DNA of 64,000 nt, from contig CM060732.1 of assembly GCA_030704615.1 (NCBI GenBank), positions 24,428,001 through 24,492,000 on the forward strand, given 5' to 3'. The notes under the pieces are model-generated. The model did not search any database. It was not told the origin of the DNA and was given only the letters and a program-made list of their open reading frames with translations. The translations under genes were made by a program, and so were the position numbers. Of the stretch, positions 1 through 64,000 are shown in pieces (positions within the stretch are counted from its first letter, which is position 1; each line of letters opens with the position of its first letter). This DNA is from Takakia lepidozioides (lineage: Eukaryota; Plantae; Bryophyta).

Positions 1-591
1 TCTGTCGGAAAACAAAATCCGAGAAAATCCTATTTGTGAATTACTTCGAGAGGGGCACCAGTGCAACCTCTAGAGGATCTTTTTCCTAGAGGGAAAGGAG
101 GAAAAAGAAAATTCCAGGCGCATAAAATTGACAACCCTTCAATCAGGCTTGAATGATGTGAGTTTTCATATTATCTTTGCTGAAAAGATGAAATTGGAGG
201 ATTAAAGAAAGATGGAAAGGGCCAGAAGATTTGCATGTGATGGGTTCAGAGGTCAGCACCAACCTACATCACCTTAGCTTATGCCCATATCCACCTTGAC
301 ACCTGAAACCAACCGGTCAAAGTGCCGCGTCACCGCATAGATGTCCAAGCACTGCTGAAGACCATGACATTGCCACTTTGACCTGTGCAGCAAATAGTTC
401 ACACCGCTGCATGTAGCCCACTTTGTATCTCAATCTGCAATTTCCCTTTGATTACAGTACAGCTGCAAAGTGATCATATACCCCCTCGGAACAGCCATAA
501 CTTCTTAAGTAGAGGTGGAGAGGAACTGCAGATTTATCCAGGTGCTCACAATACACCTGGAAACTCTTGAAAAAACACGCCGAAGGACAGA

Positions 592-2525
592 TCATGACTT
601 GTTGGCCTCTTCACTGCCTCCTAACCATTCTAGCTGCAACAAACAGAGGTTCCACAAGTCAGGCCAAGGCCACATTGCTATTGTAAACCTATAAGCTTAA
701 TACAAGCTTCTGACTTGAAGCTCAGCCTCAACAACTGTCATCTTGCAGTCCACCCTGAAATATAGAAGTCGCTCCTCACACACAGTAAGCAAGCATCTAC
801 ATCTAAGATGCTAGAGCCTTAACTGTTTACACTGTAACTCGTCTCACAATTCTGATCTGCCAGTCCTTCCACCAGTATTGACCATGATCTTCTACAGAAG
901 GTCTCACTTGAAAATGCCAGGGTAGACCAGATGAAGTTGCTGGATAGGCTTGCTGGGACTCAACCTGTCTACATCAGCTATAGGCATTTTAAGCTCCAGA
1001 ATTCTGCGACAAAATCATTAGTATTATTTGTATAGACCGCTGCATGATGGCAAGTATACAGGTTCGAAATTCACACAGACACACACAAACATATTACCGT
1101 ATTTCCACAGGATAAGAATATGTACCTTCCATGCGTACATAGCTAGGAAAGCCACCACGTCTGCAGACCAAACGGCAGCAAATGACTTCCATACGAGTGG
1201 GAGAGTAACATTGATGAGGGGGACGACCAGAAAGAGGTAGTTCAGAGCATCCTTTTCCTTACTGGAACAGTCTCGTGCCCTTAGGGATGGAATAGCTGCA
1301 ATCAAACATGCAACACAAAAGTCCTCCCTTAGTACACCAGCAATAACAGGAAGAGTAAGAGAGAAAGAAAGAATCGTCCTAACCAACCTCAACATCCTGC
1401 CAGGCAATGTGTGGATGTCTAGCATCCCCAATTCCAATGACTGGCTGGCTGCTGGTGCCACACAATTGTGATGGAAAACCTGGCCACACTCTGGTTGCAT
1501 TACCCCAGGAATCTGCTTTGCCTCTCCCTCAGGTCAAATAGGGACGATTAGCACTAAACCCCTCAACCCCAGCTGCATTTTTCCAATCTTGACGGTATTT
1601 TGCTCTCTTTGAATCCCCAAAGTACTAAAAATTTTAGCTCTCTTAAGGAGCCTTTTCTGTCCAAATTCCCGCTTCACCATTATAGGACACCACATGTCAG
1701 CCAAAGACAACGGACTCTGTTAGTGCCTCCTCATGCATGCCTGTCTGTAGACATATCCCAAGCATGGCGTGCGGGGGAAATTCACTTACTAAACATCCAC
1801 ACAGACCACATGCCCATCAGCCGCCAGACGTCAGGTTGGTCCGAGGGGAAAAGCAAATTGAAGGAGAGCACGCCGCCTAGCACCATGGACACATAGGCTT
1901 GCACCTCGAACACAGTGTAGAGAGTGCTGCCCGGGGTGGCCGGGTTCTTGCTGCGCGCACTTGATGCACGTGGTGCGAAGGTGGCCGCTGTCTTTCGTAC
2001 TGCCTGCTTTCCAAAATGCCGGGGGTGAGTGTACAGACACAATCCCTGCTTACTACCGCTTTCCCAAGCAAAATTCAGCACACCAAATTTTTTTGCCAAT
2101 CCAGACTTTGCGCATCATCAAATTCCAACGAGAAGAGGCTGGAACATGACCTTCGAGAGACCTTTCTCTAAATCGGGGGACGAAAGCAGTGGCTTTCCAT
2201 CTTGCTGCTCTTCACTCACAGCCTTACTATCTCCTACGTCATCCTCCGTCTCTGCTTCTGGCTTCACACTTGCGCTACTTCTCTCTCCACGTCTGCTCCA
2301 AGACCTCCATGATTTCCAGGCACTCCCACTACATGACCCCACCAACGATTCACCAAGAGAAAAGAAGGTCGGGACCGCACTGGTCGCTAAAGCCAGTACA
2401 GGACTGTAGCCCAGGTGTGAACGACACGAAACAGCGGGCGTAACAAACTTCTCCCTTTGTGGGTGCAGCTGCCATTGCAACTTACGCGTTGCAAGGCAGG
2501 AGGGGAGAGGGCACGACGACGCCAT
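592..2525 (-). CDS. RPH1: RESISTANCE TO PHYTOPHTHORA 1-like chloroplast membrane protein; exons complement(2151..2525,1790..2003,1126..1295,592..633), 266 aa
   Basis: Spliced translation has an Ser/Arg-rich transit-like N-terminus, then VRKTAATFAPRAS..KNPA.PG.TLY.VFEVQ.Y.SM.LGGVLSFNLLFPSDQPDVWRLMGMWSVWMFTIPSLRARDC..KEK.ALNYLFL..WKSFA.VWSAD.VAF.AMYAWK, which matches Arabidopsis RPH1 as I recall it. All introns are GT-AG; 801 nt in frame. Confidence 0.9.
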
Positions 2526-2846
2526 AGCTGCCCCTCCTTCTCTCACGCTCCGCCGCAGAGCATTATCCTCTCGAGCCTCATCGCCCACATACAATGTATT
2601 TGTCTTAAATACGGTGTACTTCTGTAAGAGAAGTCTGCGAGAAATAGGCACCGTTGAGGTACTTTCTGTACGAGAGGATGGCCCCCCTCATCAGATCATT
2701 CTCGGCATCCTCATCATCTCCACTTACTGTTTACGAAGCTCACCAAATCAGAATGACCTCGCTGAGAGCAGGGCCCACTGAAGGGTTCGATCAAGGGATG
2801 TCGCCAAGGAAATTCCTGCATACATTCTCGAGGAGAGAGAATACAT

Positions 2847-2854
2847 GCCACGTG
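2847..2854. promoter_or_regulatory. G-box/ABRE-like motif (GCCACGTG) in the divergent RPH1/TVP38 intergenic region
   Basis: Motif is present between two head-to-head genes about 1.2 kb apart; function is unproven. Confidence 0.25.
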
Positions 2855-3730
2855 TAGGTCAGCTATTGGGAAAGGCTCGATAGGGCGGCGCAGGCGGGAG
2901 CAGCGCCAACTGGCACAGCTTTGAAACACGGACACTCTTCTGTGTACGACCCATACCTTAACTTAGAGCAAAACCTACGCAGGATTCCAGGGCAGGAAGA
3001 AAGAGGACGGACCCCCCTCCCTTGGGTTGTTCCAACTGGCAGCTTCTCCAAATCTGCTTGTGCGGGAGTGTTTTTTTTACTCGCTATACAAACCACTCTC
3101 CAGAATTCGAGGTTCCTGAGCAATTCCTGAATTTGGCCACATGTGGGCCACAGCATCCACAGTCGCGGAGTAGGCATGCTCCCGATCGGCAGTGAGAGCT
3201 GCATTGCAGACGGGCGCCGTTGTGCTTGACCGGCTCTGGGCTTCCTTCTTTCTTAAGAGTATGCTCTCCTACCGTCTGTGTAAGAATGCCGATCTGGTGG
3301 TAGAGGCCAGTTTTCACTTTTATGGATATGGGGTATGTCTGTTTTGGAAGTGAGACATGTGGGAGGCACACGCAAGTTCATACATATGCACTGACACTAA
3401 GTTAAACAACGCTTGACTGTGTGGCAACGTACACTTATATTGAGTGTGAGATTTGAAATGGATGATTGTGGACTTCCCCATTCCTGCAGGATACGTGATT
3501 ATGAAGAACACGGACAAAGGTCGTTGGAGAGGCTGGATCCTTCCATTGTCCCCACTGTAGCACCAACTCGCCATAACTCTCGAAGGTTTTAACCCTAAAG
3601 GAACCAATCGTGGTGCCGACCTCATTGTTTGAGAAACAGAGACAGAGACAGACACAATACATGGGTGCAGACAAATAGAGGAGGGTGTCGGACTTTTCCC
3701 AGTCGAACAAGCTCGAAGTCATAAGTGAAA

Positions 3731-5481
3731 ATGAGTAATGGGAGGAACTCCCTAAGAGTCGGGGCAAGTTTAGTGGGGCCCGACGTGCAAGGAGGACCGG
3801 ACGATGCCGAATACCAGCGTCTGGGGCATGTGGAGGAGTATCCGGTGGAAGAAATGGAGGAGTTCGAAATGCTGCCGCCCCTACCGCCCAAGCGGCGGCA
3901 CCGAGCCTGGTGGTGGATCAAATTGGTGGTTATCGGCCTCGTTCTACTGGCTCTTGCTGGGGTTGCATTTCACTGGGGTCTTCCTTTCCTTCTAGACAAG
4001 GTAATTTGACTATCATGACCTCCACGTGAGGCTCCAAATGGGTCCACAATTCAGCTGAGTATGATGGCGCTGAAGATTTGAGAGGCATAGTGCATCCTGA
4101 TTGTTTAAAGTTTTTGAGACAGGGCACACCCACCGACAGACTTGGGCCTTCCTTGTTTAATGGCAATCACTCAGTGATCTTCTCTTTTTTCCTAGAGAGT
4201 GCCAACAATTGACAAGCCATTGTGTGCAGGTCATAATACCAATGATGGTGTGGGAGACTTCCAAGTTCAGCAGGCCAGTGCTGGCTGTGGTACTGATAGT
4301 TTCACTGGCTATGTTTCCTGTCTTTTTGTTTCCATCCGGGCCATCCATGTGGGTGACGGGTATGATGTTTGGCTACGGTTTTGGGTTCCTGATCATTATT
4401 GCAGGGACCACTGTAGGCCAGTCGTTGCCCTACTTCATTGGGCGGTGGCTCCTTCATGACCGCATACAGGTGGGCTCCCCTATGCAGGCCTTGGTTCTCA
4501 AAAATGTCAGCTTTGTGCTTGTCTCTAGTTTAGGAGGCCGTTCATTGATTATATCTCAGGTATGTGTTTTGGTGCTAACTGTGTTTTGGTCTGGAGGCCA
4601 CCACAGTCATGGTTGGAGAAGTGGCCCAAGAAGGCGGCATTGCTAAGGATAGCGGCTCAAGGGGGTTGGTTCCATCAATTTCGAGCTGTCACATTGCTGC
4701 GTGTATCCCCGTTCCCCTATCCATGGTTTAATTATGCCATCACTGCCACCAACATCAAATACGGCCCTTATATCATGGGTTCCATGGTGGGCATGATTCC
4801 GGAGGCTTTTATTACCATTTACAGGTGATCCTCCCATTATGCCTACCTTCCTCTAGTTTCTTCTATGTCTTTTGGTTCCACTATTACTATTTAAGTACGC
4901 TTATGTTTGGATCCCTATAAGTAATCTGTCAATCCTCTTCGTTGGAGTTACAAATACCTTAAGCCCTTTCGTGTGTAAGGTTATGAAAAAAAAAGTCCAC
5001 TAAGGCCAGATGCTTTCTTTCTTGGCTAGTAGGCAGTGTCTCAGTCATCGTTTGTAATGTTTGGGCATGTGTTATGTAGTATGTTACTTTGAGGTTCACG
5101 AAGACTGACTAGTAGGGATGGATGTTGGTGGCATTGGCACCCCACAGTGGGAGATTGCTGAGCACGTTGGCAGATGTGAAGAACAAAAAAAGGGTGCTTA
5201 CACCGGTGGAGATTGCATACAATGTGGTTGGTTTTAGCTTGGCCTTGCTCATTGCAGTGGTGGGCACCTTATATGGTCGCAGGGCACTTCAAGACTTGGA
5301 ATTAAAAGAAGCTGCTGAAAGAGAGGCAGTTGCACAGCAATCTCAACAGATGTCTGATGTGGTTGCTCATGTTCGAACTTCAAAAGTAGCTTGGGCCGCC
5401 AATTCGTCCCAATCAAGTCTTGAAGGCAAGCAGTGGCATGAGGGGGGGTACCTGCCTTTTTCAGAGGTAGCCTCTCCCTGA
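3731..5481 (+). CDS. TVP38/TMEM64 family (SNARE-associated Golgi, VTT/DedA domain) membrane protein; exons 3731..4000,4230..4469,4607..4824,5148..5481, 353 aa
   Basis: Motifs SLAMFPVFLFPSGPSMWVTGMMFGYGFGF, GQSLPYFIG, LLRVSPFPYPWFNYA and GSMVGMIPEAFITIYSGRL. GT-AG junctions keep the frame (1062 nt). Confidence 0.9.
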
Positions 5482-6663
5482 AAGACAGTCCACCTTTGGA
5501 CTAGTTCTTTTTTTGGAGGTATACTCCTGTCACTGGCACTCTATGATGCTGGCCGATGTGATCTGAGGCTCATGGTTTGCATACCCAGAAGTAAAAGGGG
5601 AAAATACAAACTCCTGCAAACCGTCCGTCTATCTCCATCAAAGATTGTGCCTGGAACGAACACTCAATCCATGGATGAAACAGAGATCCTATCTTTGGGC
5701 ACTTTCAGCATTGAACATTCTAGCAATTTATGCTAGGTCATTATGGGAAGCAGTCATTATCTGCCTCATTTTCTTACCCTTGACTGCTGTCCCATTTCAA
5801 CAATTCCCAGGCCAGGCCACACCAAAGCCACTGGCTATGCAACAGTTGAATGAATTGAATTGGTCATGCGAAAAGAACTGCAAGTCTCAAGTCCTTTAAT
5901 TAATCTTTCTTGTGGCACATAGCCGAAAGGCTATTTTTTCTGATGTGGCAAAAGTTAACTTGCAACAAACGTGCAATGATACAGACTGTTAGTAGCTGAC
6001 ATGAATGGTAAAGACTTAAAATTCATTTGTAATTTAACACACCTGTTGAGCTTCACATTCACTGTGACAACACATGAATGATAAACAGCATACACATAAT
6101 CTTAGCAGCAGTCACCTCAACCTAAAAATGGGGTGCTCATGGAGAGTGACTAGACACATGGAATCTGTGTTCTTATTTTCTAGAACAGCACCAGGGTGCT
6201 CATGGAGTCATGGAGTGTAATATTGTGCAGAAGACCCAAAGGGCTTATGGGATAGTAAGGGTCAAAAGACCTCTTCCGTACCAGACATTCAGGGTAGTGA
6301 CAATCCAGATCTGAGAACCCCCCAGAGCAAATGTCAGGATAATAGGACTGCGGCCTTAGTAGAGAGAGAAAAAGAGGTCCGATTCCTGCAGCACACTCCC
6401 TATGACAAGGCTCCTTCCACACGAGGAGCAGGATTGTATATACCAGCATCAACATGCAATTCAAGCTTGTCTCATGATATTATATCATGGTAGAATCAGA
6501 TGATGAGGGGATCCTAAGTAACTGCTGATCATATGGACCTCCCCAAGACATTCTTTCTTTCCTGTCCCCAAGTTCTCTCTTCTGTGTCTCAAAGTTCCTC
6601 CCCTTAGATCAGCATAACAAGGACAAGCAAAGTAAAATTGACAGAGATGTGAAGTGCCTGCAA

Positions 6664-7878
6664 TCAAGCCTGAATGATAGCACCCTGCCATTGCCAAAAG
6701 ACCTTCGGTAGCACTTGATGCACAGCATTACAGTGATAGAGATCCAAGGACTCCCCAGCCAAGTTGTTCAGAAAGAAAACCTCCTCTCCAAATCCTATGG
6801 CACGTTTTGATGGGCAGTCAAAGGGCAGAAAGTAGAGAGAAATGTTGCCAACTTGCTGCCACTGGGCAGCATCCTCATTGTACTTGCCAATGTAATTGGA
6901 CCGGTTCATGACATACAAGTCATGGTCAGTTGCGGCAAACTCTCCATCTAGCAAACTGCTTTCCAACTTTTCATTCTCCTCCCATGTATTTGAGATTGGG
7001 TAATAAGCCAACACCTTTCTCTCATCATCAACACCTGCCAACGATCGTCCCTTGATAAACAACCTCCCTTGAAACATTGCATCACTCTCAATGTTGGCTA
7101 GCCCATAGGGCATGGGTGCAATCAATGACCACTCATTGGTTTGCATGTCATAGACCTCTCCTGACAGTTCCACTTCCCCAGCTGCATTGTACCCACCCGC
7201 AACAAACAGCCAACCGTTGATGACTCCACACGCAAAATATGACCTGACCAGGAATGATCAAGTATCAGATACAATGAGCAGTTGACCACAGCATATACTG
7301 CTGTTTCATCCTAAAGCTGTTGTGAGAGGAAGTTGCTGTAGTTCTACCCAATTTCTGCAAACACTGAAGGGGTGCCACATAACACACCTGCAGGGTACAA
7401 GAGGAGGGAGATGTCCAGCACAGACCTGGCCACCCTGCGACCACTCATTGGTCACAGTGTTGAAAATGTTAACAGTCCATTGACCGTGCAGCCCCACGTC
7501 ATCCCTCAATGCACCTCCAAGAACAAAGAAGTGGTAGCCCATGGCGGCACACTTGAAGCCACCATATTGCAGGCACTGAACTAGTTCCTCTGAGTCCGGT
7601 AGTGGGAGCCGGCACCGCTTCCTTAATTTCAAGTCAAATGCCAGAAATGAGACAATGCCATCCAGCCCGTCCTCCATTCGGGATCCTTCACAAAGCACCA
7701 GCAACCATGGGTCCACCTGGTCGAGCTTTGACCGCATAATATACAGATCTGGACTTTTAAAAAGGGCTTGCCATGCCTTGCACACAGCATTCAGTGCAGG
7801 GTACTTCAGCCTGGGAACCCTAGCCAGGCACATTTGTGCCATGTCATTTGGCAATCCTGGAATCAACATACCCTCCAT
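6664..7878 (-). CDS. F-box/kelch-repeat protein; exons complement(7388..7878,6664..7243), 356 aa
   Basis: N-terminal F-box LIPGLPNDMAQMCLARVP...VCKAW; kelch repeats FFVLGG...IFNTVTNEW and RSYFACGVINGWLFVAGG...EVYDMQTNEWSLIAPMP. A phase-2 GT-AG intron joins the two ORFs. Confidence 0.85.
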
Positions 7879-8920
7879 GGCATCTACCCATCTACATAGT
7901 GCTGCGAGATATACAGGATCTTTGAAGTGACCTCATCAGAAGATCCTACTTCAGACCTACATCCTGTAGAAAATGCCCACACAAAAGTGACTGGGTATGA
8001 ATCATGCTCAAGACACTGCGGCCCAGAGATATGCAAGAGTAAATGAAGCGTCTTACAAATCCGGAGCACTCCATCTCTGGCAGCACTCCCATGCATTGCC
8101 AACCCACATCGCAAGAAGATAGTTCTTCTCAAAGACAGTAACGGGCCTCCATACTTCAGCAAATCAGTAACCGTTCCATTCATATTCATTTGACGCACAC
8201 CTTTCTCCAAGCAGAACAAGCTAGAGAAGCATGTTGTCTACCTACCTTGACGTAACCACCATGGAATCAAGAGATGTGCAAAGAAAAGGCCTTAGTCTAT
8301 CCAGCGATTTTTCCAACGTGACAGCGGGCATATCCTCAAACTGAACCAAAAGCACGCGTCAAGAAGTCTGATAATAGCAGGGCAGTTCAGGGCCGCGTCA
8401 GCAAGAAGCCCTTGGCACTTTCATACAGGACATGTATACCATCATAGGGAAGCTGCAGCTACCCCGAACACGAAGATTCTGCCCTTCCACATATTCTCAT
8501 ATTTGCAAGATTTAAAGAAGTATTTCCGCCACCCAGCTGCTCTTTATAACTTGGCTTCTGAAGCGAGTGCCTTCCAGTCTGAAGGTCCAGCTCGCAACAT
8601 AATTCCCCCACATAAACAACCCCAGTGAAGAACATCTAACCAGTAGAGCAAAGCCAAAAATGATCTGAACAAGCACTAGGTACATTACCAGCAGATCTTC
8701 GCCCAACAACGCACGGATCGGTAGCCACGCTCTGCGTCGTCACATCTTCTGACCCAACAACAATCCTCACATCTGCCACAAATTCCCGTCCATCCTCCCC
8801 CTCCCTGAGCCCTAAAACAGTGTGATCAACTTTACAGGACTACTGAAGCTCAAGATCTGTACAGTCGCTCTGTGAGGGCTGTAGAATCGTAAAAACCTTC
8901 AGATTTTTTGTATTAGGTAG

Positions 8921-9025
8921 AGTCCTGCAACGAGGGCTTTACGCGATTCAAGATTCCATAGCCCCGAGGGCGGTAGCCCGAGGGCGTGGAATCTTGATTC
9001 GCGTTAAAGCCCGAGTTACAGGACT
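8921..9025. repeat. Long imperfect palindrome/hairpin (left cap of the central block)
   Basis: Arms 8921-8958 and 8987-9025 are reverse complements apart from a GA/GA tandem mismatch, one C/A and one T/T mismatch and a 1-nt bulge. Apex: GCCCC-GA-GGGC-GGTA-GCCC-GA-GGGC. Confidence 0.95.
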
Positions 9026-9858
9026 TTCACTCACGTAAAAACTGCAATGTAGACTGTGTGAAAAGAAAATTACCTGGCTATCTGAGATTACGGGCCCAGC
9101 CCATGGGCTCCACGGCATAACGGGATTTTATGCTATTTAAAGCCCACCCAAACTACTGGCGCACATTAGAAAAGGCCCGGGAGTTTAATGCGACCCCTTC
9201 GGTCCTGCCTGCGTGGCACCCCCCGCCACCCCAGCCGCACCCCCTTCGCCGGCTCCTGCGCGGCTCGCGGTCGCTGCACCCCTGCGCCCCCGCGCCACCC
9301 CACCCCCCCCCCCCCCGCGGCCCCCATCCCCCTGCCCGCCCGCCCCCCGGCGGCCGTCACCACACCACATGAGCTCTGTGGCACATGACACCTGTCACCA
9401 CAACCCAACATCGCGCGCGGGACTCATCGTGAGTCGAAAACATGGATCCATACATGGCAGATGACACATACATGAAAGTAACATGATGACCATCACGAAA
9501 GTCACATGATGACCATAGGCGTGAAGCCCTCACATATGCATGTATACACAAGGTTGTACATGTTCAAATTTCAAAATTCAAATTTGAAATTTAGTATTAT
9601 TTTATGGATTGGGTCTACTTCTAGGATTTATGATGGATGTATGTAGGTACGGATGGATGAGACCAGGATGTATGTGTAATGATCCAATCGTCACCTTCCT
9701 TTCATGGTCCTCTCAAACTGTTCTGACCACGAAAGCACAACGTGCAGCCAATACCAGCCGTGCCTTAGGTCCCTGAATTGCGCCACGATATGTCTGATGC
9801 CGAGAATGAAGAAAACATTGCATCCCATCTTGTTTTGTTGCTTTGAAACCAAGTTCAA

Positions 9859-10888
9859 ATGCCCAGTGTAGGTGCTTTTAACCATCATATACTGCAGTGG
9901 CGTTTCCAATGGCATGGCAAGCCTCCTGCCCAAAACTCTGCCGAACTTGCCTACATTCCCTGGAATCGAGTTGCTGATTTCATTACAGGGGAGTCTTCCC
10001 GTTCAGATGGCCCATGCACTTTCAGCAGCCATGAGCAAAGATGTCATCCGGAGGGGTCACTCTTAGCTCCTCGCAGCAACAGTGTCAGGACTACAACAAG
10101 GTACATTGGGCTGCAGGTCATGTGTTGCAAGGGCTACTGAATGATTTCCATGAATGCCCGAGTGCCTGAATCCCCTTGGTGTCATAGTAACGGATTGTTT
10201 TTTTGTTATTGTAGGTATCACTGCTCGTATGGTCCACAGGACAGAACTAGTTCCCTCTTGGAGGTTACCCCTGCAATGGCACACAAGAAACGCCGAGTGA
10301 AGCCTGCAAAGAAGAAGGGGAGAAAGCCAAGAGTCACAACCGCTTCCACTGAAGCAAAGCCAAAACAAATGCGGACCACACAAACAAAATCGGGAGGCAT
10401 GTGAATGGGGCAGGACAGGTCTGCCATAGACCTGCGCATCAAGTAGGTCGCGTTTCATTAGCTCCCCACCTGAGCGATGAGATGAAATCATGGGTGTTAC
10501 ACAACCTCCGTCTCGGACTAAGCATCAACAAGATAATGGCCACACGCAGAGGGTGAGGGAAATCATGGATGGGAGGTTCGAGGTTACTCGTGACACCTTC
10601 TTTCTTTCAAATGACATCCGAAATATTGCCAACAAGTGCGATGAAGAAACATTCAAAAAGCACTCCAATGATGCACAAAGTGTCCGAATGTGGGTGCATG
10701 AAAACCCAGGAAGCGTTTTCTACTACCAGGAAGAGTCTAATCACCCTGCTTGGACGTTGAATGACAGAAAACTCGACCTTCCATTTGTGCTTGGCATACA
10801 AACTGATTGGTAGAGAAAACAGATGCTCAAACACGGCCATCGTCGCATAGTTGCTTGTGATGCAACCTTTGGAACGAATTTAAAGAAG
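9859..10888 (+). pseudogene. N-terminal part of an At4g13970/At1g60560-type MULE-related SWIM-family transposase, decayed
   Basis: Blocks LAYIPWNRVADFITGES, (intron 10101-10214) RYHCSYGPQD, HVNGAGQVCH..SLAPHLSDEMKSWV, RDTFFLSNDIRN, DAQSVRMWVHENPGSVFYYQE and PFVLGIQTDW*RKQMLKHGHRRIVACDATFGTN follow the order I recall for At4g13970. There is an internal deletion, frameshifts and a TAG at 10811. The rest of the catalytic core and the SWIM finger are absent. Confidence 0.8.
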
Positions 10889-11239
10889 GTTCATCAGATT
10901 GTTAACCCGAATTTCTTGAAAGCATGACAAATTAGGTTCTTCATTTGAAGTCCTTTGTTTTTCTACCATTTCCTTTCAAGTCACTTCAGTTACACATGAT
11001 TGTTGTTGCAATACCCGTTATCATCACCACCAATCAGACAACACTACTTTGTTCCAGAGGAGAGACCTGAATCGGATTTTCTTCCGAACTCTACTGAGGG
11101 GACGCCTATGCGTGAGCCACCACCAGTGAACTTGTCACAAGTGGGAACCTCATACTCACAAGATAGTATGGTGTAGCCATCACAGCCTGAAACTGGGGTA
11201 GAGCCCAATCTTGCCTCTCTACTAGCTCTACCTTCTTTT

Positions 11240-11700
11240 CCCTCAAGACCAACAAAAAGGAAGGAGCCATTGGTCGATTATTCCAACTCTATGGTGGTCA
11301 CAGGCTCTGAATACACCATGATTATGAGGAGAAAAGCTTTAATGAGAGAGGAGGTGGAGAAAGAGACAGAAAGAAAGAGGCTGGAAAAAGAGGCCAGAGC
11401 TCGTGCTAAGCCAAATGATACTCGCACTCCAGCCCACAAAGCTGCACAAAGACTTGCTTTGAAAGCACAACGGGCTGCCTTTGATGCTTACTGGGATATC
11501 GAGAACATCAGGAAAATTGGTGACCATTTTCATACTTCATTCTGAGAAGGTCTGAGGGCAAATCCTTATGGCTATACAGGGGTGAATTGTGGATTGACTA
11601 CAATATCTCAGCGACATGCGAGGGAAATAGCTATGCAACGACGCAAGGAAAAACAACAAAACAGGGGACAGGGGTCACCTTCATGGTCACAACTCCTTCT
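11240..11700 (+). pseudogene. Transposase C-terminal-like fragment (resembles the tail of pogo/DDE-1 transposases)
   Basis: KRKEPLVDYSNSMVVTGSEY followed by a K/E/R-rich coiled coil. Stops upstream and at 11543; no DDE core seen. Confidence 0.35.
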
Positions 11701-14700
11701 TTGATGATGCGTGTCTTTGCATTTTGTTTGCAGTTGCCTTTCAAGTTTAGGGTTTTTGGTTAGTCTTCCTCTGTTACTGACCAGCTCCATGACTCTGCAA
11801 TGGCGGGCACTAGAAGCATTCGTGTCATTTACCACTGGGGTAACGACTCATTTTGAGTCGTAAAAGTCAAAAAACTGGGATCGACTGGAAGTTACAACAG
11901 ACTAGTTACAACAGACGTGGTAGTTGGGTTGGACATCCAATGATTGGAGTGGTAAAGGACGCAGACGCACGAACAACTGCTCAGCGATTAATGCGATTAA
12001 TGCTGAAGAACCACGTGGCGTAACCAGGCGGGCCGCCCGTGTGTCTGACCTTTTGGGCTGACTTTGACTTTTCCCTCCGGATGAGTGGACTGACTCACCC
12101 GGGGCGCGGTGACACATGGACGCGGACGTGGATGCGGACGTGGATGCCGATGTGGCGGCGCCGCGATGAGCGGCAATGCTGCCGCGTGGCCACGGCCCCA
12201 AGACGCCACATCGCAGTCGGCCACATCACTTGGAGTGCTGCATGTGACGTCGCAACAGCCACTAGCGAAGTCAACTGCACAACTTCCGGCAGACGAATCC
12301 ACGGGGACCACGTGGAGAGTGTATGGGTCGACGCGTGGCGTCGTCCCCACGCAATGGCAGTGACAGGTACGACTGCTAGTGGAAAGACGCAGAGTGCTTG
12401 TGCTATCTCGGGACTGCTTTGGCCAACTCCGCTGCCACTGTGCTAGTTGGTTGCACTACAGTAGGAAAGCACGAAAAATGAGCACTTGTAGTGGTTTGTG
12501 TGAGTTTCCAACTGACCTGCATTCTAAGCTGAAAATATGGTTCTGATGCATTCTACTGGTTTTAGTGGTTCACCCATATGCAGGGGGAATTGAGAAGCAA
12601 TGATACTAGGCGAGACTGAGAACACAGACCACGATGCATGCACAACATCACGCTAATGAACCAAATAGACGAGGCAACAGGGAGACCAAAGACCATCACA
12701 CATACACATAGAAGGTCGACGGACACGACGACAAGTCAGGAAATGTGATATTACATTCAAATTAGAGACCGTCACGGCACACCTGCATATGAGCAAGACT
12801 AAATGCCAACATACATGGTTGCCGGACATCACTTAAACTGTCATGGCCCAAATGTTCAAAACTGGTAACGTGAGTATCATACACACTTCTATGAGTATCA
12901 TTACACATCCAACAAGGACTACAAACATGAAATGTCACTTGATACTTTCACCTTTCCTCATACTCTTCTCTGGCCACAGAGTCACCGTGCCTTTCACGTG
13001 CACTAGTGTGGTCTGGGGGGGGGCATCGTCCACATTTGGGCAAGGCAATGTAACACTTGGAAGCATGATCTCGTGGACTTTCACCTTGTACCACCCGGAT
13101 CGAATGTCCTTGCAGTGGAACTTGTCAACCCCGGCTATTCCCACCACTTCCGCCTTGGCGGCGGCTGTCTTTGACCGCTTGTCATGGGGGTTCAGGAGAA
13201 ACACAGGATCTGATATCTGCAGACACCAACATCAGGGTCCACTCAGCAACAAACATAGCAATGACAGGGTGAAAGTCAAGCGCAGCTGGGCATGGAAACG
13301 ATCTTGGTTGCCACAATACTGAATCAGCAGCCAATTCACGGTGTACCAATGTACCTTGAAGCGAAGCTCGTCGCTGAGGGTGGCAACTGAGGAAATCTGC
13401 CCACGTGTCTTCAACTGCAGCAGCAAAAAGAGGTTTAGTCAGACGGATAAGAATAACATGAACTCTGGTGGTTGCAATGGTATAAACACACCTCCACGGA
13501 GCAAGCTAACAAACACCCTACTCAGACCCTAGCACTACAACTTCCTGGCAAAAATAACCCTACTAAAAACCAGCCAGGCAAAGCAAGGAGCCATGAATGC
13601 ATGCCTGGGGAACCACGTCCTATTGCGATGATGGTGCCGGGGACAGCCCACTCCTCTTGCTCACCTGCAATGAATACACATTGCAACGCTTCAGGAAGTG
13701 TATCCATAAAGGAAACCAACCAAGTAGGTTTGCGGAGAGGGGCTGGGAACAACCATACCTTGGGCGCTGCCTCCTCATGCTGGGGGGGGGGGGAACCGGA
13801 ATGCTGCCGCCGTAGCACTATGGTCGTAGGCGCAGGACCCACCTTCTTCACATTCGACCCCACTGCCACTCCCTGTACATGTGGTCCCTGCAAAACATAT
13901 AGTGCCAGCCTTGCGTGAGAGGGCATCCGGGGGGAACAAAACAAACATGGACTTTGGCTTCGATGTCATGATGCAAACAATAAGGTTAGTTTCACCTGCA
14001 TGGGCGCAGAAGTACTTCCCCCAACGACCCCATCCTCTCCCACATTCAAGCTGCCAGTCGGGGGCAGCTTCCACGTGCTTGTGAAGACACGCACACCCTT
14101 GGAGCAAAACAAATCTTGGCAGTAGGGCCAGACTGTTTCTAAAAGGTAGTCTGAATCGGGCCCCTCACTGACATTGCCAGTGACATCAAACGACAATGGA
14201 TGGACCATGTTCAAAGGGGAGTTCCCCCTCCCCTTGTGTGGTGAATCATCCACTAGGAGGGTGTTGGATTCGTTAAATCCTGAAAATTCCGACCACACCC
14301 TCGACAGTCTCTTCTGTAAGTTCTGTACGGCAGGCCCCTTTGTGGGGTGTGGCTCTGTCAAGGGGTCACACTCCTCTTGTGACCACACAAAGAGGGGAGA
14401 ACCCTTGACCCCCTGCATGACCACTTTGAAGATGTCTGCAACATTCCCCTTGGAAGCACAGGACCATATCCCAACGTAGAAATACCGGAAGAGAAGGTTT
14501 AAAAACTCGCAGACCTGGGGCCTTGGGAAAACATACTTGTTGGTGGTCAACACCCATGGCCAATGACGCCTCGGGTTGGGCTGAAAGTTAGGAATAGAGT
14601 GGCACATGATCCCGTTCAGGTCTAGAACAATTAGTTTCGACTTTTCTATGAAATGAGCTTTTGAAGGGGTGTCACGGGGTCTCACCTCAGTGGGTTGGGA

Positions 14701-16744
14701 GACAACAGTCACCCCGGAGGGCAAAGTTTCGGTCCCCCTGCAGCCTGGACCAGGCAAACTACCACCCTCTCCCCCTACAGCTTCCCCTTTTCCCCCATCA
14801 TGAGCAATGACCCCCCCATCGTCCATGTCATCCCCACCAACTTGCTGGACCTCTCCCTCTTCAACGAGTGGACCCTGCCCCCCACTGTAAATATCATCAA
14901 CAACAGCCCGGACCTCTGTCACATCCCTACCCACTACAATTACTTCCTCCTTGTCAGGTACAATGGTCGCAGCAGGGGGGTCTTCCATAATGCCACCCGT
15001 CACACCCCCTTTTTGCCCCATCATGAGTTCCACTATCTTCTTCAGTTGTGCTTCCATTCCCCTCTCCCGCTCCGCAGAGAGAGCCGCAAGCCTCTCCAGG
15101 GCCCCGATGCGGGCTGCCATTGAGTTCCCCGCTCCCTACGCATACAAACACCCACCCGTACTGTTAAAAACCAGAAGAAGAGGCCGAATGTGCAGGATTT
15201 CAGGCATTCGGAGATGGCTAGGTTTGGCATAACACCCCCCGTGTACCATGCGTGGGGGCCCCACATACCCACCAAATCTTAGTACAACAACAGATTCATG
15301 AATGGAAACCGGACTTCAAAACATACCTGGCTCAAAACAGACTCTGATGGGGTGCCAGTCGCAGCGTTCTTGCACTCCGCCCTGAGCTCGGACAGTGACG
15401 GGCTCCGCGCTTTGCGTCTTTTCTGTATTTGCCCATCCACACACTGTCAGTACAAAATGCCAGGAGCATATGGACAAAGCACTGCCCTGCATATCACATA
15501 ACAACTAATTCTGCACAAGCAATAAAACCCACTCGTGGGTGTCTCTTCCATCAGAACATGCCACAACGTAAGAGCAATGAGAAGGGGGTGAGGGAGATTA
15601 CCAAACGGGCTGCTTGGCCTGCAACTCCTGCCCGGCCCCAACGCAAGGGGTTCGTGACACAAGCACGCGCTTGCTTCATCCCTTCAGCCTTTGCAAGTCC
15701 ACGAGGGGACTCTCAGTAGGCAACAAGCTTATCCCAATAGGCGGGTTCAGTGTTCATTGGCCTCACACCAGTCTTCGCCCATTTATCTTTCAGTTTTGCT
15801 CTTTCTCCTTTCATTATCTTCCCACATTGCTTCACTATAAAATCACGATTGGCAGGGATAGGTGTGTACTCGTACATTCCATTTATGCCCTCTATTATTG
15901 TTGACATGGCACTCTGGGACTGCTGGTCAATGTCTTGTACGCTTGAGTCAAGGTAACGCAATTCCAGGCCATGTTCCTTACCTTCGCAGCCAGCATTGAT
16001 GACTCCATTTCCATGCACCTCCACCTTGTGGCGCTTTAGCCCTGCAGCCACCCTTCCCTCTCCATCTCCTTCCCATTGTTTCATGGCATGACGTCGTTCC
16101 TTCCTCAGCTCTGATGTCCGTTTCCTGCCCCCATGCTCTGGAGCAGCGCCGTCATACGTTGTGGGGGGTGACTGATGTGTGCCGGAGGGGGGAGGGCCGT
16201 ATGGAGATGTGGGAGGCCCCCATTGTGACGTGGCAACATCAGGAAGCCAGCGCCACGACCCCGAAGCAGGGGGGGCTCCCCATGGTGCACTCTGTTGTGG
16301 AGACCATCCGGCAGGGGGTGGGTGCCAAGGTTGGTGTTGGTTGGCATTGTGTGGTGGCTGTGAGTGCTTTGCTGCAGCTTCACTCCTCTTCTGCTGCCAA
16401 AAACATCCCACACACAAGGTGCATCAGTTGTAGTCCTACTGAACACAACGTCACCAGAGCACAAACCATCCCACAACCACAACTATGGATTGGCTGACCT
16501 CAACCCCACTCCCCTGCAGCGCAAAGTGCCAAAAACTGAAAAGGAGAGGGACAGAATGTCCTCATAACATGTAAGCCCATTCATTGGTGAAGAAACAGAA
16601 TGTGGGCGGGTTCACATCAGTACCACATGAAACTTACCAGGAAACAGAACATCCATCCGGGTTTTGCACATATCCAGTGGACATCTATTCACACAATCAG
16701 CAAATGGCTGTATGGCGGAGCCCAGCAACGGAGCCCCAAAAGGC

Positions 16745-17015
16745 CTAAAGACTCTCAATGTTGGTAATTAAACACAGGTGCAGACACAATTCAATTGAAA
16801 GGATATTGCAGACCTAGCCTCGTTGGAGTTATCAACGCATATAGCAAATGCGTACTCCAACGCAGGTGCAATGACGTGACAAAGCAACATTTCCTTGACC
16901 TAAAAACTAGTCCCTCTGCACACAGTGGTAGACCCGAAGGTTTTTCCACGATGTCCTCCCCCATGACACAAATTGAAAACATGTTCAGGGATGTTTTCTG
17001 CCTAACTTCATTTTC
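16745..17015 (-). repeat. Scrambled fragments of the LINE family found at 49185-54012
   Basis: 16745-16793 resembles 49431-49477; 16812-16900 resembles 50112-50205; 16925-17015 resembles 49664-49755. A fourth piece, 18129-18189, resembles 50267-50326. Confidence 0.8.
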
Positions 17016-18128
17016 TGCCCAATCAGATCTCCTCTACGCTGATGATGTTGCCCTTTTGGCACAATCCCCGGTCTTTCTGCAACGCCATATCAAAATTTTG
17101 GAACAGTTCTGCAAAGACTATGGGATGCAAGTCAATCTTAGAAAGACCAAGATCATGGTCTTCAATGGCCAGGCTGATCGTAGATTCATCTTCAACCAGC
17201 AGGAAATTGAGATTGTCAAATCATACCGGTACCTAGGTCTGGTTATCCACTCCCCCAAGTTTCACTTTGCAGCCACTGCCTTGGACATATTGACTAAAGG
17301 TAAGGCGGCCTCTGTCCGCCTTCACGCCAAATGCAAGCAAATACATCTGCGGCATCCCCCGACCAAAAAGTGGTTGTTTGACACCGTCGTCAGCCCTGCT
17401 ACCATCAATGGTTGTGAGTTTTGGGCACCTGGTGTCCCTGTCTCCTGGTGGGAAAAGAATTTGGAACCATTACAGTCATCTTTTCTCCAAGCAATGCTTG
17501 GCGCCAGGAGCACAACTCCATCTCAGATCCTAGGTGCAGCGTTCGCATGTGTACCATTGCAATCCGAGGCACAGTTCAGGCTTACAATCTTTCTCCATAG
17601 ATTGCAAGCCCTTCCACCCAAAGGGCTAGTGGCAAGGGCCCTCACAACATCTATGAGGCTCAAAGCTGCAGGTTTCGGGAACTCCTGGTATGCTCGAGTG
17701 GACAGTTTATTGAAACGTAACGGACTTTCTACTGCTTTCCTATTACCAATGAACCCACATGAGGTGGACATCACATCCAGACATGACCGCAACAGACTCA
17801 TTCGGAGAGAGCTTATGGAATTACATGTCAAGAGAACTTGGATGCTACCCAATCTCACAACAAAGCTCCACTTCTATCGAGAGACATTCTTGGTGCTCCG
17901 CGATGATATAATCTTCAGACCAAATTACGTTTCAGCACCCTTACCTCCTTCCCTCTTGAGGGCATTGGGGCGGTTCAGGGTGGGTTCCCACAACCTACGG
18001 ATAGAGACTGGCAGATGGGAAAACCTGCAACGGGAGGACCACCTATGTCCAGCTTGCATAGGGCGCAGCAAGGAAATTGAAACTAAAGAACACTTCTTCT
18101 TCTACTGCCCTGTATACTACGACATCCG
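17016..18128 (+). mobile_element. Non-LTR retrotransposon (LINE) RT C-terminal fragment, a second family, in intron 1 of the TnpA-like gene
   Basis: LLYADDVALLA, VNLRKTKIMVF, YRYLGL, LFDTVVSP...GCEFW, RFRVGSHNLRIETGRW and CPAC...ETKEHFFFYCPVYYDIR (CCHC). Stop-free but truncated at both ends. Confidence 0.9.
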
Positions 18129-20240
18129 TTTGAACAACTTTGTGGATATGTGCATCCCAGTTTCAGTTTCAGGAGAACTCAACGCCCAGAAAACAAGAAC
18201 ACAAGTAGGGGTAGAACTCACCTCATGCGCAGCGGTTTTGTGCCGTTTGCGCACCTTTTGGAGAGACTCTGCAGATGGAGGTGCAATTTCCTCCGAACTG
18301 TCCTCCACCTCATCGTCGTCGCCCATGCTATACTCGCTTGTGTCAAAATCCGAACTCGAAGACCGCCCACCGCTCTGCCTTCCCTCTCGCACCGACGCCA
18401 TCTGTACCGGATTCAGTCGAGCCAGGCGGGGGCTCCTTCGCACCGCGGGGCTGGAATGTGCAGAAGTGGGAGGAGGTGATGTTGCCTCGGCGGTCGACCG
18501 CTTCTTACTAGGCGTGGACATAGACCATGACAAAGATGAAGACGAGCGAGGACATAGACCATGACCAAGACAAAGACGAGCGAGGAAGACCAAGACATGC
18601 AAAGGAGGAAAGAGGGACAAGGAGGGGAGTGTGATCACACCCCCCCCCCCCCCCCCGATCTGTAGTGAAGATCCGGCCGTTGTTGATTTCAAATATGAAC
18701 ACGTGTCGTGCATCCGTCACTATGGCCTTTTCGACTTTGAGACGTTAAACCCTAAACCACTTACAATCCTCCAGACAACTAGATGTAGTGATTCACACAA
18801 CTGACATGGATCCGTTAACTTTTTTTCGTTCAAAATTAGGTGAAGGAAACACACTGCAATGATGCCGTGTATGGCTCCGCTTTACATGCATTCTTGGAGA
18901 AAATGCGCATGATGTGTGAGAAGTGAACACAGTGCTCTGCCAAATGATTCAGCAAAAACAAACTCAACTGTAGTGGTTCTCCCATCGCAGAGAAGGGTCC
19001 ATTCGACACCCATCACACCATGCCAAGTTGAGGTCCTCACACACACACCTACACATCGAGAATTTGCGAACCCACATCAGCTGGGAGAACATGGAAATTA
19101 CCCCGTGGATCACATGCAAGCATGAATGAGAAATGGGTTTATGTTACATGGGAGATTTTGGTGTACCTGCGCGACATGCAACTCTGTCTACATACTCCAT
19201 AAGTCGCTGTCCCAAGACCCAAGTGGACAGGGGAGGCCGGTGAGTCTGTACCACAAATGGTAATCATACAGCAGAGGGTACTGCTGCCCAACGTGCAAAA
19301 GCCGCCGGCTGCAGGATGTTAGGCATGCGAACTCGGGCACATCACGCCTCCTCTGCACCCCACTCCGTCCCAACCAGTGCAAAACAACCGTGCATGCATT
19401 GACTGCCCTCTGGCTTTCTCTCCAGGCATTTGGGGGTCTGCGATCTGCTACACGTAAGTGTCTTTGAATGCGACGATCAAAGGATCCGGTCACTTGCAGT
19501 TGCCGTCTCAAGGGCAGCATTGCAAGAATCAGAATTAAGTAAGAAAGATGGTGGAAGAAGCTGCAAACAGCAAATGAGTGAAGTGGCAGGGCGATGCTCC
19601 ATTTTTAACATGCTCCCCTTCCCGCCATGGTGATAGACCCACACAAATGGACTCCCTTCCCGCCACGGTGCAATTTCACGGCAACGAAACGGGATTGTCC
19701 GCCGAAACGTGATTTGGAGATGGCCTAAGACAAGTGGCGCAGGTTCTGGCCTTGTAGTTAGGTTGTTCACACTTCAATGCACAAATTTCATACACATTCA
19801 ACCATATGCCCAAGATCACAACGTCGTCAATCGTGAAAATTGAAATTCCACGTACGTCCTCCGATTCCTCACACACACACGAACTGTAGAGATAGGTCGT
19901 TTTCCAGGATGTCGTTGTTTGAGTCGATTTTGGTCATTTCTCTCAGTGTCTTGTTGAAAAGATTCTAGTTATGATGGGAAGCATCGTGATGGCTTTTAAA
20001 TGGTTTGCTGTTGAGTGTAACTTTTCATCATGTTGTGGAATCTACCGGTTGGTATAAAATGTCATCTGTCTTCTCTGCCAAAGGATGTGCGGCTGAACCT
20101 TTCAAATTGAGATTGTAGGAGGAGGGAATTGACGGTAGTGAAATGGGAGTGGCAGAGCCAAATTGAGGAATCTCTGCAAAGAGAATCCGGCCCCCTGCAA
20201 CGGCGTGCACAAACAGCATTGAAGAGGCTCCCCAACAAAA

Positions 20241-20453
20241 ATGAGTTCCCCTCGCCCATGCGGAGGACTTCCAATTAATCACCCTTGTAGACAGAACTCC
20301 CGAGATGATAGGTTGTGGGAAAGAGAAGTGGCACGTGTCCGAGCCCTTGGGCTTTCAAGGATGTCATGCCCATGTGAACGTTGTTTGGGCACTACAAGTA
20401 GATCTGAGGACGGTGTGCGCACACTAATGAGGAAGACATTCCAGGGTTGGTAA
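20241..20453 (+). pseudogene. Possible N-terminal transposase-associated (CPC..C) remnant of CACTA TnpD
   Basis: RMSCPCERC motif inside the CACTA element; no Transposase_21 core follows. Confidence 0.35.
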
Positions 20454-21360
20454 TTACCACAAGGCAAATTGCAGATGTGGGTAGTGAAGGGGAAGATTAT
20501 TTGGATATAGATAGTGAGCCCAGCTGAATCTCAGTGTCCATTAAGCCAGCAGCTCATAGACGAGAGCTATGTTAAGGACTCTTACTGTCCTTAGAACCCA
20601 TTTTGTACAGTCCTGCAAGCGCGCAAGGGCGAGACAGTTAATAGTATCGATAATGTCCCGGTATGTGGTCCGTACTGTCTTGTGAACAAACTTTTTTTTG
20701 TTCTGCCAATATTGTTTCTGACATGTGAGGAGAGGATCGTCTTCATGTACGGGAAGTAGACGTGAATGTGTGCATGCATTTTTTGGCCCAGCTGCATGCT
20801 TTCCAGGAACAAAGACCAGTGGAATGGGAGGTGTCTCCAAAGGAGCAGGACCGAACGACACCTTTTTGTGCTTCCCTTGCTTTCCTTCTCACCGTTGTTG
20901 CATTCTCCCACCTGCCCAACAGCAGCACTCTCGAAGCAATAGCATGACATATGTTGCAACATGGTCTTCTTCACCAGCGAATGAGCTTTTTTGCTACATG
21001 TACTGCCACGTCCACATTAACATTGATCCCTGCAAGCACTTGGCAAGACACCCCAGAGCCGCAAATCCAGCAACCACCACAAACACATCTAACTGATTGT
21101 AGTGACACGGGAATAGCTCACTTGTAGAGGAATTGAACCTCCAGCCAAATGAATGGCTCTGCCCCTTGTAGCACAAGTGCGATGCAAAAACAAGGTGAGT
21201 ACAAAATGAAGAAGCACTTACGAGGTCCCCATCCCTCGGATGGGCTCCCACTTGTGCTCTGGAACTGTGCAGGCCTGACTAGCACCAAATTGCATGAATC
21301 CTAAGCCTGAATGTCAAATGCAGGTTTATGTCGCGATGCAGGTACGCCATCATCTAACCT

Positions 21361-22068
21361 GTAGTTTCCAGTTTCACTGGTGTCACAACTGCCTTCAAGT
21401 CAACATCAAAATTAAGTCCACCTATGCGCAAATCACAGAATGTCTCATGACACCATATGCCGCCGCTGGTTTGGCATGATATGATTGTAGTTCACAACCT
21501 TAATGAACGCTTTCAGCCTTGACCTCTTTGCGATCTTCTTCTGTGACTGCTTCTTCATAATTTATGAAAGGGAAAAGCAGCTACACATCAAATTCTTGCA
21601 AGTACAGGGGGGTACTCAGGCCTCCTTGGGAGAAAGAGTGCCATAAACACAGACACATCCTTAAATGTAAAAATTGGAGAAGCGAACGTCTGGTGGCAAT
21701 AACTGCCTAAACCAGAATTATACTCCATTCCAGCGCACATGTAAAGGGTCGGATGATAACTCGGAATCCCAGTTGGAGATAATGAGACGAATACATGACT
21801 ATCTTGCGAGTTTCAACTTTCTTGGAGGTAGTTTCCAGTTTCTCTGGTGTCACAACTGCCTTCAAGCTGGGTTTAGAGGAATTAAGTCTCACTCGCAAAT
21901 GCAGAATGTCTCCCTCATCTGCGTGGGCAAAATGGGGTTTGGCATGATATGATTGTAGTTCACAACCAAAGGGCATATTCTTCAGCCTTCACGTCTTTGC
22001 GATCTTCTTCTGTGACGCCTTCTGCATAACTTGTGAAATGGAAAAGCAGCTACACATCAAATTATTGC
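21361..22068. repeat. Two diverged direct repeats (~240 bp, 467 bp apart) inside the CACTA element; probably a duplicated domain of a decayed minus-strand gene
   Basis: GTAGTTTCCAGTTTC.CTGGTGTCACAACTGCCTTCAAG at 21361 and 21828. Downstream GGCATGATATGATTGTAGTTCACAACC...GGAAAAGCAGCTACACATCAAATT is shared. The minus strand reads LKAVVTP.KLETT in both. Confidence 0.8.
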
Positions 22069-25000
22069 GATGCCACTCAATGGCACTATGAACGTTTCGA
22101 GCATGCTGTCAGAAAACTAGACGGGCAAAAACCCAATTCAACAGCCTCACCTTGCGTGTATACTTGGGAATTGATGCCAGAAGGGCATGCCCGTATGCGC
22201 GCTCCATCGTGCCTCCATCCAGCACATTCTGTAAATGATGAATGACCAAGACCCCGATGTCACACCATTCTGAGAAGCCACTACGCGCGCTCACAGTATA
22301 CGAAGGCCTTGTCGTGTCAGGATTTCCATTCCCACGTCCCGCCATGTCCAACACAGCACTTGCATCCTTGTCTCTGCCAGGTGGAGGCAGCACGTATTAA
22401 AATATCTATTCCCCCAAGGCCACATTTTGTTTACCTCTTTTTGTGAAAGCCACGTCAGCAAATGTGCTGCCGAGTCATGGGTGCAATGAATGCGCAGTGG
22501 TTCATGGAGTCGTTGAGTCGACTACATATTCACTTTAATGAATAAATATCTTTATTCCATTAATCGAATTAGGAAAGAAAATTTGTAGTCGCATGTGCAG
22601 TAATTACAACCACTTGTAATTTTGGCTTTTTCAAATTTTATGTATTTACGCAATTCGTAAAATAGCCCGGAATTCTGCTACGACTCCGGAGTCGTTGACC
22701 CCACTTCTGTCCGCCGTCTGAAATGCCCCCATGGGCCCACATTGTCTGTTTCGACTCTCCAGTAGTCATGTTTACTACCAAGTGGTTCCCGGAGTGGTCG
22801 CGGACATGCAGTCGAATCGGAAAAGACACGAATGCTTCTAGTGGGGGGAGCAGTTTGATGCACCTCCAGAGGAGAAGACAGCTGTGGAAAATGTGGTGGA
22901 GCTATTTGCCATACGTCTTGGAGTAACTCGTGACCATCCCGCTCAGTTGGCGGAATGCCAACTGGTGATGGCACATCACAAGTATGCCATGGCATTGCTG
23001 GATTTTGAAATGAAAGGAGTTGCAACCCAGTCTGAGTTGGAGGCTCGTAGAAGGCAATTTGTTGACGACAACATGGCAAAATGGGATAGAGAGCAATATG
23101 ATGAGAAACAGGAGGGAATCTGGGGTTGGTCCTCTTTGTACCAAATTGTTGCAGCAGGTGAGATCCCTGAGTTGCCCCTCGATATGTTCACACATTCTGA
23201 GGATGAATCTGGTAGGTTGATGGTCATTCTGGAGGCTGCTCACCACCACACTCCACCTCCAAACATTCCGCTTTTCAGCAGGGTGTTTCGTCAGGTTTGG
23301 ATGTCTCACGTTCACAACATGAAACCTATTTCAATTCCCGAAACTCCATCTTGTTACTCTGCGAAATCATCTTCTCAACACAAAAGATGGCCAGTGTGCC
23401 ATTACAAATGTGGGTGAGAATTTCCTGGAGATTGGATACTTCCTGTACGGAGGCATGCCCCCATACGAGGAAGCCCGAACCCAGGTGCGTGAAGGACTTG
23501 CAGCCCTTCGGGGAGTGCGGAAAGAGGACTGCAAACACCTTTTTGAAGATCTGCATGGTTTGATGCGCGAGGTCCGATGAGGGCTGTGCGTGACCTCGCC
23601 ATTCTGAATCCTATTGCCTTCAGAATATTGTGGTGTGGGAGTATACCAACTAATGGTGCAGGGGGCAAGAAAAAAGCCTTGAAGGACTTCAATGTCATTT
23701 TGAGGCATCGGGAGGATGTTGACATGGGCTGGCTTCCTTGTCCACCAGGTGTGTATTACCACGATTTGTGCTATTGCATTTCAGTTCTTGGTGGTTCTTA
23801 ACAATGTCCCTAGTGTTGTTCTCAGTTCATTTCTTGTCATGGCCACATTCTCACAATGCGGATGTTGGTGTGCAGGCTGTCTTGACTACGGGCACTTGCA
23901 TTGCAGCGCAACAAAATCATGTCCAGGTATCCAGTGCCATTGTGGTTTTTTTTAATGTTAACGGTCTCTCCTCTCCAGATTGGAAATGGTGTATGTATGA
24001 CGTTGCACATGCATTGACATATTGGGCTCCTGGATGTGCAGGATACATGAAGGCCTCGAAAATGTATTGTGAGTTTGCGACGCCTGTGCACCCTTTTTCA
24101 TGCATGATATGGTATACCTTCTATCCACAGTTTTCAAGTGGCCCGCATGTGCATAATTATGTGGGCGGATTCTCATAGCAATGAGGTATGTGCCTTAGCC
24201 GCTAGTGGTTTACATGATCATTTGCCGCCTGTTTTAGTTGTGGACGTTCATGTGCTCGCGCAATGTGCTGAATCCATGTATCAGGTAGAATGAACATGAA
24301 TATCCTTACGAAAATTGTATGAATTTCTAACAATGATCATTGCTTGTTCATTATTTGCTTTTGCATTCTTTGTTCTTCTTTCTTTGCAGCTCACATCAGA
24401 CTGGTTCCCTACTGAGGCCGTGCACGAGAAAAGGTATGAACTTCAAGACATTATTTTGCACGAGCTTGACGGTCACCCATCGCACGAGCCTCCATATGCA
24501 GTGCCCAAACCCCCACGCAAAGTTGGAGATTGCAGCAGCCCTATCCTCCTTGTGGCCACCACTCCAGCTCCCCTCACACGCAGACGGTGTAAACGACCCA
24601 GGAAAGTCGGTAAAGCGTTGTGACGTTGGATACAATTGGCTACAGAAAGTATTATTTATTAATTGTCTACCTTCCTGCGTTGATTTTTGTGGTCCTTTGC
24701 TTCCCACAATTGTGTCTTATTCTTCTTACAGGCATCACATTTCCGACCGTCAGTGCACATTCTCTGCTTTGTTTTGCAAGTTCGCTTTAGTCCCTCTTTC
24801 CTACCCCCAGTCAGCCCTTCTCTACATTGGGGTATGCTATTTCGGGATATCTCTTCCTTCTCTCTAATGTTTTCGATTCAAGGGCATGTTGTTCCACATG
24901 ATGGCAGCCAATGGGATCCCCGTTGCCCCACAATGTTAACACACTCACTTCACAGTGCCACATTCGTTTCCTTGCTTACATATATTGTGCAGTGACTTAA

Positions 25001-25238
25001 TGCCCAATACTGAAGACTAGGACTGTTTCAACAAGTATATGTTGAGAAGCACTGGTAACTGGGGTATTTCAATGTAGCTCCCTACATGCAACACATGCCT
25101 ACATTGCATATACAAGCAAGCCAGGAACTGCATGTAAAGGAAATTGGTAACATATGCACATACCATTCCATGCAACAATCGTAAATGGGCACAATGCACA
25201 CCCCAGTACAATCAGTCTTCCTCGCAATTACATGAATG

Positions 25239-25676
25239 TTATTGTGTTGGTGCCAGTGTGGCAATTGGTCTCTCAACAATGATATTTAATATAACTCGTG
25301 CCAAGCACCTGTGCTCTATATGCCACGAGGTCCAGTGTGTTGCACAATGGTGAATCAACGAAGTGTAGGGTTCTCTATGCGTGCCATTCGGATTTCCATA
25401 GTGATACATACACAGAGGGCACCTGATATCAGGCTCAGAAATAAACTCCACAGCGGCATAATGGGTGTCTATAATGCGCACCAACCGTGATTGCACCAAC
25501 ATACGAAATTTGGGACGTTGTGGTCCATACATTTCCATGTCTATGGCACAATGTTTGAACACATGGGCCTCTCCATCCCCCATCTCTCTTTGCCGTTGTC
25601 TTTCATTCAAACACATGAAAGGATTGAATATGGTGATGTTTCCCCTCGTCGTATACTTGCTTTCCTCCATCTTCAC
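25239..25676 (-). CDS. Small protein with a zf-XS-like zinc finger (cargo ORF, possibly 5' decayed)
   Basis: CPLC...YTSLIHHCATH....HRCLA spacing resembles the XS-associated zinc finger (CP.C...Y..LLQHA...H..LA). Confidence 0.4.
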   Translation of the reverse strand: MKMEESKYTTRGNITIFNPFMCLNERQRQREMGDGEAHVFKHCAIDMEMYGPQRPKFRMLVQSRLVRIIDTHYAAVEFISEPDIRCPLCMYHYGNPNGTHREPYTSLIHHCATHWTSWHIEHRCLARVILNIIVERPIATLAPTQ

Positions 25677-26479
25677 CGAAGCCTGTGCACTTCTCTACAA
25701 CAATGGTGCCCGTCAACCAAAAAAAAAATAACTGTTCAAATGTCCTTTCATACTTTGGCCCCAATTTGTACCCATCCCTATCTCCCAAGGAATATACACT
25801 TCTTCTACTTCATCCACTTATGTGTTCTGATTTCAGGGTGCACAAATGAAAGCCTGCCTTGCCAACATCATGGAAGCTGCAAAATCATTCCTTCTGAATT
25901 TACATACTTCCCATGTGACCTGTATGTAGAAGGGTAAGTGACACATAAGAAACGTCCCTTCCCTTCTGCTAATTACTTTAGGCCAAGTGAATGTAATCGG
26001 AAAGGTATCACCCTAGGTAAGGACGAGCACCACTGCTGCCACGTGGCCACGGGCCCGGGGCGCCACGTGGTAGTAGACCACATAACTTGCAGTGCTATAT
26101 GCCCAGTGGCAATTGCGACTGCGGAAGTTGGCGCAACCACTGCTTTACTACTTTACATGAAGTGCTCGAAATTACTTGAACAATCATTCATAGTGATTCA
26201 TGCTTTGGAGTTTTGGTGTTTGTAGTGAGTCGACTAGTAATGCCATACAAGAGAACTAATCATGCATTAGAAATGCACAAACGATGAAAGACATGCCATG
26301 AAACAAAATGAAATGAAAATGAATGAAATGAAACAAAATGGTACTTTATTACATCTGCGGAAAGCTCAAAGAGCTTATGGGACAAAATGGTAAAAAAGCA
26401 GCCCAAAAGCTACTACTGCTCTGGGGATTGCCTAAGGGTCAAGGCCTCGTGCAAGTCAAGCAGTTCTGATCCTCATAAT

Positions 26480-27590
26480 GCAAGACTTCAGTGAGTTCCA
26501 CGGAATAGACCATCTACCCATGGAGGTTTCTTGTAGTTATTGATCCACAGGGAATCATAGGTAAATCTTGTGCTTGAAATTTGGCCCTCTAGGATGAATC
26601 TGGACCACACTCTATCCCTGCTCCTTCAGCTATCCATGCCCCTGCACAAATCATGCATTCATCCTTGCCTTGCTGCTAGTAGCTGACAATGACAACCTAC
26701 ATTTGTTCTAGGAAACACCCAACTCAGCTTATCACACTAGTTCCTATGCTCAATTGCGTCTGCTACTCTCTGAAATGTAGCAGGCATTCACCTTTTTGCC
26801 TCGGTTGTCCCATCATTGACTGGGGGCAGAAAAATATTCATTCCACAGCTTCTCCTCATGTCTGTTACTTGTTTTTTGATACTTTCATGTTGTCACATAG
26901 CAGTATCATGTCAAAGTCACTCCAAACTAGATTCACTCAACCAGTTAACTTGCAGAATTCAAATGGAAATTTTGGACCGATTCTAATAAGAGGGAAAAAC
27001 AGGGTGAAATGTGCTGAAGAAGATGCCTTCATTAACAATGTCTGATTTTATCAATTGTGCCGTTGCTACCAGTTGACCATCTACCCATGCAGGTTTCTTG
27101 TAGCTTCATAGTTAATCTGGAGCTTGAAGTCTGGCCCTCTTGGGTGAATCTGCACCCACACTCTATCCTTGCTCCTTCAACTTGCCTCGCACGAATCATG
27201 CATACAACCTTGCCTTGTTGCTAGCAGTTGACGATGTCAGCCTAGACTTGTTCTAGGAAGCACCCAACTCAACTTATCACACTAGTTCCTACGCTCAATT
27301 GCATCTGCTACTCTCTATAATCCAACAAACATTCACCTTCTTGCCTTGATTGTCCCACCATTGACTGGGGTCTAAAAAATATTCATTCCACAACTTCTCC
27401 TCGTCTGTGTTACCTGTTTTTGATACTTTCCTGTTGTCACATTGGTAGAATCATGTCAAAGTCACTCCAAACTATCAAAGCTTCACTCAACCAGCTAACT
27501 TGCAGAATTCAGACATGAATAATTAGGGGCGATTCTGATAAGAGGGGAAAACAAGGTGAAATTGAAGAAGGTGCCTTCATTAGCAGTCAT
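26480..27590 (-). pseudogene. Tandemly duplicated (~570 bp) fragments with OSB/PTAC9-type PDF motif remnants
   Basis: Minus-strand pieces EKLWNEYF..PSQ(W)WDNRGKK, HPRGPNFKHK and SLWINNYKKPPWVDGL. Two copies starting near 26508 and 27076; many stops. Confidence 0.6.
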
Positions 27591-27596
27591 TACACT

Positions 27597-30500
27597 CTAT
27601 CCTTCGCTCAGCCATATTGTTGAACACTCCCTGTCCACAAGGGTATTGTTCAGAATGACATCTGCCACAATTCCAGCTTTGACGATGCAACCATGGACCT
27701 CTTTGCCCTTCCCCAGCAGGCTCGCACATGCACTACAAACGCAAACAACTGGTTGTGGCAAACTGGGAGCAATATGTGTCAGAAGAAACCACTTATACAA
27801 ATCTACAGCTTACAGGCTGTCTCTATCCTCAAAATTGGCAGCACATCACCCGCTGCTATGACATATATTGCCCTAGACACACATTGCCCTAACTGCCAAC
27901 CCCCAAGATGCTACCCCCACCAGACTTCTCTCACTTGGGTCCTTGCAAGGCTGACTTCCAACTTTGACTCTGTGCATAGGGCCTATCGGACAACATACAC
28001 CAGCAAGCCCTCCCCCTATCCTGCATCAACACATCTCAGTCTTATCAACTGCACAACGTATGATAGGAGTGAGTGCAACATGGGAAAGAGCCACAACACA
28101 TGATGAGCTGTAGGGAAGAAGCAACATCGTGCAAGTAAAGCAAACGATGAAGCAGAAAGACGAGGCAACATGGGAGAAGGGAAAATGGGGTCCAAGGGCT
28201 GAGAAGGTCAACTGGTCAACAATGAGGAACTGGCTCTGGAGCACTATGTTGATGATTAAAGGGAGCAGCAAATACATGTGGGGCATCGCAGCAAAGTGCA
28301 TGCCAACGAGGGTCAGAATAGTGCAAGAAAGACTCCACGGATGGTGGGCAGCCAAGGGAGATGCAGTGAGACAAGGCACTCATGGCAAGGGAGCTGCCAA
28401 GACAAAACTGTTGATTAGGCTACGGAGAAAAAAGAAAGCACAAGATCAACTACGAGGAAAAGTAACAATTCAAGCATGGGAGCTGCTGCTAAAACATGAG
28501 GAGGAAGACATACGAGGTGAAGCATCAAGGGAACCAGTAGGAGATGAGGAAGATGGAGCACACTTTCTTGTCAAAGGTTGGCGGCGAAGAATGCAACCCA
28601 GCAATCAGAAAGTGAGGCACCCGAGGCTGGACTGCTGCAAAGAGGTACAAAGACAGGAGCTGAGAATGAGATGTTGCCTTTCCTTGAAGTTCCCCACACA
28701 AGGGCTGTTTGGCAAGCAAAACCCCTCACTTATGAAAAGTGGAAGGGCAAGGTAGAAAACCTGATGCCTGAAATTGATGGGAGCTCGTAGGAGACTCTGC
28801 CAAGAAGACTCCAATCAGCTGTTGCCAACAATCGGACCAGTGAAAGATCGCCCTTGGCTGGCGCAACACCACAAAATAAGTGCAGCCCTGATAGCATGGT
28901 GAGTGGGGCACCAACAGAGCCAGAAAATGAGGGAGAAGGAGGAGACTTCCCTGCCAAGAAAGTCAATGCGGGCCTGCAGTGGCATGCAAGGAAAGGGACA
29001 CCGTAAGTGTTGCCAACAGATGTAAATCAGTGCTCATTCATTTGAAAGCACCACGGGAGATGAAGGAAAAGACACCTACAGGGACGTTGAAGCATAAAAG
29101 AGGAGAGCACTTCACTTGGGAAGAAAGTGAAGCATTGGAGAACGAGGCTGATGACTGGCAGTCTGAAAAGGAAAGGCGGTTGTGGGAAACCCTGCCAAGA
29201 TCCAAGACAACCAACCTCTTTTGTGTGAGAGAAGTCAAGCTGAACCTGCTTATCATATCGAGTAGGATGGACCAGATGTAAAGCTGCCAAGCCAACCAAC
29301 ACTCATATTCGCACTCAAGCAACATAAGCTGGAGCCATTTTCAGATTATGAGTACCCGTGTTTTAAGAATACTCCTTATTCAACTTGCGGTGAACGGGCA
29401 GAAAACTTCACAATGTGCAGCAGATTAATGGACCAGGATGCGGAGCTGAATTGGGTATCCAGTTAGGCAATGCTGGTTTCAAAACCCCGTTCCATCCCTG
29501 CGTTTCGAAGATCTGGCTTGAATGGGCACACTCCGACAGTGGAAGGCTCACGGAGTAATGAGTTTGGGCTGATATGCATGCTGACATGCCATGCCGGTGC
29601 AAAGAACAACGTTCTGAGTGGCGATTGTGATCTCAAAATCTGCCCCTGCATTCAAGCTGATTTCTCTCTCGAGCAGAGCCGCCTTGTGGATGTTCCAGCC
29701 AGTGTCCAAAAACAGCTCAAGTGCAAGACAACAACATCAGCAAGGCATGGTTAGCTAAGCAAGGTCATGGTGGAGAGGCATTTGAACTCTCTGAACGTAA
29801 TGTGGTCGGACTTCACCCCCTCCCACATCAACTGCTCATAGGTCTCCAAAACCTGCAATCCCCGCCCCTGTTGTGCATGTCCTGCGATCATCACTTTCCA
29901 CGACACCACATTTTGCTCAGCCATATTGTTGAACACTCCCTATCTAGAAGGGTATTCATGTTCAGAATGACATCTACCACAATTCCAGCTTTGACGATGC
30001 AACCATGGACCTCTTTGCCCTTCTCCAACAGGCTCGCACATGCACTACAAACACAAACAAACGTAATGTGCTCGGGCTTCACCCCCTAGACCCACATCAT
30101 TTGCTCATAGGTCTCCAAAACCCGCAATCCCCGCCCATGTTGTGCATGTCCTGCGATCATCACGTTCCACCACACCACATTTCGCTCAGCCATATTGTTA
30201 AACACTCCTTGTCCACAAGGGAATGCTCCCACGTTTGGCATACATGTCGACGAGGTATTGTTACATCTGGTACAGTTCCAGCTTTGACAATGTCACGATG
30301 GACCTCTTTGCCCTTTACCAAGTCTCCAGGGTTGCCAGGTTTGCACATGCATTGCAAACACAAATGAACGTAACCCGGTCAGGCTGCACCTCTTCTCAAC
30401 ATTTGCTCATATGTCTCCAATGCCCTCATCCCGCACACATGCTGGCCATATCTTGCGAGATTCAGCGTGTTCCTTGAGACAACATCTTGTTCAGCCATGT

Positions 30501-30650
30501 TATCAAACTCTCCCTTTGCAACTTCATAGGTCTCCAAAGCCTCCATCCCACGTCCCTGCTGTGCATACCCTGCAAGCATCGCACTCCACGACACTACATC
30601 TTGGCAAAACATGCTGAAATAGCTCGAAGAAGAAGGTGCCCTCACCACAT
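27597..30650 (-). pseudogene. PLS-class PPR gene fragments, interrupted by decayed retroelement-like sequence at ~27900-29400
   Basis: KPEHITFVCVCSACASL..GKEVHGCIVKAGI..DVIL.NTLVD, FNNMAEQNVVSWKVMIAGHAQQGRG..LETYEQL..EGVKSDHITF and DVVSWSAMLAGYAQQGRGMEALE. Frameshifted. Confidence 0.85.
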
Positions 30651-31894
30651 TGTCCTCTACCTTGTGTCATGACCCATTGCGGATTAGACTGACCATGAAC
30701 CCAAGAAGACCTCTTGTGCGTGCTGCTTGTATCTCTAGTCAGGTAATGTGGGATTGGTTCGTAAGAACCACCACGGTGCAGCTGAGCGGGCAGAGATTAA
30801 AATATGGGTTGCTAAGACCAAGCTGATTCCCCCAAGAACCTTGTGATCATCAGGAAGAATACCAAATCATGGTACAAAGGGGAGCCAAGAGCCCACATTT
30901 GCACATAATGCGCCCTTGACGCCATAAACGCTTGCAACAACAGGACATGGACCTCGATTTGGTCTTCGTCCTTCTCACATCACTTGTTCGTCTCTCTCTC
31001 AAGCCTCCATCCCTCTCCCAACACTTAGACAAATTCAGGCAAAGGACAAAGTTACTCTTCCACCCTTAGATCATTTTACATCCGACGATTAGAACAATCT
31101 CTACGAGCCACACAAGCCCTAAAATACATTAAAATATTCCACGTCATGAGCCATGTGGAGCACTTATAAAAATTCCATTTTTGAATAGGGTGTGCAATGA
31201 ATGCCTAGTTGTTAAGAGTCGTTCTCTAGTGCTTAAAACCACTTGTAATTGCTGTTTTTAAAAATAAAATAAAAATACGTAATTGAATTAAATCGCCGCG
31301 AATATTGTGCCGACTGCGGAGTCATTGATGCAACTTCTATCCGCCATTAGAAATGTGAATTTATCCGTTACGACTGTGCAGTAGTAACAAACATCTCAAA
31401 GTTGTTCCCTCAGTGGTTTTGGACGTGCAGTCGATTCGGAAAAGACACGAATGCTTCTAGTGAAGGGTGCCTTTACCAACTATCAGGTACCCTTCATAAT
31501 TGAATTTCACTTCACCCATAGCCCTCTTGAAGTTGGGGGACAAACACATGCAATGGGGGCACACCATGCTTGCTTCAGCAGCATTTGTTCAAATCTTCAG
31601 CATGGAACATGCACATTTGCATGCAACCCCTTATGCACTTCTGGTGCAAACGAGGCAGTTATGAAAGACCAAGCAGTTCCTCTAGTTCAGCAATACTTAT
31701 GAACAGCCCCACAAAATCCAGCCTCAGTTTTGGAAAGAGCAAACACATGCACTCAATTGGATCCCCACCTTAAGCCGCCGACCGTGTCTTCTATGAAGCA
31801 TTGTCAATTACTTCTCAGATTTTGGCGTGGACGATCATGCCCCACCTACAAGCAAAGCTGAGAGGGCTGGACTTACTCTAAGAGCACCCAAGTT

Positions 31895-32506
31895 CTACAC
31901 CAGCTCATCCATGGCAGAAGCCTCATCGATGTCGATTTTGTCGATAAAAAAAGCAGTAGTGGGAGTGAGCCCCAACGACCAACTAACACTATGCTCTCCT
32001 CTCTTAACCCTATACTACTTCTTTAGTCGCATTGTAAAGCTACCTTTCACCATCACGTTAGTTTTTATACCAGCGAGGGTCTTCTTCAGGTCCATAATGG
32101 GGACCTTGGATAGGAACCCGGTCTCGTCTGCCTTCACAATGCTGAAGATCTTCTGAGGACTCTGCAGGTTCACCTCCAACCACAAGTACTCCCCAGAAAT
32201 CCAAGCCTTTGTGGTTGTGTCCACATGAAATCCTTTCGCCTGTGTAGCACATGCAATCACATTCCAAATACACAAAGGAACCCCCATAGTAACATATTGC
32301 ATAGCATATGACTTTGGGGCATTTGGCTTGTACAACAACACTATTCCTTCTAGACACACTGATTTCTCCATGCTGGAACCAAACAAAATGTTTGCAACGA
32401 CAATGCGTGTCCGTGCCAATCGCGGCTGCAGCACATCCGAGATATCGCGGGGATCTTCAATGACAACTTCAATAAGACTGCCATTCGTACCTGAATAGTA
32501 TGCCAT
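31895..32506 (-). pseudogene. Unknown beta-rich cargo protein (possible OB-fold/SSB-like), one internal TAG
   Basis: Intronless reading frame MAYYSG...VMVKGSFTMRLKK*YRVKRGEHSVSWSLGLTPTTAFFIDKIDIDEASAMDELV. The fold assignment is a guess from pattern only. Confidence 0.35.
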
Positions 32507-34819
32507 GACCTGAGTTTGTAATGAAAAGCAGCCCAAAGGAAGTTGGAAACCCCGGTACTAAAAACAAACGCCCTGAAATGTGCCTGCCTTTGCCCAAACG
32601 TAAGTGCGAGTGTGCTTTCTTAGTTGCGACTTAAGCCTGCAATTGAACATATGCCAGTTCAAATGCGGTCTGCCAGGTCACCAACGACTAGAGTTGCGAA
32701 ACCGCCAACCCTGCTACACTGCCGCCCCCGGCCCAGACCGATTGGGAAAGCATTCATCAACATTCCGAAAGCAAAATCTTCATGAGGATGCTTAACCAAC
32801 AAACATCTCGAACGAGTGAGGTTCACCTCCACTGTATACTGCCTCCTTCAAAATAAATGAAGATATACATTACTGATTTTGAGAACTGAAGAAACTAAAC
32901 ATATGCCGCTTCCCATGTTTGACTGTTTTTGGGGGCTTTCAGGTAGATGGTCACATAAGCACCTGTTCCGAGTGCAAGAGTCGGAATATTATCAAATGGC
33001 TCGAAGGCTATAACCTAGGAAGCCTTAAGAAAAGAAGAGGACAAAAATGCAACCTCACTTTCTCAAACATCACAGACTTTCACTTCATGAAATGCACTCA
33101 ATTCTGATTCTCACCGGCGGCAGCAACTGGATTCCGTTTCGCAACAAAGATCAACCTCATCGATTGCCGCTCCACATGAAGGCCAAGCAACCAAGCTCCA
33201 TATGACACATTTTCTCCACAATACGCATGTAAACAGACACTGCATTATCACAACAGGGACCGTAAGAAGATGAACTTGCAACTGAGCAGAGTACACAATG
33301 ATCTGCAACGGTTCTGAGGACATACCAACACCATTAGCCATAATACTGTCCAACTGAAACAGCCTCCATAGGTACAGTCAGGCACACCTTCCTCTTACGC
33401 GCCAAAACAACATGAGGTTTGAGGAGGAGACAGACGGATGATGATCTGCGGATGAAAAGGCAACTGAGAAAAGAATAGATGGACAATCATGTGTAACCGT
33501 GCATGCACACATATTTCATCTGTCGATGGGATGAACAGCGACAGAACATGAGGATTGAGGATGATAGAGTCGGATGATGGTTGGCGGATGAAAAGACAAT
33601 TGACAGAAGAATGGATGAAACTTCATGTGTAACCGTGCGGACGTTACAGACTTCATCGTTCCATGGGATGCATATCGGCAATCCAAATGGGGCATTGGAA
33701 AAAACAGTTGTTCCCGTATCTACCTTCATTGGAGTCTTTCTTTCACAAAATTCTGGACTTATGCCTCCAGACTTATGCCTCCAAACATGAGGTGATCACA
33801 GTGTCACACGATTATATCCAGGGGTTGTACCATTTTCTGAACCATGGTTCTCACAGTTATGTTCTCAATGGTGATTTCTTATGCTTCAATTTCGGAGCAG
33901 GTCGTGTTGCTGGTAAAATATGTAAATTGTAACCTTGCATGGACATTCTATTCGGTGACACACAAGCCAACCCAACCCCATGCAGACTAAGATTGTCGAA
34001 GTCTTCGCCACTCCCTCTCACATACAAAATAAAAGGCTACAGATGTGAATTGAGTAAGACTACAACAGGTTATGGTCAAAAACCTCAATGCATCTGGCAT
34101 TTTAGGGTTCCCTATTCATACTGCCACTTGCATTCACATTGGGCCATGTACAATGTTGCAAATGCATTCCGTATGGGTTATTGATATCGTGTTGGAATGG
34201 TAGCGTCATATGGTAAATCTGACGTTGTTACACATGAATTGCACAAGACTAGGACAAGCTGGAGTCTGAAAAACCTACGTGCATCTTCAAGTTGGTTGTT
34301 TTCTTCGAACTGTGACGAGCATTCACATTAGCGCTTGTAGAATGTTGAGCGCGACAGGGGGATGACTACGCAGAATGGATGGATGACAAACGGATGAAAA
34401 TGCCATGTGTAACGGTGCAGCCGTTACACAATGCAACCCTCGATGGGATATACATAGGTGTTTTTTCTGCTGGGGGGGGGTTCACGTTTGTCCCACCGAG
34501 ACCTTGTGGAAGAGCAGGTTCAAAAATTGAATATAAGCACAGGGTCATTCTGTGTTTCATGTGATTCATCGTTGTTTTTCTTCACATCATCTCTTTCAAG
34601 ATGGAGTATCTGGAAGTTCTGTTGTTATCTTAGGGTTACCCAAGTCGTCTCCTGTATACATTGTTTTCCTGGTGTTCTTCTAAGATTGTTATAGCTCTTT
34701 GGAGTCATCTTCTTCACACACTATAGTACTGACATTTTCCGAGGAGACTACTCTACCAAGTTGAAGGTTGCAATGGGATTTGGGGCGGGTGTAGCTTTCA
34801 GGCTCCGGAAGATTTATGC

Positions 34820-35353
34820 AGGTTTTGAAGAATTGCCAGCCCACATTCCCCATGAGGTCATCTTGCACCTTCTTGAAAAGGTGCAAACGGAAGAAGGGTA
34901 GGACAAAGTGTGGGTGTACAAAATCCAGGGAGGAGTCAGGACGATGACAGTCCACATGGGCGACCTGAAGTGTTTCTACACAATGGATGAAGAGGAGCAA
35001 GGAGCTGTGGTTTTGTGCCATGTGCTGTTAGGTTTCGTGGACATGCTTGTGTTGAAGACCTGGCACCACACAAGCAGCCGCTATAAAGGGGAGGGTGTTG
35101 TGGATTGGGGGTACCATGTAGATATGGGAGAGGGATGGGTACAAGAGTTTCTGGAACTCATCCCAGAAAGTAAGAGGGGCATAATAGTCGTAGACCCCTC
35201 TAAGGGGTTTTTGGAGGATGAGGTCCGTAGCTATGCAGGACTGAATGGTCAGAGATTGTAAGACTCTCCTATTTTCATTGACGACCTGGTATTGGCTGAA
35301 TTCATTGCACCAGACTCTCGTTTTGTGCCTCCCTATTTCGGGGTTTTTACATG
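34820..35353 (+). pseudogene. Unknown decayed cargo ORF
   Basis: Protein-like frame EELPAHIPHEVILHLLEKV..*..VWVYKIQGG...LNGQRL*DSPIFIDDLVLAEFIAPDSRFVPPYFGVFT* with scattered stops. Confidence 0.35.
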
Positions 35354-35404
35354 AAAGTCGGCTTCAGACATATAGTACATGCATGTTGTAACAATTACTT
35401 CTCT

Positions 35405-36565
35405 CAGAGTTGGTATGAGTTGAAGACTCTTGGTTCAGGCTTTCCTTCATTCCTCTAGAAAGTCCTTCACACATGCATGAATCTGCTGAGTGTAACCCGC
35501 CCAACAATCAGACCCCAACATGGCCAGGGCTTTAGGCTCGGCCTCCAAAAAGTTCGTGAAAGTGGGTGAAAGTTGGTGAATAGAGGTGCAGGGAGAGACT
35601 ATGTTTGAGATGGTACTGAATACTCTAAGACGTTGTTTGCCATAGCGTTGTGGCCATAGACCCCGCATCCATTCTTGGGCAGAAGAAGAGGCGATAGACC
35701 TATCTTCGTGAGGGGTTCAGTCCAGTTGTGGGACTTATGTTGGTATCAAAAATTGGTTCAGGAGATTGTTGTAGCTTTCCTTCATTCCTCTAGAAAGTCC
35801 TTCACACATGCATCAACCTGCTGGGGATGACCTGCCCAACAATCAGACCCCCACATGGCCAGGGTTTTAGACTCAGCCTGGATCGCAGTTTGTTAAACCT
35901 CTTGAAAGTTGGTGAACAAAGGTGCAGGGAGCGGCTATGTTCGACATGGTCCTGAGTACTCATGACACGTTCTTTGCCATAGCGTTGTGGCCATAGACCC
36001 CGCATCCATTCTTGGGCAGAAGAAGAGGCGATAGACCTACCTTCGTGAGGGGTTCAGTCCAGTTGTGGGACTTATGTTGGTATACAAAATTGGTTCAGGA
36101 GATTGTTGTAGCTTTCCTTCCTTCCTCTAGAAAGTCCTTCACACATGCATCAACCTGCTGGGGGTGACCTGCCCAACAATCAGACCCCTACATGGCCATG
36201 GTTTTAGACTCAGCCTAGATCGCGGTTTGTTAAACCTCTTGAAAGTTGGTGAACAGAGGTACAGGGAGCGGCTATGTTTGACATGGTCCTGAGTACTCAT
36301 GACACGTTCTTTGCCACAATGTTGTGGCCATAGACCCCGCATCCATGGTTGGGCAGCAGAAGAGGCGATAGACCTACATTTGTGAGGGGTTAATCCAGTA
36401 CTAGGACTTACGTTGGTATACAAAATTGGTTCAGGAAATTGTTCAGGCTATCCAGATTTCCTACAGAAATCCCTTCGCACAAGCATCCATCTGCAGTACA
36501 CCCCAAGAGGAGCAGGGCTTTAGGCTGAGCCTCCTGATTTTCAATGTTGGTGAACAGAGGTGTCA
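35405..36565 (-). repeat. Tandem array (337-bp period, ~3.5 units) built from the 3' end of the LINE family at 49185-54012
   Basis: GAGTACTCATGACACG at 35954 and 36291 (period 337). Units match 49187-49470 (TGTGGCCA.TGACCCCGC, CCTCTAGAAA.CCCTTCACACA.GCAT, AAAGTTGGT.AACAG). Confidence 0.85.
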
Positions 36566-36769
36566 GGAGTATGGTCCTGAAGAGGGTTGCTCACTGATGA
36601 GAAAACCCCAACACTGAGTGATTCCAACAACTCCCAACATGCGTCATTCACTTTCAACTCCACCTGTTGCACCTACTTCAGAACATATGCAAGTGCATGA
36701 ACCCGTGCAAGTGCAAGTAAGGTGGGAGAACCTTCAAACCATGTGAAAGCAAAATGAAAACCATGAATA

Positions 36770-37672
36770 CCAGGAGTACACATTGGACATGAATACATGG
36801 AAAGATTGCTGTCACAATCTGTTTTTTGGCATTTGCATTGTTCAAGCAAACATCACATGCTTCCAGAATTCCACCCTGAAGGGTCACACAAACGTAGAAA
36901 AGAGGCAAACTATGTGATGCTAGTGAAAGAGGTTCAGGATGCTACTGACCAGTCAACCTCTTTGAAATTCCACTCATAATTATGCACCTGAACCTCTTGC
37001 CTAATCATTCTCTCTTTCCAAACATACACACAAATATCCCACCGAAAGAAGAAGTCTGAGTGATGAAAGTGATTGCTCCCCCAATGCGGCAAGACACGCA
37101 AAAACACCGAGGATGAGTTCTTCTACATATGCATGAAGGAAGCAAACATGACATGCATCACTCCATCCTCAATAGTTAGGCAAATGTCACCAGCCCTGGT
37201 CCAAGGTCTTTCAAGTCTGCAGCCCTTCTGAAGCTTGCGCATGATGGGGGAAGGAAGTTCGTCTAGCAGTTTAATGCAGTCCCAGCCTTCATCCATCCAT
37301 TGAAACAAGGTAAGAATATGAAAACACTCGTTCTCCTTCGAAGGGTCCAGGCCCAAAGCATGTGGCCCCCCACTCTTTGTTAGGAGCACACATGAATCTT
37401 GACTTGAGTACTATGGTGTTAGGCTGTTTTGCAGCTGCATTGTTGGTGTCATCGTAAAAGCCAAGCCAGCCCACTCTACTTGCAGATACTTGTGCTGTAA
37501 GAATGATGTCCCCTGCTGTGGATTTTGACCAATCCACCAACGCTTCCAATCCGGAGATGCGAGTCCCCACGATGCCAGTAATATCTCCTACCAACTCCTT
37601 GTGAGTGTCGACATCAACAAAAGCTTCCTCTTGTAGCCAGGAGCTGCCTACTCCTTTTTGAGTGTCTGACAT
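36770..37672 (-). pseudogene. Unknown decayed intronless cargo gene with a Cys-rich C-terminus
   Basis: ORFs 37289..37672 and 37123..37389 overlap by frameshift. The downstream frame has stops and ends near CKCQKTDC...CPMC. Confidence 0.35.
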
Positions 37673-39267
37673 TGCTAAGTGCGAGAGGCGGAAGTGAGAG
37701 AGGCAGCAAGGCTAGGCAAATAGGTGAAAGAGAGTGCGATGAGGCAATGGGGGATATGAGGAAACTCAACGAGTTTGGGAGTGCTGAATGGCAGTGTCGT
37801 GTGGGGAGAGTATGTGTTTAGTGAGGGTGGAGAACATGACTTTCGGAGGGGGTAAATCATGTGCTGCACGATTTCGGATGGGCACATGCATCTTGAGGAG
37901 CAAAGGGATACTGATTCCACCATCCGCTGAGGTGCGCATTGGTCCACATGTATGGACAACACATGCATGAAGTGGAGGCAATGTCTCTGATTGGTAGCCT
38001 CCACCCACATGATAGTAGGGCGGGAAAAAGTGGCGGGTGCTTCTGAGGGATGCTTCGTTTTGAGTTGGCATTGCCACAGTCAGTATACTCATTTTCGGTG
38101 GGGTGTTTTGTTCACAAACGTGGTTGGGGAGGCATTATATTTATTGCTATCTGAACCCACTGGAGTGGGGGCAATATAGCTGCATTTTATGATGGACATA
38201 AAGCTTAGTCTTCACATTTTAGACATTTTGGGGTCCGAACGAACTTGTGTCCACGTCGTTCCCTGTAACATCACTGGTAGCTCTGTCCTTGCACCTATTC
38301 TCTGCAATCATATAAATAACAACATTCCATGGGCATTGTATTCCTGCCGGTTGTGCATGCTCCCTTTCATGTGGAACACAAGTATGGGTGATCGTTCTTC
38401 AATACCTTATGTATTGGACGCCAGAGAGCATTGGAAAATGTCTTTGAACCCTAAATGCAAGTCCTTTGCTAAGGAAACAATACCAACTTCAAATGAAACA
38501 GTTGTACATGGCCAGCGACTCAAAGTAGGTATTCAACTACAAAGATGCATGTAAATGTGTAAATTTGGAATGCCATCTTCATTTGCAAATGCTTGCCTCA
38601 TGATGGAGAAACTGAGTTCGAGCCCAAACATTTGAAGAAGGTCTCCTAATTCGAAATACCTACTGAACTACAGTGACCCAAACCAAAGATCCAAACTCCC
38701 AGCAAGTTGAACTACATCCCAACTCACATGTAAGAGTTTGATGAGGCTATAAACCGAAAGAGAATGAGCCCTGTATCTGATGCTATTGTTATGATGGTCT
38801 CCAATACTAGAAAGTCGCCTCTTCCAGGCAACAATACGCAGACCTCGGTTTCAACCCCGTTGAGGCGGTTCAGAGTGTGTCCTAAACCGTAAACCTCAAT
38901 GAAAAGCAACATACAAGTCCAGAGGGACAGGTGGAAGGATAGGACACTTATTGAAGGTAAAAAATAGCCACAATATTGGAAGAGCCAATAGCAAGCTCCC
39001 AAATTTTTGGGTAGTTATTGTACAAGTGTCAATATTTAGTGGAGTAGTGTTTTCTAGGATACGACATGTGTTGGAATAGGGTTCTCTAGGGTAGAACATG
39101 TGTTGGGCCTTGACCACTTGCTTGATGGGTTGGCCCGCTTGTCCAAGGCTTAATAATAACTCCTTACTAACTTAACAAACATGACCATTGGTGTGACAAA
39201 TTCATAGACTAGATTAAGAATGAATACCTTGATAGATTAGTGTGGCTTCAGTGCGCCATTGATACCG

Positions 39268-39590
39268 TTTTACGTACTAGAGAATGCACCCCCTAGGGCG
39301 CATTATGGCTCATAGTGAGTCACTAGGGCGAGGCCGGTAGGCCAAGGCCCAAGGACAAACTAGGTGCCATAATGTGCCCTAGGGGGCGTGTTTCGTGCGT
39401 AAAGGAATTTTGGGGCAGATTCTACGAGGCCCGTGATTGGCTGCAGGCCATAATGAGCCGCTAAACAACCGATTAGGAGAGTCAAACTGCCAATTGGGAA
39501 TGCAGAATGCGCCAGCCCCTGGAGCGACAATCTTCTGCTTCCTAATTTGCCTCAAAAAAGGCATAATCTGCCCCCAAAATCCTTTACGAA
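39268..39590. mobile_element. Small non-autonomous hairpin-plus-inverted-repeat element (~325 bp)
   Basis: Hairpin 39268-39403 (arms CCCCCTAGGGCGCATTATGGC / GCCATAATGTGCCCTAGGGGG; apex GGGC-GA-GGCC-GGTA-GGCC-AA-GGCCC). It is followed by ~24-bp inverted repeats CGTAAAGGAATTTTGGGGCAGATT (39398-39421) and AATCTGCCCCCAAAATCCTTTACG (39565-39588). Confidence 0.75.
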
Positions 39591-39984
39591 GTATATTTAA
39601 AATTAAAAAGAAAAAGAAAAAAGGTGGACGCGTTGCCGAAGCAAGCGTAACTTATGGTGTCACTTGACCCAACGAAGTATATACATATTTGAGATCTGGT
39701 TGACACTTGACACCCTCTCTTGGTCCCTTTCTAGAATTGGTGGTGGTGGTGGACGTGCTAAGCCAATCACCACTCTGACTTCCAACAAACATTTTGCCTT
39801 TGTTGCACCCTGCCATCCTACGTGACTCCGGGCCAAAAAATCTTGGTACATAATTGAGACAGACTTTTCACTCAGCTTAACAGGATTAGCATGAATCTCA
39901 TAGCATTGGTATGTCTTTAACTTTGGCATTTACGATATTGTTTAAGACCTGTTTTATAGAATAAGTTCCAGAAAAACCCAATTG

Positions 39985-41700
39985 ACTATTTTTCATGAAT
40001 TTCCAGTAACCAAAAAGCTTGAAATTCAATATCTCCCACGTTGTAGGTCCAAAAATTATGAAACCACCTTGATGCACCCGGCCCTACTCATTGAGGGCTT
40101 TCCAAGGGGATTAAGAACCCGGGCTGAGGCCTTGCGGTTTGCGAGATCTCAACATGACAATCAAACAAACAAAACAAAACAAAACAAACCCTGCTTAATG
40201 TATTACAGACGAAATTACAAGGGGAATAAGTCACTTATGGGAAATTTTGAAGGTAAAAAAAGGAGAGACAATTGGAGCAACCAATAGGGATGCAAGAAAG
40301 GGTGCAGAGCGAAAGATGAAGGCATGTCCAACCAGGTCCAGGCGTCAACTGCACATGGACCTATGCACACCTGGCGTGAACCAGCCTTCTTAGCCAACAA
40401 ATTAGAAAATAAGATAGGGCTGCTGGTTGACATGATGGACCACAGCCAGGCTAATAAACCAAACACACCACACGGATGGACAAACATCAATGTATGAAGC
40501 AAGACGTTTGTTTTGTTTTGTTTTGTTTTGTCACGTTGAGATGTCCCAAACCGCAAGGCCCCAACCTTGGTGCTTGGTACCGTTGGAAAGCCCTCGACGA
40601 GGAGGGGTGCACGGGCTTGGTCTCATGAATTTTGGATCTGTGGTGTGGGAGATGTGGAATTCCAAGTACTTTTGGTCGCTGGAAATTCACAAAAAATAGC
40701 AAAAATGGCAAAGCGGGCATCCCTGGGACAATGGTTGGAGCCTCGACGGGAGAGATATCAAGGGAAAGGGCTCCGGTTCAAATCTGGTTGTAGGCTCTGT
40801 GGAAAAATAACAATTAGACTTAGATGACATTGGACACTTGGGCCAACGGCAAAGGCTACCCTAGAGGTCGCATTTGGGCCTCGACATAGGAGACACATTG
40901 GATACATAGGAAATTGCACTTTGTCTTAGATTTTCAATTCTTCATACATGGGCCAAATGTACACATTATCCTAGAGGTCGCACTTGGGCCTCGACATAGG
41001 AGATGCACTGGGATACATAGAAGATCTTACACTTCGATTTAGATGACACTTGACACTTGGGCCCACGACACATACTACCCTAGAGGTCGCATTTGGGCCT
41101 CGACACTTGGATACATAGAGGATTGCACTTGGACTTAGATGACATTGGACACTTGGGCCAACGGCAAAGGCTACCCTAGAGGTTGCATTTGGGCCTCGAC
41201 ATAGGAGACACAGTTTGATACATAGGGGACTGCAATTGGACTTAGATGACACTGGACACTTGGGCCAACGACAGAGGCTACCCTAGTCAATATATGAAAC
41301 GAGACGTTTGTTTTGTTTTGTTTTGTTTTGTCGTGTTGATATGTCCCAAACTGCGGGGCCCCACCCTTGGTGCTTGGTACCGTTGGAAAGCCCTCGGTGA
41401 GGAGGGGTGCATGGGTTTGGTCTCATGATTTTTGGACCTGCAGTGTGGGAGATGTCGAATTTCAAATACTTTGGGTCACTGGAAATTCGCAAAAAATAGG
41501 AAAGTGGGCTTTCCTGGCACAATGATCGGAGCCTCGATAGGAGAGATATCAAGGGAAAGGTCTCCGGTTCAAATCAGGTCATAGATGCCATGGAAAAAAA
41601 ATGATTAGACCTGGATGACTTAGATGACATTGGACACTTGGGCCACCGGCATAGGCTACCCTAGAGGTCATACTTGGGCCTAGACATAGGAGACGCACTT
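39985..41700. repeat. Composite dispersed-repeat cluster: three copies of a ~200-300 bp (TTTTG)n-containing element (39985-40200 reversed; 40490-40800 and 41290-41600 forward), the forward copies ending in a Pol III A/B-box-like segment, plus ~105-bp tandem units at 40815-41285 and 41615-41700
   Basis: Shared CTTGGTACCGTTGGAAAGCCCTCG..GAGGAGGGGTGCA. B-box-like GGTTCAAATC at 40775 and 41566. Repeated unit TTAGATGACA.TGGACACTTGGGCC...GGCTACCCTAGAGGTCGCATTTGGGCCTCGACA. Confidence 0.85.
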
Positions 41701-41899
41701 GAATTGCCTCCTCTGTTCTGAGCATGCAATCCAGCCCTGACGAACCAGATTGTCGGATTGAACAGAGCTGCATACGTGCATCAATGTCGATACATGTCGA
41801 GTGGTGCCCTTGGTTCACCATACTGAGTGATTTGAAGGCTTGACTGCCTTGTGCTCAAGATGGCAAACAAAGAGAGAAGTCCGCAACGAAGTAAATCCA

Positions 41900-43044
41900 G
41901 AGCCAAACCCATCAATGAAGACGAGTGAGAACCGGGTTGTTCAGTGTGCAAATTAGGGTCATTCGTACTGCAACAACCACAAGAAAATATGTGCTGTGAG
42001 CTCATCATGTCATGATCGTTTGACCTCCTACTGTGTGGGCTCTATTATAACAAACGAAAGAAAGCAAGAAGAAGAATCCTGTCTACTGCTGGTCCAGAGC
42101 CCAAATAGAGAAACATTGCACTTAGAAGAAATAGACAAGCGGGAGGGTTCTTATGTTGTGGACCGCATTGTTTCAAGTGCGTGGAAGTGTTTTAAGTAGC
42201 TTTGGCTAAGTGCAGACTTCAACAGTAAGATTTTGCACCTCTCTCAACACTAAAGTACTTAAGATGGTTGTTCTTTCTATAATAATAGCAAGCGAGAGTG
42301 ATACCTTCAAGCTTTGCCCTGTCTCTTGTTAAAAGATCCAAATGCTTCCAGCTATCTAGAAACAAATGCATGGTATACCCGCGAGCCCTGCCCTTGCCTT
42401 GTTATATTTATCTGGATATTTATTGCAATAGGCCAGTCTATTGAGACCAACTCTTTGGCCGGAAGGCTTTCCTTGAGACAGTACTCTTTTTGACAGCTAG
42501 GGTAATACATTTTTAGTTTCCAATTATGAAAACACTGTTGTCAACTTAAGATTATGTCCACATGGGCGAGCTGCTTTACAGGCCATCAAGAGATTTAGTA
42601 AGAACAGCTACAGTTGCTTCTGCTTTAATGATCAGACAGTCAACAGAGGCTCCAAAGCTGACAGAGCTTACTTTGGATACAATCTATGGTTGAGTTTATT
42701 TTGAGCAGTGATAAAACCTCATGTAAAGGTAGATGTGGTGGCCAAAGCTCGAAGCTCAAACTAGACGATGAAGTTGTAGGCTCCGTCTAAGTTGCGAGCA
42801 TCACCAAGGCATCTACCATGGAAACTGGAACCTTGGAGCGTTTATCACAGTGATGAAGAAGGTCGAAGCGAGTCTGAAGACGGATGGTTTGAGGAAAAAG
42901 GCACACAATTGCAAACTCCAGGTCGTTCAGTGGCGAGTCTGAATTGACAAGCTGCTTCACATCCGAGTTTGAAGACATACTCGTTGTAGCCATGGACAGG
43001 TCTTCCAACATGCTTGTAAGTTGTGGCACTGCAGAGTATTCCAT
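41900..43044 (-). pseudogene. Degenerate protein-coding remnant (possibly LRR/TORNADO1-like)
   Basis: ORF 42787..43044 continues through stops in Leu-rich protein-like segments (WPPHLPLHEVLSLLKINSTIDCI). Family call is weak. Confidence 0.25.
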
Positions 43045-43506
43045 GAGAATGGGCAGAACAACTCACTCACAGATAAATGTAACCCTTCCTGCCAGCAAAG
43101 GGCCAGAAGGCTTAGTTAGCATCAGCAGGCACTGCTTCCTCGTCTCATTGCGGCGGATCCCTCATCTTGGGCCCCATTCCAGGCACAGTTGCTGAAGATT
43201 TCAAGTGCGATTTGGAGATACAATATGCAAAATAGAGAGTGAATTGCTGACTCGAGTCAGTGACTGTGGTCCCACCGCATCTCCCTTGTGTCTTCTCACT
43301 GTAGGGATAAATTGTATTCCACGCCTATAGGTACATAAATATCACATTATAAAAACCCCAAATAAAAAGAAAAAGAAAAAGAAAAACCCACACATTGACA
43401 AAACACAACACCCCCCAAGAAAAAGAAATAGGATTATATGAGTAGGTATTCCCTAATTTGTTTTGCAGAGAAAATCCCCGTGGGTTTTCAAAACAAAGAA
43501 AACAAA

Positions 43507-43695
43507 TCCCCTTAGTTTACCAGCAGTCGGTAGCTGGATAGGGCGCCGAGTGCCACCCAGGTGATTCGGGGTTCAAATCCTGCTACCTTGTTGGGTGTGG
43601 TATGATCTCCTTGGGGTGGTGTCCCACGAGCCTTGTTCGCGGCAAGAGGTTTTTTTTCTCCTAGCTGGCCTGATTTGTGAACGGTCGCTCCCTTT
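43507..43695 (+). mobile_element. tRNA-derived SINE-like element
   Basis: A-box-like TAGCTGGATAGG (43531-43542) and B-box GGTTCAAATCC (43570-43580). GGTAGC/GCTACC pairing. A-rich flanks with a possible AAGAAAA duplication. No full cloverleaf. Confidence 0.5.
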
Positions 43696-44861
43696 AAGAA
43701 AATAGAATAAAAATAAAAATATATTTTTTGACCTGAGTTAGAAAGCTACACAGTATTGAACGTGTTGAAATATCTACATTGACTTTTGTATTATTTTAAA
43801 TTTCAAAAACAGTTTGTCCAACAACACTCATCCTCCTGCTTTCATCCATCCAACCATTGAGGATTCAGTCCATACAAAATCAAGATTTGGATACCAACCG
43901 AGATTGAAGCCTCATGTTGTTCCGAGATACTTGTAGCCCTCACTGCCTTGGATACAGACGCATATACGATGAGAACCCAAGTTAGCGTAAATAAGAGCCT
44001 CGTCCCCCCCTTGGATATGAAACAGGACGAACATTTGAAGATTACATCCGGTATATGACAATACTCCAGTACGTAGAAAAGTAACGTGAGGAAAAAAAGT
44101 TCAAAAAAACAGAATACTTGTTACTGGGGAAAACTTTGACAAGACTGCCCGTGTCTGGTTCTTCGTTCTTACTTGGGTTGCCCTACATCTAGCCTTGCCC
44201 AAGGTAAGAAAAAAAACCAAAGTCCATTGCTGCCCATTTGACCGAGCACGTAAATAGGCCCCATAATACCGTCCTCGTTCCGCGGTGATAGGGACTTTGG
44301 GGAAGAGCGAGAGAGAGAAAAGAAGAGAAGAGAAGAAGTTGGCGAGCGAGACGAGTGGATTGTGAGGAGATGATGAAAGTGGAGAGTAGTAAACGGGGAT
44401 GATTTACGGTGAGCCCATCACACTTCTCCCGCCCTTCCAGAGGGAGATGGGGTAGGAGCTGCTGGACTGGCCTGCAACAACTTCAGTGGAGTAAACGTTT
44501 TGATGTTGGTGTTTGGGTGCGTGAAGCGATCAATGGGTTGGGGAAGGAGATTGGACTGGAAGATTTGAGTCCGATTGTGTAGTATGCAGTTGACAGTTGG
44601 GCTGGTGGAAATTAGTACTCTGCCGGCGGGTCGACGACAGTCTAGAATTCACAGCTCTGCAGTCTCTGTCTCCGTGAGCGATGGCCATCTTTTCTCGCAG
44701 GTGAGCACGTCGTGGCTATTCCTTACTGATTAGTGTAACTTGGATGTGCTGAGGTGAATAGATTTTTCTGAAGGTGGGTGCAGCAACCAGCACTTTGTAG
44801 CTTGTTATACAGGGAGCTGCGCGTATTGGGTTCAGGGATTTTTGACCTCTGCTTTACCATC

Positions 44862-47800
44862 ATGTGGGAATCATGCAGTGGCGGAGTGAAGAAGCGGAGT
44901 GAGACATGGCGGTTGATAATCACGGGTTTGTGTGGAATTGTGCTGGGACTTACCGTCGGCATCTCCTCTATGAGGGTATATCCACGCACAATCTCCTCTA
45001 TTTTGATTTGCATTGGAACCTCCAGTATCGTAGTGCGGCCCAGTCTTAATTGGTTTCTGGTCAGTTACTATATGATGTTTGTTTGATCTCAGCTCCAATG
45101 AGTTTGAAACTCAACATGGAAGTGATAGCTCTGATGTGCGTGGCAAGGTGTGGTGCAGTTTGGTGTCCCATCCAACATTGGGGCTCTTCACTTGCAGCAG
45201 CCAGACGTTTTTGGTTACAGGCCACCTGCTCCCGAGGTATGACTTGAAACGGCCACCGCCATGTTGTGCTTGATCTACTTCATCCCCTGCCCGGCCGAGC
45301 AGATGTGCCGCATTGTTCCGTTGAAGGCTATGGACAAGAGTCTAGTTAGGTCGAGGTGTGATGATGAAGTGGACTGTGGGGCCGGGAATGACAGGAGATG
45401 ACTGCAGCCACTATCGCATGCCCTGGTGCGCAACCACCGGGCACAGAATCCCTTCCGCGAAATATTTTAGCCCCAACATCAGACCTGTTCCCTCGCAGAT
45501 TGTGGGGAAAACCTGAGGAGGTACGTTCTGCTGCACATGCCGCTCAGTCACAGTTGTGCTAGATCACATCAGGTATTCCTGAAAGCGAGTTACATTTTTT
45601 CTCCAATTCCCATGAACAGGTCTTATAAGTCCATGGTTATTAAGTCTGTGGACCCTGCTCTGGTCTGATGCGATAAAATTTTGACACTGTACAGTGTTGT
45701 GTTGCAGGATCTTCCGAACAAGCCAAAGTATCTACTGACCTTAACTGTAGGCTGGGCCCAGAAACAAATGGTGGATCAGGCAGTCTCCAAAGTATGTTCT
45801 GTGGACTCCCTTGAAACTCCTCCAATGTGATGTTTGAACTCAAAAGCTGCATATAACTGCACTTGAGTGACAATGATCCAAAGAAGTGCAGGAAAAATGA
45901 TTGATGTTCAAGGCTGGTTAATACAAGAAAGAAGCCTTTGGATTGAGCCCGGAGTTCTCCTCCACTGCTACATAAATGTATGTTACTACAAGAAGAACTC
46001 CTTTCAGATTGAGCTATTGGATCTGAACCCAGAGTCAACTGAATCTGAGCACCTTGTTTGCAGTTTTCGAAGGAATGGCAAATTGTTCTTTTCCACTATG
46101 ATGGGCGCATAAATGAGTGGGATGAGTTTGAATGGGCTCGAACTGCAGTGCATGTTAGTACCCTCAAACAAGCAAAGTGGTAAGCCTCTTTTGTGGTATG
46201 CTGATCAGTTTTTCAACACCTGGTTAGTTGTTGGAGCAGCCTCTGCAGCAGAAGCAGGGGGGCAATCCATGGTGGTTGTCTGCATTTCTACATGATAATA
46301 ATTTAAAATAGCAAATCCAGATGCTGTTTGTGTTGTGGTATTAAGTGCGACTTCTCTTTGTAGGTGGTATGCTAAACGCTTTTTGCACCCAGATGTGGTG
46401 GAACCCTATGACTACATTTTTGTATGGGATGAGGATCTCAATCTCGATCATTTTGAAGCAGATAAGTATGTCTAATCTTCCTGGAATCTCTGCATCTGCA
46501 TTTTGTGATAATGATTCTGGTATGAGTGCAGACTATGTCCATGGGATGTCCTTAATTGTGTAAAGTTAATGGAGCTTATGCCAAGCTGTAGGTCTTGTGA
46601 GGTTTGAGGCGAGGTGTTGTTAGGTGGTGAGGTGGTAAGGGTTTTGGGATCGCAGGTACATAGAACTTGTGAAGAAACATGGTCTCGAAATATCGCAACC
46701 CGCTCTGGAGCCAGATCGAGGTTTGACATGGCAAATGACTAAACGCAGGGGTGATGTGGAGGTTCACAAGTAAGTTAGCTTTGAGCAGGCTTCCCAGCTT
46801 TGCTGTTTATTGTGTAGGCTATGGGGTTATGTTCCTTGATGCAAATGCTAACCCATGAAGAGTCTGTCTGGTTGTTCCTCAGAGATACAGAAGAGAAGGC
46901 TGGTTGGTGCCCAGATCCGCATAAGCCACCATGTGCAGGGTATGTAGTAGTTGTGTGATGACTGCAACCATTCCATTAGGGTACATGCACTTCAAAACTA
47001 ATTGGATGAAGAGCCTGAGGAAAGTGCTCTCTCGGTAGCCTGTTTCACAAAGCATAATCTGCTTTCACTTGCTCCTACTAAGAGAGTGGAATGTGTTGGG
47101 ATGTCTCGTACTCAATATGGTAAAATCTAAGACAGTTAAAGGATGATGCCTAGAGAATTGTTTTTTCTCCTCATGTACTTGGTGTTCTAGTGGACTGCAG
47201 GTTTGTAGAAATCATGGCACCTGTCTTTTCTCGAAAAGCATGGCGATGTGTTTGGTACATGATACAGGTGAGTCTGCTTCTGTGTCTAGCCAGCACAAGC
47301 AAGAACCAACTCAGCAGTGCATGCTAGTGCTTGTCTGGTTGCAACTCTTCTTGTAATTGTATTCTTTGGTTGGATCATGCAATAATTCTTCTAGCTCATG
47401 TTGATTCACAAACCCTCCCACACACCTGCAGGCACTGGGAAGGACCTGGAATAGTAGACAGCGGTGGTTGTTATCCATAAAAGATATATGGACTTGGAAA
47501 GTCCAAAACTATGTCCACAGTTGTCTCCCGTTCAGAAGTCTGGTTGCTGCTTAATTTTTTTTACTTGAGTTAATTGGGATCGTTGAGGGTTTTCTTGCTA
47601 CAACTGAAGCTGTCTCCAGTAGTTGTGCACAAACTGTGTATCCATACATATTCCCTCAGTGAGCTAGACCACCCAACCTGTGTGTCTGCCTAGGAGATCT
47701 GACCAAAGAAGCTCTTGGTGAGACCTGACTTTTGGGACAACAACTAACCACGGGGAAAAAAATGGAAGGCATGCTCATTATTGTTGGTTTTCTACAGAAT

Positions 47801-50800
47801 GACCTGGTTCATGGGTGGGGCCTGGACTTCAGTTTACAGCGCTGTGCTCAGGTGAGTGTGCTTGCTTTCTGTGCTTGTACTCGGAGACATCTGGGCGGAT
47901 TTGTCTGATAATTGTGGTATGTATTTGTGTATACAAAACAACCACCTATTTGAGCATTTTCCTAGGAAGAAAGCTGTAAGTTATGTGCTTCAATTGGCAT
48001 TGCTCTCGCTTTCTTCAAGCAGGCAAGTTGGGAGCATCGGCCTCCGCTACAGATACTGCACACACTGGGTTTGGGAGTTTTTTGAGCCATGATGAAGCCA
48101 TTGACATGTTGGATTTTCTTGGACCATTGCAATATCTTCAGTGTAGGAAGGTCCACTTTGGTGGGGTTTCAATGTGTACTTACTGACATCAATAGTCATC
48201 TCCATTGAGAGCCACATTCGAAGCTTGCACAGGTATGTATGGTCAGTGGAACAGCTGTGCCCTACTTAGGCCTCCTCTATTGTCTGCCAGATGGCACCAT
48301 GCAAGTATGAAATCCAAGTTTGCAGGATGTTTGGTTGACCAGTGCACATGCCTGGATTACAGCCTGCATATGAGAAGATAGGGGTGGTTGATGCTCAGTG
48401 GATACGACACAATGTTGTTCCCTCCCTTGGACAACAGGTGCACTTTCCTTCCGTTTGGCATGAATTCTCTGTTTTGGTTGTCTAGGAGAGACAATGGGAC
48501 TGCGTAACTTTTTGTCGTGTGTTCCAGTCATAGTACAGTGAATGAATGAGTCAATAGACGGATGTGAGAGACTCGAACCTCCCAGGTGGAGACAAGGTCT
48601 CATTGTTAGCATACAATTGACTGGGTCTAGATCAGGGAGAGGAAGTGGCAGTATGATTGAAATAGTGAAGAGACGCATATCACAATTCATCTTTTTGGCC
48701 CATTGAATCACAGTTTCTCTTTGTGTTTCCTAACCAAACATGACAGAAAAACTCTTTCTGGGATTCAGTTAGAGGGTAGCCTGTAGTCATGTGGTGATTT
48801 GGATATTTCCGACAATTTTCCCTAGGACGTTGCAGAACAGAGAGAAAAAGATTGCCATAGCCTTGTGGAAGTAGACCCCATGTCCAGTTTGTTGAGAGGA
48901 GAAAGAGGAGAGAAAGGGGCGTGAATTCTTGGATTTTACAAAGCACATCTCACACCCCTCTACTTACCCATCCCTACTACGTTGTGTAGCTTGCAAACCA
49001 CCCCACAACCACCCCAACAGGCATAGTGATGTGCCATGGACCAAACACCCTCGAAGTTTCCTTTCATGACATAATTGTAAGAATTTTGGATTACTTAATT
49101 GAAATCGACATTTCCTCAACCAACAACTCCTCTTAAGTGTAAGGTTCATTCTGGTCCAACAGGACATACTTTTAATCAATCAGATTGTACTCATAAGACG
49201 TTGTTTGCCGTAGCCTTGTGGCCATTGACCCCGCGCCCAGTTTGAGCGGGAACAAAAGGGACAGAACCTACCTCTGTCAGGGGCTGACGTTGGTAGTAAG
49301 ACTTACCTCCATATAAAGAATTAATCCGGGTTTTCCAGATATCCTCTAGAAATCCCTTCACACAAGCATCAGTCTGCTGTGTGTGATTTGCCCAAAAACT
49401 AGGCCTCAGGAGGGCCTGGGCTTTTGGCTCAGCCTCGAGACTTTCAAAGTTGGTAAACAGGGGTACAGGCACAATTCCCTTAATAGATTTGAAGAGAGCG
49501 TCTCTTTGGTGAGAGAACCCCGGACAGTGTATCAGAAAATGAATACTGTCTTCAGATTGCCCACACAACGGGCAATTGCACTCTCCCTTTCCTCTCTGCT
49601 TCTGTTTGCTGTTCAAAGGTAGGCTTCCTGCCCTGAGTTTAAATTTCAGTCTAGTGCCGAGAGTGGGTAGACCCTTGAGGTCATCCAAGATGTCCTCCCC
49701 CATGTCACAGACTGGAAACAAGTTCAGGGAAGTTTTCTGCCTAACTTCATTTTCATCAGACAATCTCATGGCAACAGACATGGCTGAGGACACTACAGCC
49801 TCTAAGTCAGATTTATCCAGCAGGGTCAAGACTTGCGGATACAGGTCCAGGTCCTTGAGAATCTCTTCTACTCTCTTCTGCCAGGACTTAGCCTGTTTGA
49901 CAGGGCGGTCCTGTTTCCAAGATATAGAGTCGATTAACTTAGGATATCTGGTGTTGGGCATATGTTGCAGCTGACCCCACCATCTGACCTTGAATTCATC
50001 TCGTCGGGAGCTTAAGGACGGAATGCCAAACTCACCCCGAACAGCCACATTGTGGCTGTTTTGGAGCATGCTGACATACACTCCTTAAGCACCCCCACTT
50101 GAATGGACTCTAGAGACTTAGCCTGGTTGGAGTTATCAACCCATATAGCAGATCCGTACTCCAAGGCAGGTCTAATAACGCGACAAAGCATGGTTTTCTT
50201 AACCTCAGAGTTGACCCCTCTGCAGTGGAAAAATTTAGTGAGCCCCAGAGCTTTGCCCTTGCCAGTTTGAACAACTTTCCGGATATGTGCATCCCAATTA
50301 CAATTGGAGGAGAACTCAACGCCCAGGTAAGTGTAGGAAGGGAGGACCGGGATCTCTTGGCTACCCCACTGCCACTTAAGATCACTTCCTCCCTCTCCTC
50401 TGTCGTTGAATGCTACCACTGCACATTTGCTGACATTAGCCTCTAGCCCCAAAGATCAAAGTATCTCTTCGCGCAATCAATCAACTCCTGGAGATTGGTT
50501 GGAGTCTCCCCTATGCCTGCGAAGTCATCCGCAAATGTAAGGGCTGGTATGGTGGTATCACCCACCCTTAACCCAAATCCCTCACTTTCCACATCCTCGA
50601 GGAGTTGATTGATGAAAACATTGAAGAGCAGAGGGGAGAGAGTACATCCTTGGTCTATGTCAAAGAAGTTGGACTTCTGTCCGTTAACAGTGACACAGCT
50701 TTTGGTGTGAGCATACAAGTTGTGGACAACTCTCCACATCTTTCCCTTGATCCCACAAGACCAGAGGCGGAACCATAGGCCATCTCTCCACACTGTGTCA

Positions 50801-53800
50801 TAAGCCTTTCTGACATCCAGGAAAAAGACATAAGTGGGTTTCCCTTCTTTTTTCCTTCCCTGGATAATCTGGCTTAGAGTGAAGATATGATCCACACAGC
50901 CCCTGTTTCGCCGAAAGCCAGCTTGGCCTTCGTGGAAACAACCTCTAGACTCCAGATCAACCTCGAGACGAGTACTTATAACTCTGCAGAATGTCTTGCC
51001 AACCGCATTGAGGAGCGTGATGCTACGGTAGTTCCACGGTTCTTCTCTGTCACCCTTCTTGTATAGATTGACAATGACCCCCTGTCGCCAGCGAAAGGGG
51101 ATCATTTCAGTCTTCCAGATAAGGTTAAAGAGGAGAACTAGGGCCTCTATCATGGGATCGCCACCATGCTTGATAAGCTCGTTGACAATACCATCAGGTC
51201 CACCAGCTTTATATCCATTTAAATGTTCAATTGCTTCCACAATCTCAGAAGAACTAATGGGAGCATTATAAGCCATTGAAATATACTCCAGTTCATCAGG
51301 GCTGTTTTGAATCATAGGAACAGTTTTTCCAACTGTGTCCCTCCATTCAGCAGAAGACCCCTCACTGTTAGACCTAGAAGTTCTGCCAAGGATACTGTAG
51401 TGAGTTTCAAAGGTTTTGACAATGTCAACTGATGAAGTCACCACTGCACCTTTAGTAGTCTTCAGCGCTTGTACTTGCTGACTGTTTTTCGGTTTGTACA
51501 AACGTTGAAGGGCCAACCAGAATTTCTTGTCATTACCACCATGGTGGTTTGAGTTTATTTCACTGTATAACTTGTCCCAGTATAATTTCTTCTGAGACCT
51601 AACAAGCTGATTGATATCTTTACGGAGCTGGTAGTACCTCGCCCACAATTCTCTGTTGGTTTCCAAATTGCAGCACTCTTTATAGAGGGCTCGTCTCTCA
51701 GCTATCTTGAGTTTAATCTCATTAGTCCACCAATTAACTGCTCTACCGCAGACAATTAGTTTCCTCCCAATGATCTTGTCAGCCATGGAGGAAACGAAAC
51801 TCTCCCAAGAGTCCACTGCTCTTTCGACTTCATTTCTTGCGTTAACAGAGCGTGACTGAAGTTCTTGGAGCGATTGGACAAAATGAGGGAGAGCCTCTTG
51901 CAAGGCCTGGATGTACTCAGCCTTGACCTCCTCATTGTGGAATTTTTCTATGCGCCACTTCCGAATCGAATGTTTCACAGATCTCTTGGTGGTGGGAAAA
52001 CACCTTTTGATCTCAGTCCAAACCAGGAAGTGGTCAGAGGTACCAATATCAGTTCTGTCGATCAACACATTGGCACACTGGGGGAACAAAATTTTGTCCA
52101 TTATGATATAGTCCACAATGGAACGTTCCCCAGTTTGGGGTTTCTCACGAGTCCACTGCACTTGGTCACCTCTTGTCCTGTTATTCAAGGTCAAAAGCTG
52201 AAGCTCTTCTAGACAGTTAATTAACCGTCTGCCATTAGAATTCAGCTCGTCCTCACCAAAAGGTCCAATGATATCGTCCTGATGGATCCCTTTGCCCACC
52301 CGGGCATTGAAGTCCCCCAATAGTACCACCTGACCTTTGGCAAGGAACGAAGCACTGTCCAGCTTTACATCTTTGAAGGCCTTGTCTGCGTCAGCACTAA
52401 GGGTCCCCTCTGTGGGCATGTAAACACAACCAACAAAGAGGTCCTTTGTACTCATGCTGCCCTTCAAATTCAGTTTTAGCCAGATACTATGCTCGTACCT
52501 CAAACCCTTGTTGATAATTTCACAATTGTCAAACAAGCCGCGTTTGGCAGAGGCTGCCTTGAGAGTACACATCTTACCTGCCCATTTATAACCAATGACA
52601 TCTCCAACCAGTTTATCCGACGTTTCCCATGTTTCTTGCCCAGCACAGATATGAATATCATTAGTCCGAAGAACTTGTCCCACTTCAAGTTGTTTCCTTT
52701 GGTTGGTCAACCCTGAGAAGTTGAAAGTGGCCAGCCGCAAGCCAGCCCTTTGCGTGTGAATTGTTTGTCGTCTAGGTAGCTTGTGATTGCTCCTGGACGG
52801 CCAACCGTTCTGCAAAGGGGGGACAGTTACCCCATGTGTAGATTTTGCTCGTCTTGTGTAAACTTTGAGAATTGGTAAGCCATTCAGGGTACCAAATCTT
52901 TCAGTTACACGACGCACAGGCTCCCACACATAGGGGCAGATTGTCCGTCAGACTGCTTGGGGACAATTACCCCGTGTATAGATTTTGCTCGTCTTGTGTA
53001 GACTTTGAGGATTGGTAAACCATTTAGAGTACCAAATCCTTCAGTTACACGACGTTCAGGCTCTGCACACTTAGGTACAGAAAGTCCATCTGACGGCTTG
53101 GGGACAATTACCCCGTGTATAGAATTTGTTCGTCTTGTGTAAACCTTGAGGATTGGTAAACCATTCAGAGTACCAAATCCTTCAGATTCAGGACGTTCAG
53201 GTTCTGTACACTTGGGGGCATCTTGTCCTTCTGGCTGTTTGGATTCAACCTCATCCAGAGCATCAAACCGATTAGAAACTCTCAAGTTGAAGTTGTTGCC
53301 CTTGGTTGTCTTCCTAGAGCGCCCCATTGAATCACCAATGTCTAAGACCGCTCTCCAGCCAGTCAAGGGACGAACTTCTTTGAGATTGAATTGATGCGGG
53401 ACTCTATTAGAAGCACTTTTGGTCATTGCAACCTTCAACGTACCCCTGTTATCAAGTCTCGAGATGGTACCATTAGCCATGAAATCCAAGCCTAAGCTAG
53501 AGCATGTAGTTTTAAAGGACACATCGTCCATCCTGGGATTCACCCCAAAAACTACACATGAAGCCCTAGATTTGGCATAAGTAACCAATTCCCAGGGATC
53601 ACCCTGAGGAGTGTTGATGTTGATAGGAGCTAAATTTTTGATTGTTTTCGCAGGCCATAAGTTTAAGCACAGGAACCAACCCGAGCCCAAGTGCCGAGTA
53701 TGCTAGACAGAGCATATGACTGCCCAATTTGGGCAGAGGGGCTGCCCCCAAGTGGTAGGAGTCCGCTTGTTACCATTCAGAGATCACACTCCAGGGAGTT

Positions 53801-54861
53801 GCAGGGAATGGCCCGTGTAGGCATATTCTAAAGAGGGAAAGGCCCCAAGCTTTCCAACTAAATCCAATGCACTACCTTACCTGAAGCAAAGTGCTTCAGG
53901 TCGAAACAAACAAGGACACGAGGTCACAAGGCCGGCATTTAGTCACAGAGACATTAATGTACTCCCGTTTCAAGTCCACCCAATATCAATAGGCTTCCTA
54001 GAGGACAGGGAGACTTTTAATCAATCAGAGAAAGAGAGGGAGAGAGAAAGAGGGAAAATAAAAGCTTTTGTTTAACGTCAGGAGAACCTCTGGGCAAAGG
54101 CTGCCAGAAGGTGGAAAAGGAAGGCAGAGTGAAGAAACCCAGTGTGTTTTCTCCTGCACTACTCGGCACAAGGATGTGAGGTCAAAGGCCAAATGAGTTT
54201 AACATTGACATCTAGGACTGCTGTCTATGTGAAATCATAGCAAGTTTGATGGCCGTCAGATGTTTGAATGATCTTCTGTGTAGTAAGAAGGGGATTAATG
54301 TGCGAGTGGCATCGCTGGCTATGTTGAGTAAGGACTTGAGAAAGATTGTCTGTTGGGTGTGGTTTCCATCTTGTTATTTGTCAATCCGTATTTCTCTAAT
54401 ATGTGACAGATGCTTTGGAATTGGCATACGTGTGTAGTGTTAATTCGTGGATGGAATAATTTTTTCTTGGTCTTTGCAGGGAGACGCTGGACAGGGACAG
54501 CCAGCACGTGAAGGGGTACGGTCTTTTACTCTGAGCAACCAGTTCACACTTTGAATCTGCTTTTGGGTACCTTTGTCATGACAAGATTTGTTACCCTGAG
54601 AAATGATTCTCTACAAAGTTATTTTATTGTATGAGAGTTCCTACCTAATTTTCTTATCTTTTGAATTTGGTAGAAGTGAGATTTGTATGTAAAAGGGAAA
54701 TTACAGGAACTCGGTATCTGGATGGAAGATGAAATTGGTTGGTTATTGGGCAGGTGCGAGAGAGGTGCAAGTATGAATGGAAGCTGTTTTCTGAGCGTTG
54801 GGATCTAGCAGACAAGCAAAGAGAGCTGGAGCAAGGTAAAGGGGAAGCCCGTCCTCCCTAA
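44862..54861 (+). CDS. DUF707 family protein (plant glycosyltransferase-like); confident exons ~45395..45520,45708..45791,46064..46179,46364..46465,46656..46769,46883..46939,47201..47267,47798..47851,48363..48437,54480..54515,54754..54861; first coding exon from 44862, 5' splicing uncertain
   Basis: LPRNILAPTSDLFPRRLWGKP, KYLLTLTVG, LFHYDG, KWWYAKRFLHPDVV..YDYIFVWDEDL, GLEISQPAL, PPCAGFVEIMAPVFSRKAWRCVW.MIQNDLVHGWGLD, IGVVDAQWI.H and VRERC..EW. N-terminal TM anchor. Confidence 0.9.
49191..53690 (-). pseudogene. LINE polyprotein, originally a single ~1500-aa ORF, broken by three frameshifts (~52925, ~50445, ~50080) and small in-frame deletions
   Basis: ORFs 52905..53690, 50443..52929, 50012..50452 and 49191..50081 tile the domains in order. 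DIDQGCTLSP lacks the usual V.QG residues. Confidence 0.85.
52821..53215 (-). repeat. Three coding tandem repeats of 141 bp (47 aa, FGTLNGLPILKVYTRR core) in the LINE N-terminal region
   Basis: Unit starts at 52821, 52961 and 53102 (spacings 140 and 141). Confidence 0.9.
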
Positions 54862-56055
54862 TGGTAGGATGTTTATCTGCAGATAACTGGTGCGAGTTGT
54901 GCTGCACATGGTATGTAGGCCAGTGCATATCCATTTTCCGACTGTAAATAATGGGTGCAAATGTTCTTGTGGCAAGAGCTTGACTATTAGGGCTATAATT
55001 GGTCTCAACCCAAATAGAGGGGGAGTCCATGTGCAACCACAGGGCTTAGTCTTTAGTGTTACCCCATTCTCTCACCTTTACATGACTTCTACTTCTGTTC
55101 CTTGGGCTCAATTATGTGATTCAAACACACAGAGGTTAGGTGTGAGATGATTGGATGTGAGTCAAATAGCTGAATGTCAACGCGGGTTGTAAACTTCATA
55201 TTCCCTCCATGTAGTGAGAAATCAAATGGGAGGTTCTCTGTACCTTGATATGCTTGTCTCAGTTTTGAACCATTTTTGAAGGACATATTAGGACCTGGCT
55301 ACATTTTGGGGCAGCTAGAAGGAAGCCTCTCATGTGTTGTCATGTTGCTTCCAACATTACCAATAGACATGTTACATAACTACAAGCACATGCTTGCAAG
55401 TAAGCGTCAGCTTTGCCCTTTGTTTTATATTAACGTTTTTTACTTGTTTGATTACAACCTCGTGGGCCTACTTGTATTGTATTGCATACAAAAGAGATAC
55501 TTTTGGAGTATTTGAAATCAGCCATGTGGATGTCTGACATATCTTCTTTGCATAGCCTATGCTTGGACATATGTAATTGCACATCTGTCACTTTGATCTA
55601 CAAACTTTGCTTGCTGTATACTAGAAGTTTTTGGAAGCTACTTTTTTGTAGGGTTTTGGATTAGAGATCATGTGCAGTAGTCAATGCTTAAATCCCTTCA
55701 GATATTGTTCGACGATCATGGTTCAGCCACAAAGTAGCAGTCAGAGCATGCAGACTAAGCTAGTAAAGTAGTTGTTTACCTCTGCCGACATGCAATTGGC
55801 CCATCTACAAATTGGCATTATTGTGCAGTCTCACTTGCAGTTTTAAGCTCAACAGACTCAGTTTTCACACAACTAAACCAGGCAACTCTGCCCCCTCTCC
55901 AATGGACCAGCAAGCAATCAAGGAAGACCCGGTGGTAGGAAAATTTGCACAGATCCGGCAGGCAGCAGGTGCAGGCAGTTCTGTCCGCATCCACATGTGT
56001 TGCCATTGGGGCTTGTGCAAGCTTCTTCGAGACTTCGAGTGTGTGATTTGCTTAA

Positions 56056-56684
56056 CCCTTAAATGCCCAGTAGCCCGTTTCGGGCTTTTGGGTTTAAAAA
56101 AATCTGAATAACTTTTTGCATTCTCCATGGAATTGTGTGAAAAAAAAATATAGTGTTCTTGGGCACCTGGCACACCGAGATTCATTTCCCCATTGCCTCG
56201 GGTCTCATCACGCAAGCAGGGGTCACGATTTGATAATGGTAATTCTCGTTGTTTCATTCTTCACACGTGTGTGAGAGAGGGAGAGAAACATGGGATTTTC
56301 CCAGGTTTGACCAAGTGGCAACATCACATGCATTGGCCAAATTGGATACTTTTTGGCTTGTTGGATGAGGGATCTCAAGGGGATGAAACCCTGCTAATTT
56401 CGCCTTAATCCCATTTGATCCCGTCACTCAAATCTTTAAAAAATTACCAAAAATGGATATGTTTCTCAAAAGGGCCCCAATAATGGGGCCCACATTCAAC
56501 GGTGGCATTTTGTGGATCTGGGGCTGATTGGCCTCAAATTCAGCAGGTGGATGCAGGAGGAAGGTATGCACCTAATGTGCGGTCAAGTTCTTTATAAAGT
56601 TAATTTTCTGAAAGTTACACCTTTTTTTCACTGAAGGGGTCATGTTTTTGAAAAAGTCAAACTATGGCACTGGGCGCTTAAGGG
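56056..56684. mobile_element. piggyBac-like MITE (629 bp)
   Basis: TTAA at 56052-56055 and 56685-56688. TIRs CCCTTAAATGCCCAGT and (reverse complement) CCCTTAAGCGCCCAGT, 14/16 identical. No coding capacity. Confidence 0.75.
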
Positions 56685-57025
56685 TTAATAGGCTCAAATC
56701 CATCAAACAACCTGCAAACAGCGAGCACCTCACCCTGCATTTAGATTGTGATCACGACAAATTGTCCAGCTCAACCCAAAGTCAATAACTCCCAATAAAG
56801 TGCAGGGATTCCGACCCAAAATCATACTGCTTGACTTCGATGAAAGTAATGTGTGCATTTGATCTTTGTCATTGTACATATGTTGGTTGAGTGCGGGCAG
56901 GGCATGAAGGGCATGAATGTGAAGGTCAGTTAGAGAGGAGGCCGCAAAGAAAGAAGAAACAGAAAGTCCAGCTGACTTCACGAGAGAATTCGCCGAAAGA
57001 AAAGAAATAGGGGTCTGGGAGGACA

Positions 57026-57865
57026 ATGGGGGAGGAGACACGGAACTTTGTCTACAGAATAAGTCCAGAAGAGGAATGGCGGAGAGCTGAGGGTGATGCT
57101 GCCCTGCAGGGAGGTGAGCTGGATCAGACCTCGGGCTTCATCCATCTTAGCACTCTGGCACAGGTGAGTGGGCCTTCCCCTCTCTGCTCCCGGTGAGGAA
57201 GACTAGAGAACTCTTCAACGTAGGATCAAATCATAGACATTTGTTATGGAGATATGGGCATCTGTACAGATGAAGGTGTTGCATTCTAGTGTCTGTTGAG
57301 ATAGAGAGAGCTACACAATTGATGGAGAGATGTATCTGGAGTACAGGACATAACTAGGTGCAAGTCTTGGACGATGTTTTTGGGGTTCAGGTTGAGGGCA
57401 CGCTTGCAAGATTCTACGCAGGACGCCATGACTTGTATCTTCTCAAAATTGATGCCACCAAGGTCTGCTCATCGCAAGCCTTATTGGCTCTGAGTGTCAC
57501 GGCCATTAAGAGCATCTCTCTTCCAACAGCTCTTGCTTTTCGCTGTCTTGATATCATTCTTTCCTAAAGCTCATCTGCATTTCTTCTCTCTCTCTCTCTC
57601 TCTCTCTCGCAATTCAGAGTTAACTCGATTGGTCACATCTGTTGCATGTTGAGATTCGTCAAACGGAGCCACCTAACAGTGTTTTTGCTTTGAGATGATG
57701 ATGTGTCAGCTTGGTGATGGGTTGCGTTATGAAGAAGTAGAGGGTGTGGGGCTCTTTCCGCACTTCTACGGTCCTCTTGGTAATTGTGCACGGTTACCTC
57801 TCTCCACCATAGAGTCGACTTTCAAGCTGAAATTGGAAAATGGCAAGCATATTCTGCCTTTCTAG
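57026..57865 (+). CDS. DUF952 family protein; exons 57026..57163,57391..57462,57710..57865, 121 aa
   Basis: FVYRIS..EEW...GGELD..SGFIHLST..QV..TLARFY.GR.DLYLLKID..KLGDGLRYE....FPHFYGP; GT-AG introns in frame. Confidence 0.9.
57584..57608. repeat. (CT)n microsatellite in a DUF952 intron
   Basis: Visible dinucleotide run. Confidence 0.9.
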
Positions 57866-58813
57866 TTTTCCATGGATAGGGCCACTGGCATTAACATGTC
57901 TACTGGAGCTAGAATTCTTGACCAAGATTGGGCTCTGAAGTTGAGAGAGGGACATGTATTCAGCTCTCAAGGTTGTGGATGACTCTCAATCACATGCTCC
58001 TGTGGCGTAGCTCTTGGCTGCCTTCAGGTTAGAAGTACAGCATGCATGTTTTTTCAAGAGGAACAATTTCAGAAAGCAAGATAGGGAGGTGATACCTGAA
58101 GGTGTAATTTGCTGCAAAGGATGGGAGGTGACACCAGGGAAGGCACAACAGGGGCTTAGCCATTTTGGAACACTGATGTGTGTTCTCATTTTTAGAATAA
58201 AGACGAGCCAATAAATGCATGCGCGAATATGCAAACCCATGAGGTGTATGTATTGCTCATCTCCACCAAGATATTTCCTCACTTTGTGTACATGTTTTAT
58301 TGGCAAAATTTTAGTTGCCCACTGAAAATTCAGAAACTAGTTTGAGTGTAGAGCAAGAATAGTGAGTGTCATCGTCTCTTTGTATAAGCTGCCTGAATTG
58401 GGGAAAAGAAAAAGAAACAAAATCCGACTCACTTCAAAAAATCATTTTGTCAATCATGGGCTGTGAACTCCTTACTGAATCTACACAAAGGTCAGCTGTT
58501 GGGGGCTTGGAACAAGCTGCTCTGTGAGGGGCTATGTTCTCTCTGAGTGCAACTAGTTTAAGGGGATGCCCTAATGTCCGAGGTAACACTGAAGTAACCT
58601 AACCTACAACCCCACCCGAATCTTACCAAAATGGTCACCTAGCAGCCCTATGAGGGCCAGCAAGTTCTTAATGTTGACAAACTTTAACTAGGGGTCTGAT
58701 CTCAATTGTGACTGGAACAAATGTGCTGACCTTAAAATTGCAGACGTATCATGATACGGTACACTCATACCAAAGAGTGCAATCAAGGCACAGCTAACCT
58801 CTCTGATTTGTGC

Positions 58814-59608
58814 TTAGACTTTCGGTGATGACGATCGCCTGTTGAAAAAGGAGTTGATGGAATTTCCTAAGCCAGTGCTGAGTGCTTGAGCCAACTGGCT
58901 TGCCTGGAGTATACCACACCAATTAGCAGGTCAAATGGAATCCAAGTAGACCTCTTCACTCACCTGACCTGAGTCCATTATGAAGACATGTTCCCTTTGA
59001 TTGCTAGCAGTGAAGTCAGGTATCACTCTGAACTGTTCCAAACAATTAGATGGAAAGGCATAAATAACAATCGGGAAACATCCTGAAGGGTTTTGCAAAG
59101 TCTGAGGTACGGATATATAGAGGGATGATATATGGAGTCTAGTTGACTCACCTCTTGAGCAGTCTTGCGGCAATCTATAGCATCCTTGATCCGGCGCCCT
59201 AAAAAGGTCCATGTGTCACGGAATCCTGGCCAACTCAAATTCCAATCTGCGCCACAGATGAGAAACTGGTTTGCACAACACGAGCAAATCAACCACATAG
59301 GCGTAGTCACCAAATTAGAAAGAACAGGTGATCCTTGTGAATTGAAGTAACAAAAAGTTCCTTGCCTGGGGAGAAGTCAGTGAGCATGTAGAGCTCCGTC
59401 GCGGTGTAGATGCCCCCTAACAGAGTGCGCTTGGTATACCAATCCATGTCTGTTGATTGGTCGCCTGCCGCATGCCATATGTCATCCATCAACACTGCTC
59501 TTTGTTTCAATGATGTTGAAATATTCAATGGATTGGCCTGCCCACCCAAGCCCAGCGTATTAACGACCCTGCTTTTGCTAATTGTGGCCATTATTTAGGG
59601 TCAACTTC

Positions 59609-59644
<36 letters not shown>

Positions 59645-61618
59645 TCACTATATTTTGCTTGCCATAGATTTCCACCATACATCCTGCACCGTGTTTGGAA
59701 AGAGCAGCCTAGGAGGGTGACTTACCATCACAACAGCTGCTCCAGTACTGTGATTTAACTTCAGATTGCAAGAATCCAAGTGACAATCAGCCCACAAATC
59801 ACAATCCATTATGAAAATCTATTAGCCCACCCTCAATACTGCAGTGTTGAAGTATGACTTTTGTGTTTTCCTGCAATCTAACCATAGAAAATAAGCTCCA
59901 CTGGTAGGCTGAGTAATGACAACATCGTTTCTGGTGGAAACCTGAATGCTGAGAGCCTGGGCCCACTTGGAGACATAGGGGGCCTGCATCTCTAGGCGAA
60001 AATGCACAATGGAGGAAACACAATCAGCCAGAAGCATGGCAGATAGCTCCTTCTCAGGGGCCTCCAGCTCATCGGCCAATCTGTTGTTGCAATCATCCAT
60101 GAAATACTGCATTGAACATGACGGAAGGACATCACTCTTAGCAAAAATGAACAATTTTCATCAGGTATTTACATGTTGCATAGTGCTGATGCAATTGAAA
60201 CACACCTCAGTTTGTTAGGCAGAAAGACCTGAGAGCTCTAAACGAAGCCCTAATACTATGCTCGGAGAACAGAATAATTCTAAGATGGCAGAATGGGACT
60301 TCTGCTACCAAACCATTGATATCTGGCGACACCAGCAAACAAGAGTGGGCAGGATGCCTGGTGGCTCAATATGCAGGCCAAATAATGAAAATGACTGCAT
60401 TATTAATCACAGGTCATCATCTGTACTGAAATTAGAAGCTTTTTATGTGGGTAAGAGAAGTAGCTTAAAAATAATTTATCTGAGTTCAAACGTGAGTAGA
60501 CCACATCAAAGCACCCAACATGCAAAAGAGTCTTGCATTCCTTCATCCAAGTGCGCCCGTGAGGATGCAGACCTCAACCAAAGCTGCATCTTTGCGTGGG
60601 AAAGCACCCACAATGGCAGGAGACAGCCCCACCTCTTTTGCTCCCGCTACTAGTGCAGACTCCATCCACCCCAGCTGGCTCTGCAACCTTTACCAAAATC
60701 ATATACTGAGAACCTCTACTCACCTTTTGCACATTGCCAGAGGATGTACATGAGGTTATGTAACAGAACATGATTGCACAATTGACCTGCAGTCAGAAAG
60801 CCAAACATTGAGAACCATGCAACACGAAGGCAATTGGCATGTATTTAATACCACATGCGCCATTGCCGCTCGCAGGATTTTTGTCTTTTCATCTTCTTCC
60901 TCCTCCTCCTCCCCCTTGGGCGCACTCTTTGCTTCTTCCTTGGTTCTTCCCTCACTCTTTGTAGTTTCTTCTGCAGCTCATACAGCAACAGTGGAATGCA
61001 CCATAAAACTTGGGGACAAACTATGGGACATACGTGCTGTAGTCATAACCCCTAGACTCTATTACCCATCTCTGTCTGTAGGACTACGCATTATCACTGA
61101 AACAAGGTTGCCCAATTCCAAGGATGCCTCACAAGCCCGAATTGAAGGAATGATGCAACCCAACATAATGCGCCAGTATTTCAACGGTTGTGCATTAAAA
61201 CCTGTCTATTGTCTGTATACGAGGTCAATTTGAAGTAAAGCAGATGACTCTGGATGTGTTTTCGTTATGGCTGCAGACATCACATACCCTGATTCTGTAT
61301 AGTGCGAATGAGGGGGTGTACATATTACTGTACTGAAATTTTCTTTGTGCACAAAGTATCCAAAGCAATTGCGCCATGACCATTCTCAACGCTAACAGCT
61401 AACAATTATGTGAAGATAGATACTCGGCGACCCAATGTATGCGAACGTCCTCTTTGGAAATATGAAATTCCAGAACCGAGCTTACCGGCCCCTCCTTCAT
61501 CGTGTCGTGGGACTTCCGCAGCCTGCCCGGGGGCTCCAGTGGAGGATCGTCTTAGGGCTGCGGGCCCATAGGCTCCTAACGCTCTTTCATAACTGTGCCA
61601 GGATCTCAGGGGGTGCAT
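58814..61618 (-). CDS. COQ9: Ubiquinone biosynthesis protein COQ9, mitochondrial; exons complement(61486..61618,60852..60970,60573..60680,59942..60106,59366..59537,59152..59225,58814..58903), ~286 aa; start codon tentative
   Basis: ILRAAMAHV..LGW...L.AGA.EVGLSPAIVGAFPRKDAALVEYFMDDC, RLEMQAPYVSKWAQALSIQA.P.N..TSLKQRAVLMDDIWHAAGD.STDMDWYTKR.LLGGIYTATELYMLTDFSPGFRDTW.FL.RRIKDA. Confidence 0.92.
59610..59637. repeat. Compound (GT)n(GA)n microsatellite in a COQ9 intron
   Basis: Visible dinucleotide runs. Confidence 0.9.
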
Positions 61619-62383
61619 ATCCCCCACAGACTTGCTCTAAGGGCAGGGAGGTGCCTCCATTCTTAGACTTGTTGGCTTCATGGCTGCATTGCGGAAACCT
61701 TCCAGAAGCAAGCGACAATGACAACGAGGACGATGAAGAACCAGATTCGGGAGGGCTTGTTAACGAGTCAAGCCAATGCCAGTCCCTCAGCAGCCGAGGC
61801 GCTCGAAATGTGCGCATGGGAGCCATACAATTCCCCCCAACTCTTCCAAACTACTTTCTTCCCTTTCTCTTTCCGTCAATCTCTCTCTCTCTCGGTTTAT
61901 CAAACAGCCCATACCATCTAGCAGTTTGCCACAACGGGCAACCTCCCATCACCCCTATGCTGCATTCATTCTCGATCAGCCATCTTCAACAAGAGAAGCA
62001 TGAAAGCTCCATGCACCAATTTCTTGCAAATCTTGGGGGGAGCGAACCCCAAACATGATGCTCCAGTTTACTCTCCGACGAAAGAACTGCATGTGCACTT
62101 GTGCCATGTATATTAGAGGAGCGTTCCCATCAACTGGATATCCTCTTTTACTGCCTATTGGAAGAGCATCCAGAGTTGTGCAGTAATAAATGGTGGGCAC
62201 TGGTGGATCTTGCCCCATTCCCAAACCAGGTTTAAAGTCAATGCCGCTTAAATTAATCATTTATCCATCCTTTGATGATGCTATAGAGTCTCTCTAATAA
62301 TGACAGATGGCAAAGGGCCCCTTGCGTCAGCAATGCGAGCTTGTGTGTAGCAAGCTTCATGCAAAGCACAGTGCCACCCTCCA

Positions 62384-63857
62384 TCAAGCAGCTTGGGCTG
62401 CAACCTCAGAAGCGAAGTTCTTTTCTTCCCTGTAAGGACCACAATCCAAGTTTAAGTGAAGCCATTGGGAACACCTTCAACTTGTAAACCGGTGCACAAA
62501 AAGCACCAACCAGGCATAACATCAGAAGTTGCGAGTGTCTGTTGCACAGGAAGCTTAGCATTATTGGCACATTTTCCTCCAACAACGAGGTGAGTGTAGA
62601 CAAGATCACAGGTGCAACTGACCTGCCTTTGTTCTGGAACAAACAAGTGAAAAGGATGTTACATGGAGAGAATACTTCGATTGAATTCGGCTGGGGCCAT
62701 TACCACTACACATGCGTCACAACAGTAAGTACCTGTGAATCCCGTCACCAACCTCCATTCGCAAAAAACTGCCAATACTTACTCGACTTCCCAACTTCTT
62801 GGAGAGATCCTCAAGCACAGCCTGTTCCAATAATATATGGTGACTTCGTTTGACAACCATCCCCCCACCCCATGTTGACTGTGAAATCTGACTGTTCCCC
62901 ATTCAGCGCTAATCGGGAAGCCCTCTTAACCCTCCCCAATAAACTTCATGCCACCTCCCCACTCAATGTTGTCCCAAAGCACCTGTGCCAAAGTGCGGTA
63001 AGGGACACCTCGACGATAAGCGCAACGCAAATTTGCTGGCTTACAAAGAGCACAGGATCACAATTTAACCAGTGACATCAGGGAACCTATCATCCCGTGT
63101 GAGTGCTCCAATTGAAAAAAGGTACAGGACTCCTAGCCCATCTATGACAACTTCCACAGTGAATTCCATGAACACAAAGGGATACCTACCCCAGCTATAT
63201 CTTAACCTTCCAGCCTGTGGGTGCAATGCAAAGGAGATGGACAACGAGAGGGAAGGTGGTGTGGAGTATAATTATACCAACCTGCACAGTCAAAGACTCG
63301 TTCACAAAACTTCTCTCGAGAGAAAGAAAACAAGAATTTTCCAGATATTTGCGAAGGCGGCCCTCCACCATCTCTGATACGGCAGGTGGTTTGCCTGTTG
63401 CAACTGCCTGCATCACGTTCCATCTGTAGTTTAGTGTCTCACAGACACTATCGAATGCCGTCACTTATAGTTTATGCAGTTGTTCACATTTGGAAGGGCG
63501 GAGGAATACAATAAGGATTATTTGACAAAAGTAACTGTAAGATCAATTTATCAGGACTAAATCCACTGACATCCTCACACGCAGATTCAAGGTATAAGGT
63601 TCCCCAAATGCGGAACTCCAAGAAACTTCAGTTTGTTGGTACCAAGAGCCAGGTGATACCTGAGACCTGAAAATATCCCGCTCATGCTGCAAGGAATTTG
63701 CAGCCACATGTTGCTTTGACAGAAACAATGGGTGGCTTGCCACCACATGCATGGCTAGCGACACCCCAACTTCTGCTTCCTGCCCCTGCCCATCCAGTCT
63801 CTGGCCTTCCTCCTCTGGCTCCAAAGTTACTACTCCAACAATCCGCGCAAGCTCTGT
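62384..63857 (-). CDS. Elongation factor Ts, mitochondrial-type, 3' part only (5' exons lie beyond the window); exons complement(63660..~63857,63282..63407,62733..62821,62384..62429)
   Basis: LARIVGVVTLE, VGVSLAMHVVASHPLFLS, ERDIFRSQ, GKP..V.EMVEGRLRKY, IGSFLRMEVGDGI and the terminal NFASEVAAQ typical of EF-Ts. Confidence 0.88.
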
Positions 63858-64000
63858 CTGCAAATCCAGTACATAATTGCTCACATACACACAATTGCCC
63901 ACAAACTTGCTCCCTTAGTTGAACTGTAGTGCCTCATGTAGTGTTGGGGGAGGGGGGTGGCAGGGAAGTTGGTTCATGTGTACTAGCAAAGTGGACCCCA

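Follow-up and report, generated by a model that had tools for sequence, protein, structure and literature searches.

Two long hairpins at a Takakia lepidozioides locus probably belong to separate copies of a small Helitron2/Helentron-like element

The window, by which we mean the whole 64,000-nt stretch of Takakia lepidozioides DNA analyzed here (contig CM060732.1, positions 24,428,001 to 24,492,000), contains two long hairpins, H1 and H2, with 30 kb of sequence between them. H2 forms one end of a mini-element, and the intervening block holds remains of several transposons and genes (Table 1). A nested CACTA insertion, noted in a preliminary description of this stretch, is indeed present and complete, with CACTA termini and a 3-bp GGG duplication, and the nested LINE sequence noted there was found as a reverse-transcriptase (RT) fragment and as LINE-related repeats. 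A second CACTA is represented by its 3′ end; the position near 25.6 kb, considered for the matching 5′ end, was rejected, as it has only 120 bp of internal similarity. The decayed PPR gene exceeds the curated Pfam cut-off (PPR, E = 8.5e-7) and has undergone recent internal duplications, its repeats being 92-96% identical.

Table 1. Features of the window, in positions of the 64,000-nt stretch
Feature	Position	Strand	Evidence or remark
Outer flank of H1, CAGATTTTTTGTATT	8900-8914	+	Weakly mirrors the ~12 nt right after the hairpin
Hairpin H1	8915-9032	+	Fold, covariance model, arm match
Inverted-repeat arm adjoining H1, ACGTAAAAACTGCAATGTAGAC...	9033-9058	+	Position; CGTAAA start as in the foreign family
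MULE/SWIM-type transposase N-terminal remnant	9946-10960	+	Translations, phmmer, tblastx; not part of hairpin element
Complete CACTA transposon	11808-22843	+	23-nt inverted repeats (96%), GGG target duplication on both sides; not part of hairpin element
NIF-phosphatase ORF inside CACTA	13969-15135	-	
LINE RT fragment inside CACTA	16768-18561		
Decayed PLS-class PPR gene	27600-30666	-	Translations, Pfam; not part of hairpin element
Solo 3′ end of second CACTA	31233-31462	+	Terminal 23-mer matches first CACTA; AAG flanks; not part of hairpin element
337-bp repeats	35439-36561		Related to 3′ region of LINE at 49-53 kb
Outer flank of H2, ..CCGTTTTACGTAC	39264-39277	+	"Closing repeat" of the preliminary description
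Complete non-autonomous element, ~311 bp	39278-39588	+	Hairpin, inverted repeat, 143-bp body, inverted repeat
Hairpin H2	39281-39395	+	Inverted arms of 47 nt, covariance model
Hairpin-proximal inverted repeat, CGTAAAGGAATTTTGGGGCAGATT	39398-39421	+	24 nt, 22/24 (92%) complementary to distal repeat
Distal inverted repeat, ending ...CCTTTACG	39565-39588	+	24 nt, pairs with 39398-39421

The transposase remnant lies 0.9 kb from H1, carries one stop and one frameshift, and is truncated just inside the MULE domain. Its phmmer matches include SWIM-type proteins of Adiantum and Taxus, which carry Pfam MULE and ZSWIM1-3 RNaseH-like domains. The MULE/SWIM transposase announced earlier is thus present as a ~1-kb N-terminal part without a SWIM motif, and the block encodes no MULE transposase beyond this homology, which breaks off just as the MULE domain starts. 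When two related MULE loci (L001 and L002, ENA contigs) were compared with the window by tblastx, they matched 9946-10960 only, and both contigs are devoid of the hairpin, of ACGTAAAA and of any covariance-model match. Given the short fragment and these two hairpin-free loci, the proposed link between the hairpins and an At4g13970-type transposase is not supported. Searching interrupted genes piece by piece, we obtained Pfam matches among ~70 ORF pieces of the window to LINE RT/EN, NIF, PPR, F-box, Kelch and VTT only, with no match to Ulp1, zf-XS, OB-fold, SWIM or RepHel. For the supposed Ulp1-like, zf-XS-like and OB-fold cargo, ~60 ORF pieces from the block and its surroundings gave no Pfam match, and a PPR pseudogene was found instead; nor did we find an HUH Rep/helicase in the window, as had been stated. 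Searches with the LINE and NIF sequences point to a plant for which the databases contain no near relative. A motif scan revealed no C48 and no SWIM signature, and a homologue search with a 191-aa ORF at 22842-23414 gave no match. The MULE fragment, the CACTA, the PPR pseudogene, the solo CACTA end and the LINE-derived repeats make the block a mosaic; the 30 kb between H1 and H2 is probably ordinary intergenic sequence with unrelated debris, not cargo.

The opening hairpin of the preliminary description is real: H1 folds strongly as DNA (-42.1 kcal/mol, z = -8.9), and ACGTAAAAACTGCAATG follows it at 9033-9049, as reported. The arms of H1 match at 45 of 59 positions and those of H2 at 42 of 57, with tips that read CCCC-GA-GGGC-GGTA-GCCC-GA-GGG and GGC-GA-GGCC-GGTA-GGCC-AA-GGCC, respectively. 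The tip is the sole part shared in a direct alignment of the two hairpins, and its common motif, CGAGGSCGGTAGSCCRAGG, occurs twice in the window, both times at a hairpin tip, compared with 0.33 occurrences expected. In public metagenomes this motif has more than 120 matches, of which ~60 are tips of long palindromes in low-GC, ORF-poor, eukaryote-like contigs, forming several sequence families with unrelated stems. These foreign loci were retrieved by the window-derived motif, so that their tips match by construction, while stems, layout and boundaries provide independent evidence. The 21-mer tip has no match in 596 Gb of prokaryotic genomes (185,579 species genomes), nor does the degenerate 19-mer motif in viral contigs. 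Two apparently bacterial contigs, L012 and L079, have the same tip within a hairpin.

We built a covariance model from 18 foreign hairpins, leaving out those of the window; in their consensus fold 25 of 33 pairs are preserved via changes on both sides, and the tip is invariant. The model finds H2 (40.8 bits, E = 4.3e-7) and, over its full length, H1 (39.2 bits, E = 1e-6), both on the plus strand and hence oriented alike, and nothing else in the window. Both hairpins also share their base and junction (GTA-TAGGAGA, CTA-CGTAAAG) with one of the foreign families, family B.

The mini-element abutting the end of the block, described earlier as a hairpin followed by inverted repeats, proved real and complete. 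The pair-specific similarity of its repeats is far from that of random sequence (P < 2e-4), no target-site duplication was seen in its flanks, and ...ACTT adjoins its distal end; an exact scan of the metagenomes for its 24-nt repeat gave no match. Its size and layout equal those of family B, for which at least 12 independent loci in unrelated flanks display a sharp left boundary, the hairpin and (C)GTAAAGCAGAGCTGGGATTTT ... AAAATCCAGGCAGTGCTTTACG over 244-352 bp, the first repeat starting with (C)GTAAAG and its partner, past a short body, ending with CTTTACG, as does the distal repeat of the mini-element. In eight foreign copies for which both ends are present, comparison of the flanks at shifts of -4 to +4 gave no consistent direct repeat; next to the distal end the base is variable (A, C, G or T), and the hairpin lies after a W-rich ...YG or TA. 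The mini-element is a real mobile-element type, and its arrangement, likewise free of target duplications, is found many times over in other eukaryotic genomes. The Helitron2/Helentron-type layout suggested for the block is borne out for the mini-element, with its hairpin outside asymmetric inverted repeats, and points to movement by an ssDNA/HUH-type mechanism, also suggested earlier. Copies that retain the hairpin end only are common in family B: at four independent loci the hairpin and proximal repeat have no distal repeat within 2-13 kb.

At H1, the repeat arm has no inverted partner anywhere in the window (its 17-mer was checked at up to 3 mismatches), and the downstream sequence has no similarity to the mini-element body. 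The outer flank of H1 matches the post-hairpin sequence in 9 of 17 aligned columns, a weak mirror from which it follows that the H1 palindrome reaches slightly past the hairpin. Such a mirror is also present in several foreign copies and at H2, where TTTACG mirrors the CGTAAA at 39398, and the H2-type outer motif is seen again at H1 and in the foreign copies L064, L013, L065 and L112. We read the outer flank of H2 as a putative mirror or target motif outside H2 rather than as the terminus of an element of 30 kb.

The reading that we consider best, with a probability of roughly 60%, is that one class of small, non-autonomous DNA transposon is represented in the window by two separate copies, of which that at 8915 to ~9058 is a hairpin end whose far end was truncated at insertion or has been lost since. 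In the proposed class, a ~115-nt terminal stem-loop with a stem sequence free to vary and a fixed tip (C-C-C / tandem G.A / GGCC-GGTA-GGCC / G.A / G-G-G) is followed directly by a 20-24-nt inverted repeat starting with CGTAAA, a short body and a matching inverted repeat ending with TTTACG, and insertion leaves no target-site duplication. Under the Helitron2 convention the corresponding element would lie on the minus strand, with H1 as its 3′ terminal stem-loop. We infer that such elements, as Helitron2/Helentron-like (HLE2) elements, would be mobilized in trans by RepHel (HUH nuclease and helicase) via a single-stranded rolling-circle intermediate, the stem-loop past the subterminal repeat serving to signal both recognition and termination and its invariant tip contacting the protein. 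As no RepHel gene or remnant was found in the window or the fetched loci, whose long ORFs, read by eye, include no obvious candidate, the link to HLE2 is drawn from architecture. A bolder reading, doubtful when taken as a whole, is that the ~115-nt hairpin with its 19-22-nt tip is an undescribed, deeply conserved cis-element of a Helitron-like (HUH-mobilized) lineage, which would be common to plants and other eukaryotes; its tip (tandem G.A, GGCC stem, GGTA loop) would be bound or nicked by the transposase, its stem would need pairing only, and the large block of the window could be a decayed, gene-capturing member.

According to the preliminary description, the whole of 8905-39275 is a single cargo-carrying element. 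In the form of this idea that we weighed, one ~30-kb hairpin-ended element would be bounded by H1 and by the TTTTACG end at 39274. On the minus strand it would lie head-to-tail with the mini-element, and it would have captured the MULE and PPR fragments and later received the CACTA and LINE insertions. H1 and H2 do share their orientation, and 39266-39274 ends in the family-typical TTTACG only 3 nt from the hairpin of the next element, as would suit tandem rolling-circle elements; the 1-kb transposase fragment and the PPR pseudogene look captured, and gene-fragment capture is known for Helitron-like elements (PMC11417382). Real members, however, have matching 20-24-nt repeats (22/24 in the mini-element), whereas the letters of the alleged closing repeat at 39257-39275, although present, share with the H1 arm the class motif only: past the family-wide CGTAAAA the similarity is random-like (P = 0.44), and for ACGTAAAA itself 0.73 chance occurrences are expected in the window. 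The same outer motif, moreover, stands at the outer flank of H1 and at foreign hairpins that no second element follows, the two ends have no subterminal similarities, a CACTA end without partner lies inside, and the foreign family commonly has copies reduced to the hairpin end. With no pair-specific terminal repeat and a heterogeneous interior, the single large element is unlikely; nothing shows that H1 and H2 cap one 30-kb transposon or are tied to the MULE remnant.

We regard as quite improbable that the hairpins represent fold-back MITEs from some cut-and-paste (DDE) superfamily, with ordinary MITE ends as inverted repeats and H1 as, for example, a Mutator-type insertion with a 9-bp target duplication. 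Nine base pairs is the length of Mutator target duplications, the MULE remnant lies 900 bp away, and the 9-mer CGTAAAAAC has exactly two sites in the 64 kb, 8888 and 9034, bracketing H1 as a direct repeat. Its left copy, however, sits ~18 nt outside the palindrome and abuts no terminus, its right copy is the start of the family inverted repeat, H2 and the eight two-ended foreign copies are without duplication, the ends are asymmetric with a hairpin at one of them only, and the related MULE loci have no hairpin. If the hairpins were not mobile-element ends but structured RNA genes (precursors of the hairpin-RNA or miRNA-like type) or regulatory palindromes that the host retains, their strong folds and conserved loop would be accounted for, and MITE-derived hairpins can yield small RNAs, but this explanation is very unlikely, as no Rfam family fits the hairpin in the window or 15 foreign loci, the hairpin is always accompanied by the same inverted-repeat module, its many copies have unrelated flanks, and contig assemblies frequently break at it, as expected of a dispersed repeat.

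For annotation, these results make the 30-kb block a mosaic of ordinary elements and pseudogenes, contrary to the claim of a new giant transposon. To our knowledge, Helitron2/Helentron-type elements were believed to be absent from land plants before 2024. Current detectors use 11-18-nt inverted repeats and short stem-loops, and a lineage that combines a hairpin of 115 nt with repeats of 20-24 nt would escape them. Since the tip is identical across families with unrelated stems, it is a testable candidate site for recognition by a rolling-circle transposase on single-stranded DNA.

Among known systems, MULEs share with this locus the MULE-type transposase fragment near H1 and the 9-bp direct repeat flanking it. 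They differ in their long symmetric inverted repeats and boundary duplications: as had been noted, no inverted pair joins both ends of the block, and no 9-11-bp duplication marks its boundaries, the flanks at 8905 and 39590 being different. In addition, the transposase piece is a truncated N terminus, and related MULE loci lack the hairpin. Canonical Helitrons (HLE1) resemble the elements described here in the absence of target duplication and in a terminator hairpin near one end. HLE1 elements begin with 5′-TC, end with CTRR-3′, lack inverted repeats, carry a 16-20-nt hairpin and target A-T sites; none of these traits is seen here. IS200/IS605 and REP/RAYT systems of bacteria (HUH Y1) likewise have ends defined by hairpins instead of long inverted repeats, no target duplication and recognition of hairpin structure, but they are prokaryotic, the 21-mer tip is absent from the 185,579 prokaryotic species genomes, and they lack inverted repeats of 20 nt. 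Within the tip, GTAGGCCG presumably resembles GTAG, the head of REP sequences in E. coli.

The closest match is HLE2 (HINEs and DINE-1 included), whose published layout pairs short inverted repeats with a stem-loop placed after the right one, without target modification (PMC4067079). The stem-loop here, ~115 nt with arms of ~50 nt, is about 10 times longer than the 5-10-bp palindromes of published HLE2 and HINE elements, and the inverted repeats are 20-24 nt compared with 8-16 nt (PMC3627910, PMC4067079, PMC11417382). Unlike in HLE2, families that are otherwise unrelated share an invariant tip of 19-22 nt and no RepHel partner was found; HLE2 typically inserts between T and T within T-rich flanks, whereas the flanks of the foreign family are not visibly T-T. 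Shared with HLE2 are the asymmetric short inverted repeats, one terminal and one subterminal with a stem-loop after it, the lack of a target-site duplication, non-autonomous copies that span a few hundred bp and in some cases contain internal tandem repeats, and the frequency of copies keeping the stem-loop end only, in line with the 3′-end overabundance and one-ended transposition described for Helitron2 (PMC3627910). HLE2 elements, which already have this architecture, are known from 13 land-plant species, Sphagnum among them (PMC11417382), and the new superfamily proposed earlier is not supported. The hairpins appear to be parts of small mobile elements of Helitron2/Helentron-like character, from a widespread family of a known kind with a far longer stem-loop.

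The two hairpins and the mini-element reported in the preliminary description are present as described. The left hairpin (H1) folds as single-stranded DNA at -42 kcal/mol, compared with -18 ± 2.7 in shuffles, and is directly followed by ACGTAAAAACTGCAATG (9033-9049). The right hairpin (H2), with arms of 47 nt each, lies within the mini-element and is followed by a 24-nt inverted pair, CGTAAAGGAATTTTGGGGCAGATT (39398-39421) and AATCTGCCCCCAAAATCCTTTACG (39565-39588), matching at 22 of 24 positions. H1 and H2 show almost no likeness outside their tips, CGAGGGCGGTAGCCCGAGG and CGAGGCCGGTAGGCCAAGG, which occupy an equal position in each hairpin. Scanning public metagenome contigs for CGAGGSCGGTAGSCCRAGG returned more than 120 matches, about half of which fall in GC-rich bacterial contigs without a palindrome and are chance. 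About 60 lie in eukaryote-like contigs of low GC and few ORFs, and there the motif coincides exactly with the tip of a palindrome of 110-150 nt. These palindromes represent several families, whose stem sequences are unrelated and whose tip, CCCGAGGCCGGTAGGCCGAGGG, is identical. The 21-mer tip had no match in 596 Gb of prokaryotic genomes (185,579 species genomes), nor did a degenerate 19-mer tip motif among viral contigs.

Since these foreign loci (contigs JAAUYA..., Ga01162xx) were fetched with a window-derived motif, their tip match arises by construction, and the independent evidence resides in stems, layout and boundaries. In the consensus fold of 18 foreign hairpins, the tip reads C-C-C / G.A / GGCC-GGTA-GGCC / G.A / G-G-G, and pairing in the stem is preserved by two-sided changes in 25 of 33 pairs; the H1 tip, GGGC-GGTA-GCCC, is a pairing-preserving change of this kind. 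A covariance model built solely from the 18 foreign hairpins and then run on the window recovered H2 at 40.8 bits (E = 4e-7) and H1 at 39.2 bits (E = 1e-6). Each match was full length and on the plus strand, and there was no other in the window.

Further occurrences of the tip were also seen. One contig carries a second hairpin (L028:981-1088) about 230 nt from the first, with the tip CCGAGGCCCGTAGGGCCGAGG, in which a stem one pair longer and a shorter loop constitute a further pairing-preserving change. Two apparently bacterial contigs, L012 (10151-10265) and L079 (7159-7273), the latter with a class-A RNase P gene, hold the same 22-nt tip inside hairpins that have the inner core in common and differ in their outer stems. 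Five contigs of a single peat metagenome (L006, L008, L038, L047, L095), GT-rich and low in GC, contain GGCGAGGCCGGTAGGCCGAGGCC without a surrounding palindrome, and their strand skew is so strong that ORFs of more than 2000 codons stay open.

The best-sampled foreign family, with at least 12 independent loci, shows a fixed order: a sharp left boundary ^TATAGGAGAAGGGCC, the hairpin, (C)GTAAAGCAGAGCTGGGATTTT, a body of ~150-250 bp and AAAATCCAGGCAGTGCTTTACG^, for a total of 244-352 bp. Flanks outside both boundaries are unrelated among copies, and no direct repeat was found flanking them. The mini-element matches this design throughout, down to its CGTAAAG start and CTTTACG end, and the window copies also resemble this family in the sequence of the hairpin base and junction. 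A second foreign family, ending in TTATCTCCC and GGGAGATAA, repeats the design. We conclude that the window hairpins and the mini-element are genuine members of a widespread hairpin-ended family without target duplication, whose movement is probably of the rolling-circle type.

The preliminary description had instead placed H1 at the head of one ~30-kb cargo-carrying transposon, closed by an inverse repeat at 39257-39275. That closing repeat is much weaker: ACGTAAAA, the sole part that is exact, has a chance expectation of 0.73 occurrences in the window, and the 17-mer beside H1 has no inverted partner with up to three mismatches. With the family-wide CGTAAAA set aside, the H1 repeat scores 3 against the 39274 end (null, 2.5 ± 1.4; P = 0.44), while the mini-element's own pair reaches 13 under the same scoring (P < 2e-4); genuine members have inverted repeats that agree with each other along ~20 nt. 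The TTTACG just outside H2 is more simply read as an outer mirror of the start of the proximal repeat (the one beside the hairpin), given that a comparable short mirror lies on the outer side of H1 (8900-8914) and that several foreign copies carry one outside the hairpin without a second element following. As its proximal repeat has no partner anywhere in the 64-kb window, H1 fits a copy type retaining the stem-loop end only; at four independent foreign loci, hairpin and proximal repeat are present and the distal repeat is absent within 2-13 kb.

Two local features of H1 were recorded besides. The 9-mer CGTAAAAAC is present at only two places in the 64 kb (8888-8896 and 9034-9042), which form a direct repeat around H1 at a spacing of 146 bp, the left copy not abutting the palindrome; the pair may reflect chance, the leftover of a terminus from another copy, or a footprint. 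Just downstream lie tandem repeats, C-rich ones of 24-25 bp and another of 23 bp (9279-9348, 9460-9517). HINE/DINE-1 elements typically have internal tandem repeats, which makes it possible that the ones here are part of the truncated H1 copy.

Features of the TE-rich stretch and its surroundings (window positions)
Feature	Position	Strand	Details
VTT-domain (TVP38-like) exon; F-box/Kelch gene	4161-4643; 6667-7932		left of TE-rich stretch
H1	8915-9032		left hairpin
H1-type repeat			CGTAAAAACTGCAATG
MULE-type transposase, N-terminal ~1 kb	9946-10960		in-frame stop, frameshift
Complete 11-kb CACTA	11808-22843		23-nt termini, GGG duplication
NIF/FCP1-type phosphatase ORF in CACTA	13969-15135	minus	uninterrupted, 384-389 aa
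Decayed PLS-class PPR gene	27600-30666	minus	
Solo CACTA 3' end	31233-31462		terminal 23-mer matches the complete CACTA; AAG flanks
Three tandem 337-bp units	35439-36561		~90% alike; derived from 3' region of LINE at 49-53 kb
Mini-element	39278-39588		contains H2
H2	39281-39395		right hairpin
~107-110-bp tandem repeats	40811-41319; 41611-41697		rich in TTGGGCC; in block 39965-41700
Intact-looking LINE	49191-53690	minus	ORFs 295, 827, 260 aa; EN and RT domains
Elongation factor Ts-like exon	63546-63914		right of TE-rich stretch; judged by eye

The 30-kb interior is heterogeneous. All broken genes were searched piece by piece, with no joined model. The proposed MULE/SWIM transposase remnant exists, but as an N-terminal part only and with no SWIM match; its best relatives are unnamed fragments (~50% identity), and its named ones are 'SWIM-type domain' proteins from fern and Taxus with Pfam MULE and ZSWIM1-3 RNaseH-like domains. 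In two contigs of closer relatives, the match to the window is limited to this remnant, and no hairpin of the H1/H2 type was found in related MULE loci, leaving a MULE ancestry of the giant element unsupported. Of ~60 ORF pieces from the block and its surroundings, none matched Ulp1, zf-XS, OB-fold, SWIM or RepHel (HUH nuclease plus helicase protein), so that the listed cargo genes find no support either.

The nested insertions were correctly recognized: the CACTA is complete, the 337-bp units derive from the window's own LINE, whose 3' region (49187-49464) is related to them, and a LINE fragment sits inside the CACTA (a 598-aa ORF piece encoding the C-terminal portion of a reverse transcriptase). 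The solo CACTA end is only ~70% like the complete copy in its subterminal sequence, and no matching 5' end was found in the window. Within the PPR pseudogene, 92-96% mutual identity of three segments (27603-27748, 29912-30060, 30181-30364) indicates recent local duplication. Beyond the mini-element, block 39965-41700 contains direct duplicates of 800 bp as well as inverted copies (39965-40199 vs 40494-40699 and 41306-41520), and host genes bracket the whole TE-rich stretch. The closest database relatives of the LINE reach only 42% identity, and those of the NIF ORF, angiosperm proteins, only 30-39%, showing a plant lineage without a close relative in collections. Taken together, the observation is partly confirmed and its interpretation partly supported: hairpins and mini-element stand, and a single giant element is unsupported, given its repeat score, mosaic interior, the hairpin-end-only copies elsewhere and the hairpin-free MULE loci.

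The likening to Helitron2/Helentron elements (HLE2) was apt. HLE2 and their non-autonomous derivatives, HINE and DINE-1, have one terminal inverted repeat and one subterminal repeat followed by a stem-loop, without target duplication (PMC3627910, PMC4067079, PMC11417382); they were reported in 2024 in 13 land-plant species, Sphagnum included (PMC11417382), and retention of the stem-loop end alone has been described for Helitron2 copies (PMC3627910). Unlike HLE2, the hairpin family has a stem-loop ~10 times the published length and inverted repeats longer than the published ranges; a T-T target rule is not evident, no RepHel partner was found for it, and its membership of HLE2 is tentative. Like HLE2, it has inverted repeats placed asymmetrically and a terminal stem-loop, and leaves the target unduplicated, and on this shared architecture the best inference is that its elements would move via single-stranded DNA with an HUH nuclease.
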